Source of the DNA: Microgenomates group bacterium
GTDB taxonomy: Bacteria > Patescibacteriota > Microgenomatia > UBA1400 > UBA12108
DNA: 37,965 nt
NCBI GenBank assembly: GCA_049286965.1
Contig: JBAQEX010000049.1
Coordinates: 1-37,965, forward strand
Direction: 5' to 3'
Below the pieces are notes generated by a model. It did not search any database. It was not told where the DNA came from and saw nothing but the letters and a program-made list of their open reading frames with translations. The position numbers were made by a program, and so were the translations under genes. Below, piece after piece: positions 1 to 37,965 of this stretch (positions are counted from its first letter, which is position 1; each line of letters opens with the position of its first letter).

Positions 1-215
1 CTTGGTTTTGTCGCCAAATAAAGGCGTTGATAAAGATGTCAAAGAGTGGGTAGGCAAAGAGAAAGAGATAAAACGAGAGCAGGAGGCGACGGGCGTCTAC
101 GGTGAGTGCATAGTAGTGGGAGAGCTCGGTAGAAAGGCGGTTTTTTATCAATTGAAACATGACTGATATTATAGCCTGATTATGTTAGTTGGGCGGAATT
201 ATACATTGAAAAGCA

Positions 216-237
216 TGTGAGGACAGTCCTTGCAGGG
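216..237. repeat. Palindromic element copy 1 (TGTGAGGAC-A-GTCCTTGCAGGG), upstream of the MFS gene promoter region
   Basis: 9-bp inverted arms (two positions are G-T wobble). Shares the core GAGGACAGTCCTyGCAGG with 1476-1498. Confidence 0.6.
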
Positions 238-276
238 CACGAGTAATTTTGAGCCATTCAAGATATAATTCTTTAC

Positions 277-1503
277 ATGGAAATAACTAGTTGGGCAGAT
301 AAGGCCTTTCCTCTCCATCACATCTCGAATGTGAGACGTTTTTATTTTTTAACTTCGTTTAATAACATGTGGTTTTTGGCGGGAAATTGGATATTTTATT
401 GGCTTCGATTTATGACGTATGGTCAATTGGGAGTCATGGATGCAACGTGCTTTCTCTTTGGTTTGATTATGGAAGTCCCATCTGGAGCAATCGCAGATGT
501 GATTGGGAAGCGTAAGACAGTTGTAATTGGTATGTTTTTGGCTGCATTGGGGTTTCTCTTTATGGGGACTGCCGTTGGACTACCTACTCTTTGGGTGGGA
601 TTTTTGTTGGCCCAGGCTGGCTGGGCCTTTTATTCTGGTGCAGCAGAAGCTTTAACGTATGATTCTCTTGTTGATTTAAAGTGTGAGAATCAGTTTGAAA
701 AAGTAATTACGGCTAGTGGGAGCGTTGCAACAATCACATCTTTGACAGCTACTTTGCTTGGAGGTGTGATGTATGTGCTCTACTGGAGGTCTACACATCT
801 GGGCATGGCCATAGCTTTTTTTGTGGCATTTTTAGTAGCACTTGGGCTTACTGAGCCTAAAACAGACACCAATAAGTTTAGTTTTAAAATCTGGTGGAGC
901 TCACTTATTGATGGTAGTCGACAATTATTGCTTCCGGCTTTAAAGCCATTTATTATTGTGATGCTCATGCTCATGGGAGCTGAGTATTTGTATGAATGGG
1001 GTCTTGTGAAGCCCGCCATTGCAACAAGTTTTGGCTTTTTGGATAGAGGCCAGGCTGTGTTATATACGATATTTGGTTTGATTAATGCCGTGCTTGTAAG
1101 ATATATTCCTACTATTCGAAAATGGGTCGGAGATGAAAAGGGTTTATACTTACTGACTGTGTTTATGGGACTTGGCTTTTTGATGGCTGCCCTTCCCATT
1201 GGATATTTTGGACTACTTCCAATGTTAATAATTACTATATCTGGATATTTAGTTTACCCATGGATTTCGATTGTTGTTAACAAAGAAATAGAAGCAAAGC
1301 ACAGGGCAACTGCCCTATCTACTGTTGCCCTAATAACAAAAATACCGTATGTCCTTGTGGCCGTAATCGCGGGGAGGATGGCACAGGGCGGGGAGCTTTG
1401 GAAGTTTAATGTTTGGGTTGGGGGAGTAATAATAGGGGCGATGCTATTGAATATTGTAATCGCAAAGGTTAATGACCTGCGAGGACAGTCCTCGCAGGCG
1501 TAA
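277..1503 (+). CDS. MFS transporter
   Basis: 408-aa ORF with a multi-TM hydrophobic profile. MFS motif-A-like GAIADVIGKRKT after TM2. TATAAT at 264-269 lies 7 nt upstream of the ATG. Confidence 0.8.
   Translation: MEITSWADKAFPLHHISNVRRFYFLTSFNNMWFLAGNWIFYWLRFMTYGQLGVMDATCFLFGLIMEVPSGAIADVIGKRKTVVIGMFLAALGFLFMGTAVGLPTLWVGFLLAQAGWAFYSGAAEALTYDSLVDLKCENQFEKVITASGSVATITSLTATLLGGVMYVLYWRSTHLGMAIAFFVAFLVALGLTEPKTDTNKFSFKIWWSSLIDGSRQLLLPALKPFIIVMLMLMGAEYLYEWGLVKPAIATSFGFLDRGQAVLYTIFGLINAVLVRYIPTIRKWVGDEKGLYLLTVFMGLGFLMAALPIGYFGLLPMLIITISGYLVYPWISIVVNKEIEAKHRATALSTVALITKIPYVLVAVIAGRMAQGGELWKFNVWVGGVIIGAMLLNIVIAKVNDLRGQSSQA
1476..1498. repeat. Palindromic element copy 2 (CCTGCGAGGAC-A-GTCCTCGCAGG) inside the last codons of the MFS gene
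   Basis: Perfect 11-bp inverted arms around one central nt. Encodes ..DLRGQSSQA and ends 2 nt before the TAA stop. Confidence 0.7.
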
Positions 1504-1566
1504 TAGATATGTATTACCTGGTAGTGTTAGTTTAGACGATTTTAAATCGAATCAGGGAGATTTGTT

Positions 1567-2757
1567 TCAATTTGTTTCTTTACTGATCTCTCGTGACAAG
1601 AAAATTGCAGAGGGTAAAACTAAAATGATACCAATTGCTGCTGAATATCCAAGGGTTTTGCTGGCACCGCCGTGTTCCATTAAGTAACCAATCAAGGGTC
1701 CAGCTAAGGATATAAGGATATTGCCCAAGAGGGAAATAGCAGAGAGACTGGTGGCACGGTAGCGGGACTCGAGCTCGACGTTTTGGAGGCGAGCGAGAAT
1801 GGGGTTGCGCATGCCATCGGACATTTTGCGCAAGTAAACACTAGAGACGGCCCCAAATTTGGATTCGATAAAGGATAATGCGGAGCCAAGGGCTTGAAAT
1901 AGGGTCAGGATGATTGGGATATTTTTGTCCCCGAATTTGAGTACGAGTGGGATGAGTTTGGTACCAAAGGCGCGAATTAAATAAGTGCCAGAGACTAGGA
2001 GAGCGAGCCAGGTGGCTGGGAAACCCCCTTCTGCTAGACGTGGCTCATAAAGATACCAAAGCCCGACGTAAGCGACAAAGTTGATGAGGATACTAAAGAG
2101 TGAGATGGCGCGGATTTTGTTGTTGCGGAAAATGTGTAAGAATCCTTCCCAGTTTTGGCGAAGGTAAACTTTTAAATTGACTTTGACACTGTCTAGCTCT
2201 GGTTCTTCTAGTCCAAATGATGAGATTAGGGCGCCAACAGATACTAGGGTGGTAGCGATATATGGGAGTTGATGATGAAGTGTATAAAGATATCCGCCGA
2301 GGGTACTAGAGATGGCCATGCCTATGGTGCACCAGAAAAAAGTGTCGGCTTGTACTTTTTGATAATCTTCCTCCCCTACTCCATTTTCTTTCATAGAATC
2401 GAAGAGTAGAGCGTCGAGGGCGCCAGACTCAAAGGCCCAGTTCGCGAGATAGAGAATATTCCCGATCAGAAACATCCAAAAATTGGTAGCAAAAATAAAA
2501 ATTGTAAAGCCAATGACCCCAAGGACTCGGCCAAAAATAACCGTGTTTTTGCGACCCCAGAGATCGGCGAGAGCTCCTGAAGGAAGTTCGAGGAGCAACT
2601 GTACAAATAGGCTAATTGAAGTAACTAGTGCAATTTCTTCCCATGAGAGATAGTTACGCCAGATAAGTACCCAAACTCCAATAAATACGGCAAACCACTG
2701 GAAAATTGAGGTCCAAAGGAAGTATTTGATGTTCTTTTTGTAGTTTGTTTTGAACAT
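1567..2757 (-). CDS. MFS transporter (paralog-like, convergent with 277-1503)
   Basis: Multi-TM ORF with motif A GALADLWGRKNT. Start trimmed from 2835 to ATG 2757 (MFKTNYKK), 9 nt after the stop of the upstream gene at 2766. Confidence 0.8.
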   Translation of the reverse strand: MFKTNYKKNIKYFLWTSIFQWFAVFIGVWVLIWRNYLSWEEIALVTSISLFVQLLLELPSGALADLWGRKNTVIFGRVLGVIGFTIFIFATNFWMFLIGNILYLANWAFESGALDALLFDSMKENGVGEEDYQKVQADTFFWCTIGMAISSTLGGYLYTLHHQLPYIATTLVSVGALISSFGLEEPELDSVKVNLKVYLRQNWEGFLHIFRNNKIRAISLFSILINFVAYVGLWYLYEPRLAEGGFPATWLALLVSGTYLIRAFGTKLIPLVLKFGDKNIPIILTLFQALGSALSFIESKFGAVSSVYLRKMSDGMRNPILARLQNVELESRYRATSLSAISLLGNILISLAGPLIGYLMEHGGASKTLGYSAAIGIILVLPSAIFLSREISKETN

Positions 2758-2765
2758 AGATGTAA

Positions 2766-3416
2766 TTATGCACCATATTGTCTGGCGATGAAGTTGCAGA
2801 ATTCTGGAGTTAACCCGTAATCTGGTTTGTACCAATTACTTCGATACATTTCACTCTGCATTTCTCCTCTTGGAACCATCTCACAAATTGCATTTACTAT
2901 CGTGAGATCACTTTTGGGATGACCCTGGCGTTTTTCATAAGCTCTTTTACCACGTACCGCAAAGCCATAACCATCAACTAATAAACTTGTTATGAGAATA
3001 TTTAAATCTTCCAATGTTGAGAGTTCTTTTTTATCGACAAAAGTGTAGTAACCACGACGCATAAGTTTAAGAAATCCTTGAAAAAATAACAATGTGGAGG
3101 GCTCATCTTGTGGCAGTTCTGAAAGAATTGGAAGATTTTCTCCTGGCTCTAGTATCTTTTTCGCTAGAAATGCTGACTCTTTTTGATAAGGACCATTAAA
3201 GCCTACTTTTTGTCTAATATAATTAAAGTTGCCTATCCCCCTATTTAACTGTCCCCCACGCTTAGATACCGAAACCCTACCTTCTGGAGTTTGTGAATAT
3301 CTAAATACTCGCTTGAGGTTTTCTTCACCTATTTCTACCAGATGAGGTCTTTCGCCAGCACTCCAGTAAGAATGGGCAATATCAAAATATTTATTTGATG
3401 TTCTTTCAAAATTCAT
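2766..3416 (-). CDS. Hypothetical protein (no family recognised)
   Basis: Long ORF. Start trimmed to ATG 3416 (MNFERTS), which has AGGAG about 9 nt upstream. Visibly AT-rich compared with its neighbours. Confidence 0.6.
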   Translation of the reverse strand: MNFERTSNKYFDIAHSYWSAGERPHLVEIGEENLKRVFRYSQTPEGRVSVSKRGGQLNRGIGNFNYIRQKVGFNGPYQKESAFLAKKILEPGENLPILSELPQDEPSTLLFFQGFLKLMRRGYYTFVDKKELSTLEDLNILITSLLVDGYGFAVRGKRAYEKRQGHPKSDLTIVNAICEMVPRGEMQSEMYRSNWYKPDYGLTPEFCNFIARQYGA

Positions 3417-3479
3417 GTCTATACTCCTAAACAAATACTGCTGGAGAGTTTACATTACAGGCTTAAGTATGTTAAGCTG

Positions 3480-4247
3480 ATGTTCATAATGATAAACATG
3501 CGACTACATCAAGTGATTAAACAAATAGGGCTGAGCGGCAAACACGCGCTCGTATATGAATTGCTGCTCGATAAACCCAATGCCACTCCCCTGCAGCTGG
3601 CACGGGAAACTAAGCTTAATCGATCATCGCTCTACAGATATCTGGAAGAACTAAGAGAGAAGGGGCTTGTGCAACTGCTGCTGGGCGATAAATCGAGTAG
3701 ATATAGGGCCAATCCTGATGGGTTGAGTCAGTACTTGATGAGTGAAGAGTCGCGGGTGGAAAATCTCAAGAAGACCATCCCCGCGCTCGTGAGTGAGCTG
3801 GCAAAAACAAGCCAAGGAGCAGAGTCGGAAGTAAAGTACTTCCAGGGGGTGGAGGGACTTAAGCAAATGCTTTGGAATGTGGTGGACCAGAAAGATGAAT
3901 TTTTGGGCCTAGGCTACCAGGACTGGAATACCACGGTGGGGAAAAATTATGCAGACAAGTTGAGACAAAAAATGCTAGATAACAAAGTGATTTCTAGGGA
4001 GATACTAAATCAAGTTGATGATACCTTTGGATACACGTCGCTTGGCAAGAGCTATACCCAAGTCTATGAACACCGAGCCATTGACCCTAAGGTCCTCGAG
4101 ATTAAGCATGATACTTATATCTACGGCGATGTGTTTGCTTACTATTATCACTACGAGGGCGAATATTTTGGGGTAGAGATACATAATAAGGAAATAGCAA
4201 AAACTGAGCGACATATGTTTGAGATTTTGTGGAGGATGGCAAAATGA
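3480..4247 (+). CDS. TrmB-like winged-helix transcriptional regulator
   Basis: N-terminal wHTH pattern LSGKHALVYELLLDKPNATPLQLARETKLNRSSLYRYLEELREKGLV. C-terminal domain not recognised. Start ambiguous among ATG 3480/3489/3498. Confidence 0.6.
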   Translation: MFIMINMRLHQVIKQIGLSGKHALVYELLLDKPNATPLQLARETKLNRSSLYRYLEELREKGLVQLLLGDKSSRYRANPDGLSQYLMSEESRVENLKKTIPALVSELAKTSQGAESEVKYFQGVEGLKQMLWNVVDQKDEFLGLGYQDWNTTVGKNYADKLRQKMLDNKVISREILNQVDDTFGYTSLGKSYTQVYEHRAIDPKVLEIKHDTYIYGDVFAYYYHYEGEYFGVEIHNKEIAKTERHMFEILWRMAK

Positions 4248-4693
4248 ATAAAAGTTTGAGATTTTGGGCGAGTTTGGAGCTATATTTGCGCAAAGTTGCG
4301 GGGAGGTCTCCCCTGCCATGGCCTGCCTGGGGGATTGGACTAGTTTTGGTCGTGTTTGGCACATCTCTCAAATATTCACGAGATTCGGTGGCGGGGGCGA
4401 GAAATACGAGAGAGGTGGTCATCACTGCTGCTAAGCGCGGAGACTACGAGACAGCGAGAGAATTATTAAACCATTACTCCATTAGACCATTAGACCAATT
4501 GGAAGACCTGGTTTATCCAGAGAGAAAAGTGGAGACGAGAATTGCTGAGCTAGAGAACAAACTAGAAATTTACCCGGAAAACAGAGAGATTTATCTGGGG
4601 ATTGCGGAGCTGTATAGGCAGCTGGGTAATGAGGAAAAGACGCAAGAATATAGAGAAAGGGCCAGGATTTTGGATCCGAATGGGGGCGAGTAA
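4244..4693 (+). CDS. Membrane-anchored TPR-like protein
   Basis: ATG 4244 overlaps the previous stop (ATGA), with GGAGG 8 nt upstream. One hydrophobic helix (WGIGLVLVVFG). TPR-like IYLGIAELYRQLGNEEKTQEYRERARILDP. Confidence 0.55.
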   Translation: MNKSLRFWASLELYLRKVAGRSPLPWPAWGIGLVLVVFGTSLKYSRDSVAGARNTREVVITAAKRGDYETARELLNHYSIRPLDQLEDLVYPERKVETRIAELENKLEIYPENREIYLGIAELYRQLGNEEKTQEYRERARILDPNGGE

Positions 4694-4726
4694 ATATCCT
4701 GTGAGGAGACACCTCCCAGCTTTGCT

Positions 4727-4788
4727 GTCCCGACTTGGCATTCTGCCACGTCTCCTGTTGAGGAGTCTCCTCAAAATCAGGTCAGACC
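4727..4788. repeat. Degenerate family-A-like element with central hairpin TTGAGGAG-T-CTCCTCAA (4758-4774)
   Basis: Left end GTCCCGACTTGG..GTCTCCTGTT resembles GGTCCGACCTGGTCTCCTGTT of copy 13324-13345. Right end is AGGTCAGACCTT. Lies in the convergent gap between 4693 and 4799. Confidence 0.35.
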
Positions 4789-4798
4789 TTCAAAATAG

Positions 4799-5497
4799 TT
4801 ACTCTTTTTTGGCGGCAGGAGCAGGTTTAGAGTCGCCCTCTGCGGATTTGGCGTCACCTTCGGCTGGCTTGGCGGCGTCTCCCTCTGCTGGAGCCTCTGC
4901 ACCCTCAACTGGCTCTGGAGCAGCAACTACTTCTTCTTTGGCTGGCTCTTGGATGGTAGCGATGACTTCTTCATCGTCCACTTCGGCGGTCACTTTGGAG
5001 CGATCAAATTTGAGGTCTTTGGCGTGAATAGTTGCCCCTACTTCGGTAAGAGATGAGATATCGACTTCGATGACATCTGGTAGATCGGTGGGGAGAGCTT
5101 CGACATCGAGCTCGTTTTTCATCATGACCAGGACCATCCCAGATTTGACGGCCTCAGATTCACCAACGGCCTTGAGTGGGACGGTGGCAGTGGTTTTTTG
5201 TTTCAGGTCTACTTCGTGAAAATCTACGTGGAGCATGCCGCCAAAAACGGGGTCTTGGGCATAGCCAGATACTAGGACTGGATGGATAGAGTCATCGCCT
5301 TTTACTTTGAGGTGGATGAGGCCAGTCTCCCCTGCTTTACGCATGGTGTCTAGAAGAGTGGCACTTTCGAGTTCAATGGCGATAGATTTGATCTTTTTAC
5401 CAAAGATATTGGCTGGAACTAGGCCCTTGTTTCTGAGCTGTTTGGTCTTCCTACCAAATAAGGTGCGCACGGATGCATTTAGTTCGAAAGTGGTCAT
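4799..5497 (-). CDS. rplY: 50S ribosomal protein L25/Ctc with low-complexity acidic Ala/Pro/Glu tail
   Basis: MTTFELNASVRTLFGRKTKQLRNKGLVPANIFGK matches the L25/Ctc N-terminus. Start trimmed to ATG 5497, preceded by AAAGGGAG. Confidence 0.9.
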   Translation of the reverse strand: MTTFELNASVRTLFGRKTKQLRNKGLVPANIFGKKIKSIAIELESATLLDTMRKAGETGLIHLKVKGDDSIHPVLVSGYAQDPVFGGMLHVDFHEVDLKQKTTATVPLKAVGESEAVKSGMVLVMMKNELDVEALPTDLPDVIEVDISSLTEVGATIHAKDLKFDRSKVTAEVDDEEVIATIQEPAKEEVVAAPEPVEGAEAPAEGDAAKPAEGDAKSAEGDSKPAPAAKKE

Positions 5498-5576
5498 ATA
5501 TCTCCCTTTGGTCGTAATGACCAATAATCAATTTTAAATTTACAATTAATGTTTCAGTTATTATAACAGATCAAGA

Positions 5577-8303
5577 TTATTTCGAAAATTTGACAGTGAT
5601 GCGATGATCGGTATCATTGGTTAAATTGAATTTGAGTTGTTGGGGAGAAAGCTGGCCATCTGGTGAGATAACTGAGGGCTTTAAATACAAGGGGAAATTT
5701 AGATAGACTGTTAGTGGGTCATCTCTTGAAGTCCCGGGCTGTTTTTGCCAGTACCAGGAGTAGAGTGGTGCATCCCCCTGATTAATTTGGGGGGTGAGGT
5801 ATTCTATCTCGACAAGCGACTTGCTGGCGATTGGGACAGTAACTAAGTAGGCAAGTGCTGTCTTGCTATGCTCATTTGTGGTTGTGTAGTCGTTCTCCCC
5901 CAGCGATTTGCCGTCGATTTTGATGCTGGATATGCTCGTGGCGGGCGGGAGATAAATTCGCTCGTAATTCTTGTATGTCCCGGCTGGCCAAGAGGCGGAT
6001 GGCGCGGTATTGTTTAGGGTGATTCGCAACACGTGACTCACTGAGAGATTTTTGTCTAGTGTAATGATTTCCTCGAGATTTCTTTTTAGATAAAAATTGG
6101 CTTTGTTGACACCAAAGTTGCTGTCCACCACCATAACATAGTCTTTGTAACACCCCTGGGTACTAGGACAGGGCAAGTCAAGTATCTTGCCATTCCAGCC
6201 CAAAGTTTCGAAGATGTGCTCGGGAACGGGGTTGAGCACAGAGATGAGGGTATCTTTTTCTTCGATAGAAGTGGCTAGGGCACTCATTAATTTAATGCCT
6301 TCCCCTCCCCCAAGACTAGGCAGCTTGGCGAATAGTGTGTTGGCGACCGTGCTTAAAAATTCTTTTTTTTGAGTACTGCCTGGGAAAAAATTGACTTCGG
6401 CGTGGGACTGGGCGCGTTCATAGAGGTTGTCGGGAGTGATGGTTTCATCATAATCGGAGATTTTGAGAGGGCCAGTGGCTGATAGTAGTCCAGAGAGAGT
6501 ATTGATGTTTACTGCGATCGTGCCATCTAAATCTTGGTTGAGGGTTTTTTTGATAAACCATTCGGCGCGCCTGGCGCTTGTGGGATAATCAGGGTCAAAG
6601 TTGCTGTCGCGTAGATACCAATTGGCTTCTCCCAAGATGTCCTTGATGGGGCGAGGTGGATCGACGTGCCCTTTTAGTTGCCCGTCGGCGTCATAGACAT
6701 CGTAAATGGGCATGTCGTAGAGCTTCCCATTTTCGAAAGTAAGGATGGCAAAGGAGCCAATAAAGCCACCAGTTGCACGCAACTCCATATTGTTCTGAAA
6801 TAGTACGCCATATTTGCGCCTGCCACTAAGACCAATGAGGTCGGGAGTAGAGGCGAGCACGGCACGCATGGTAGTGATGGTGCGCTTGATTGAAGCAAGT
6901 TTGGATTTGGTGGTTTTGTAGGAATCTTGATACCTGGCGGGGATGATGTTTGGGGCGGTTTGTGGGAGCTGGCCGTCCAAGAGAGATAGTTTTTGGTAAA
7001 GTTCTTCTGCCTGTAGCCGGCTCAGGCTGATGATTTGAGCGCCATCCCCTTCTCCTGAACCAAAGACATATTTTGAGAGGCTAGAAGTGGACTTGTTTAG
7101 TTTGGTGGCGGTATCAAAGATCGAGAGAGATTGAACGTAGGCATCCATTAGTAGATTGGCGGAGGAGGCGGAGGCGGTATGTGATAAACCGGTGACAGTG
7201 GTGAGGGCAACTAGATTGGCTCTCAAATAAGTAACACAAAAACTATTGAGCTTGTTGGGAGTGGGGAGCTCGCCCTGGCTAATAACTTTAGAAATATTTC
7301 TCAGGGAAAGTAGCGAGATGGTAGAGGTAAATGCTAGGGTTCCTAGATATAGCGCAATGGCAATAAATAGCCCTCGGACAATAACGGTGCGGATGCTGGG
7401 GGGCCCAGCTTTTTTTATTATTCTGGAGGGGCGATGGTTTTGAAGTGGCACAAAAATGGCTTGAGAGTATTTTAGCGGTGTAAGTTTTTTGAGTGGTGCC
7501 TGAAGTTCTTTTAGCTGTGCTACTGGCGGCACTACTGGTGAGACTACTTTTTCATCTTCGGTTGTGATGGTGAGTGAACGGGCGAAATTTTTGATGTATG
7601 TTTCGGGATTTTCGAGAAGTTGAAACTTTAATTGCTCTAGGGAAGCTTCGGAGCGCATTGTGTCTAGAACTGTCTCCCCTGCCCCCTCCTCGCTCGTAAA
7701 GTTGAGGTTAATTTTGAAGGGGAGACTGGTCCTAATGAGATAGGCCAAGTTTAAGAGTGAGATGCCTACGGGGTTGGCAAGGATATAGCTCTCCCCTGCT
7801 CTGGCGGCGGGAGATAATACAGCGAGTGCAACCAGGTGCGCAAGATCGCTGATGCCCAAAAAGCTGACTTCGCTGAGCCCATCTCCACTTATTTCGATAG
7901 TTTTGCGAGACTGAATACTGGAAATCCACCGCTCTAAAATGTCGGACTGGTATTCCGAAGGGCCTACATAATCGGAATATTTGATTGTTTTAAATGCGTT
8001 TGGTAAAAATGCGCTTGAATTGGACAAAATATGCGAAATAGAAACCAACTTTGACTCTCCCGTGGAGACAAGAGATTTAATGATGGGCTCGAATTTTTTT
8101 TGGTCGTAATCTGGAAATACTAAAACAACATCTAGGTCGTGCGTGTCTCTGAGGCTTTCTATTTCAACGTGATTTGCGGGCGAGATAGTCTTGAGACCCA
8201 GTTTATTTAATTCGCTGATAATCCCTGATCTTAGGTCCGCTGGGCCACCCAAAACCACGACCCCCTGTCCCCTAGTTTCGATGGTGTACGTCCGTGAAGT
8301 CAT
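5577..8303 (-). CDS. DUF4012 domain-containing membrane protein
   Basis: RATGGFIGSFAILTFENGKLYD motif typical of DUF4012. One TM near aa 310-335. N-terminal Rossmann-like VVVLGGPADLRSGII. Confidence 0.7.
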   Translation of the reverse strand: MTSRTYTIETRGQGVVVLGGPADLRSGIISELNKLGLKTISPANHVEIESLRDTHDLDVVLVFPDYDQKKFEPIIKSLVSTGESKLVSISHILSNSSAFLPNAFKTIKYSDYVGPSEYQSDILERWISSIQSRKTIEISGDGLSEVSFLGISDLAHLVALAVLSPAARAGESYILANPVGISLLNLAYLIRTSLPFKINLNFTSEEGAGETVLDTMRSEASLEQLKFQLLENPETYIKNFARSLTITTEDEKVVSPVVPPVAQLKELQAPLKKLTPLKYSQAIFVPLQNHRPSRIIKKAGPPSIRTVIVRGLFIAIALYLGTLAFTSTISLLSLRNISKVISQGELPTPNKLNSFCVTYLRANLVALTTVTGLSHTASASSANLLMDAYVQSLSIFDTATKLNKSTSSLSKYVFGSGEGDGAQIISLSRLQAEELYQKLSLLDGQLPQTAPNIIPARYQDSYKTTKSKLASIKRTITTMRAVLASTPDLIGLSGRRKYGVLFQNNMELRATGGFIGSFAILTFENGKLYDMPIYDVYDADGQLKGHVDPPRPIKDILGEANWYLRDSNFDPDYPTSARRAEWFIKKTLNQDLDGTIAVNINTLSGLLSATGPLKISDYDETITPDNLYERAQSHAEVNFFPGSTQKKEFLSTVANTLFAKLPSLGGGEGIKLMSALATSIEEKDTLISVLNPVPEHIFETLGWNGKILDLPCPSTQGCYKDYVMVVDSNFGVNKANFYLKRNLEEIITLDKNLSVSHVLRITLNNTAPSASWPAGTYKNYERIYLPPATSISSIKIDGKSLGENDYTTTNEHSKTALAYLVTVPIASKSLVEIEYLTPQINQGDAPLYSWYWQKQPGTSRDDPLTVYLNFPLYLKPSVISPDGQLSPQQLKFNLTNDTDHRITVKFSK

Positions 8304-8545
8304 AGATCAATCCTAACACGATAACAACTTTTAGAATGAGGAGATTGATATTGTTTTTACGTTTTTTTCTGGCTGTTTGTCCAGGTCTGTTATTATCTTT
8401 TTTCCTGTGTTTGTGTTCTTACTTTCTTTTGCACGTTTTTCTTTGCCATGCGAAATCACGAGAAATACCTCTGGGAAATTGTTTAAAATTTAGAGAAATT
8501 AAAACTGACCGGCCTCCCAGACTACTTCGTGTCTGGAGACATATC

Positions 8546-9007
8546 TCAGGCGCTATCGCGCTTGATGTGATCTAGGGCTTCGTTTACGAGGGCATCTGCT
8601 ACGGAGTTGCCTTCGCGGTATGTGTGATCGATCGACCACTTGGGGAGTTTGGCTAGGAGACCCCTCACCTCTTGGTATTTGGGAAGTAAACCAGGATTCT
8701 TGACTTTAAATAGACCCTTGATTTGATTGACGATGAGTAGTGAATCCATTTTGATGACCAATTCAGCATTGGGCTCATTTTCTACCACCCACTTGACGCC
8801 GTGCACGAGGGCTTCGTATTCGGCGATGTTGTTGGTTGTAACCCCGATATATTTACCGCATTTTTCCAGAATGATTACCGCGTCAGCCTGGTGGCTTCCG
8901 CGAGTCAGGCCCGCTTCCAGGTGTGTAATATCTTGGATCACGTAGCCGTAAGCCGCGGGGCCTGGATTGCCGCGGGAACCACCATCGGTGTTTAGTAAAA
9001 GTTTCAT
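8546..9007 (-). CDS. rnhA: Ribonuclease HI
   Basis: NTDGGSRGNPGPAAYG, NNIAEYEAL and REGNSVADALVN motifs of RNase H. Start overlaps the stop of the upstream gene (ATGA at 9004-9007). Confidence 0.85.
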   Translation of the reverse strand: MKLLLNTDGGSRGNPGPAAYGYVIQDITHLEAGLTRGSHQADAVIILEKCGKYIGVTTNNIAEYEALVHGVKWVVENEPNAELVIKMDSLLIVNQIKGLFKVKNPGLLPKYQEVRGLLAKLPKWSIDHTYREGNSVADALVNEALDHIKRDSA

Positions 9008-10233
9008 GATTTATTTGAAAAGTATAACAGAGCAATAAGCAGAAATCCCTCGGTAAGGCCGGTATTGATGGCGGCCGCAGGGGAGCCGTAGGAGGGAATA
9101 AAAGATAAATTGAGGACAGTATTTAAGATGGCGGCAGAAAGATATATCCCCAAAACTAATTTGTCTCGCTTTTTACCTATGAGCCCCCACATAAGGGGGG
9201 CGGTGATATAGAAAAGGGGAAGAGATATGGCCAGCAGGCGCAGAGTGGTTGCGGTCAGGTCCATGCCGGGCTTGACGAAGTTGACTAGGGGGGCTGCAAA
9301 CCAGAGAATGATGGCCACTAGAATACCAATTGCTGCCATTATCTTGGTAGTTTGGTTGATCAGTTTGGAGTTTGATTTTTGGAGATTGCCTTGAAGGGAG
9401 AGGGGGTAAATAACATTCATCACAAACACGGGAAGGACTAAAATAACGTCAAAAATGCGGTAGGCAAAACCATATTGACCCACTTCGGGTGATAAGCGAT
9501 AAATCCCTAGGATTATCGTGTCGATTTTGCTGGCGAGGACACTGGCGATCAAAATAAACCCCAAGATCAGAGAGCGCCGGAGGAGGGGGAGGATGGATCG
9601 CAAAGTTCCGATCTGTCTTTCGCTACGCTGCAGACCGCCGAAAGATCGGAACTTGGGGGGCAACAACAAGACGGAGCAAATAGCCATGGAGAGATAGCCC
9701 AAAGTGTTGGCCAAGATGAGGTGGGATAGAGTGGGGGAATATCTGAGCCAATAGAGAGTAAGGAACGTCCCTAGGAGCGAGCCCACAATGACTGAGATCG
9801 TTGAGCGCCAATATGAGAGCTTGTATTGAAACCAAGAATTACAAGAGGTATAAACACCCTGAAAGAGAATTGCTAAACTGCCGAGCCAAAAAATATTTTT
9901 GACAATAGGAGAATAGCCACCGGGCAAGTAGATAATAACCAAATTCAAAATTCCGATAATCAAAAAAGAGAGGAGAAGGCGGGTCAAGAAAATGGTCTGG
10001 GCGGTGGTTTGCATCTCAGCCTCGGAGCGCGATGAGCGGATGCCCTCGGCGTTTAGACCAAAGTCGATGGCAGTAAAGCCAACGGCCACCATGACCAAAA
10101 TCTTGGTGAGGTCGCCGTAGAGCGGAAGACCGGCGAGGCGGATAGTAAAGTAGGTGGTAATCAAAGTGAGGCCGGCGCCAAAAAACTTGGCAGTCAGCTG
10201 AGCGGCGGTGTTGCTAAAGATTTTTTTGAGCAT
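9004..10233 (-). CDS. MOP/Wzx-like polysaccharide (oligosaccharide) flippase
   Basis: 409-aa polytopic membrane protein with about 12 hydrophobic helices, adjacent to a Wzy-like gene. Carries an in-frame family-B repeat. Confidence 0.55.
   Translation of the reverse strand: MLKKIFSNTAAQLTAKFFGAGLTLITTYFTIRLAGLPLYGDLTKILVMVAVGFTAIDFGLNAEGIRSSRSEAEMQTTAQTIFLTRLLLSFLIIGILNLVIIYLPGGYSPIVKNIFWLGSLAILFQGVYTSCNSWFQYKLSYWRSTISVIVGSLLGTFLTLYWLRYSPTLSHLILANTLGYLSMAICSVLLLPPKFRSFGGLQRSERQIGTLRSILPLLRRSLILGFILIASVLASKIDTIILGIYRLSPEVGQYGFAYRIFDVILVLPVFVMNVIYPLSLQGNLQKSNSKLINQTTKIMAAIGILVAIILWFAAPLVNFVKPGMDLTATTLRLLAISLPLFYITAPLMWGLIGKKRDKLVLGIYLSAAILNTVLNLSFIPSYGSPAAAINTGLTEGFLLIALLYFSNKS
9600..9657. repeat. 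Family-B palindromic element, copy B1, in frame within the flippase gene
   Basis: GCAAAGTTCCGATCT..(28 nt)..AGATCGGAACTTGGGG with perfect 12-bp inverted arms (9603-9614 / 9643-9654). Translated as PPKFRSFGGLQRSERQIGTLR. Confidence 0.8.
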
Positions 10234-11680
10234 AGGGATAGTTTAACGTACAAAAGAGATATAGGAGCAGAATAAAGGATCCCTGGGGGGAGGTGAGGAG
10301 GTAGTGGTCGAAAAATAACAAGGGGAGCAATGGGATAATAATCCAAGCAGGGTCCGACCTGGTCTCACTGCTTGCTTTTGAGGTTCGACTAAACATCTTG
10401 GCTGATAGCCAGGATTTCTTTAGCAGGTCGGACCCTAGAGCAAGGACAATAACCGCAAGGACGCCGAAGAGACCAAACCAGGAAAGAAAAAGAGTAAGGC
10501 TATTGTGGTCGGGCTGGAGGAGACGGAAATTGGGGACAACTGAGGGGTAGGTAGAAATACTTGCTTGGGTACCAGTACCAAAAATGGGGAACTCGCGGAT
10601 AGTTGACAGGGAGACTCCCTGTAAAGTAGCGCGCTGCGAGAGCGAGAGGTCGGAGCGAGGAGGAGAGAGGAGGGAGGTGGCAAGTGAGTAATAGAGTAAG
10701 AGGGTAATAAAGTAATAAAGAAAACGTAATTTAAGATTTTTTAATAGATAAAGGGGGATGATGAGACCAAAGAGAGCGAGGGCGGCGGCGCGAGACTGGG
10801 TGAGAAAAATAATTAATAACACAGAAATTAGGGGTACCCATAGGGTCTGACCCGGTCTCCTGATTGTATTTTGAAGTCGACTAAACATCTTGGCCGTTGG
10901 CCAGGATTTCCTTAGCGGGTCAGACCCTCTGACGACCTGTTGTTTGCTTGCGTTGGGATTTGCAGTCTGACTGAGTTGGATAAGAATCAGCAAGCTAACA
11001 ACTGACCAGCCAGCGAGAATGTTGGGGTGAGAAAAAGTGCCGTAGGCGCGTAGTACGACATGATCCATAAAAGTGCCTAGAGCGATGCCAGGCGCGCCCA
11101 CAGCTACGGTCCGCTCGCCTAGGTAGTACACAAGCCCCCCGACCGAGTGGCCGAGAAATACTTGGACAGAGGCGAGGATTGTTTGGAAGAGGAGGGAGAG
11201 GGAGAGGGCGACCATAAGAATAGGCCGCAAAGTTCCGATCGCTCGCCTAGAATCGCGCAAGGATCGGAACTGGGGTAGCAGGGCTGTAAAAAACAAACAA
11301 TATAAAAGAAAGTGGAGAGACCAGGAGAGGGTGGCGAGGGGATTTTGAGAATATAGGAGATTTACCAATAAAATAGGCACAATTGTACCTATAGGGTCTG
11401 ACCTTCCCGCCTTGGCATCTGCGGGTTGGGCTCGTCCTTTAAGGTCAGACCCTTTAACCGCAAGAAACAGGACAATTAACGTATCTAGGAAGTAGATCGT
11501 GGGGGAGAGGTAGTCGATGCGGATGCCGTAGACCAAACTGGAGGCGGACCAGAAGTGAAACCCAAGCTGAGTAGAGGCAAAAAAGACAATGAGGCCGACA
11601 AATAGATTAGACAGTTTTGAGAGCAATAAAGAGCCTTCTGTCTTGACCGTGGCCGTCTGAGTAACTCGTGAATTCTGCAT
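10214..11680 (-). CDS. O-antigen ligase/Wzy-like polytopic membrane protein carrying four in-frame repeat insertions
   Basis: 488-aa uninterrupted ORF with many TM helices and a Wzy_C-like FLTQSRAAALALFGL segment. The 5' end is uncertain, because ATG 11680 overlaps jag by 74 nt. Confidence 0.65.
   Translation of the reverse strand: MQNSRVTQTATVKTEGSLLLSKLSNLFVGLIVFFASTQLGFHFWSASSLVYGIRIDYLSPTIYFLDTLIVLFLAVKGSDLKGRAQPADAKAGRSDPIGTIVPILLVNLLYSQNPLATLSWSLHFLLYCLFFTALLPQFRSLRDSRRAIGTLRPILMVALSLSLLFQTILASVQVFLGHSVGGLVYYLGERTVAVGAPGIALGTFMDHVVLRAYGTFSHPNILAGWSVVSLLILIQLSQTANPNASKQQVVRGSDPLRKSWPTAKMFSRLQNTIRRPGQTLWVPLISVLLIIFLTQSRAAALALFGLIIPLYLLKNLKLRFLYYFITLLLYYSLATSLLSPPRSDLSLSQRATLQGVSLSTIREFPIFGTGTQASISTYPSVVPNFRLLQPDHNSLTLFLSWFGLFGVLAVIVLALGSDLLKKSWLSAKMFSRTSKASSETRSDPAWIIIPLLPLLFFDHYLLTSPQGSFILLLYLFCTLNYPYAQKNL
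10350..10435. repeat. Family-A palindromic (MITE-like) element, copy A1, in frame
   Basis: Perfect 10-bp terminal inverted repeat GGGTCCGACC / GGTCGGACCC. Internal sequence ..GACTAAACATCTTGGC..GCCAGGATTTC.. is shared with A2 and A4. Translated as GSDLLKKSWLSAKMFSRTSKASSETRSDP. Confidence 0.85.
10835..10974. repeat. Family-A element, copy A2 (long form plus tail module), in frame
   Basis: 12-bp TIR GGGTCTGACCCG / CGGGTCAGACCC (10843-10854 / 10916-10927). Tail is TCTGACGAC..TTGGGATTTGCAGTCTGAC. Near-identical to intergenic copy A4. Confidence 0.85.
11227..11275. repeat. Family-B palindromic element, copy B2, in frame within the ligase-like gene
   Basis: GCAAAGTTCCGATC..(21 nt)..GATCGGAACTGGGG with 10-bp perfect arms (11231-11240 / 11262-11271). 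Translated as PQFRSLRDSRRAIGTLR. Confidence 0.8.
11385..11455. repeat. Family-A element, copy A3 (short form), in frame
   Basis: 13-bp perfect TIR AGGGTCTGACCTT / AAGGTCAGACCCT (11393-11405 / 11441-11453). Same subfamily as A5. Translated as KGSDLKGRAQPADAKAGRSDP. Confidence 0.85.
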
Positions 11681-12059
11681 CGTCTTGGATCATCAAGTGC
11701 ACTTGACGTCTTTCGGTTGAGGAGAGGGGTGGTAAAACACAGGGGGCACCAGAACTCTTGACTTGGTTTTTGGCATTTTCCACCATGGTTTCCAGGGTAG
11801 TTAAGCGACGAGCGCGGTAGCCAGCAACATCCAAAAGAATGTGTTTGTGTACTTCACCACGATTGAGCATGAGTGAGATAATAAGCTGGAGCGAATCTAG
11901 AGTAGAGGCAAAGCGACCAATGAGGCGACCAGCTTCGAGCTCATCCATTTCAACTGTAATTTTGACTAGTTCGTCAGTTTCTTCTATCTTGATTTGGTCG
12001 CTTGTTATATCAAAAAGAGCTAGTAACTCTTCAATTTTTTTTATATCTTCTGGATTCAT
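11607..12059 (-). CDS. jag: Jag/KhpB-type R3H RNA-binding protein
   Basis: C-terminal R3H-like ERRQVHLMIQDDAEFTSYSDGHGQDRRLFI. Canonical position directly downstream of yidC. Confidence 0.8.
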   Translation of the reverse strand: MNPEDIKKIEELLALFDITSDQIKIEETDELVKITVEMDELEAGRLIGRFASTLDSLQLIISLMLNRGEVHKHILLDVAGYRARRLTTLETMVENAKNQVKSSGAPCVLPPLSSTERRQVHLMIQDDAEFTSYSDGHGQDRRLFIALKTV

Positions 12060-12060
12060 A

Positions 12061-12795
12061 TTATTTCCCCTTTATGAGTTTATATTTTTTAGCATAAATT
12101 AGGAGGGCGCCTGGGCCAGAAACCAAGAGTTGTTGAACTAGAGAGAAGGCAGTGGTAATGACCCAGTAGAGAGCAAGGCCAGAGGGAAACTGGATAGAGA
12201 AAATAATGGTCATAATCGGCATCATAAAGACCATTTGTTGCTGCATGGTCGTGGCCATCTCGGCCACATCTTCTTTTTGTGCTTTGGTGCCTTCGCGTTT
12301 TTCGGGTTCGTTTTCAACGGCGGGGAGGATGGTCAAAGACATAATAAATTGGAGCACGCCAGCCAAGACTGGGAGGATGTAGGTTGTGTCTTTGGACTTG
12401 AGATCCCAGAGGAAGAAGGTGGCGTTGATATCTCCCATACCATTACCGTTTAGGGTCGCCATAAAGACTTGGTAGAGAGCAATCAACACGACGAACTGAG
12501 CAATAAAGGGGAGACACCCCGCAGCAGGATTGACATTGTGAGTTTTGTAAAACTCGAGTTGTTTTTGCTGGAAAAGCTTGGCGTCGTGGCCATGCTTTTT
12601 CTTGAGAGCGTCGAGCTCGGGTTTGAGCTGAGCCATTTTTTTGGCGGACTTGAGCTGGGGTAGGGTAAAGGGGATTAAAATGCCACGGACAACGAGGGTG
12701 AGCAGAATGATGGCGAATCCTAGGCTGTGGCCTGTAAGGCCGTACAGCCACAAGAGAGTGTTTAAGATGGGTTGGTAAATATAAGTGTGGTACAT
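12061..12795 (-). CDS. yidC: Membrane protein insertase YidC
   Basis: Short YidC/Oxa1-type protein (..NPAAGCLPFIAQFVVLIALYQV.., ..FPSGLALYWVITTAFSLVQQ..). Synteny rnpA-yidD-yidC-jag. Confidence 0.9.
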   Translation of the reverse strand: MYHTYIYQPILNTLLWLYGLTGHSLGFAIILLTLVVRGILIPFTLPQLKSAKKMAQLKPELDALKKKHGHDAKLFQQKQLEFYKTHNVNPAAGCLPFIAQFVVLIALYQVFMATLNGNGMGDINATFFLWDLKSKDTTYILPVLAGVLQFIMSLTILPAVENEPEKREGTKAQKEDVAEMATTMQQQMVFMMPIMTIIFSIQFPSGLALYWVITTAFSLVQQLLVSGPGALLIYAKKYKLIKGK

Positions 12796-12801
12796 AGTTG
12801 G

Positions 12802-13011
12802 TTATGGTACAGGGTCAAAACCGCCCGCAGACCATGGATGACATTTTAACAGCCTTTTGGCAGATAACCAAGCACCATAAAGGATCCCGTGTTTGGCGAT
12901 GGCTTGTTTGGTATATAGCGAACAGGTGGGGGAGTAGCGACAACGACCATGAGAGAGGCCCAGGTTGGCGGCTGCGACTTTAGAATAAGCCAGTATTTTG
13001 TGATAGTTCAT
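12802..13011 (-). CDS. yidD: Membrane protein insertion efficiency factor YidD
   Basis: [27 protein letters not shown] signature. 69 aa. Overlaps the rnpA 3' end. Confidence 0.9.
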
Positions 13012-13312
13012 TTTTGATCTGATCCTCTGAGGCTTTGCCTTTTAATAAAACTATTGGTTTAAAGACAACAACACAATCTAGGTTTTTATCTTTGAGCATT
13101 TTCCAAACCTGGTCATAGGCTAGGCGTTTAAAAGAGTTGCGGGCGACGGCACGTTTATTTACTTTGATTGGGACGATGACGGCGAGACGACTTGGGGTGT
13201 GGGGTAGGGACATAATCCGGAGATGTGGGGTGGTGGTTTGCTTGGCGCGGGCACGAAATGCCAAAAATTGAGTACGAGTCGGGAACTTGTTGGATTTGGA
13301 GATCATATTCAT
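12980..13312 (-). CDS. rnpA: Ribonuclease P protein component
   Basis: 110-aa basic protein with [15 protein letters not shown] (RNR-like motif). Located between rpmH and yidD. Confidence 0.85.
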
Positions 13313-13320
13313 ATTATACC

Positions 13321-13457
13321 TTTAAGGTCCGACCTGGTCTCCTGTTTGTATTTGAAGTCGACTAAACATCTTGGCCGTTGGCCAGGATTTCCTTAGCAGG
13401 CCGGACCTTCTGACGGCTAGGTGTATGTTAACTTTGGGAATTGCAGTCTGACCAACC
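13321..13457. repeat. Family-A element, copy A4 (long form plus tail), filling the rpmH-rnpA intercistronic gap
   Basis: AAGGTCCGACCTGGTCTCCTG..GACTAAACATCTTGGCCGTTGGCCAGGATTTCCTTAGCAGGCCGGACCTTCTGACGGC..TTGGGAATTGCAGTCTGACCAACC. Ends 1 nt from the rpmH stop codon. Confidence 0.85.
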
Positions 13458-13458
13458 T

Positions 13459-13593
13459 TTAAACTGTTAGCTTCGCGCGACCCTGAGCGCGGCGACGGGA
13501 AATGACGAGGCGACCCTTGTGGGAAGCCATGCGGATACGAAAGCCGTGGGTGTTGCGGCGTTTGATTTTTTTGGGTTGATAAGTGCGTTTCAT
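13459..13593 (-). CDS. rpmH: 50S ribosomal protein L34
   Basis: Not in the ORF track (<60 aa). My translation of the minus strand gives [44 protein letters not shown], a typical L34. Canonical position opposite dnaA. Confidence 0.9.
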
Positions 13594-13633
13594 AAGTCTG
13601 TGCATTTTAACACGAGAAGAGTGGATTTGTCAC

Positions 13634-13684
13634 TGTGGGAGCTAGTTTTGATATATTGTTTAGTGTGGAAAAGTTGTGGATAAT
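13634..13684 (+). promoter_or_regulatory. dnaA upstream region: reverse-oriented DnaA boxes overlapping a -10-like GATAAT
   Basis: TGTGGATAA at 13675-13683 is the perfect complement of TTATCCACA. TGTGGAAAA at 13664-13672 has one mismatch. GATAAT at 13679-13684 lies 6 nt upstream of ATG 13691. Confidence 0.55.
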
Positions 13685-13690
13685 AAGCGT

Positions 13691-15040
13691 ATGGACGTCA
13701 TATCAACTTGGAAGGCTGTGCTTGGGGAACTCGAAGTTTCGATCTCGAGCGTATATTTCCCCACTTGGATTAAGCCGCTCTCCATTGCGTCAATTGAAAA
13801 GGCTGGAGACGAATCTCAGCTCGTTACGCTGTTGTGTCCCTCGGCCTACCACCAGACCATGGCAACCCAGAGATATCAAGGCCAAATCCAGCGCAGCTTG
13901 GAGCGGATTACGGGGACTAAGACAGAATTGGCTTATGTGGTAGGGAAAGACCCGGGTGCAGAAACTGCCAAATCTCCCTCCCCACTATTTGACACTGCCA
14001 TGCCGGCGGCGATGCCTGGAGCTGGTCATCACAATTTGAACCCGCGCCTGACATTTGAGACTTATGTGGTTGGGGGGTCAAATAATTTTGCCTACGCCGC
14101 GGCGCAGGGAGCGGCCAAATCCCCGGGGACTCGCCATAACCCGTTATTTATTTATGGTGGAGTAGGGCTGGGCAAAACCCACCTGATGCAGGCTATCGGA
14201 CACGCTATTTATCGCGACCACCCAGACTGGAATATTATGTATATCTCGGCAGAAACTTTTGGGAGCGACCTCATTGCTAGCTTGCAAAACAAAAGAACGG
14301 CGGCGTTTAAGAAAAAATATCGAGCTCCAAACGTGCTCTTGATTGATGATATTCAATTTATTGCTGGGAAAGAATATACCCAGGAAGAATTCTTTCATAC
14401 GTTTAACGAGCTTTATATGTCGGAGAGGCAGATAGTACTCACCTCTGATAGGCCCCCTCAGGAAATCCCCAAGATCGAAGAGAGATTGAGTTCTAGATTT
14501 ATGGGGGGGCTGATGGTAGATATCCAGTCGCCAGACTTTGAAACCAGGGTCGCGATCCTGACTCAAAAATGCAAGTCTCTAAACATAGAGGTCCCCAGCG
14601 AGGTGGTGGGGCTGATTGCCGAGAAAACTACGACAAATATCCGCGAACTGGAGGGGGCGTTGCAGGGAATTCTGACCAAATCAGTGCCGCTGGGGGGAGA
14701 GATCACGAGCGACATGGTGCGGGAATATTTTGGGGCCGAACATGAGCGTAGGAGCCAGCGGATCAGACCAAGTAGTGTGATAAATAAAACGGCACAATAT
14801 TTTTCTTTTAAGAGCGCAGAACTGGTGGGGGCGAGCCGCAAAGCCCCCCTGACTAACGCCAGGCACACGGCGATGTATCTCCTTTACAAGGATTTACAGC
14901 TGCCATATGAACAAGTGGGGAGGCTTTTTGGGGGACGCGACCACACCACTATTATCCACGCGGTGGAGAAAATTGAGGAGAAAATAAAAACTGATCCAGA
15001 GATGGCAAAAATTATAGCGGATATAAAGCACGATTTATGA
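13691..15040 (+). CDS. dnaA: Chromosomal replication initiator protein DnaA
   Basis: Walker A GGVGLGKTHL, LLIDDIQF, and C-terminal DNA-binding RHTAMYLLYKDLQLPYEQVGRLFGGRDHTTIIHA. The ORF-track start 13676 is a GTG inside a DnaA box, so the start was trimmed to ATG 13691 (MDVIS). Confidence 0.93.
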   Translation: MDVISTWKAVLGELEVSISSVYFPTWIKPLSIASIEKAGDESQLVTLLCPSAYHQTMATQRYQGQIQRSLERITGTKTELAYVVGKDPGAETAKSPSPLFDTAMPAAMPGAGHHNLNPRLTFETYVVGGSNNFAYAAAQGAAKSPGTRHNPLFIYGGVGLGKTHLMQAIGHAIYRDHPDWNIMYISAETFGSDLIASLQNKRTAAFKKKYRAPNVLLIDDIQFIAGKEYTQEEFFHTFNELYMSERQIVLTSDRPPQEIPKIEERLSSRFMGGLMVDIQSPDFETRVAILTQKCKSLNIEVPSEVVGLIAEKTTTNIRELEGALQGILTKSVPLGGEITSDMVREYFGAEHERRSQRIRPSSVINKTAQYFSFKSAELVGASRKAPLTNARHTAMYLLYKDLQLPYEQVGRLFGGRDHTTIIHAVEKIEEKIKTDPEMAKIIADIKHDL

Positions 15041-15049
15041 AAAACGTAG

Positions 15050-15270
15050 TTATCAACAATCATTGTGGAAAGATCAGTGGAGAAGCTAGGGAGAACTCGC
15101 TGGCGGTTCTGCCACAAAGGGGGACAACTAGAGTTGTCCACATAATGCACGAGTTATTCACAAAGTTATCCACAGGGTTTTGCACGGCGATTAAAGATAT
15201 CTATCCACGAATCCACCGGCTCTACTACTACAACTACTTTATTTAATATATATTAGTGATAGCAATAAAG
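15050..15270 (+). promoter_or_regulatory. Putative oriC: DnaA-box cluster plus AT-rich unwinding element between dnaA and dnaN
   Basis: Boxes: TTATCAACA 15050-15058, TGTGGAAAG 15064-15072 (reverse), TTGTCCACA 15134-15142, TTATTCACA 15154-15162, TTATCCACA 15166-15174 (perfect), CTATCCACG 15201-15209. AT-rich TTTATTTAATATATATTAGTGATAGCAATAAA at about 15238-15270. Confidence 0.7.
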
Positions 15271-15283
15271 AGGAAGCGCAATT

Positions 15284-16381
15284 ATGAAAATAGAAGTTTT
15301 GCAAGAACAGCTCATTTATGGATTTAATATAGTGGGGAGAGCGGTAGCCAGTCGGGCCCAGCTCCCTGTTTTGTCGCACATCTTGATTGAAGCCAAAAAT
15401 GAGGGACTCGTGTTGTCGGCGACTGATCTAGAGATTGGGATAAAAATCAAAGTGGCGGCTAAAGTAATTGAGAGTGGGGTCGTGGCAGTGCCCGCCAAGA
15501 TGTTAGGAGAATTTTTATCCTCGTTAAATCCGGGCAAACTGGAGCTCACCACGACGGGCGAGACCCTGACGGTCAAAGCTCCTGGATATAGTGGCAAATT
15601 CCAGACAATCAGCGCCGATGAGTTCCCTATGATCCCAGAGTTGCCAGAAAATGGGAGCATTTGTACTTTGACACACAAAGGTTTGGCCGAGGCGGTGGCG
15701 GGTACGGTGTTTGCGAGCGCGAAAGATAGCTTGAGACCAGTGTTAACTGGAGTCTTGTGGGAGTTTGGGAAGAAAAAAGTGAGGCTGGTAGCAACGGACG
15801 GGTTTCGCTTGGCTGTTGAGGAGATGGCGGTGGACACAAACACTCAACTGACCAGTTTATTGATTCCGGCGCGAGTGGTAATGGAAGTAGTCAGACTTGA
15901 CAGTGAAGAACCTATTGTTGTGGGGCATTTGTCCAGCACTAATCAAATTTATTTTGTGGCAGGTGAAGTCCAGATAGTGTCCCAGCTTTTATCAGGTAAT
16001 TTCCCTGATTACAACAAAATTTTGCCAAAGGAGTTTACGTCGGAGATTAAAGTAAGCAGAGACGAACTGCTCCAGGCGATAAAGGCTGCGCATATATTCG
16101 CACGCGACAACTCAAACATGGTGAGATGGCAAGTAGAATCTAGCAAATTGGTGCTATTGTCTAGCTCTCCCGAGAGAGGAGAATGTCGGGTAGAAGTCCC
16201 GATTGATCTGGCGGGGGATGATATCGAGATAATTTTTAATGCTAAATATGTCCTTGATTTCTTGGGGATTGTGACGGGGCCAAATCTATGGATAGGGCTG
16301 GGGGGAAAGCTGTCTCCCGGGATGATCCGGGACGCTGAGCGAGATAACGGGCAATATGTAGTGATGCCGATTAACGCATAA
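15284..16381 (+). CDS. dnaN: DNA polymerase III beta sliding clamp
   Basis: 365 aa. MKIEVLQEQL.. N-terminus and a length consistent with three clamp domains. Immediately downstream of dnaA. RBS AGAGGAAG. Confidence 0.9.
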   Translation: MKIEVLQEQLIYGFNIVGRAVASRAQLPVLSHILIEAKNEGLVLSATDLEIGIKIKVAAKVIESGVVAVPAKMLGEFLSSLNPGKLELTTTGETLTVKAPGYSGKFQTISADEFPMIPELPENGSICTLTHKGLAEAVAGTVFASAKDSLRPVLTGVLWEFGKKKVRLVATDGFRLAVEEMAVDTNTQLTSLLIPARVVMEVVRLDSEEPIVVGHLSSTNQIYFVAGEVQIVSQLLSGNFPDYNKILPKEFTSEIKVSRDELLQAIKAAHIFARDNSNMVRWQVESSKLVLLSSSPERGECRVEVPIDLAGDDIEIIFNAKYVLDFLGIVTGPNLWIGLGGKLSPGMIRDAERDNGQYVVMPINA

Positions 16382-16465
16382 AGTTAAATGTGTCCCAAAC
16401 ATTGTCGGACGAAAATTTGTGACCTCCGGTACAAGAACCTCCGCGCCTGTAATGTCGGCAAAATT

Positions 16466-18310
16466 TTACCCGCCAACATTTGGGGCTGCGTTAGATTCCT
16501 GCGGTGGATTGGCCACGGTTTTCTGGCGGTCGACGGCTTCCTGGGGGTTGGTGGTGATTAGAGCGTGTTCTTCGGGCGAAGCCACGACCTTCATGGCTAC
16601 GTGGTTTTGACCGGCGAAGAAGAGGGCTTCCCCGACTTCGGCAGTCAGGAGTAAGTGACGTTCTCCTTGGGAGAGGAAGAAAGTGCTGGCCAGTTTTTCG
16701 ATGGCACTACTACTTTGTTTCATGAGCACCTGGAGGGAAGAGTTTGAGACGATGGCCTTGCCATGGTCGCTCTTGAGGAAGTCTTCGACGTCCTGGGTGA
16801 TGGTGGTAAGCCCCAGGAAGTATTTGCGGGCGCGCTTGGCGATGCCGTAGAGGAAGGTGGCAGAATCTTCGGACTTCATGAGATACCAAGCCTCATCGAC
16901 GACGAGGAGGCGTTTTTTTAAATCTCTTTTTACTTTGGTCCAGATGTAGTCAAGAATAATGAAGATGGCGGTGGGCCTGAGCTCGTCGGTCAAGTTTTTG
17001 ATGCCAAAAACAGTGAGCTGATTGCCAAAGTTCACGTTTGATTTTTGAGAGAAAATACCCTGGAAAGAGCCCTTGACATATTTTTCAAGTCGATCGGCGA
17101 GGCCGCGGGCGACTGACTCTTCCATCCCATTTAAAACTTTGTACAAATCTTCCATCAGTGGAGGCTCGTTTTTGTGGGACGCTGGGTCACGACTAATCCC
17201 CTTCATCTGGTAGGTCATGATGAGAGCGCGGTCGAGGAGGGCTTCTTCTTGTGGATTCATGTCGCCCAACATAATTTTTAGTAAAGAGTGGAGCGAAATA
17301 ATTTTCATGGCGAGCTCATTTTCGTCTGGCTCATCGGTCTGGGGTAGCTCGAACGGGTTGATACGATTGGGGGAACCAAAGGAAAAGTCGATATAGGTGC
17401 CACCAATGGCGTCGTTGAGTTTGCGGTACTCGTCCTCGGGGTCGATGACGATGACTTCGGTGTCAAAGAGGAGGGAACGGAGAATCTCGAGCTTGACCAT
17501 GTAGGACTTGCCTGACCCCGACTTGGCGAAGACCACCATGTTGGCATTTTCGAGGGTGAATCGGTCGAAGACAACGAGTGAGTCATTGTGTTCATTGATG
17601 CCGTACATAATCCCCTCGTTAGCGGTGAGCTCACTACTAGTGAAGGGGAAAGTGGTGGCGAGGCTGGTTGTATCCATGTTGCGATTCATTTTGAGTTTGT
17701 CCAGGCCGGTGGGGAGAGTAGTCTTAAATCCATCCTCTATCTGGAGTGAGGCGGTTTTGGCAACGATGAGGAGGGCACCAAGGGCGGACTTGATGTGATT
17801 AGTGACACGGTCGAGGACGTCCTTTTTGTCGTCGCGGATCGTGATATAGAGCCCAAACTGGAAGAAGCGCTCGGCGCCTTTGGCTAGCTGTTCCTGGAGA
17901 GAGCGGGCATCTTCGAGCTTGACTTGGGTGTCGATATTGATGATGCGACCCCTTTGGATATCTCCCTGGAGCTCAGCTTCCATCTCGGCAATCTTCCTGC
18001 GCAAATCTTCTATGACCCCCTTGCCGTCGACGGGATAGATAAACATGGAAATGGAAAGGGAATGGGGGAAGTTGATAAGGGGGCTGAGCCAGTTGGCGTT
18101 GACGAAGCGAGGGTAGCCAGCCACAAAGAGGGTGCGGTAGTAGGTATCGTTGATTTTGATGTCGCTCCAGTCCACCTCGATGGCTTCTGGGGCAATAATG
18201 TCTTTGACGTTGGTGGTGCCCCGCGAGAGCATGGTGACGGCGGTGGAGACGGCAGGTCCAGAGCTAAGAGAATCTTCTTTTTTGCCACCAAGGGAGAAGG
18301 GCAGTTTCAT
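16466..18310 (-). CDS. virB4: VirB4/TrbE-family type IV secretion ATPase
   Basis: Walker A VFAKSGSGKSY and Walker B RLLVVDEAWYLM. N-terminal VirB4-type region VKDIIAPEAIEVD..YYRTLFVAGYPRFV. 614 aa. Confidence 0.85.
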   Translation of the reverse strand: MKLPFSLGGKKEDSLSSGPAVSTAVTMLSRGTTNVKDIIAPEAIEVDWSDIKINDTYYRTLFVAGYPRFVNANWLSPLINFPHSLSISMFIYPVDGKGVIEDLRRKIAEMEAELQGDIQRGRIINIDTQVKLEDARSLQEQLAKGAERFFQFGLYITIRDDKKDVLDRVTNHIKSALGALLIVAKTASLQIEDGFKTTLPTGLDKLKMNRNMDTTSLATTFPFTSSELTANEGIMYGINEHNDSLVVFDRFTLENANMVVFAKSGSGKSYMVKLEILRSLLFDTEVIVIDPEDEYRKLNDAIGGTYIDFSFGSPNRINPFELPQTDEPDENELAMKIISLHSLLKIMLGDMNPQEEALLDRALIMTYQMKGISRDPASHKNEPPLMEDLYKVLNGMEESVARGLADRLEKYVKGSFQGIFSQKSNVNFGNQLTVFGIKNLTDELRPTAIFIILDYIWTKVKRDLKKRLLVVDEAWYLMKSEDSATFLYGIAKRARKYFLGLTTITQDVEDFLKSDHGKAIVSNSSLQVLMKQSSSAIEKLASTFFLSQGERHLLLTAEVGEALFFAGQNHVAMKVVASPEEHALITTNPQEAVDRQKTVANPPQESNAAPNVGG

Positions 18311-18337
18311 ATATTAAAAGTATACAGCACTGCCCTT

Positions 18338-18452
18338 AGTACCAATAGGGTCTGACCTTCCGCGCTTAATATATCTCGCGGTTGGGCACTTCCTTTAAGG
18401 TCAGACCCTCTTGCGGCTTACTGTTTGCTGAGATTGGGAGTTGCAGTCTAAA
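18338..18452. repeat. Family-A element, copy A5 (short form plus tail), intercistronic upstream of virB4
   Basis: 13-bp perfect TIR AGGGTCTGACCTT / AAGGTCAGACCCT (18347-18359 / 18397-18409). Tail is CTTGCGGC..TTGGGAGTTGCAGTCTA. The internal stem CCGCG/CGCGG covaries with CCCGC/GCGGG of A3. Confidence 0.85.
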
Positions 18453-18460
18453 TAGTTTGT

Positions 18461-19099
18461 TTATTTAGTTATGTTGGGGGCGACGACGGCCTGCTCGTAA
18501 TCGGAGGCGGTCGTGAACTTTTGACCCTTGACGGTTGAGTTGTAAAAACTATGGAAAAGCTGCATTAGGTTTTGAGAGTTTAGTTGTCTGGCGCTTAGGC
18601 CGATCCGGCCCAATTGTTTAACAATATGATCTCTTTTTGGTTCTAGGTCTGCTTTGGCTTTTTGGATGAGGTCTTCGGTGATTTCGACCCTACCTGACAA
18701 AGTAATAAACTGATACGAGACGATGAGATAGAATTTTTTGTCGAGGACGTTTTGTTCGGTGATCGTGGTATCGATAAACTGGCGATAACTATGCATCCGC
18801 TCTTTGAGAACTTCGTTTTTCAATTTTTTCTCTTGGCTGGCCAATAACTCGAGGTAGGCGCTGATATCTTTTTTCTCGGATTTGATAACGATTTGGATAG
18901 GGAATGAGAGGGAATTGAGGAGGCCTGCGTAGGCATAGATGGTGGCGTCTTGTTCCTCTTCGGAGAGGAGACCAAAATTGATGGCAGAAGCCTGGATGAC
19001 AATACTACAAATGCCGTCTTTTAAGATAACAAGATCGTCCTGGATGGTTTCGACATCTAGGTGATCTTGGGTGGTGGCGACAATGATTGAGTCAGACAT
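18461..19099 (-). CDS. Hypothetical cytoplasmic protein resembling a stand-alone VirB4 N-terminal domain
   Basis: No TM and no Walker motifs. ..VILKDGICSIVIQASAINFGLLSEEEQDATIYAYAGLLNSLSFPIQIVIKSEKKDISAYL.. resembles the N-domain pattern of Gram-positive VirB4/TrsE-like proteins. Start is ATG 19099 (MSDSIIV) or 19126. Confidence 0.5.
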   Translation of the reverse strand: MSDSIIVATTQDHLDVETIQDDLVILKDGICSIVIQASAINFGLLSEEEQDATIYAYAGLLNSLSFPIQIVIKSEKKDISAYLELLASQEKKLKNEVLKERMHSYRQFIDTTITEQNVLDKKFYLIVSYQFITLSGRVEITEDLIQKAKADLEPKRDHIVKQLGRIGLSARQLNSQNLMQLFHSFYNSTVKGQKFTTASDYEQAVVAPNITK

Positions 19100-19117
19100 A
19101 GGACTATCGTAGCATAT

Positions 19118-19187
19118 AGTACCCATAAGGTCAGACCTTCTGACGGCACGTTGATTACTGTCATTGGGAATTGCAGTCCGACCAACC
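19118..19187. repeat. Family-A element, copy A6 (truncated: one terminus plus tail module)
   Basis: TAGTACCCATAAGGTCAGACCTTCTGACGGC..TTGGGAATTGCAGTCCGACCAACC. The tail is near-identical to the A4 tail. Sits between the stop at 19193 and the next gene's start. Confidence 0.75.
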
Positions 19188-19192
19188 TTGGG

Positions 19193-20185
19193 TCAATTCG
19201 ACGCTTGGAGCTCGATGGGGGAGAGGATGGTGTTGTTGACCACAAGACTCTGCGGGGCAAAAGTAAGGCCCATCCGATCTACTTCGATGATATAGCTAGA
19301 CGGGGTGAGGGGAGTGGAAGTATAAAACTGACCGAGTGAGTTGGTTTTCATGGCGCGCTGGGGGATGCCATCGGAGCTGACGATTTGGACGATGGCATTT
19401 TCTACCAACTTGCCACCCTGGTCTACGACAACCCCGGTGATCAAATTGGGGGTTTTGGGGGGAGCAGGGAGCGTGATGTTTTTGGGGATAGGTGCGGTTG
19501 CGCGGACAGTGGCCTTTGGGGCCGAGGGGGCGGCAAAGACCACATTGGTAGATGGGGCGGGGGTTGGCACTACCATTATGGTTGGTGTGGCCGAGTCTGT
19601 TGGATTTGCGACAACTGGGTGTGGTGTGACACCGGAAACTTCGGTGGCGGGCTTTAGCTTGCGTACGACGATGCTCGGCCTGGAGACGTCTTCTGACATA
19701 ACTGCGCCTTGAGTCTGGGTGATTTGGGGCAAACTCGTAAAAATGCTGTCGAGAGATTTGACGATGCTGGCCTCTTGATCGCTCAAGTCAGAGAGAGGGG
19801 CTGGTGAATGATTGATGTTTGGAGCCTTGATGGTTTTAGTGATTGTATTTACTGCACCCTGAGCGCGCGCGGTGAATAAAAACAACCCAGGGATTTTGTT
19901 GGTTTTTTGCCAGGTGAAGCGGGTCGGGCGATAGATGGCTTTAACAAAGGCTGTAATCCACTGGTCGAGGGGGCGGTCTTCGACGGGGAAAAATGCTAAG
20001 CCGGCGCCAAAGAGGATGGATAAGATGACGAGGGGCCATTTGACGATAAAGATCAGGTTGCTGGCGAAAAATAGATAGGCTAGTACGAGACCACCGGCAA
20101 GTTCGAGGAATTGTTTGAGAGTCATGTCTCCTACCAGGCGAAACTGGTACTGAGTGACGTTTTGGGGGATGGGGTGTTGCTGCAT
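19193..20185 (-). CDS. PrgI-family (VirB3-like) membrane protein fused to a Pro/Thr/Ala-rich linker and a carboxypeptidase-regulatory-like beta-sandwich domain
   Basis: N-terminus IPQNVTQYQFRLVGDMTLKQFLELAGGLVLAYLFF plus a second TM, the PrgI pattern. C-terminus ITGVVVDQGGKLVENAIVQIVSSDGIPQRAMKTNSLGQFYTS..YIIEV. Confidence 0.65.
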   Translation of the reverse strand: MQQHPIPQNVTQYQFRLVGDMTLKQFLELAGGLVLAYLFFASNLIFIVKWPLVILSILFGAGLAFFPVEDRPLDQWITAFVKAIYRPTRFTWQKTNKIPGLFLFTARAQGAVNTITKTIKAPNINHSPAPLSDLSDQEASIVKSLDSIFTSLPQITQTQGAVMSEDVSRPSIVVRKLKPATEVSGVTPHPVVANPTDSATPTIMVVPTPAPSTNVVFAAPSAPKATVRATAPIPKNITLPAPPKTPNLITGVVVDQGGKLVENAIVQIVSSDGIPQRAMKTNSLGQFYTSTPLTPSSYIIEVDRMGLTFAPQSLVVNNTILSPIELQASN

Positions 20186-20189
20186 ATAT

Positions 20190-21311
20190 TTATTTTAATA
20201 AGTAACTTGAGATTTGTCCGTCTAACAGTCTTAGTGTTAGGTGAGTATCAGTGGCACCAATTAATTTTTGATAATTTATAATTGGCAAGGTGATGTTTTT
20301 TTTGATAACACCATTTTCGTATATGTTTACAATAACACCATCTTTAGTTCTTCTCACTATAATTGGGAGATTGCTCGACCAAGCCACATCACCGACAGCC
20401 TCTGTATCATATGGCTCTTCGGTTATGGCGTTATATATTATTGCTGTTTGACCGGCAACAAGAATAGAATCTTTATTGTCGTTGACTACACAGTAGTTTG
20501 CTTTCCAGGACATTGTTTGTTGTGAGTCACTAAGATTAATTATCCTACAGACAGAGGCCAATTCTCCATCTGCCTCAGCAACCAATAATAGTTGATTATT
20601 TTGTAGAACGTCTAGGGTTGTGGCGTCTGTCTGCAATATAACAGCATTTATTTTAGTTACCAAATCTATCTTGATCAAATCAGATTTTCTCGTGAGAGGG
20701 CTGCTATTAGTTAAGAGATAGACAAAATGACCATCACCACCGATTGTGGCTGCTTCAATGTTTTTACCAGAAGGCGAGATGATATTTTTTTTGGTGTTAT
20801 CAACAACATTGAGAACAGTAGCCATTGTTTTTGTTTTTTCATCTAAGACAACAATCCACGGATAATTGTTTGACCACCTTCGAACCTTGCCTTGATAAAT
20901 AATTCTTGGACTAGCCCCATCAGAATATTCCATGAGGTTCCCCGTGATTTTATCTATTCCCACCAAGCCAATCTTTGTCTCTTTCATATTTACAGACAAG
21001 AAGCCTTGAGTATCAAAATTTAATTCGGGTTTTTCATCGAGTGTTATGTTAATCTTTTTTTGCTTGGGGATGTTGATGGAGATTTTTTTGTCAACGTACC
21101 CATTTTTTTTAAAGGATAATTCATAATCTCCCCTTTTAAGCATGGGAGTCTTTGTAAAAAACTCATCGCTGTCAATATATACGTGGGAATCTGGGGGATC
21201 TATCGATATTTTTAGACCATATTGCCAGTTGAGGTATATTGACGCTGATGCAAAAAAAAGCAATATTGCAGCTAATCCTATGCCTGATGCTAAATAATAT
21301 TTTTTATTCAT
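20190..21311 (-). CDS. Membrane-anchored PEGA-domain protein with a beta-rich C-terminal region
   Basis: N-terminal TM (LASGIGLAAILLFFASASIYL). PEGA-like LKISIDPPDSHVYIDSDEFFTKTPMLKRGDYELSFKKNGYVDKKISINI. Very AT-rich gene. Confidence 0.6.
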   Translation of the reverse strand: MNKKYYLASGIGLAAILLFFASASIYLNWQYGLKISIDPPDSHVYIDSDEFFTKTPMLKRGDYELSFKKNGYVDKKISINIPKQKKINITLDEKPELNFDTQGFLSVNMKETKIGLVGIDKITGNLMEYSDGASPRIIYQGKVRRWSNNYPWIVVLDEKTKTMATVLNVVDNTKKNIISPSGKNIEAATIGGDGHFVYLLTNSSPLTRKSDLIKIDLVTKINAVILQTDATTLDVLQNNQLLLVAEADGELASVCRIINLSDSQQTMSWKANYCVVNDNKDSILVAGQTAIIYNAITEEPYDTEAVGDVAWSSNLPIIVRRTKDGVIVNIYENGVIKKNITLPIINYQKLIGATDTHLTLRLLDGQISSYLLK

Positions 21312-21321
21312 AATTGGTTGG

Positions 21322-24174
21322 TTATTTAATGGGCCTCGTACACATAGTATTTATATTACATCTATCTTTTAGGCTGCTAAACTTTTCGTAAAAATCTTTC
21401 TGTGGACAAATTGACCCTCCCTCAAAGAAGTTCTCTGCGGTTGAAATGGCAAAATGCGAGTGCTCAGGGGTTATCGCTGCATTTTTCCCTGATTGGTCAG
21501 TAGTTGCCATAACTTCTCCTACACTAACCCTTTGTCCTGCGCTTACGTATATGCCACAGTTGTGGGCGTAATAATAGTATCTACCATCATCACCTTTTAG
21601 AATGATATATTTCCCGCCCAATTCATCGTTCATAACGACCATGGAGACAGTTCCGCTAGTATATGCGACAACGGGGAGATTTTTTTCTGGGTCCTGATAA
21701 GCGGACTGGCCAGTGAATATATCAACTGCCATTACTCCATCCCAATGGTAGCAAGCATAATCTGTGAAACCTGAGACTGGAAATGCGTATTTTTTGTCGT
21801 TCGAAAAAATGATATTTCCTGGAGATGGCTTCGGCTGGCTTTGTGCATTACAAAGATATGAATCTTCTGATTGCTTTGCACTAGTTTCTATTTTTGAGGT
21901 GATAATGGCGTCGTTGCCAAGAGACATGGAAATGGTGATGCCGCCTACCGCAACTACTATTGAGGTGGTGGCGATAGAACTAATTGTCGCTCCTACACTA
22001 TTTACAAATCCAGCCCACCACGTACTAGCAAGTGCCCCAAGTGAATTCAATGCTCCTCCGGCCCATGCCGAGATGGCGCCCGCCTGCGAGTATAAGAAAC
22101 CAATAAGTGCGCCAATCCCCGTGCCGATTGCCAAAACTGCCCACAAAGGGGCCGCGAATCCAATAATGAAAAATGAAATTAAGGCGATTCCAAAACCAAT
22201 AATTGCACCTATAATTGTTGGTCCGGCGATCCCGATAAGCATGGCGATCCCTGCGAGATTTTTCAGTACCCAGCCTGCGACAACGTCGGCATTTTTGATG
22301 GCTTCTGGGGCTCTTTTGGCTTGTTGCATGACCCAGAGCCCCGCTTGTATTGCAAAAGTTGCTCCACCAGAAAGAGATCCGGCAACAAGCCCCGCGCCCA
22401 CCCAAGCCATGAATTTTCCCGCTAGTTTTTCTCCACCAATTTTTGCTCCTTGTTTTATTAACCAGTTTCCAAACTTGATCCGATAGAAGGTTTTGGCAGA
22501 GTTGATAAATCCTTCATATGAATACCCGCCATTTTTGTACCAGGTTAAGCCAGTTTTGAGCCAACTTGGGAGATTTTTATTTGCTGCAATTTTGGAAATC
22601 CAACCACCCCATGATGCTAGGCGATGATCGGAGGAAAGAAAAAAGGCAAGGGTTCGATGATTGTTTAAAAAATTGTTGTATGTTGTAGAGATGCCTTCGC
22701 GAATATTAACAATGGCACCATAAATATTTCTGACTATCGGAATATTTGCTGGGGATAGAGCAGTTTTAATTTTGAGAATAGTTTGATCATAGGCGAGCCT
22801 AGATTTGTAGATACTATCGATTAGACCGTGATTTTCGCCTAGGTACTTTTGGATATTGTCGAGTTGTGACTTGATATCTGAAGCACTATATCCCGAATTC
22901 AGTAATTGTTTGGCAAGTTGTTCGCCGGAATAGCCATTTCTAGTTAATGCAATAATCGTTGGGTCTACGCCAGCACTTTTGGCAATATGTGAGACGAGAC
23001 CTGCAGGCCTGAGGCCCAATATGTCGGGTAGGTCACCGGGTCCCGGTTCAAGACCATGAGTAATGCGCTCGAAAAATGTGCCCGTTGATGGGTTGTTGAT
23101 GGTTGCCTCAATTAGCCTCTCTTGGTCCACCCTCGTAAGCTGATATTTTTTTATCAGCTCTGGGGTAAGCGCTTTTCGAAGAGCCCTAACTTCGGGAGAA
23201 TCTTTTTGGAAGAATCTATCTCTAAGTGAAGGAGATTCAACTTCTTTGATTGCTGATACCCGCAATGACTCGATTAAATCTTTGCCTAGGGCACTTGGGT
23301 TGTTTCCCCCAACTCCATTGTTTTTTTGCCAGGTATTGATGGCGGACTCTAAGCCATCTCTAGATTCTGTGACTGTAGGCAGGAATGTTTGATTAACCTC
23401 AACCAAACTGCGAGAATTTAGGTTATTTTCCTCTCTACTGAGTTTTTCATTATTGAGTAGGGATGTAAGACCGCTCGAGACAATTCCCAAATCTTTTCCT
23501 TCTGTAACTAGGGTGTTTTCCAATGTCCTCCAGGACTGAGAAGAAAGTAGGGCGTTTTCAATAATTGCTTGAGTTTCAAGCTTGGCTTTTATTGGATCTC
23601 TGGTGTCAATATTTTGTAGGGCCGGCGAGAGCTCTTGGATGAGAGTTGATCGCATTTGCCGGATATAAGTCGAAGAGGATGTGCCAGAGTTTTCTAATGG
23701 TTCTAGGGCTTGGGAAATTCGCGACTCTAGAAGGTTTTGAGTTTGCCAATATTTTTGTGACCTTTTAACAGATTCATTGAAAGCATTAATTTCTACTTTC
23801 GGATGAGCTACTTTTTGATCCACCTCCTCCAGGTGAGTTTGATAAGTCCTAAGAATATTTTCTCTAGTTTCTCGATCTGGGATGGATGACTCTTTTTGCT
23901 TGCTAGCAAATAGCAAAATATTGTTGTATAGGGAGCGATAGTTGGTCGGATTGTCTAGGTCCAATATTTTGTCACCTAGGAGGTTGTTGCGCTGGAAATC
24001 GTCAACCAAGGCCTTGACTTCGCGATTAGAGAAAATGACTTTGGAGTCTCCACTGCCGAGCTCGTAGTCGTCTTTTGGGTGGCGAATAAGCTGAGAAAGA
24101 AGCTCTAATACACCAAATGGAGTACTAAAATTGCGAATTAGCTCTGATTTGGTGAGATTTGCCATACCTCCCAT
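21322..24174 (-). CDS. 950-aa protein: helical N-terminal region, Gly-rich multi-TM block, C-terminal M23 (LytM-type) peptidase domain
   Basis: C-terminus YHWDGVMAVDIF..GDDGRYYYYAHNCGIYVSAGQRVSVGEVMATTDQSG..TPEHSHFAIS fits the M23 HxxxD / HxH pattern. TM block at about aa 590-760. Confidence 0.65.
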   Translation of the reverse strand: MGGMANLTKSELIRNFSTPFGVLELLSQLIRHPKDDYELGSGDSKVIFSNREVKALVDDFQRNNLLGDKILDLDNPTNYRSLYNNILLFASKQKESSIPDRETRENILRTYQTHLEEVDQKVAHPKVEINAFNESVKRSQKYWQTQNLLESRISQALEPLENSGTSSSTYIRQMRSTLIQELSPALQNIDTRDPIKAKLETQAIIENALLSSQSWRTLENTLVTEGKDLGIVSSGLTSLLNNEKLSREENNLNSRSLVEVNQTFLPTVTESRDGLESAINTWQKNNGVGGNNPSALGKDLIESLRVSAIKEVESPSLRDRFFQKDSPEVRALRKALTPELIKKYQLTRVDQERLIEATINNPSTGTFFERITHGLEPGPGDLPDILGLRPAGLVSHIAKSAGVDPTIIALTRNGYSGEQLAKQLLNSGYSASDIKSQLDNIQKYLGENHGLIDSIYKSRLAYDQTILKIKTALSPANIPIVRNIYGAIVNIREGISTTYNNFLNNHRTLAFFLSSDHRLASWGGWISKIAANKNLPSWLKTGLTWYKNGGYSYEGFINSAKTFYRIKFGNWLIKQGAKIGGEKLAGKFMAWVGAGLVAGSLSGGATFAIQAGLWVMQQAKRAPEAIKNADVVAGWVLKNLAGIAMLIGIAGPTIIGAIIGFGIALISFFIIGFAAPLWAVLAIGTGIGALIGFLYSQAGAISAWAGGALNSLGALASTWWAGFVNSVGATISSIATTSIVVAVGGITISMSLGNDAIITSKIETSAKQSEDSYLCNAQSQPKPSPGNIIFSNDKKYAFPVSGFTDYACYHWDGVMAVDIFTGQSAYQDPEKNLPVVAYTSGTVSMVVMNDELGGKYIILKGDDGRYYYYAHNCGIYVSAGQRVSVGEVMATTDQSGKNAAITPEHSHFAISTAENFFEGGSICPQKDFYEKFSSLKDRCNINTMCTRPIK

Positions 24175-24204
24175 TCTATCATCTGAGAATGGTATAATTT
24201 GGGC
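24175..24204. promoter_or_regulatory. 30-bp divergent intergenic region with TATAAT (24193-24198) 6 nt upstream of ATG 24205
   Basis: GGTATAATTTGGGCATG. The region is too short for conventional 5' UTRs on both sides. Confidence 0.35.
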
Positions 24205-27200
24205 ATGGCAGAAAAGGAAAAACTAAGTGAGGTTAAAGAACTAGAGAAGATGGTGCGCTCTGGCGAAACGGATGCTGGCGGTGAAGATAAAGATGGACTT
24301 AAATTCTTGGAACAACTAATGGTATTTATGAAGTTGAAACTGCTTCGCAAAACAACTGAAACTGGCGAGGTAAAGAAGGAAACTTTAGATGGACTAGAAA
24401 AAGATTTACTTGGTTCAGATCAAGATAAAAAACAAAAAGCCAACACAAAACTAGAAGAATTATTAAAGAAGGTGGTGGGAATAGAGACTGGTATAGATGA
24501 ACAGCCGATTGACGTGTTGATTGCAAAGGCAAAAATGCCAAGTGATCAACGAGATCTAGCCACCTCTCTTGAGATGAGAGTTGTACATTTGAAAAATGGT
24601 GAGTATGCAGGTGACAAAAAGGCAGAAGCCGAATCTATAGCAAAAGGGTTTTTACAAATTGGTGAGAGTGTTGGAATTTTGAAAACTGGTGAGAAGACCA
24701 AAGAGCAAATAGTGACAAAATTGAACGCAGAACTAGCTGAGGTAAGTGAAATTAAGAGGCGGGTAGAAGTAGTAAAGGTGCAGGGTGAAATGAGCACCGA
24801 GAAGGGGGCCAAAGAAAGGGCAAGCGCGGCAAAAAGTAAATCTCTTGAATTTGTAAATAAGGAATTGAAAGATGGTGACAACAAACTAACAAAAGTGCGA
24901 CTTGGTAAGGGGGCTGATAGAGAAGGTCAGAAGTTACAAGGTGAAGTTAATAGATTATTGAAAATCGTGCAAGAGGATATGACTGGCCTTACCATAGAAC
25001 AACACCTTGGCACAAAAGAGTGTATTACCAGACTTTATGAAATAAACAGAATTTCTAAATTGGTGTCAAAGTTCGATTTCCCCAGAGAACTTGAAGATCA
25101 TCTATTTGAGATGCAGCTTCCATACATGGATAGACTAAAAAATACGTTGCAAGCTGATAAAGTTACAAATGGTGAACAAGTTTATGACTTTGTGAAAGAA
25201 ATTTGGTATTCCAAAAAGCTATTAAATCCAGACGAATTGAATGAAAAACTACATAGCATAGCAGGCGACTCTGGTAGGAACGAAAAGAAAAAAGGGAAGA
25301 AAGTGGTCCCGGCCGATGAACTATCTGAAAATAATGAAGATCCACTAGACTTTATCAATAAAACCCTGGGGCTTGACCAGCGAGAGAAGAGAATGCGTGG
25401 GGCCTTAATGGTTGAAAAGATTAAAGATATTATGGATGCCAACAATTTGGATATTCGTTCAATATCTAACACATTTAAGGGCCGCACGAGAGAAGAATTT
25501 GCTCAAGCAATGCAACATAATTATGGTTTTGATCAAGAGCAGGCCAATTTGTTTTATGACTCAATATTTAGTAATAGAGCAGCGGTAAGAAATGAAACTT
25601 TTAATGATTTTATAAATAGGAAAGATTATAAAGGATATACAGGCGCCTTGATATCGTATTTGTCCAAAGTAGGACTACGAGAGGGAATGAATGATTTGGA
25701 ACTAATGAGTCTCATGAATAGCGCCAGAATCACACTTGCTGAGGCTGGACCAGAGGGAGAGAGGCTACTAGAGGTATTTAAGTCATTTGAGAGCATGGCC
25801 TTTTTCCATGATAAATATTTTAACCTTGGGGCAAAGGAATATGCAGAAATACTCAATCATTTGGGGGATGGGCCGCTATGGGTTTGGTTGCAAGAGCACG
25901 CAGACGTGCTTCGAGAAGAGATAACCTTTAAGGAGGGCTCAAGGAAAGGGGAAAAGGCCAGCATATCGGTTTTAGAGTTCCATGACATGATGCAGTCACA
26001 GTACTGGGCAAAGAGGCTAGCTTATACCGCACCAATCAGAGAGTCTGAGCTGTTTGACGAAATGATGTACAGCCATTTACTGAACGGAGATGAGCCAATC
26101 AAAATCATGGAAAATGGAGACATTTTTGACATGAATAAAAAATTATTAGGGAATAAAAATCAGGAAGTCTCGGTGGATGGTGGTGATCCTATAAAAATGA
26201 GCGTATTGACGCTGGACTCTAGATGGAAAGTGGGGACAGCCCAGGATATATGGAGGTTTACGGGGCGCAATCTAAATATCCTCGATGACATAAATATTGC
26301 CACAGCACTAGGGGTAAACAAAGGGCTACTGGGGATCAGCAAAATTTGTAGATATAGCGAGCAATATGAGTTTATTAGTTCTTATCAACACGAGATTATG
26401 GGAGCAGACACATTCCTTTATGACTTTGATTGGTACAAAAACACCTTTGGTAAAGGAATGAAAAAACTAATTGGAGAAGCTGGAATTGAACCCAAACAAG
26501 CTGAGTTGATACAAAAAATTATTTCTAAACACATCATGAGCAAAAGGCGAGTGGGGGAAGAAGTGTTTGATGGTAGTAATCTTGCGATGGAAGACGTGAA
26601 GCTACTAGCCAATGGTACAAAACTAATGACTTTTGATGAAGCAAAAGCTGAATATCTAGGTAGACTAGCCAAAAGAGGGGAAAAGATTTCGAATATCCAC
26701 ATAGATCCAACCGATGCAAATGATAAATATGCGATGCAAGTCAATTTGCTGATGGAAAAATGGAACGACAACGCATTTAGCGCAGAGGAAATGGCCCAAA
26801 TCAACGCTTTGCCCTGGGATAAAATCAACAAAATTTATGCAAAGCGGTTAGGAAAAGAAAGTATTGGGAATGATTTTTCGAGTTTCATAAATAATTTTTC
26901 ATATGCGCGCATTTCAGAATACGTTGATTCACTGCGTGGCACTGATATGAAGGATTATGGTGGATACTACGCTATTGCAGCTGAAGCAGTGGCTGGCGCG
27001 ATCAAGGCAGGCCTCTCAAATGGGTCTTCTGAGGCACTAGCCAAGATGATAGGTGCCATGGAGACTTACCACCCCTATGACGCCAATGGCCTAAATAGAC
27101 TAGGCATGGCAATGTGGGAACAGATACTTACGTGGCGCACTCACAAGCTGACTAGAAGAGTGCCGGTCAAATCGGGGGGGTATATTTTGCCAAATGGTGA

Positions 27201-27528
27201 CTTGATGGTGAACAAATATGGTAGGTGGGAAAAAGAGATGAAAACGGAAGTTTTCTTCCCCGGAGAAAGTTTGATGAGTAGATATAAATACTTGGAGACA
27301 TGGGGATTTGAGGATGTAGAGATGTCTATGCGATTCTTGGTAGGTAAAGGAATTTTTACAAGAAAAGATGGGGATGCAATTTTGAAGAGAAAGTATGGAA
27401 ACGCACTTTGGCGATGGATACGTAGATCAATACAATTAAATGATTGGGAATATTTCTGGATCCAACTAGAGAAGGATGGAAACAAAGAACTACAGAGTAT
27501 CTTTAAGTATGTATTTTCTGCGAAATAA
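24205..27528 (+). CDS. Large (about 1107 aa) soluble Lys/Glu-rich hypothetical protein, opposite strand to the rest of the cluster
   Basis: Uninterrupted 3.3-kb ORF in AT-rich DNA. No TM, signal peptide or recognisable domain. The ORF-track start 24199 is TTG; ATG at 24205 (MAEKEKL). Confidence 0.7.
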   Translation: MAEKEKLSEVKELEKMVRSGETDAGGEDKDGLKFLEQLMVFMKLKLLRKTTETGEVKKETLDGLEKDLLGSDQDKKQKANTKLEELLKKVVGIETGIDEQPIDVLIAKAKMPSDQRDLATSLEMRVVHLKNGEYAGDKKAEAESIAKGFLQIGESVGILKTGEKTKEQIVTKLNAELAEVSEIKRRVEVVKVQGEMSTEKGAKERASAAKSKSLEFVNKELKDGDNKLTKVRLGKGADREGQKLQGEVNRLLKIVQEDMTGLTIEQHLGTKECITRLYEINRISKLVSKFDFPRELEDHLFEMQLPYMDRLKNTLQADKVTNGEQVYDFVKEIWYSKKLLNPDELNEKLHSIAGDSGRNEKKKGKKVVPADELSENNEDPLDFINKTLGLDQREKRMRGALMVEKIKDIMDANNLDIRSISNTFKGRTREEFAQAMQHNYGFDQEQANLFYDSIFSNRAAVRNETFNDFINRKDYKGYTGALISYLSKVGLREGMNDLELMSLMNSARITLAEAGPEGERLLEVFKSFESMAFFHDKYFNLGAKEYAEILNHLGDGPLWVWLQEHADVLREEITFKEGSRKGEKASISVLEFHDMMQSQYWAKRLAYTAPIRESELFDEMMYSHLLNGDEPIKIMENGDIFDMNKKLLGNKNQEVSVDGGDPIKMSVLTLDSRWKVGTAQDIWRFTGRNLNILDDINIATALGVNKGLLGISKICRYSEQYEFISSYQHEIMGADTFLYDFDWYKNTFGKGMKKLIGEAGIEPKQAELIQKIISKHIMSKRRVGEEVFDGSNLAMEDVKLLANGTKLMTFDEAKAEYLGRLAKRGEKISNIHIDPTDANDKYAMQVNLLMEKWNDNAFSAEEMAQINALPWDKINKIYAKRLGKESIGNDFSSFINNFSYARISEYVDSLRGTDMKDYGGYYAIAAEAVAGAIKAGLSNGSSEALAKMIGAMETYHPYDANGLNRLGMAMWEQILTWRTHKLTRRVPVKSGGYILPNGDLMVNKYGRWEKEMKTEVFFPGESLMSRYKYLETWGFEDVEMSMRFLVGKGIFTRKDGDAILKRKYGNALWRWIRRSIQLNDWEYFWIQLEKDGNKELQSIFKYVFSAK

Positions 27529-27543
27529 TTAATTCTCGGTTTT

Positions 27544-29064
27544 CTATTTTGATCTTTCTCCAGGTCCAAACGCTGATCCACTAATCCCTGGGGCGCGGAT
27601 TTGTCCGGCCAACATCTTGGATTGTAGGCGGGCCGCGCGTTCTTGTTGGAGACTGGAAATGTAGGCTTTTGGTAGGTATGAAGCAGCGCCATAACCCTGG
27701 CCAAGACCAGCCATGATCTCGGAGGTGTATTTGCTCTGCTCGACCTTGAGGGCGTCACGAGTCATCTGAGCAGCAACGGGAACCATCATAATGATGAATA
27801 CTCCAAGTAATGCCATAAAAGTTTCTTGAATGCTTGCTGGGACATCAACGTCAGATGTATCAATAAATGTCAAAAATGGCGGAACCCACTTACTAGAACT
27901 ATTACCATCTGCTTGGAGGATACCAACTCCAGTGTTGACAGTAAATGGATTAGAATCATTTGCGTTTAGAGCCAACTTTTCTGTTCCAGGACCCATGAGG
28001 ATAGCTCCAAACAGGAGCATGGCCAGAACTGTGGGGAAGACGGCGGCATTGGCCAATAGATTGCGAATCCAGTTTGAGAATGATTTAGAACCAGGAATGC
28101 CATTCATGAGTAGTTGTAGAGGAGAGACAACTGTAAGCACAATGATCATAAAATATGACTGCATTAGCTGCCAAAGTGTTTTAAACATTCCAATTAAAAT
28201 TCCAAGTCCGATAACTGCAAAGGCTATGGGTTTGGAGATGCCACCGATCTTGTCCAGTCCACTGGCATCTGTCACTTGTTGGGCGAACCCTGATATTGCC
28301 CTGGCAGCGATAGCCTGGACTGCGTCTTTGCCATGAAGCATTGAATACATAATATTGGTATTTAGAACCTTGTCCATGACGCTGCCGGCATCTTTGATTA
28401 AATTTGATGCTTGTGCAATATAGACGATCAAATACATTGACAGGTAGATTAAATCAATCACAAATCCTGCAATTGCGTAGGAAAAAGTAATAAGGAGGAG
28501 AGTGACTAGAAGATTTGGAAGACTATTTTGGATAGAAATGATGGTTTGTGCATTGATTTTCGTCCTCAGCATAATCATGACACCAATGACCAGGAAGATG
28601 ATGATATAGAGAGAGTAGGCTAGATTGCGAAAAGCCTTCCAGATTTGTAATACGGGTGATAATGCCTTATATCCGATGCCTTGAGCTTGTACTTTGGTGA
28701 ACCCTGGGAGACCAATATTGTTGCCTAGATCTGCAACGTATTCACTGCTAGAAATGGGTGGGACCATAAGGGCGGTTGTTACAAAGTTTGTTATTCGCGG
28801 AGTGATGCCTTCTACAGCTTGTTTTCCATCGGATGAAGGGGAGTATCCAACTATATATTTTTCTTGAGACATGGATTCTGAACTGACAACTTGACCAATA
28901 TCTGATTCAGACGAGCATCCGCTTATACTACAACCTACCGCATAAGTATAAGTTTCAAATAGTCCGCGACTAGGGGCGACAGTGCCTGTGGCGGCAAAAG
29001 TGTTTTTGGTCGATAAAGCGAGGCCTAGGAAGATGATGAGGGTAGAGAAAAAGAGCTTTTTCAT
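27544..29064 (-). CDS. VirB6/TrbL-like polytopic membrane protein
   Basis: Signal peptide MKKLFFSTLIIFLGLALSTKNTFA. Multiple TM helices over about 350 aa with a hydrophilic C-terminal tail. Position inside the T4SS-like cluster. TACAAT lies 6 nt upstream of the ATG. Confidence 0.55.
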   Translation of the reverse strand: MKKLFFSTLIIFLGLALSTKNTFAATGTVAPSRGLFETYTYAVGCSISGCSSESDIGQVVSSESMSQEKYIVGYSPSSDGKQAVEGITPRITNFVTTALMVPPISSSEYVADLGNNIGLPGFTKVQAQGIGYKALSPVLQIWKAFRNLAYSLYIIIFLVIGVMIMLRTKINAQTIISIQNSLPNLLVTLLLITFSYAIAGFVIDLIYLSMYLIVYIAQASNLIKDAGSVMDKVLNTNIMYSMLHGKDAVQAIAARAISGFAQQVTDASGLDKIGGISKPIAFAVIGLGILIGMFKTLWQLMQSYFMIIVLTVVSPLQLLMNGIPGSKSFSNWIRNLLANAAVFPTVLAMLLFGAILMGPGTEKLALNANDSNPFTVNTGVGILQADGNSSSKWVPPFLTFIDTSDVDVPASIQETFMALLGVFIIMMVPVAAQMTRDALKVEQSKYTSEIMAGLGQGYGAASYLPKAYISSLQQERAARLQSKMLAGQIRAPGISGSAFGPGERSK

Positions 29065-29085
29065 AAGGGTATTGTACTAGATTTT

Positions 29086-31389
29086 TTAATTACCCGCACA
29101 GGTTTTTGGCGCTCCGATTGGAGGCAATGGAGAAGGACAGTTTCTGGCGTATTCACAGATCCATTGTGCATATGGTTTGCCCTTCATGATTCCGCAACCA
29201 CTATAGGCATTGGTGGCTCGATAAAGTTCCGAGGTAGAGACATTGGCCTTGGTAGCATTACAGTCATATGATCCTGAATAATAACCATAGGCGTTGAGTT
29301 TTTGCAGAAGTGTCCTAGCTGCCAGCTCAAGACTACCCTCAAGGCTACAGCGTGAAATTTTAGTAACATCGGAACATTGTGATTTTTCAGCGGAGGCAGA
29401 GGGGAAACGCTCATTGTCACAAGTCGCCAATTTGTAGGCAGAAGCAGATATCTGAAGCGGCCCCATGACTTTATAATCTGTCTCTTCAACACAAGCTGAT
29501 CCCATTTTGGCTGTCGCCCCTTCATACATAAACATTCCTTCAAGCCATTTACCTGGGATACCATACTTGCTGCCAACACGGTTTGCAGCATCTGATATTT
29601 CAGCAGCTGTAGGGGTAGAGCTACAAATAGAACCAGATGATCCAGAACTAGGTAAACCACAAGTATTTGTGGCGGTGCCGAGGGCTACCATGCTGGGAGT
29701 ATTGGCATAATCTTTGCGATCTGGACCTTTACAGGCCAAGAAGGTTGAGAAGTTGTATTTGATAGTATTTGAAGTGCGATCATTTAGAGGGAAAAATTCT
29801 CCACCCTCAGTTCCGACTGCATTGACCGCTGAGTTGGTGAGATAAGTATTTTTGGCTAGCTCGGTACTGGCGGTGAGGATCTCATAAGAAGGTTTTTCTA
29901 GATATCTTTCGGCTTGGGACCAAAAATCTCCTACCATACCGGTCCTTACTTTAATATCTAGAAAGCTGAGAACTGCATCGGTGGCGATTGCAAAGATGGA
30001 TGGCTTAGATTCTGTGCTTATGGCGCTGGCGTCTTGGATGTCTATATTTTCCTCTGAATATTTGGGCATCCTGGGAGGAGGAAGAACATTATTGTAATAA
30101 ATATTTGGATAATCTAAAATTTGTCCAAATTGCATGGCCACTAAAGGAGTATATTTTGTAATGGTTTTACCAGAGGCCTTATTAGCACCATATACTAGTT
30201 GAGTGGGAAGATATTTAGGCTCTGTAAAAGACTGGGTGAAATAATGTGAAATGAATGGGATGCTCTTACCCATTTCTGACAATATTTTATCTCCGTTTCC
30301 ACTTGGGTTCATAAAAGTTGCGTCAATAATCCTACCCTCTGTACCTTGTCTGGAAGCCAAATTGTCGACAATAGTTCCTTTGTTAAATGGAATATTTAGA
30401 GGACCTAGTGGCACAACAACTGAGCCAATGGCTAAGCCTGGAGCGCTTGTGTTGTTTGGGTAGAGAGGAGTACAGTCAAAATATTTAATCCAATCTTCCC
30501 CAGCCAATTTATCTTGCTGGTACAGATAGTACCACTGAGCAAACCAAGTGCTTTTGCGGAGGTAGCTGGGGACGGGGGGGAGATCTCCCCGCGAATCATC
30601 GGATTCTGTTTCCCAGATATGTTTATAGCTAGGCGGCTTCATTTCGTCTGGGAGTTTACTTTTGTAGAGATCTAAGAGGTTGATGGTACTACCATCTATT
30701 TGGAGTTCTTCTAGCCAGTTGATACCACCGATTGGCATCTCTTTATCTATGTTCCCCTTGCTTTGATAAGTGATAGAGGTGGCATAAGCGCGCCACAAGA
30801 GGCTCAACTTGAGCTTGGCTTGGATATTCCCAGGTAGGAGGAGATCGTGGGCGCCGTATGCCAAGTTGTTGGTGGTACCGCTACACTGGCTAGCGGAAAA
30901 CAGGTGATTGTAGCTTTGCCACCCTGGCACCGGTAGATTGTCTATACCACTACTGTCTGAACCTAAAAAATTTGGCTTGTAATTGATAGGTTTTTGAAAA
31001 TTGCACGTACCAACAGTGGAGGAGTCATCATCTGGATAAGTTTTCTGGCAACTGCCAGACACGGGTACATCTTTGACGGCGTTGTTTTGGAGGGGATACT
31101 GGATTTTGGCTACAGCTTTGCAGGCATTGGGGTCCGTGGTGATGCAGGCGGATCCACCCAATTCTGCCTCGTTTAGGACAATAGTCGGTTCTGGGGCACC
31201 CAGATCACCGTGTGGTAGAACTTCTAGATCTTGATCGGCCATGTAGCCAGTGAGCATTTGGGTATAGATATCGACGTTGTAATTGGTTTCTGGTTGAGTG
31301 GCAAAGATAGTCCGTGGGGACGTGCCCAATAAACAAGTTAGTCCAAAAACAGTGAGGATAATTTGCAGGACCCTAGATCTAGTAACCAT
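29086..31389 (-). CDS. 767-aa secreted Cys-rich protein with C-terminal lytic-transglycosylase (SLT)-like region
   Basis: Signal peptide (VLQIILTVFGLTCLLGTSPRTIFA). About 20 Cys residues. C-terminus GIPGKWLEGMFMYEGATAKMGS..VMGPLQISASAY..ATNAYSGCG resembles the SLT E-S / GLMQ / AYNxG pattern. Confidence 0.45.
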   Translation of the reverse strand: MVTRSRVLQIILTVFGLTCLLGTSPRTIFATQPETNYNVDIYTQMLTGYMADQDLEVLPHGDLGAPEPTIVLNEAELGGSACITTDPNACKAVAKIQYPLQNNAVKDVPVSGSCQKTYPDDDSSTVGTCNFQKPINYKPNFLGSDSSGIDNLPVPGWQSYNHLFSASQCSGTTNNLAYGAHDLLLPGNIQAKLKLSLLWRAYATSITYQSKGNIDKEMPIGGINWLEELQIDGSTINLLDLYKSKLPDEMKPPSYKHIWETESDDSRGDLPPVPSYLRKSTWFAQWYYLYQQDKLAGEDWIKYFDCTPLYPNNTSAPGLAIGSVVVPLGPLNIPFNKGTIVDNLASRQGTEGRIIDATFMNPSGNGDKILSEMGKSIPFISHYFTQSFTEPKYLPTQLVYGANKASGKTITKYTPLVAMQFGQILDYPNIYYNNVLPPPRMPKYSEENIDIQDASAISTESKPSIFAIATDAVLSFLDIKVRTGMVGDFWSQAERYLEKPSYEILTASTELAKNTYLTNSAVNAVGTEGGEFFPLNDRTSNTIKYNFSTFLACKGPDRKDYANTPSMVALGTATNTCGLPSSGSSGSICSSTPTAAEISDAANRVGSKYGIPGKWLEGMFMYEGATAKMGSACVEETDYKVMGPLQISASAYKLATCDNERFPSASAEKSQCSDVTKISRCSLEGSLELAARTLLQKLNAYGYYSGSYDCNATKANVSTSELYRATNAYSGCGIMKGKPYAQWICEYARNCPSPLPPIGAPKTCAGN

Positions 31390-31391
31390 AT

Positions 31392-31673
31392 CTATAGACC
31401 AAGCTTAAAGTTTGTTACTCTTGCACCGGTTATATTTTCAATTAAAAGGAGTATTAACCAGCTGCCTATGGCCATGGCAATGCCAGCGATGGCTCCACCC
31501 ATAATTGCCTTGCCTTTTTTCATAGAGTCAGGGTTGCCGGCTCCTGCGAGAAAGGTGAATCCGCCCACGAGAATCATAATGAATGAGATGATGCCAATGA
31601 GGGGGATGATGGCAATCAAAACATTTCCGATGTATTTAGACAAATCTGTGATTTGAGCTGCATCTTCGTTCAT
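31392..31673 (-). CDS. T4SS pilin-like small membrane protein (paralog 7, divergent)
   Basis: Two hydrophobic helices flanking LVGGFTFLAGAGNPDSMKKGKAIMGGAIAGIAMAIGSW. TATAAT (31680-31685, minus strand) lies 6 nt upstream of the ATG. Confidence 0.6.
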   Translation of the reverse strand: MNEDAAQITDLSKYIGNVLIAIIPLIGIISFIMILVGGFTFLAGAGNPDSMKKGKAIMGGAIAGIAMAIGSWLILLLIENITGARVTNFKLGL

Positions 31674-31691
31674 GGTCTCATTATAACAAAC

Positions 31692-31717
31692 AAAAAGTCC
31701 CCTTGCGGGGACTTTTT
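31692..31717 (-). terminator. Rho-independent terminator after the six-gene pilin array
   Basis: AAAAAGTCCCC-TTGC-GGGGACTTTTT. On the minus strand the GC stem is followed by TTTTTGTTTGTT. Confidence 0.8.
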
Positions 31718-31738
31718 GAATATAAATAACTCAAAGAC

Positions 31739-32089
31739 TTAGTAGGCTTTGGGAGGGGTGATGTTGCCACCCAAGATGTCGATACCAAAGAAGTACTGGA
31801 TGATGAGCATGACTGCCCAGGCAGAGGCTACGACTGCGAGACCCACTAGTGCAGCGGTGATGCGATCGCGAGCTTCTTGAGTTTTGCCTTTGTCTCCACC
31901 TGAACTAATCCATTGGATGCCACCCCAAATGAGGAAAGCAAAAACCATGAGGGCTGAAACTAGGAGTGCTCCTTGGACGGCACCTTTAATGAGGGTACCA
32001 ATATTGGTGATTGCAACACCTTCTGGTTTGCTGATAGATAAGTCCGGAGCCGCTGGGGCTGCTTGGGCTAATTTGACTAGAAATGACAT
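31739..32089 (-). CDS. T4SS pilin-like protein (paralog 6)
   Basis: IWGGIQWISSGGDKGKTQEARDRITAALVGLAVVASAWAV core shared with paralogs. RBS AAGGAG. Confidence 0.7.
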   Translation of the reverse strand: MSFLVKLAQAAPAAPDLSISKPEGVAITNIGTLIKGAVQGALLVSALMVFAFLIWGGIQWISSGGDKGKTQEARDRITAALVGLAVVASAWAVMLIIQYFFGIDILGGNITPPKAY

Positions 32090-32127
32090 ATATTTATCTC
32101 CTTTTCTTAATATTAGTTTTTATTTTA

Positions 32128-32430
32128 TCATTTAGCAAGGCCGATACCAAAGAAATAGTCGATGAGGAGGTAAACGGCCCAGGCAGAGGCCACAATGGCC
32201 AGCCCTACAATCCCATTGGTTATTTTGCTTCTGGCTTCTTCGAGCTTGCCCTTGTCGCCGCCACTCATGATCCACTGGAGGCCGCCGTAAATTAAATACA
32301 TAAAAGTGGCAAGACCCGCGACTAAAATAATTGCAGAAAATGATTTGCTGACGAAAGTACCAAGGTCCGTATTGATCGCAACTCTTGACTTGGCTTCGTC
32401 ACCGATATTTATGTCAAATGTTTTTGCCAT
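32128..32430 (-). CDS. T4SS pilin-like protein (paralog 5)
   Basis: IYGGLQWIMSGGDKGKLEEARSKITNGIVGLAIVASAWAV. Confidence 0.7.
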   Translation of the reverse strand: MAKTFDINIGDEAKSRVAINTDLGTFVSKSFSAIILVAGLATFMYLIYGGLQWIMSGGDKGKLEEARSKITNGIVGLAIVASAWAVYLLIDYFFGIGLAK

Positions 32431-32434
32431 ATGA

Positions 32435-32776
32435 TTATCCTGTTGTGGGCCATTTAAAGTTTAATAAGTCCATGCCAATTGCGGTCTCGATGAATTTGAC
32501 GATGACATAGGAAGCAGCCAAGAGGGCTAAACCTACTAGGCCCTGGGTGATTTTGCCTCGAGCCTCTTCGATCTTGCCTTTGTCACCGCCAGCTGTGATC
32601 CAAGTGATACCACCGAGTAAGAGATAGAGTAGAAAGGCAAGTCCGCCCACCAGGATAATGGTCTGCCAGAGCGTGGCAATTGTGACGGCAAATTGCTGGG
32701 CTTGACCATCCCCAGATTTACCACCTCCTGGAACTGCTAGATTGGTGATTTGAGCAAAGGCTCGTTTAATAAGCAT
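32435..32776 (-). CDS. T4SS pilin-like protein (paralog 4)
   Basis: LLGGITWITAGGDKGKIEEARGKITQGLVGLALLAASYVI. Start trimmed to ATG 32776 (MLIKRAF), 4 nt after the upstream stop at 32781. Confidence 0.7.
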   Translation of the reverse strand: MLIKRAFAQITNLAVPGGGKSGDGQAQQFAVTIATLWQTIILVGGLAFLLYLLLGGITWITAGGDKGKIEEARGKITQGLVGLALLAASYVIVKFIETAIGMDLLNFKWPTTG

Positions 32777-32780
32777 ATAT

Positions 32781-33155
32781 TTATTGGAACTTGATAGCTC
32801 CCCCTGTAAGTATTGCGGCAGGATTGAGTATATTGATCCCGAGCGCTTTACCAATGATCCAAGTAATTGAGTAAGAGAGGGCGATCACGATGAGGCCGAT
32901 TGCTCCATTTGTCATCATACCCTTGGCTTTGTCGATCTTGCCTTTGTCGCCGCCAGCCGTAATCCAGTTGAGACCACCCAAGAGGAAATAAAGTACGAAA
33001 GCGAGCCCAGCTACGATAGTAAGAACCACCAGAACATTACTGATAAGCCTTTCTATGGCACTGGCGGCACCACCTGCACCAACACCAGGTTGATATCCAC
33101 CTGGAGTAGTGATGGTGGTAAAGTCGATCCCACCGGCTGCTAAATATTTGGTCAT
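32781..33155 (-). CDS. T4SS pilin-like protein (paralog 3)
   Basis: LLGGLNWITAGGDKGKIDKAKGMMTNGAIGLIVIALSYSI. ATGA overlap with the upstream gene. Confidence 0.7.
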   Translation of the reverse strand: MTKYLAAGGIDFTTITTPGGYQPGVGAGGAASAIERLISNVLVVLTIVAGLAFVLYFLLGGLNWITAGGDKGKIDKAKGMMTNGAIGLIVIALSYSITWIIGKALGINILNPAAILTGGAIKFQ

Positions 33156-33511
33156 CTTGTAAAACTCCCTGGCCCAATAATTTTAGGGGTAAGTATGGCG
33201 CTGGCGCTGCCAAATAATACATAAGAAACTATGCCAGTGACGGCGGCTGCAGCCACCATAACCACCAAGCCCATGAGAGACATATTGATGGACTGTGTTG
33301 CAGCGTCGATCTTTTTTTGATCTCCGCCGGCGGTAATAAAGCTAAATCCAGATATCATAAGATTGAAAAAGGCGTAGAGCCCGCCGGCGATAAAAATAAT
33401 AGTAATAATGTTTGAAATAAAAGAAGGGAGGCCGGTGTTTACATTGCCATAACCATTGGCACTAAATTTGCTGAGTGGATTGATGACTTCTGTACCAATT
33501 AATCCTGCCAT
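33152..33511 (-). CDS. T4SS pilin-like protein (paralog 2)
   Basis: MISGFSFITAGGDQKKIDAATQSINMSLMGLVVMVAAAAV. Confidence 0.65.
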   Translation of the reverse strand: MAGLIGTEVINPLSKFSANGYGNVNTGLPSFISNIITIIFIAGGLYAFFNLMISGFSFITAGGDQKKIDAATQSINMSLMGLVVMVAAAAVTGIVSYVLFGSASAILTPKIIGPGSFTR

Positions 33512-33513
33512 AA

Positions 33514-33831
33514 TTATAAACTCGAATTTAGTATTTGTACTCCTGTAATGACCTGGATAATTTGGATAATCCAGTATGAAGCGAAGAGCACTAATAGGCC
33601 TATTATAGCAGAGGTGATAGTTTTGGTGCCCTCCTGGATTTTACTAGAGTCTCCAGCATGGGAAATGATGGTAAAGCCGCCAAAGATGATCATAAAGAAA
33701 ATGATAAGCCCTGCGGCCGTATAGACGTTTGGCAAGACGTTGTTGATCAAATCCCCAACGCCCGTATAGGTGGTGGTAGCGCTAGAATTTTGGAAGCGTA
33801 GGCAGTCGCCTAGGTTTGTGGGACATGACAT
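33514..33831 (-). CDS. T4SS pilin-like protein (paralog 1, first gene of the array)
   Basis: IFGGFTIISHAGDSSKIQEGTKTITSAIIGLLVLFASYWI. Confidence 0.65.
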   Translation of the reverse strand: MSCPTNLGDCLRFQNSSATTTYTGVGDLINNVLPNVYTAAGLIIFFMIIFGGFTIISHAGDSSKIQEGTKTITSAIIGLLVLFASYWIIQIIQVITGVQILNSSL

Positions 33832-33870
33832 AATGTTGAGTATATACCACTCTAGTATAATCTTTAAAGT
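33832..33870. promoter_or_regulatory. 39-bp divergent promoter region with back-to-back -10 boxes
   Basis: TATAAT at 33856-33861 lies 9 nt upstream of ATG 33871 (+). TATACT (complement of 33839-33844) lies 7 nt upstream of ATG 33831 (-). Confidence 0.45.
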
Positions 33871-34404
33871 ATGAACAAATTGATTGGCGAGGTGATGGGT
33901 GGCAAAAAGGGGGCGGCAACCAGGTTTTACCGAGAATTTGCGCCCTGCGTGCGAAGGTATTTAAATACAAAATTACCTGAGTGCGAGGTCGAAGAAATTT
34001 TACAAGATACTTTTGTCTCGGCGTTTGATTCACTCGCGCTATATAGGGGCGAAGCTAGCGTGTCTACCTGGCTGATCTCGATTGCCAGGCACGAAGTGGC
34101 AGATTTTTATCGCAAGAAATACGTAAGGGAAGTGGTAGAGAAGACCTCGCCCCTATTTGAGAATTTGGTGAGTGAGATCAACTCGCCAGAGTTTGTCATG
34201 AAGAAAAACAGAATAGAGAAAAGATTTTTCGCTTCGTATAGGAGCCTGTCAAAACAGTATCAAGATATTTTGTCGTATCGATATGAACTATCGATGAGTG
34301 TAAAGGAAATCGCAGAGCGAATGGATTTGCCTTTTAAGGCGACAGAGTCACTGTTATATAGGGCGCGCCTTGCATTTAGAGAAGACTATGAAAGCCGAGA
34401 GTAG
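33871..34404 (+). CDS. ECF-type RNA polymerase sigma-70 family factor
   Basis: Region 2 (..ALYRGEASVSTWLISIARHEVADFYRK..) and region 4 HTH (YELSMSVKEIAERMDLPFKATESLLYRARLAFRE). 177 aa. Confidence 0.85.
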   Translation: MNKLIGEVMGGKKGAATRFYREFAPCVRRYLNTKLPECEVEEILQDTFVSAFDSLALYRGEASVSTWLISIARHEVADFYRKKYVREVVEKTSPLFENLVSEINSPEFVMKKNRIEKRFFASYRSLSKQYQDILSYRYELSMSVKEIAERMDLPFKATESLLYRARLAFREDYESRE

Positions 34405-34618
34405 TTTTATTGCAGAGTTGGAAAATAAAGTAGTAGAACAGCAAAGGCTCGCAAATACGCAAATGATCCCAGATTGGGCTAGGGGAGTGGGCAACTGGCT
34501 GGCCACCAATCCGTGGCGAGTGCTCGTGCCAATGAGCGCATTGGCTTATGGCTTGTTACGCATGACATATGGCAGTAGTTTTAGAGAATTAATACTTGGT
34601 TTATTTGGAGGATTTTAA
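34388..34618 (+). CDS. Small single-pass membrane protein, candidate anti-sigma factor
   Basis: Overlaps the sigma gene's 3' end. One TM (WRVLVPMSALAYGLL). No zinc-binding anti-sigma motif seen, so the call rests on position only. Confidence 0.4.
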   Translation: MKAESSFIAELENKVVEQQRLANTQMIPDWARGVGNWLATNPWRVLVPMSALAYGLLRMTYGSSFRELILGLFGGF

Positions 34619-34968
34619 TGATTAAACCATTACATCATTACACCATTAGACCATTTATAAGATGGGGAGCGATGGGCGTCTGGATAGCGTATGTGTGGAG
34701 TACGACCCTAGCGGGGCTCGCCATCCACCCATACCAGTCGGTGAGGCGGATGGTGCTAAATAAACCGATTTTATTGCCCGTGGTGATGTCGCCGCTAATG
34801 GGACTGGTGGGGTTATTTGTGATTGGAAGGGTAGGTAGTTTTGTTTTTACACTCGGGACGATTGGACGAGAAATGGTGGCGCTGGTGTTGGGGAGTACTT
34901 TAATAGGACTTTTACTGTGGCAAGGATTATTATTGTTTTTGGTGGCGAGGTTTTGTCGAGCGCGCTAG
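34618..34968 (+). CDS. Small polytopic membrane protein
   Basis: 116 aa with about 3 TM helices. TAATG overlap with the preceding gene. Confidence 0.5.
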   Translation: MIKPLHHYTIRPFIRWGAMGVWIAYVWSTTLAGLAIHPYQSVRRMVLNKPILLPVVMSPLMGLVGLFVIGRVGSFVFTLGTIGREMVALVLGSTLIGLLLWQGLLLFLVARFCRAR

Positions 34969-34971
34969 AGG

Positions 34972-34998
34972 AATATCACATACCCGGTATGTGATATT
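34972..34998 (+). terminator. Hairpin AATATCACATAC-CCG-GTATGTGATATT after the sigma operon
   Basis: Perfect 12-bp stem starting 4 nt after the stop. The downstream T-run is interrupted (GAATGATTTT). Confidence 0.5.
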
Positions 34999-35025
34999 GA
35001 ATGATTTTGGGGTGGGGAGCGACTA
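34999..35025 (+). promoter_or_regulatory. ECF-type promoter-like module, copy 1 (GAATGATTTTGGGG-N7-GCGACTA)
   Basis: GAAT..17 nt..CGACTA. The -10-like element ends 7 nt before ATG 35033. Confidence 0.45.
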
Positions 35026-35032
35026 AGGGCGT

Positions 35033-35257
35033 ATGAGTAGTTCTGTCTCCAGATATTGGCGAGTGATGAGTTCATTTTTTGCATTAAATAGCGAAACCGT
35101 GTCTTTCACTAAAGCATTAGAAAATGGGTTGGCTCACACTATTATTGAGGCAGCAAGAAAGAAATATGGAGTTGACGGAGAAACTTTAGCTGAAAAATAT
35201 AGATTGAAAAATGGGATTAATGAGGGGGAAGGATACCCCATGAAATTTGAACCATAA
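35033..35257 (+). CDS. Hypothetical small protein (74 aa)
   Basis: ORF immediately downstream of promoter-like module 1. No family recognised. Confidence 0.45.
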   Translation: MSSSVSRYWRVMSSFFALNSETVSFTKALENGLAHTIIEAARKKYGVDGETLAEKYRLKNGINEGEGYPMKFEP

Positions 35258-35276
35258 CATGTGGGATAATAGCTAA

Positions 35277-35858
35277 ATGAATTTGCGCAAAACTGTGGAA
35301 GAGCTAGACAAGAAATATCATGATCGAAAAGTGGTGTTGGTAGATGAGGATGATATAGAACTGGGAATAGGGGGGCTGATCGAGGCACATCGTGATCCTG
35401 GACTAAAACACCGGGCGTTTTCGCTCCAGCTGTATAGAAAGGTGAATGGAAAGACAGAGCTATTGTTGCAGCAGCGAGCTGAGGCAAAGCCTGTTTTCCC
35501 GTTTTATTGGGCCAATACTTGTTGTTACAACCTAGCGCCAGGTGATGAGTATGTGTCGAGTGCGACTCGACGAGCACGAGAAGAGATGGGAGTGGAAGTG
35601 GAGATAGAAACCTTGCAAGAACTCTATAAATTTAGTTATGACGCGCCAGATATTGAGGGGTGGTGTGAGAATGAGCTGGATAATGTAATTGTGGGGGAGT
35701 GGTCGGGCGAACTAAAGCTTAATCCTAATGAAGCGATGGACTCTAAGTGGGTAGAGTGGGGTGAATTAAATAAAGATGTTGAGTTGAATCCAGATAAATA
35801 TGCACCGTGGTTCACGATGATAGTGAGTGACCCCAGATTTAGAAGTGTTTTCGAATGA
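35277..35858 (+). CDS. idi: Isopentenyl-diphosphate delta-isomerase, type 1 (Nudix)
   Basis: HRAFSLQLY..LLLQQRAEAKPVFPFYWANTCCYNLAPGDE..ATRRAREEMGV matches the IDI-1 signature (conserved Cys/Glu region). Confidence 0.8.
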   Translation: MNLRKTVEELDKKYHDRKVVLVDEDDIELGIGGLIEAHRDPGLKHRAFSLQLYRKVNGKTELLLQQRAEAKPVFPFYWANTCCYNLAPGDEYVSSATRRAREEMGVEVEIETLQELYKFSYDAPDIEGWCENELDNVIVGEWSGELKLNPNEAMDSKWVEWGELNKDVELNPDKYAPWFTMIVSDPRFRSVFE

Positions 35859-35879
35859 TTTTGTGATTTTTCCTGTCTA
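35853..35879 (+). promoter_or_regulatory. ECF-type promoter-like module, copy 2 (GAATGATTTTG-N10-TGTCTA)
   Basis: Overlaps the idi stop codon. About 38 nt upstream of ATG 35917, which has a GGAGG RBS. Confidence 0.35.
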
Positions 35880-35916
35880 AGCCTTTACTATTAGGTTTTA
35901 TTTGGAGGATTTTTAG

Positions 35917-36147
35917 ATGTGTAATGATTGTAAGGAATTAATTGGAAGAGGAGTTGTTTTGCCACGAAGAGTCCCAGAACATAGGGCGGCATTTGCAGTC
36001 GATCAGGAGGGGGAAATAGTCATTTTTGAGACGCTTAGTCAAGGATTACTAGCATACGTTGAAGGAGCTCAATTTTTGGCTGTAGTTGATTCAGGTACAA
36101 GACCTGGCCTCTATGATGAGGTTTTGTATATACAATCTAGACCATGA
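35917..36147 (+). CDS. Hypothetical small protein (76 aa)
   Basis: ORF with a strong RBS (TTTGGAGGATTTTTAGATG). No family recognised. Confidence 0.5.
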   Translation: MCNDCKELIGRGVVLPRRVPEHRAAFAVDQEGEIVIFETLSQGLLAYVEGAQFLAVVDSGTRPGLYDEVLYIQSRP

Positions 36148-36148
36148 T

Positions 36149-36427
36149 ATGTGTAATCGAATGATTTTGGGGGAATTGGCGACTATTTTTTTCATGGACA
36201 TAGATAAAATTAGAATAGTATTGGCTGAGGAACCATGGTCAGTTGGGAAGGTGGATGATGCGGCGCGCGGAATGGTTCAGGGGTCGTGTGCCTATGATCC
36301 TCCTGAGTTAAAACTAAAATCTTGGATTGAAATTGCTAGACACAATTCTAAAGGTAACGCGCAGGAATTTGATGCAGAAGTTGAATCTTTGATAGCTCAA
36401 GCATTAGCGGGGAAATTTGATGAATAG
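36149..36427 (+). CDS. Hypothetical small protein (start uncertain: 36149 or 36194)
   Basis: The ORF-track start 36086 is TTG and overlaps the upstream gene. ATG 36149 is the first non-overlapping start. ATG 36194 lies 8 nt after the -10-like CGACTA of module 3. Confidence 0.45.
   Translation: MCNRMILGELATIFFMDIDKIRIVLAEEPWSVGKVDDAARGMVQGSCAYDPPELKLKSWIEIARHNSKGNAQEFDAEVESLIAQALAGKFDE
36159..36185 (+). promoter_or_regulatory. ECF-type promoter-like module, copy 3 (GAATGATTTTGGGG-N7-GCGACTA)
   Basis: Same sequence and spacing as copy 1, and the upstream ATGTGTAATC also resembles copy 1 (ATGTGATATT). Confidence 0.45.
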
Positions 36428-37262
36428 ATTAAATCATATTCCAGGAAAAGTAATACTGGCGGGGGAGCATGCGGTAGTATATGGGAAGATGGCGCTGGCG
36501 ACGAGTATTTCCCTTGGAGTGAGTGTAGGGGTAGTGGAGAACGACTGGAGTCCAAAGAACCCGCTGATTGACAAAGCAATCGAGGTGGCTGGGGGAGATG
36601 AAAACATCCAAGTAAAAATTGTAAGTGAACTGCCGATTGGATCGGGACTTGGATCCTCGGCAGCTGTTTCGGTTGCAACGATACGAGCGGTGCGAGAGTA
36701 TTTGGGTAAACCCATTGATAATGGCGAATTATTCAATCTCACAATGGAATGTGAAAAACTCGCTCACGGGAATGCGTCGGGTATTGATCCGACGACCGTG
36801 GTGTATGGTGGCTTGATTGCTTTTACGAAGGGGCAACCGTTTGAGAGATTGGAAATCAAGAACCCAATCAAGTTATTGCTTGTAAATAGTGGCAAGCCAG
36901 CAGAATCTACTAAAGAAATGGTTGAGCTGGTGGCTAACAATCCAGAGAACAGGCAAGTGATAGATAAAATTGCTAGGTTGGTTGAGGAGGTGCGGGAGAA
37001 ACTAGTGGATGGAAGTGAAGTGAGCGAATTGTTGAACCAGAATGGACTCTTACTGGAAGAGCTGGGGGTGGTGGGGGAGCGCGCAAAGGGGCTAAGCAGA
37101 GAACTGCGAGAGATTGGAGCAAGGGTAAAAATTACTGGAGCAGGAGGAGTAAAAACTGGATCAGGCATGATGGTCGTGATTGCGCCAGAGTACACAAAAA
37201 TTAGAAAATTGTTGGATAATAAACAAATTGATTATTTTGAAACAGTGATTGGAGAAAAATGA
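36420..37262 (+). CDS. mvk: Mevalonate kinase (GHMP kinase family)
   Basis: PGKVILAGEHAVVYG, PIGSGLGSSAAVSVA and HGNASGIDPTTVVYGG motifs. The ORF-track start 36417 is TTG; ATG at 36420. Confidence 0.65.
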   Translation: MNRLNHIPGKVILAGEHAVVYGKMALATSISLGVSVGVVENDWSPKNPLIDKAIEVAGGDENIQVKIVSELPIGSGLGSSAAVSVATIRAVREYLGKPIDNGELFNLTMECEKLAHGNASGIDPTTVVYGGLIAFTKGQPFERLEIKNPIKLLLVNSGKPAESTKEMVELVANNPENRQVIDKIARLVEEVREKLVDGSEVSELLNQNGLLLEELGVVGERAKGLSRELREIGARVKITGAGGVKTGSGMMVVIAPEYTKIRKLLDNKQIDYFETVIGEK

Positions 37263-37965
37263 AAGTAACAGCATCCGCGCCAGGTAAGCTTATGTTGTAC
37301 GGGGAACACGCCGTGGTGTATGGTAGCCCATGTATTGTGACGGCTGTAGACCAGAGGGTGAGGGTAACGGTCGAGCCAAATGGAGAAGGAGAGATCCATG
37401 TGTGTTCGCCAAACGTGGGACTAGACGAATATCACAAAAAAATCTCTAAACTAGGCAAAGATGATCTGCCAAAATCGATGGCTTTTGTCGAGATGCTCGT
37501 AAAGAGGGTGTATGAAAAATATGGCCTAAATACTGGGATACGAATCTCTACAGAATCTGATTTTTCTACTCAGTTTGGATTTGGATCATCGGCTGCGGTT
37601 GTGGCAGCACTTGCAAAAGCGCTTGACTCATATTTTGATCTGAAAATGACAAAAAAAGAAATTTTCCAGGTAGCGTACCAGGCGGTCCTTGACGTGCAAG
37701 GAGTGGGATCTGGATTTGACGTGGCCGCCTCTGCTTATGGAGGCACGTTGTACTATGTGACGCCAGGCGAGGTGATAGAACAGATATATACTGGTGATCT
37801 GCCGATGGTTGTGGGATACACTGGGATCAAGGCAGACACTCCAACACTTGTACGACAAGTGGCAGAACTAAAACGAAATGAAGGCTGGGTAGAGTCGGTT
37901 TTTTCAGATATAAATAACTTGGTGAATAAAGCAAAAACGTTGTTTGAGAAAAAAAATTTTGTACA
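37259..37965 (+). CDS. Phosphomevalonate-kinase-like GHMP kinase (3'-truncated by the window end)
   Basis: My own translation: MKVTASAPGKLMLYGEHAVVYG..GFGSSAAVVAALAKA..GVGSGFDVAASAYGGTLYY.., open to the window end. ATGA overlap with mvk. Confidence 0.55.
   Translation, partial: MKVTASAPGKLMLYGEHAVVYGSPCIVTAVDQRVRVTVEPNGEGEIHVCSPNVGLDEYHKKISKLGKDDLPKSMAFVEMLVKRVYEKYGLNTGIRISTESDFSTQFGFGSSAAVVAALAKALDSYFDLKMTKKEIFQVAYQAVLDVQGVGSGFDVAASAYGGTLYYVTPGEVIEQIYTGDLPMVVGYTGIKADTPTLVRQVAELKRNEGWVESVFSDINNLVNKAKTLFEKKNFV

Follow-up and report, generated by a model that had tools for sequence, protein, structure and literature searches.

The window, i.e. the whole stretch of 37,965 nucleotides that was analysed, appears to come from a Collierbacteria-like genome (Microgenomates, candidate phyla radiation) which contains several short hairpin repeat families. 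Four such repeats lie in one gene, in the following called Wzy, and further copies are distributed over the window:

10214 to 11680, minus strand: host gene, Wzy_C/O-antigen-ligase-like, intact ORF for a polytopic protein of 488 aa
10350 to 10435, minus strand: A1, member of the 86-nt A-long subfamily, in frame, loop 4, residues ~416-444
10843 to 10927, minus strand: core of A2, A-long element of the 85-nt subfamily, loop 3, 114 bits with covariance model R1
10928 to 10974, minus strand: tail module of A2, 47 nt, repeat family D1, peptide SQTANPNASKQQVVR
11228 to 11275, minus strand: B2, family-B hairpin, in frame, loop 2, fold of -22.9 kcal/mol
11394 to 11452, minus strand: A3, A-short element of 59 nt, in frame, loop 1, with the termini of A-long and a different interior
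9601 to 9656, minus strand: B1, hairpin of family B, read in frame within the adjoining flippase-like gene, KFRSFGGLQRSERQIGTL
13325 to 13457, minus strand: A4, A-long core joined to a tail, non-coding, in the rpmH-rnpA spacer, R1 105.7 bits
18348 to 18459, minus strand: A5, non-coding A-short core plus tail between TraC-like and VirB4-type ATPase genes
19128 to 19189, minus strand: A6, lone tail-type element between PrgI-like and TraC-like genes
4700 to 4789, minus strand: decayed copy of A type, downstream of the gene for ribosomal protein L25, R1 27 bits, terminal repeat at 4780

Family A is built from a terminal inverted repeat of 9-12 bp (GGTCYGACC...) around interchangeable interiors, namely A-long with 85 or 86 nt, A-short with ~60 nt and a tail of ~50-60 nt, whereas family B has different termini. 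The three family-A copies in Wzy were found at the positions and with the sequences given in a preliminary description of this DNA, and they share, as described there, a single orientation and perfect terminal inverted repeats, which comprise 12 bp. These termini are GGGTCCGACCTG / CAGGTCGGACCC for A1, GGGTCTGACCCG / CGGGTCAGACCC for the A2 core and GGGTCTGACCTT / AAGGTCAGACCC for A3. A1 encodes the peptide GSDLLKKSWLSAKMFSRTSKASSETRSDP, folds as RNA with -34.8 kcal/mol (z = -5.4) and scores 99.5 bits with R1, while A3 encodes GSDLKGRAQPADAKAGRSDP and folds with -29.6 kcal/mol (z = -4.6). For the A2 core in loop 3 (GSDPLRKSWPTAKMFSRLQNTIRRPGQTL), the translation is given as GSDPLRKSWPTAKMFSRLQNTIRRPGQTLWV, with the tail peptide before it. 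The tail module uses the terminal repeat of A2, and in a pairwise alignment the same loop of the syntenic relative L145 carries no tail. A2 had been called near-identical to the non-coding A4, but the identity amounts to 89% in the core and 83% in core and tail. A6 possesses its own hairpin and one copy of the terminal repeat. B2 has the sequence AGTTCCGATC...GATCGGAACT and the peptide PQFRSLRDSRRAIGTL; the family-B search of the window gave seven matches compared to 1.9 expected.

The motif GGGTCYGACC, with one mismatch allowed, occurs 13 times in the window compared to an expectation of 2.4; in 100 shuffles, the count always stayed below 13. Every match falls within an element copy, and the copies lie mostly at gene boundaries. 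A DNA-uptake sequence was also considered and rejected, since the 10-mer is confined to the elements and their interiors are conserved, too.

The host ORF runs without interruption through all four repeat segments, and the earlier estimate that about 110 of the 488 residues derive from repeat DNA was reproduced. The protein has about 12 predicted transmembrane helices and matches Pfam Wzy_C (PF04932) with E = 3.6e-7 and 30.5 bits compared to the curated cut-off of 31.7, which the L121 orthologue clears with 44.7 bits. PF04932 is precomputed for nearly all of the 364 homologues, and those with names belong to Candidatus Collierbacteria/Microgenomates. At columns conserved to at least 90%, 103 of 105 residues are matched; R350 and Q389-P390-D391-H392 are invariant. 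A profile search of PDB sequences yielded a weak match to WaaL 7TPG (E = 0.11), and neither of two AlphaFold models had a significant Foldseek match in the PDB. The first of these was poor (pLDDT 57), the second reached a pLDDT of 71 and a pTM of 0.76; the pLDDT was ~45-60 in the repeat segments compared to 90+ in the helices. Judged by its sequence, the host gene is a conserved, working gene and not a pseudogene.

Each element offers only one or two open frames out of six. According to the preliminary description, the translated family-A copies begin with GSD and mostly end with RSDP; A2 is indeed read in frame, but ends with ...GQTLWV instead of RSDP, since its core of 85 nt, compared to 86 nt in A1, shifts the frame by 1 nt inside the element. 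The alternative frames of A3 and A5 appear as the peptides GLTLKD..KVRPYW and GSD..GQTLWV in other proteins, namely in other Wzy orthologues as well as an ATP-citrate-lyase-like protein. As had been stated, the inserted peptides are basic, with K+R against D+E amounting to 4/3, 4/1, 8/1 and 6/3 in the individual loops. A synthetic concatenated peptide of 83 aa matched no host protein. Altogether, the comparison of frames and copies shows the Wzy repeats to be DNA elements and not protein motifs.

With a covariance model and a scan of related metagenome contigs, as proposed in the preliminary description, 35 unique A-long copies were found in ~283 kb, which are not fully independent, since many loci are syntenic or originate from related populations. 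Fourteen of them (~40%) lie inside coding sequence, all in sense orientation and in frame. Besides Wzy, the host proteins include C39/M23 peptidases, in which the element lies just before the signal anchor, and the ATP-citrate-lyase-like protein, which is soluble. Intergenic copies are placed tightly between co-directional genes, with the next start codon 10-20 nt downstream. The A-long core had no copy in viral contigs. A pattern comprising only the terminal repeat, searched in 185,579 genomes, was too generic, with unrelated hairpins from Planctomycetes and Proteobacteria among the matches listed. One match of this pattern, L055, turned out to be the L149 contig.

The A-long alignment showed covariation in a 13-bp outer stem and in an inner stem, with double compensatory changes at eight pairs, one of which is GC in 13 and AU in 12 copies. 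The elements fold with -28 to -35 kcal/mol (z-scores of -4.3 to -5.9), and the aligned copies show that the hairpin is maintained through compensatory changes. Mismatches in the outer stem comprise 14 G-T versus 2 A-C and point towards the sense strand (the outermost, mostly unpaired column pair left out), while a fixed mismatch in the inner stem favours the other strand. Neither Rfam families nor tRNAs were detected in the window; terminator and promoter matches of the elements were at background level, and no terminator-like T-run was observed.

The 84 aligned Wzy orthologues comprise 354-488 aa (median ~400), with lengths of 11-85 aa for the loops, all four of which vary. The orthologue comparison suggested in the preliminary description showed that at these same four loops elements are present, absent or swapped, and that their type and frame vary as well. 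In L145, whose host DNA is 70-83% identical, the presence of elements differs from spacer to spacer. Its Wzy gene carries an A-long element in loop 2, where the window carries B2, and the other A-long subfamily in loop 4. The A4 spacer contains no element in L145 and L150, and the A5 site of L145 is empty; only one clean empty site was found, in L145. Conversely, the spacer downstream of the L25 gene harbours an intact A-long copy in L145, L148 and L150, compared to the decayed one in the window. Besides this one, a remnant in L148 belongs to the decayed and internally deleted copies. Other samples, assembled independently, show the same gene order and repeat-bearing loops (L145, L146, L148, L149, L150, L121/L143 and L141).

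Loops 1, 3 and 4 are occupied in both the window and L145. While the non-repeat coding sequence of Wzy is 74.6% identical, the A3 and A2 copies are 93-95% identical (93.2% for A3, 95-97.5% for the A2 core against copies in L145). Element copies beside the L25 gene likewise showed 88-93.5% identity compared to 74-76% for the neighbouring genes, including the ribosomal protein gene. This better conservation points to constraint, homogenisation among copies or repeated replacement. The earlier claim that the insertions are recent relative to protein divergence is thus doubtful, since three of four sites are common to both genomes despite a gene identity of only 75%.

In repeat-poor orthologues, the four insertion loops are short (5-14 aa), net-positive and variable, and they alternate with three long conserved loops holding the invariant R/H/D residues. 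Based on this alternation and on the positive-inside rule, the insertion loops most likely face the cytoplasm, which speaks against the idea that the elements remodel exposed loops.

Very probably, the genome has been colonised by several families of non-autonomous short hairpins, with the coding copies in Wzy as tolerated passengers. In sense orientation, an element would supply one stop-free frame encoding a hydrophilic, basic peptide modelled with low confidence. Since only this frame is free of stops, a coding copy would persist only if it is read in that frame, if its net length keeps the downstream frame and if the peptide is placed harmlessly. In a 12-helix ligase/polymerase-like enzyme, the harmless places would be the four short loops facing the cytoplasm, all of which are filled. 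The proposed selection for frame-preserving insertion into loops agrees with this, as only stop-free, frame-keeping configurations survive and the segments are missing, present or exchanged at these four loops from one orthologue to the next. Because the enzyme appears still functional, the insertions would be passengers filtered by selection and not a device for diversifying loops, and we infer that the peptides are neutral. Several observations count against this explanation. Among them, none of the core lengths of 85, 86 and 59 nt is a multiple of three, and passively tolerated junk would not be expected to be better conserved than its host (93-95% vs 75%; 88-93.5% vs 74-76%).

As to how the copies spread, mobilisation of a single DNA strand by a putative HUH/Y1-type enzyme, by analogy to REP/RAYT or IS200/IS605, is possible, though we propose it tentatively. 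It would account for the lack of a consistent target duplication at more than 20 junctions, for the one-sided flank and for the nearly uniform strand orientation. Conservation of the flank TAT(N)GGTAC is restricted to one side, and the motif occurs at the empty site as well; about half of the copies show (G)TACC at a distance of ~4-5 nt from the stem. For 32 of the 35 A-long copies, the sense-carrying strand is the C-rich one with negative GC skew. The skew does not switch at dnaA, in keeping with a report of strand disparity along the whole chromosome in Collierbacteria (PMC7143001). Single-strand transposons and REPs are described as recognised through their hairpins and as tied to the template of the lagging strand, and a tetranucleotide is conserved on the 5' side of REPs (PMC6006769, PMC5027513, PMC8266576). 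No transposase of any kind was detected in the window, and tblastn with an approximate IS608 TnpA query over the 283 kb, a weak test, gave nothing. In L145, the place of A4 between rpmH and rnpA is taken by an ORF of 208 aa, which was considered as an autonomous element and rejected, having neither terminal repeats nor a family match.

An alternative, which overlaps with the main explanation on where the elements come from and departs from it on the reason for their persistence, is that selection keeps the elements as functional nucleic-acid structures, i.e. binding sites of host proteins, strand-polar signals of the chromosome, or mRNA hairpins for processing, stability or the pace of translation after pairs of membrane helices. 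The identity of orthologous copies (88-95% compared to 74-76% in neighbouring genes), the compensatory changes preserving the hairpin, the almost complete co-orientation and the tight intergenic position before start codons would all agree with it. However, presence and type differ freely from one close relative to the next at a given spacer or loop, copies in decay or with internal deletions occur (the L25 spacer of the window, the remnant in L148), and neither a T-run, nor terminator or promoter matches above background, nor an Rfam match was found; the conservation may also come from gene conversion or from constraint by a mobilising enzyme. We consider this alternative unlikely.

Still less probable are classical MITEs, i.e. 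deletion derivatives of insertion sequences with a DDE transposase, which recognises the terminal repeats for double-stranded cut-and-paste. While perfect 12-bp terminal inverted repeats, several variable interior types on the same termini, as in MITE families, and a TA flank on both sides of some copies resemble such elements, the junctions lack a consistent target-site duplication. In addition, the inner stem covaries, which a protein binding the terminal repeats would not need, and the strong bias to one strand and the one-sided flank do not fit either. Neither a transposase bounded by matching ends in the window nor a parent insertion sequence in the 283 kb was found.

It is hardly conceivable that GSD...RSDP represents true protein modules spread by duplication or convergence, with the DNA likeness being secondary. 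The peptides do recur across orthologues, always in loops, and are basic like cytoplasmic loops, but non-coding copies are interrupted by stop codons in this frame, other proteins translate the same DNA in different frames, the segments are missing from most orthologues, the compensatory conservation concerns the nucleic-acid hairpin, and phmmer with the 47-aa A2 peptide found only two weak matches among 1.84 billion representative proteins; a conserved protein feature, which the preliminary description had named as a refutation, is thus excluded. Equally far-fetched is a decaying pseudogene, the other refutation named there, or a repeat-driven assembly artefact: repeats can misassemble metagenomes and Wzy is the longest of the aligned orthologues, yet the ORF is intact, the conserved columns are matched and the arrangement recurs in independent assemblies.

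The hairpin elements can be compared to several known systems. Rickettsia palindromic elements (RPEs), according to the summary of Ogata et al. 2000, 2002 in PMC10969869, are short palindromic repeat families without their own transposase that occur in intergenic regions and in frame in coding sequences. Like these, the repeats described here comprise several short palindromic families with no transposase of their own, form stable hairpins and lie both between genes and in frame within unrelated protein genes (four in Wzy, one in the flippase gene), with the peptide at places compatible with function. In contrast to RPEs, they occur in an unrelated phylum of the candidate phyla radiation, lack an Rfam match and differ from RPE-1 to RPE-10 in their host. 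They are shorter (~60-135 nt compared to ~150 bp) and modular, with interchangeable interiors on one terminal repeat; up to four lie in one gene, they are almost completely co-oriented on one strand, and orthologous copies are better conserved than the host genes. Altogether, the repeats are RPE-like in behaviour and stand outside the RPE families. RPEs have been described as old and decaying.

Hairpins without target duplication and with a one-sided motif also connect the elements to REP/BIME/REPIN with RAYT and to IS200/IS605-derived palindromic MITEs (PMC8266576, PMC6006769, PMC5027513, PMC3116915). As in BIMEs, units sharing ends cluster, and as for REPs, the copies lie mostly at gene boundaries with an orientation tied to one strand. 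REPs, however, comprise 20-50 nt, are extragenic and are usually preceded by GTAG (PMC8266576), whereas the hairpins here measure 59-86 nt, 14 of 35 A-long copies are coding and the flank is (G)TACC. A TnpA-REP or IS200-type gene was found neither in the window nor in the 283 kb by a weak tblastn search. With classical MITEs, the elements share the terminal inverted repeats but not the target-site duplication, as no consistent one was seen at 20+ junctions. ERIC, BOX, Correia and cyanobacterial MITEs are small non-autonomous repeats with an open frame and occasional in-frame gene fusions (PMC10969869). The present elements resemble them in these points, but are coding in ~40% of the sampled copies instead of occasionally, reach four per gene and lack the target duplications typical there. 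In the literature on the candidate phyla radiation, Patescibacteria and Microgenomates, no description of such elements was found.

The repeats of this Collierbacteria-like genome are a second, independent system of coding palindromes beside Rickettsia. For 25 years, coding palindromes have been chiefly a Rickettsia curiosity, and the mechanism of their spread is still unexplained. Since thousands of assemblies exist for these uncultured bacteria with tiny genomes, comparative genomics could trace the mobilising enzyme through its co-occurrence across genomes. In this system, it can be measured how fast copies are gained, lost or replaced at given loops of a protein, and it can be tested which peptides are tolerated by a polytopic membrane protein, and at which membrane face. 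For the annotation of proteomes from the candidate phyla radiation, it is relevant that such insertions lengthen and disguise proteins, as seen from the Pfam score of Wzy just under the threshold, and that translated repeats produce spurious "conserved motifs".

That the elements are more strongly conserved than their host genes, and that they are oriented on a single strand, was unexpected. A rather improbable, further-reaching interpretation would be that the elements, instead of being decaying junk, belong to Collierbacteria chromosomes as a conserved and strand-polar constituent, recognised as single-stranded hairpins by a dedicated putative protein. Such recognition would hold their sequence steadier than that of ribosomal protein genes, orient nearly all copies on one strand of a chromosome with strand asymmetry over its whole length, and permit seats even inside essential genes. 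If true, it would link mobile DNA with the unidirectional replication proposed for these genomes and with remodelled protein loops.

The gene hosting the repeats is a single, uninterrupted open reading frame of 488 aa on the minus strand (10214-11680). Residues 284-410 of its product match Pfam Wzy_C (O-antigen ligase/polymerase family) with E = 3.6e-7, a domain common to 364 database homologues of the protein, and the few named homologues belong to Candidatus Collierbacteria / Microgenomates, a candidate phyla radiation lineage. The conserved gene neighbourhood comprises rpmH, rnpA, yidD, yidC, jag, the Wzy-like gene, a Polysacc_synt flippase-like gene and an RNase H gene; on the opposite side it is flanked by dnaA and dnaN. 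The first 74 nt of the Wzy-like gene overlap the 3' end of jag (KH/R3H), at 11607-11680 in the window and at 9791-9864 in L145, a syntenic metagenome contig. For P0003, the public gene call chose an internal start and thereby lost ~70 N-terminal residues.

Repeat copies of families A and B in the window
4700-4789, decayed A-type copy downstream of the L25 gene, left terminal repeat intact, interior partly replaced
9601-9656, B1, family B (AGTTCCGATC...GATCGGAACT) in the neighbouring flippase-like gene, in-frame peptide KFRSFGGLQRSERQIGTL
10350-10435, A1, A-long, loop 4 of the Wzy-like gene
10835-10974, A2, A-long with tail, loop 3
11228-11275, B2, family B (AGTTCCGATC...GATCGGAACT), loop 2, in frame
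11385-11455, A3, A-short, loop 1
13321-13457, A4, A-long, between genes
10928, 13409 and 18409, tail joined to a core
19128-19189, A6, standalone tail, between genes

Copies A1-A3 were confirmed at these positions, with 12-bp perfect terminal inverted repeats and in one orientation, and family B, also proposed in the preliminary description, proved to be real. The motif GGGTCYGACC (at most one mismatch) occurred 13 times in the window compared to 2.4 expected, and no shuffle attained this count. The estimate of about 110 repeat-derived residues corresponds to the excess of the host protein over typical orthologues (median length ~400 aa). The flippase gene of L145 likewise carries a family-B copy. 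No transposase, tRNA or Rfam family was found in the window. Apart from the repeats, the window contains a type IV secretion / conjugation-like cluster (16466-24174 and 31739-33155) with a VirB4/TraG-type ATPase, TraC-like and PrgI-like proteins, a PEGA-domain protein, an M23 peptidase and three to four tandem T4SS-pilin paralogues (direct repeats D2, D4, D7). A tandem octamer motif, CCATTAGA / CCATTACA, following AAT.ATTAAA, is common to 4453-4506 and 34617-34670.

Family A consists of a single terminal repeat with interchangeable interiors, A-long in A1, A2 and A4 and A-short in A3 and A5, plus a tail with its own hairpin that includes one copy of the terminal repeat. A2 is a composite of an 85-nt core and a separate 47-nt tail module. 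Compared to the 86 nt of A1, the core of A2 has a 1-nt deletion, which causes its second half to be read in another frame. All three copies are read in frame, and A2 ends in ...LQNTIRRPGQTLWV. The near-identity claimed for A2 and the non-coding copy A4 was not borne out, since the measured identity was 83-89%.

Judged from their sequences, the repeats are DNA elements rather than protein motifs. A conserved protein feature of the GSD..RSDP type is contradicted by the non-coding family-A copies between window genes and by frame-switched peptides. Each element has one or two of six frames open, and the peptides GLTLKD...KVRPYW and GSDLKG...GQTLWV, which represent other open frames of the same element DNA, were seen in the orthologues P0005, P0012 and P0013. 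Alternative-frame element peptides are also present in an ATP-citrate-lyase-like protein. Scanning metagenomes for the A-long interior yielded 24 additional loci. The alignment of 26 unique copies showed two stems, an outer one of 13 bp and an inner one, in which eight pairs are kept via two-sided changes. The covariance model that had been proposed was built from this alignment and gave 35 unique strong copies in ~283 kb of related metagenome contigs.

As far as can be read from its sequence, the host gene works: of the 105 columns with at least 90% conservation across the other 83 orthologues, its protein agrees with 103. For the family-A copies it contains, only 2/6, 1/6 and 2/6 of the frame-orientation combinations are open. 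Since few frames are open and the frame had to be restored each time, an intact ORF would be very unlikely without selection, which upholds the initial view of in-frame insertions under selection. A misassembly is argued against by independent assemblies sharing the same repeat-bearing architecture.

Hydropathy and two AlphaFold models gave about 12 helices for the host protein, with the repeat-derived segments as low-confidence stretches between them; no match to a solved structure was obtained. The four insertion loops are just 5-14 aa long and carry a net positive charge in repeat-poor orthologues, where they alternate with three long, charge-balanced loops rich in invariant residues. A PglS model aligned to WaaL places the protruding loops and the cleft of this enzyme family on the periplasmic side (PMC12800693). 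Based on this topology and the positive-inside rule, we infer that the insertion loops are cytoplasmic, which speaks against the earlier idea that the elements remodel exposed loops. The other in-frame hosts agree with this placement, as the insertions lie in the N-terminal positive region before a signal anchor (C39/M23 peptidases) or in a soluble cytoplasmic enzyme.

A comparison of 84 aligned orthologues showed insertions that are present, absent or exchanged at the same loops. Loop length varies between 11 and 85 residues over the four loops, and many orthologues have no repeat at a given loop. Where occupied, the loops hold the tail, B, A-long, A-short read in either of two frames, or further repeat-looking peptides (FENLRIWDLR, PCTSSAKAREKCLQTL, RRLFDRRPEQSSSRDAEGGRS, RNSRLQVEKGS...ERRVL). 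L145, whose genes share 70-83% DNA identity with those of the window, has a clean empty site at A5, lacks A4 and carries A-long copies at positions that in the window are vacant or hold a remnant. In its Wzy gene, loop 2 holds A-long instead of B2, loop 3 has no tail, and loop 4 holds the other A-long subfamily.

In a minimal remnant in contig L148 (3229-3519), TGCTAA is all that lies between two terminal repeats (GGTCCGACC-TGCTAA-GATCGGACC); this may be the result of an internal deletion or the footprint of an excision. Unrelated palindromic repeat families of the GAGAATTT/AAATTCTC type fill intergenic spacers (L145 1705-1760; L149 892-988; L150 2209-2301 and 2941-3065) and, as protein (FENLRIWDLR and similar), occupy the same four loops in many Wzy orthologues. 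L149 (= L055, CAYFZD010000014.1) is titled 'uncultured Pseudomonadales bacterium' yet is syntenic with the window and carries the same elements; its bin is probably mislabelled or contaminated.

These patterns most likely reflect a non-autonomous hairpin element family spreading through the genome, with most copies at gene boundaries. Intragenic copies would persist only in a single open frame, with the downstream frame preserved, and at places that can take a basic, probably disordered peptide without harm. Such a survival filter would explain the uniform orientation and frame of the coding copies (14 of 14) as well as their restriction to cytoplasmic loops.

In two cases, the stop codon of the upstream gene lies inside an element (L128 8212-8219; L130 1840-1855, identical to L132), either as TGA of the terminal repeat or as TAA of GCTAAGG, and the next gene starts 10-20 nt past the element. 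This indicates that elements rewrote 3' ends of genes. In C39/M23 peptidase genes, A-long directly precedes the signal-anchor helix (L127 2594-3916; L136 1931-3268, identical to L138; L137 2146-3270). Its internal ATG (AAG ATG TTT) would be a plausible peptidase start, giving MFSRLQNTIRRPGQ followed by a hydrophobic core, so that A-long may supply the start codon and the positive N-terminal part of the signal peptide.

The elements are better conserved than their hosts. Between the window and L145 (9791-11278), two Wzy copies are 93.2% and 95.3% identical, compared to 74.6% in coding sequence outside the repeats and 61% at third codon positions. Intact A-long copies occupy the spot equivalent to 4700-4789 in three relatives (L145 16672-16763, L148 7171-7262, L150 16808-16900); copies downstream of L25 are 88-93.5% identical, compared to 74-76% for the L25 ribosomal protein gene. 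Recent insertion, as first suggested, is therefore not the whole story, since orthologous copies reach 88-95% beside coding sequence of 74-76%. Something else must be at work: a trans-acting factor that imposes constraint, a conserved master copy that feeds gene conversion, or elements that replace one another at a site time and again. The last of these is hinted at by loop 4, where the subfamily differs.

With regard to mobilisation, we hypothesise, tentatively and with some doubt, that the evidence favours folded single-strand processing over a classical cut-and-paste MITE. No consistent target duplications were found at the 20+ element junctions examined, a TAT(N)GGTAC flank is conserved on a single side of the element and also in the empty site, and the inner stem covaries. 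Of 35 copies, 32 have their sense form on the C-rich strand (negative GC skew). The window (1-37965) has positive GC skew over its entire length, without a sign change at dnaA (13676-15040)/dnaN. This agrees with what has been described for Collierbacteria and relatives, namely a G/C strand disparity along the whole chromosome and possibly unidirectional replication (PMC7143001), and the family is thus essentially co-oriented along the chromosome. Single-strand processing as proposed here is known from REP/RAYT and IS200/IS605 (PMC8266576, PMC6006769, PMC5027513). An HUH enzyme was not found in the 283 kb examined.

Among known systems, the Rickettsia palindromic element comes closest: a hairpin repeat that occurs in frame within many genes (PMC10969869). 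The present elements behave similarly but, because their host is unrelated, are not counted as members. In contrast to it, they form modular families on a common terminal repeat, include four copies inside one gene, share a strand orientation and are highly conserved. Literature searches on the candidate phyla radiation turned up no account of such elements. The interest of the system lies mainly in its conservation and strand polarity, and in metagenomic data rich enough to find the missing enzyme.

What the first reader, a model, noticed from the sequence alone, without database searches (positions are those of the whole stretch)
16466..33831. Origin-adjacent, relaxase-less minimal T4SS-like envelope machine with unusual accessory giants
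Seen: a 17-kb cluster encodes the following proteins.
- A VirB4 ATPase with Walker A/B motifs.
- A stand-alone VirB4-N-domain-like protein.
- A PrgI/VirB3-like protein.
- A PEGA-domain protein.
- A 950-aa TM protein ending in an M23 peptidase.
- A VirB6/TrbL-like polytopic protein.
- A 767-aa Cys-rich secreted protein with an SLT-like end.
- Seven VirB2-like pilin paralogs.
- A 1109-aa orphan on the opposite strand.
Established: Gram-positive-type minimal T4SSs combine VirB1-like hydrolases, VirB3, VirB4, VirB6, a VirB8-like protein and a VirD4 coupling ATPase, and conjugative ones add a relaxase. Not seen anywhere in the window: VirD4/FtsK-like ATPase, relaxase, VirB8/9/10/11-like genes, integrase, or flanking att repeats. 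The cluster abuts dnaN and shares the genome's own repeat family A (copies A5, A6). It therefore looks like resident chromosomal machinery rather than an ICE. Inference: it is a pilus or contact apparatus used for host-cell attachment, DNA uptake (as in the Helicobacter ComB system) or effector delivery in an episymbiotic small-genome bacterium. Its composition and accessory proteins are not those of a described T4SS class.
Basis: partly seen in the sequence, partly recalled or inferred. Interest (0 to 1): 0.8.

Follow-up and report, generated by a model that had tools for sequence, protein, structure and literature searches.

The report
Patescibacterial chromosomal type IV secretion locus
This is the origin-adjacent, relaxase-less type IV secretion/pilus gene cluster that ultra-small Patescibacteria (here a Microgenomatia relative of Collier-/Woesebacteria) carry in their chromosome; it is real, but the class was described in 2023-2025, so this is a new member rather than a new kind.

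Summary
Profile searches confirm seven of the nine labels:
- a VirB4 ATPase;
- a detached VirB4 N-domain (TrsD-like);
- PrgI/VirB3;
- a borderline PEGA domain;
- an M23 peptidase at the end of a 950-aa membrane protein;
- seven VirB2-like pilins;
- a real 1107/1109-aa gene on the opposite strand.

The "VirB6-like" and "SLT-like" labels have only weak, non-significant support.

The cluster sits between dnaN and housekeeping genes. The same order recurs in dozens of Microgenomatia genomes, so it is resident chromosomal machinery and not an ICE.

This system is already published: an essential T4SS in Southlakia (Cell 2023) and a phylum-wide survey (Microb Genom 2025). That survey reports TrsD, PrgI, VirB2 arrays of 2-11 genes, relaxase absence and dnaA/dnaN proximity. 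The claim of an undescribed class therefore fails.

I did not find these points in the papers I read:
- The ATPase, TrsD, PrgI and the seven pilins are highly conserved (VirB4 more than DnaA). The pilins keep a fixed order with one-to-one orthologs.
- The large accessory proteins are hypervariable or swapped as cassettes.
- A domain-less cytoplasmic giant lies convergent with the polytopic protein in 68 of 82 loci.
- An ECF sigma module flanks the pilin array.

Novelty: new member of a known kind. Interest about 0.3.

The parts
16466..18310 (-). VirB4 ATPase (MPF_FATA / CD1110 family) that lacks its own N-domain
   Evidence: NCBIfam conju_CD1110 at 405 bits (cut-off 325), aligned to profile positions 167-734/752. 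Pfam P-loop_TraG, AAA_10 and DUF87. Walker A at residues 262-269. It is 94-96% identical to relatives whose DnaA is 84% identical.
18461..19126 (-). TrsD-like stand-alone VirB4 N-terminal domain
   Evidence: It aligns to positions 12-173 of conju_CD1110 and 110-289 of VirB4_plasma. TrsD NF041427 at 1e-6, Pfam TraC_F_IV at 5e-4. It is 83-90% identical in relatives.
19193..20185 (-). PrgI/VirB3-like membrane protein, joined by a Pro/Thr-rich linker to a C-terminal CarboxypepD_reg-like beta-sandwich
   Evidence: Pfam PrgI at 32.9 bits (residues 5-89) and CarboxypepD_reg at 2.5e-5 (residues 249-307). The same two-domain architecture occurs in relatives.
20190..21311 (-). Bitopic protein with an N-terminal TM helix and a PEGA-like beta-sandwich; occupies a variable cassette position
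   Evidence: PEGA at 21.6 bits against cut-off 20.8, one TM segment. No homolog was found in any of 85 related loci. Even the closest relative carries a 207-aa Big_5-like bitopic protein at this position.
21322..24174 (-). 950-aa membrane protein with a C-terminal M23 peptidase; candidate cell-wall-opening component (VirB1 analog)
   Evidence: Peptidase_M23 at 47 bits, residues 831-913, with TM segments at 631-748. The family was found in 21 loci by iterated profile search. The C-terminal enzyme domain is exchangeable: CHAP-like in L005/L001 and unrecognised in L006, although the first 764 aa are 76% identical.
24205..27528 (+). Opposite-strand 'giant' (1107 aa from the ATG at 24205; 1109 aa from the TTG at 24199); cytoplasmic, helical, with no recognisable domain
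   Evidence: No TM segment and no Walker A motif. No Pfam, NCBIfam or PHROG hit. Only 9 hits among 1.8e9 cluster representatives. The AF2 model has pLDDT 71 and no meaningful match in PDB or BFVD. An equivalent ORF lies convergent with the polytopic gene in 68 of 82 loci; none of 38 scanned has a confident Pfam domain (one marginal DUF5805 hit, E=8.8e-4).
27544..29064 (-). Polytopic 506-aa membrane protein, the putative VirB6 equivalent
   Evidence: About 6-7 TM segments. The family is widespread in Microgenomatia, with 438 hits and no Pfam domain. AF2 pLDDT is 71, and the top Foldseek PDB hits are 8rtd_L and 7o3v_J, which are TrwI/VirB6 chains, at E=0.2 and probability 0.91. There is no sequence-profile support.
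29086..31389 (-). 767-aa secreted Cys-rich protein with a possible lytic-transglycosylase-like C-terminal region
   Evidence: 19 Cys and an N-terminal hydrophobic leader. The Cys at positions 82, 90, 114, 129, 553, 577 and 764 are conserved, and P612 and E623 are invariant in the family. The best PDB profile hit is the SltB catalytic motif at E=0.63, which is not significant. No Pfam SLT hit.
31392..33831 (-). Array of seven VirB2-like pilin genes: 31392-31673, 31739-32089, 32128-32430, 32435-32776 (probable ATG start; the ORF from TTG runs to 32854), 32781-33155, 33152-33511 and 33514-33831
   Evidence: All seven hit PF18895 T4SS_pilin, six of them above the gathering cut-off. Each has two TM helices. 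Paralogs are 19-58% identical to each other. One-to-one orthologs, in the same order, are 52-99% identical in L006/7/14/15/16/34 (L009 is missing one slot), and the same order persists at 32-59% identity in L029/33/36.
33871..34968 (+). ECF-type sigma factor (33871-34404) with two small downstream ORFs (34370-34618, and 34618-34968 which is multi-TM), divergent from the pilin array; candidate regulator
   Evidence: Sigma70_r2 and r4_2. A sigma homolog was found in 45 related loci, typically directly divergent from the first pilin and followed by a small protein with about 2 TM helices. The regulatory link is inferred, not shown.
18339..18459 (.). Palindromic repeat copy in the VirB4|TrsD spacer
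   Evidence: Repeat families D1, D8 and D11, alignment. The RNA fold on the minus strand has z = -3.5.
19119..19189 (.). Repeat copy (3' module) in the TrsD|PrgI spacer
15050..15174 (.). Context: DnaA-box cluster in the dnaA-dnaN spacer (putative oriC), about 1.3 kb from the VirB4 stop codon
   Evidence: Five boxes with at most one mismatch, one of them perfect, within 125 bp. dnaA lies at 13676-15040 and dnaN at 15284-16381.

Best explanation
The cluster is the chromosomal, Patescibacteria-type type IV secretion system, derived from the monoderm MPF_FATA conjugation machinery. The host is a Microgenomatia bacterium related to Collier-/Woesebacteria.

Shown here:
- The energising ATPase is a VirB4 whose N-domain is encoded separately (TrsD-like).
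- It sits with a VirB3-type PrgI protein, seven membrane-hairpin VirB2-type pilins, a membrane protein carrying an M23 cell-wall peptidase, a polytopic membrane protein and a large disulfide-rich secreted protein.
- The locus lies between dnaN and housekeeping genes, and many genera share the same order.

Inferred mechanism:
- The VirB4/TrsD hexamer docks on PrgI and on the polytopic (VirB6-position) protein in the cytoplasmic membrane.
- VirB4 extracts pilins from the membrane and polymerises them into a heteromeric pilus or conduit.
- The conduit passes through a gap cut in the cell wall by the M23 domain and by the possible transglycosylase.
- The structure contacts the host bacterium and supports epibiotic growth by moving macromolecules in or out. 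It does not serve conjugation.

The conserved engine is paired with fast-evolving or swappable surface and accessory parts: the hydrolase domain, the bitopic beta-sandwich protein, the secreted protein and the cytoplasmic giant. I read these as the host-specific interface or cargo.
For: Identity of the core:
- VirB4 CD1110 equivalog above its cut-off, with TrsD completing the N-domain.
- PrgI, M23 and seven T4SS_pilin hits.

Taxon:
- The nearest VirB4 and polytopic-protein homologs all come from Collier-, Woese-, Gottesman-, Chisholm-, Beckwith- and Roizmanbacteria or unnamed Microgenomates.

Resident locus:
- The same gene order and the same housekeeping flanks (dnaN/dnaA/rnpA/yidC on one side; ECF sigma, NUDIX and GHMP kinases on the other) occur in about 40 full-length loci.
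- There is no relaxase, T4CP, integrase or tRNA in the window.

Purifying selection on the engine (window against L001 unless stated):
- VirB4 94%, DnaA 84%, TrsD 83%, DnaN 73%, PrgI 68%.
- Pilin orthologs are 52-99% identical, in fixed order.

Hypervariable periphery:
- In the same comparisons the giant, the M23 protein and the PEGA protein are undetectable by BLAST.
- Profile iteration and hhalign still link the giant and M23 families.

Literature:
- The same kind of system is essential for epibiotic growth in Southlakia, where it lacks recognisable coupling and relaxase proteins and carries an essential pilin array (PMC10633639).
- The phylum-wide survey matches each feature (PMC12102498).
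Against: - No experiment exists for any Microgenomatia system. Pilus formation by a monoderm T4SS remains hypothetical even in Saccharibacteria.
- The VirB6 and transglycosylase assignments are not statistically supported.
- No VirB8-like protein was recognised.
- The window is a single 38-kb contig, so a T4CP or relaxase elsewhere in the genome cannot be excluded. A VirD4-like gene elsewhere is in fact likely.
- 'Origin-adjacent' rests on dnaA/dnaN synteny and DnaA boxes only. GC skew shows no sign change anywhere in the window.
Confidence: 0.8

Rival explanations
1. The region is an ordinary integrative conjugative element or plasmid remnant, with its relaxase, coupling protein and integrase lying just outside the window.
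For: The VirB4 belongs to a family typical of conjugative transposons (conju_CD1110; the Mycoplasma ICE VirB4 model scores 279 bits). GC content drops to 0.39-0.42 across 20-28 kb, against 0.45-0.50 nearby.
Against: Both borders lie inside the window and are housekeeping genes (dnaN; sigma, NUDIX and GHMP kinases). The same borders and gene order occur in dozens of species-level genomes on contigs up to about 1 Mb. There is no integrase, tRNA or att-like flanking repeat. VirB4 is more conserved than DnaA, which indicates vertical inheritance under strong selection. Only 103 of 3,035 Patescibacteria genomes encode any relaxase.
Confidence: 0.03
2. The machine is a DNA or nucleotide import system, analogous to Helicobacter ComB or the archaeal Ced system.
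For: Patescibacteria lack nucleotide synthesis, and reviews propose the T4SS as an uptake route (PMC11665869). VirB4 has weak similarity to CedB (53 bits). No coupling protein or relaxase is present in the locus.
Against: The CedB score is far below its cut-off of 700, while the conjugative VirB4 family scores 405 bits. No ComB/VirB7-10 homologs are present. In Southlakia the T4SS is essential but comEC-dependent competence is dispensable, so its essentiality cannot be explained by natural transformation. No nuclease or DNA-binding domain was found in any cluster protein.
Confidence: 0.12
3. The machine is an effector translocator. The hypervariable, domain-less cytoplasmic giant encoded convergent with the polytopic gene is its dedicated substrate, or an adaptor for substrates.
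For: The giant has no signal peptide or TM segment. Its position is conserved in 68 of 82 loci. It evolves far faster than the engine, as expected for a host-interacting effector. Its C-terminal half is the conserved part, with invariant W/R residues near the C-terminus.
Against: There is no experimental or structural evidence. The fold searches are uninformative. Fast evolution also fits a non-essential or scaffold protein. No T4CP, which usually recruits substrates, lies in the locus.
Confidence: 0.2
4. The ATPase is not a T4SS VirB4 but a HerA/FtsK-type or phage terminase-like translocase belonging to an unrelated apparatus.
For: Pfam DUF87 (HerA central domain) scores 35 bits. phrog_2666, labelled 'terminase large subunit', hits residues 49-300 at 1.7e-28.
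Against: The VirB4 equivalog score (405 bits, above its cut-off) dwarfs both hits. The P-loop_TraG, AAA_10 and CagE_TrbE_VirB hits, together with neighbouring PrgI, TrsD and VirB2 pilins, form a coherent T4SS set. No other phage gene is present. The PHROG label is probably an annotation error.
Confidence: 0.01

Closest known systems
Patescibacteria-clade T4SS (Quinonero-Coronel et al. 2025, Microb Genom 11:001409, PMC12102498), and specifically the essential SEML1_0006-0019 locus of Ca. Southlakia epibionticum (Wang et al. 2023, Cell, PMC10633639)
   Same: An MPF_FATA-type VirB4. A stand-alone TrsD next to virB4. PrgI/VirB3. An array of sequence-divergent VirB2-like pilins. Peptidoglycan hydrolases (M23) in the locus. 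No relaxase or coupling protein in the locus. Chromosomal position beside dnaA/dnaN.
   Different: This locus is from Microgenomatia, not Saccharimonadia. The survey reports VirB6 as 'scarce' in this class; here a conserved 500-aa polytopic family occupies the VirB6 position with only weak structural support. I did not find the following in the papers I read: the convergent domain-less giant, the ECF sigma module (the word 'sigma' does not occur in the main text of the 2025 survey), the fixed-order one-to-one pilin orthology, and swapping of the hydrolase domain. The supplements and figures were not inspected.
Monoderm conjugative MPF_FATA systems (C. difficile CTn CD1110 family, pGO1 TrsC/TrsD/TrsE, pCF10 PrgI/PrgJ/PrgK/PrgH, Mycoplasma ICE Mbov_0395/0397)
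   Same: The VirB4 family (NCBIfam equivalog met). TrsD-like and PrgI-like partners. A large membrane-anchored cell-wall hydrolase. Sub-threshold similarity of one pilin to the Mycoplasma ICE 'pilin-like' protein (23 bits against cut-off 40).
   Different: No relaxase, T4CP, oriT context or integrase. A seven-gene VirB2-type pilin array, which Gram-positive systems generally lack. No VirB8-like protein was recognised. The locus is vertically inherited and chromosomal.
Diderm MPF_T systems (A. tumefaciens VirB, R388 Trw)
   Same: VirB2-type two-helix pilins (PF18895). VirB3 and VirB4 logic. The top structural match of the polytopic protein is TrwI/VirB6.
   Different: No VirB5, VirB7-VirB11 or VirD4 homologs. 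The envelope is monoderm. The sequence profile comparison with TrwI is null.

Membership tests
Patescibacteria-clade T4SS (MPF_FATA-derived) | VirB4 ATPase of the MPF_FATA type | tested here: met
   NCBIfam conju_CD1110 at 405 bits, above the cut-off of 325. The nearest homologs, at 72-96% identity, are all from CPR/Microgenomates. No phylogenetic tree was built.
Patescibacteria-clade T4SS (MPF_FATA-derived) | Stand-alone TrsD (VirB4 N-domain-like) gene adjacent to virB4 | tested here: met
   The 221-aa protein aligns to positions 12-173 of the VirB4 model, and matches TrsD NF041427 at 1e-6.
Patescibacteria-clade T4SS (MPF_FATA-derived) | PrgI/VirB3 homolog | tested here: met
   Pfam PrgI at 32.9 bits, above the gathering cut-off of 27.
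Patescibacteria-clade T4SS (MPF_FATA-derived) | VirB2-like pilin array near virB4 | tested here: met
   Seven PF18895 hits, six above the gathering cut-off. The published range is 2-11 genes per array.
Patescibacteria-clade T4SS (MPF_FATA-derived) | Chromosomal locus without a relaxase, near dnaA/dnaN | tested here: met
   The locus is convergent with dnaN. No relaxase was found in the window. Synteny holds across about 40 loci.
Patescibacteria-clade T4SS (MPF_FATA-derived) | Required for epibiotic growth | not testable with these tools
   This is known only from Tn-seq in Southlakia.
Conjugative T4SS / ICE | Relaxase and type IV coupling protein (VirD4/TcpA) | tested here: not met
   No such Pfam or NCBIfam hit in any window ORF of 200 aa or more. 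The rest of the genome is not available.
Conjugative T4SS / ICE | Integrase and att/tRNA borders | tested here: not met
   No integrase, no tRNA and no flanking direct repeats bounding the cluster. The borders are conserved housekeeping genes.
VirB6/TrbL (PF04610) - 506-aa protein | Sequence-profile match to VirB6/TrbL | tested here: not met
   None of 68 family members hits TrbL at E<=1. hhalign against TrwI gives probability 0.14.
VirB6/TrbL (PF04610) - 506-aa protein | Polytopic helical fold resembling VirB6, encoded within a T4SS locus | tested here: inconclusive
   At least 6 TM segments. The top Foldseek PDB hits are the TrwI/VirB6 chains 8rtd_L and 7o3v_J, but with E=0.2 and 2.2 and TM-scores of 0.25-0.39.
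Lytic transglycosylase (SLT) - C-terminus of the 767-aa protein | SLT-domain profile match with a catalytic Glu | tested here: inconclusive
   No Pfam hit at E<=1. The family profile against PDB gives the SltB catalytic motif at E=0.63, aligned to the invariant E623.
ComB-type DNA-uptake T4SS | ComB/VirB7-B10 envelope core | tested here: not met
   No VirB7-10 hits.
HerA/FtsK translocases | Best profile match is HerA/FtsK rather than VirB4 | tested here: not met
   DUF87 scores 35 bits against 405 bits for the VirB4 equivalog.

The most novel reading that the evidence does not exclude
In Microgenomatia the T4SS locus couples an ultra-conserved VirB4/TrsD/PrgI/seven-pilin engine to a positionally fixed but hyper-divergent cytoplasmic giant of 700-1500 aa with no known domain or fold match, encoded convergent with the VirB6-position gene. 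The most novel reading not excluded by the evidence is that this giant is the system's dedicated translocated effector or host-range determinant. Alternatively, it could be an unrecognised substitute for the missing coupling or substrate-processing proteins. Under either reading the origin-proximal locus would be an arms-race cassette that sets which host bacterium each lineage can exploit.
Probability: 0.2. Interest if true: 0.7.

Novelty: new member of a known kind. Interest (0 to 1): 0.3.

Why it matters
The function of the Patescibacteria T4SS is a recognised open question. It is essential in the one species tested, and its substrate is unknown. This window does not open that question further, because it is one more example of the published class.

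The comparison with 85 related loci adds some practical leads for whoever studies the system:
- The core is more conserved than DnaA, which marks the parts that are machine.
- The swappable M23/CHAP end, the bitopic beta-sandwich protein, the Cys-rich secreted protein and the domain-less giant are variable, which marks candidate host-specific parts.
- The seven pilins are ancient, ordered orthologs, which argues for a heteromeric structure rather than antigenic variation.
- A neighbouring ECF sigma module is a candidate regulator.

Tried and rejected
1. Pfam, NCBIfam and PHROG scans of the 1109-aa, 506-aa and 767-aa proteins gave nothing.
2. Word-indexed and exhaustive homolog searches for the 1109-aa protein gave only 3 and 9 hits. 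A Pfam scan of 38 positional equivalents gave no confident hit, only one marginal DUF5805 match in one member at E=8.8e-4.
3. The AF2 model of the giant was searched with Foldseek against PDB and BFVD. The best hits were dynein, separase and podovirus internal virion proteins, at TM-score 0.1 or below, and I treated them as noise.
4. For VirB6, three tests gave no sequence support: the family profile against PDB sequences, a per-member Pfam scan at E<=1 and hhalign against R388 TrwI. Only the weak Foldseek ranking remained.
5. For SLT, the C-terminal 179 aa alone gave no Pfam hit at E<=1, and the single sequence gave nothing against PDB.
6. Proteins downstream of VirB4 in more distant loci (L049, L076, L079, L044, L045) were scanned for a T4CP, and none was recognised.
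7. Rfam found no family in the window, including over the repeats.
9. The ICE reading was rejected on synteny. The HerA/terminase reading was rejected on scores.
10. The R388 accession BR000038 was not held; NC_028464 was used instead.

Full report
**1. What is there**

The window (37,965 bp) is a complete metagenomic contig: the database copy of its VirB4 sits on a contig of exactly this length.

Pfam and NCBIfam give the left part a classic origin neighbourhood:
- yidC at 12061-12795(-), with small ORFs for yidD/rnpA beside it;
- dnaA at 13676-15040(+);
- dnaN at 15284-16381(+).

Five DnaA boxes, one of them perfect, cluster in the dnaA-dnaN spacer at 15050-15174.

All are on the minus strand except one.

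**2. Check of each label**

VirB4 (614 aa):
- It reaches the NCBIfam equivalog 'VirB4-like conjugal transfer ATPase, CD1110 family' with 405 bits against a cut-off of 325. HerA-type DUF87 scores only 35 bits.
- Walker A (AKSGSGKS, residues 262-269) and Walker B (LLVVDEAW) are visible.
- The alignment starts at model position 167.

TrsD-like protein (221 aa):
- It covers model positions 12-173 of the same family and also matches TrsD at 1e-6.
- The 'stand-alone N-domain protein' is therefore literally the detached N-domain of this VirB4.

Other confirmed labels:
- PrgI is above its Pfam threshold. The protein carries a C-terminal CarboxypepD_reg-like beta-sandwich that relatives also have.
- PEGA is borderline, at 21.6 bits against a cut-off of 20.8.
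- M23 is solid at 47 bits, at the end of a protein with about three TM helices.
- All seven small ORFs hit T4SS_pilin and have the two-helix VirB2 topology. The fourth most likely starts at the internal ATG (32776), which matches the 112-aa orthologs.

The two labels that could not be confirmed:
- The 506-aa polytopic protein has no TrbL/VirB6 profile match in any of 68 family members and none to PDB sequences. hhalign to R388 TrwI is null. An AF2 model (pLDDT 71) does have the TrwI/VirB6 chains of the R388 structures as its best and fifth-best PDB matches, at E=0.2 and probability 0.91. I verified which PDB entries hold TrwI from the R388 sequence. I rate it a probable VirB6 equivalent, unproven.
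- The 767-aa protein has 19 Cys and a leader. Its family conserves seven of the Cys plus P612 and E623. No SLT profile hit exists. The family profile's best PDB match is the catalytic-Glu motif of lytic transglycosylase SltB, at E=0.63. This is suggestive only.

The negative statements hold for every ORF of 200 aa or more in the window: no T4CP, relaxase, integrase or VirB8-11. There is no tRNA.

The repeat family exists. Copies lie in the VirB4|TrsD and TrsD|PrgI spacers, upstream of dnaA and at 10.4-11.5 kb.

**3. Surroundings and relatives**

VirB4 has thousands of close homologs. The named ones are Collierbacteria or 'VirB4/TraC'.

The polytopic family recovered 80 genome loci from Collier-, Woese-, Gottesman-, Chisholm-, Beckwith- and Roizmanbacteria and from unnamed Microgenomates.

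In about 40 loci long enough to judge, the gene order is the same:
- housekeeping genes (GHMP kinases, NUDIX);
- ECF sigma, divergent from the array;
- 5-8 pilins;
- a large secreted protein;
- sometimes a 170-aa bitopic protein;
- the polytopic protein of about 500 aa;
- a 700-1500-aa ORF on the opposite strand;
- a membrane protein of about 950 aa with a hydrolase end;
- a 200-370-aa bitopic protein;
- PrgI, TrsD, VirB4;
- dnaN and dnaA.

The locus is therefore resident and vertically inherited, and the ICE alternative is rejected.

**4. Two-speed evolution**

Window against L001:

| Protein | Identity |
|---|---|
| VirB4 | 94% |
| DnaA | 84% |
| TrsD | 83% |
| DnaN | 73% |
| PrgI | 68% |

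In the same comparison, BLAST finds no similarity for the giant, the M23 protein or the PEGA protein.

Against the closest relative (L006; VirB4 96%, pilin 2 99%):
- the polytopic protein is 81% identical and the giant 77%;
- the Cys-rich protein is 44% identical;
- the M23 protein is 76% identical over only its first 764 residues, and L006 has no M23 domain;
- the PEGA protein is replaced by a 207-aa Big_5-like protein.

Elsewhere the hydrolase end looks CHAP-like.

Iterated profiles and hhalign still connect the hydrolase and giant families across sub-clusters, with probabilities of 91-99% for several pairs. They are therefore divergent homologs at least among nearer relatives.

The seven pilins are only 19-58% identical to one another. 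However, they have one-to-one orthologs in the same order at 52-99% identity in several genera. The same order persists at 32-59% in more distant ones. This is an old, fixed array, which fits distinct structural roles better than recent amplification for antigenic variation.

**5. The giant**

- It has no TM segment, no signal peptide and no P-loop.
- It has no family hit in Pfam, NCBIfam or PHROGs.
- It gives 9 hits among 1.8 billion cluster representatives, and the C-terminal half is the conserved part.
- The AF2 model is largely helical (pLDDT 71) and has no meaningful PDB or viral match.
- An equivalent ORF lies convergent with the polytopic gene in 68 of 82 loci. None of 38 scanned has a confident Pfam domain; one marginal DUF5805 hit (E=8.8e-4) was seen in a single member.
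- In the window it is packed 24 bp from the start of the M23 gene and 15 bp from the stop of the polytopic gene. It therefore splits the minus-strand genes into two transcription units.

Its role is unknown. An effector, an adaptor or a scaffold are all possible.

**6. Comparison with what is known**

Wang et al. 2023 (PMC10633639):
- They showed by Tn-seq that an unusual T4SS (SEML1_0006-0019) is essential in Ca. Southlakia epibionticum.
- The system resembles Gram-positive conjugative systems. It has an essential pilin series and no recognisable coupling or relaxase proteins.

Quinonero-Coronel et al. 2025 (PMC12102498) surveyed 3,035 genomes and report:
- a monophyletic VirB4 clade nested in MPF_FATA;
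- TrsD as the most frequent partner;
- PrgI;
- VirB6 scarce in Microgenomatia, which they attribute to 'extreme sequence divergence';
- VirB1-like proteins with M23 or LysM domains;
- VirB2 arrays of 2-11 genes, abundant in Microgenomatia;
- relaxases in only 103 genomes;
- VirD4-like T4CPs in 2,918 genomes, mostly far from virB4;
- enrichment of dnaA, dnaN, rnpA and rpmH near virB4.

A 2025 FEMS review lists these systems as the newest T4SS group.

The function is still called 'completely unknown'.

**7. Verdict**

The interpretation as a resident, non-conjugative T4SS-derived machine is supported. The novelty claim is not. The absence of VirD4 cannot be concluded from one contig.

I file this as a new member of a known kind. 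Some comparative details for Microgenomatia appear not to be in the papers I read (section 4, section 5, and the ECF sigma module).

**8. Caveats**

- No phylogenetic tree was built.
- NCBI names for these MAGs are unreliable; many are labelled 'uncultured Pseudomonadales'.
- 'Origin-adjacent' rests on gene synteny and DnaA boxes, while GC skew stays positive across the whole window.
- My ORF calls in the related loci are mechanical.

Noticed in passing
window 10368-10436, 10860-10978, 11385-11453, 13341-13459, 18339-18459, 19119-19189: A modular palindromic repeat of about 150 nt, with an outer stem GGGTCTGACC...GGTCAGACCC, occurs in six copies. Three copies lie in intergenic spacers: upstream of dnaA, VirB4|TrsD and TrsD|PrgI. 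The other three lie in frame inside loop-coding parts of the Wzy-like ORF 10214-11680. The homologous gene of relative L001 has the same core at L001 17392, 17899 and 17949. There is no Rfam match. Only the 18.4-kb copy folds clearly better than shuffled sequence (z = -3.5).
   Followed up: partly
window 1-37965 (dnaA at 13676-15040): GC skew is positive across the whole window and shows no sign change at dnaA/dnaN, despite the DnaA-box cluster at 15050-15174. If oriC is in that spacer, both minus-strand T4SS operons (about 15 kb) are transcribed head-on to replication, and only the giant is co-directional.
   Followed up: partly
window 33871-34968; also L005-L084 next to the first pilin: An ECF-type sigma factor, followed by a small ORF and a small multi-TM protein (a possible anti-sigma), lies divergent from the pilin array with only a 39-bp gap. 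A sigma homolog is present in 45 related loci. It is a candidate dedicated regulator of the locus. The word 'sigma' does not occur in the main text of the 2025 survey; its supplements and figures were not checked.
   Followed up: partly
window 21322-24174 versus L006 14837-17704, L005 15480-18302 and L001 3382-6138: The C-terminal cell-wall hydrolase domain of the membrane protein of about 950 aa is exchanged between close relatives. It is M23 in the window and L003, CHAP-like in L005/L001, and unrecognised in L006. The N-terminal 764 aa stay 76% identical to L006.
   Followed up: partly
window 16466-18310 (VirB4 residues 49-300): PHROG phrog_2666, annotated 'terminase large subunit', matches VirB4 at 1.7e-28. 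This is probably a VirB4-like family mislabelled in PHROGs.
   Followed up: no
window 4453-4506 and 34617-34670: An octamer-periodic CCATTA-type repeat block (AAACCATTAC/TCCATTAG/ACCATTAG...) occurs twice at 85% identity. One copy is at the start of the multi-TM ORF that follows the ECF sigma gene and its small downstream ORF. Its function is unknown.
   Followed up: no
L001 6919-8055 (relative of the window): In the 964-kb relative, an AAA_14/DUF4143 ATPase gene on the opposite strand is inserted between the bitopic protein and PrgI. The locus therefore tolerates insertions at this variable position.
   Followed up: no
window 27544-29064 residues 324-332 versus R388 TrwI residues 191-199: The only stretch that hhalign pairs between the polytopic family and TrwI/VirB6 is the family's invariant P-x-S-x-x-F-x-x-W motif, against TrwI PTHRFFDQW. 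From memory, VirB6 proteins have a functionally important conserved Trp in this region. This is statistically meaningless here (probability 0.14) but is a possible lead.
   Followed up: no
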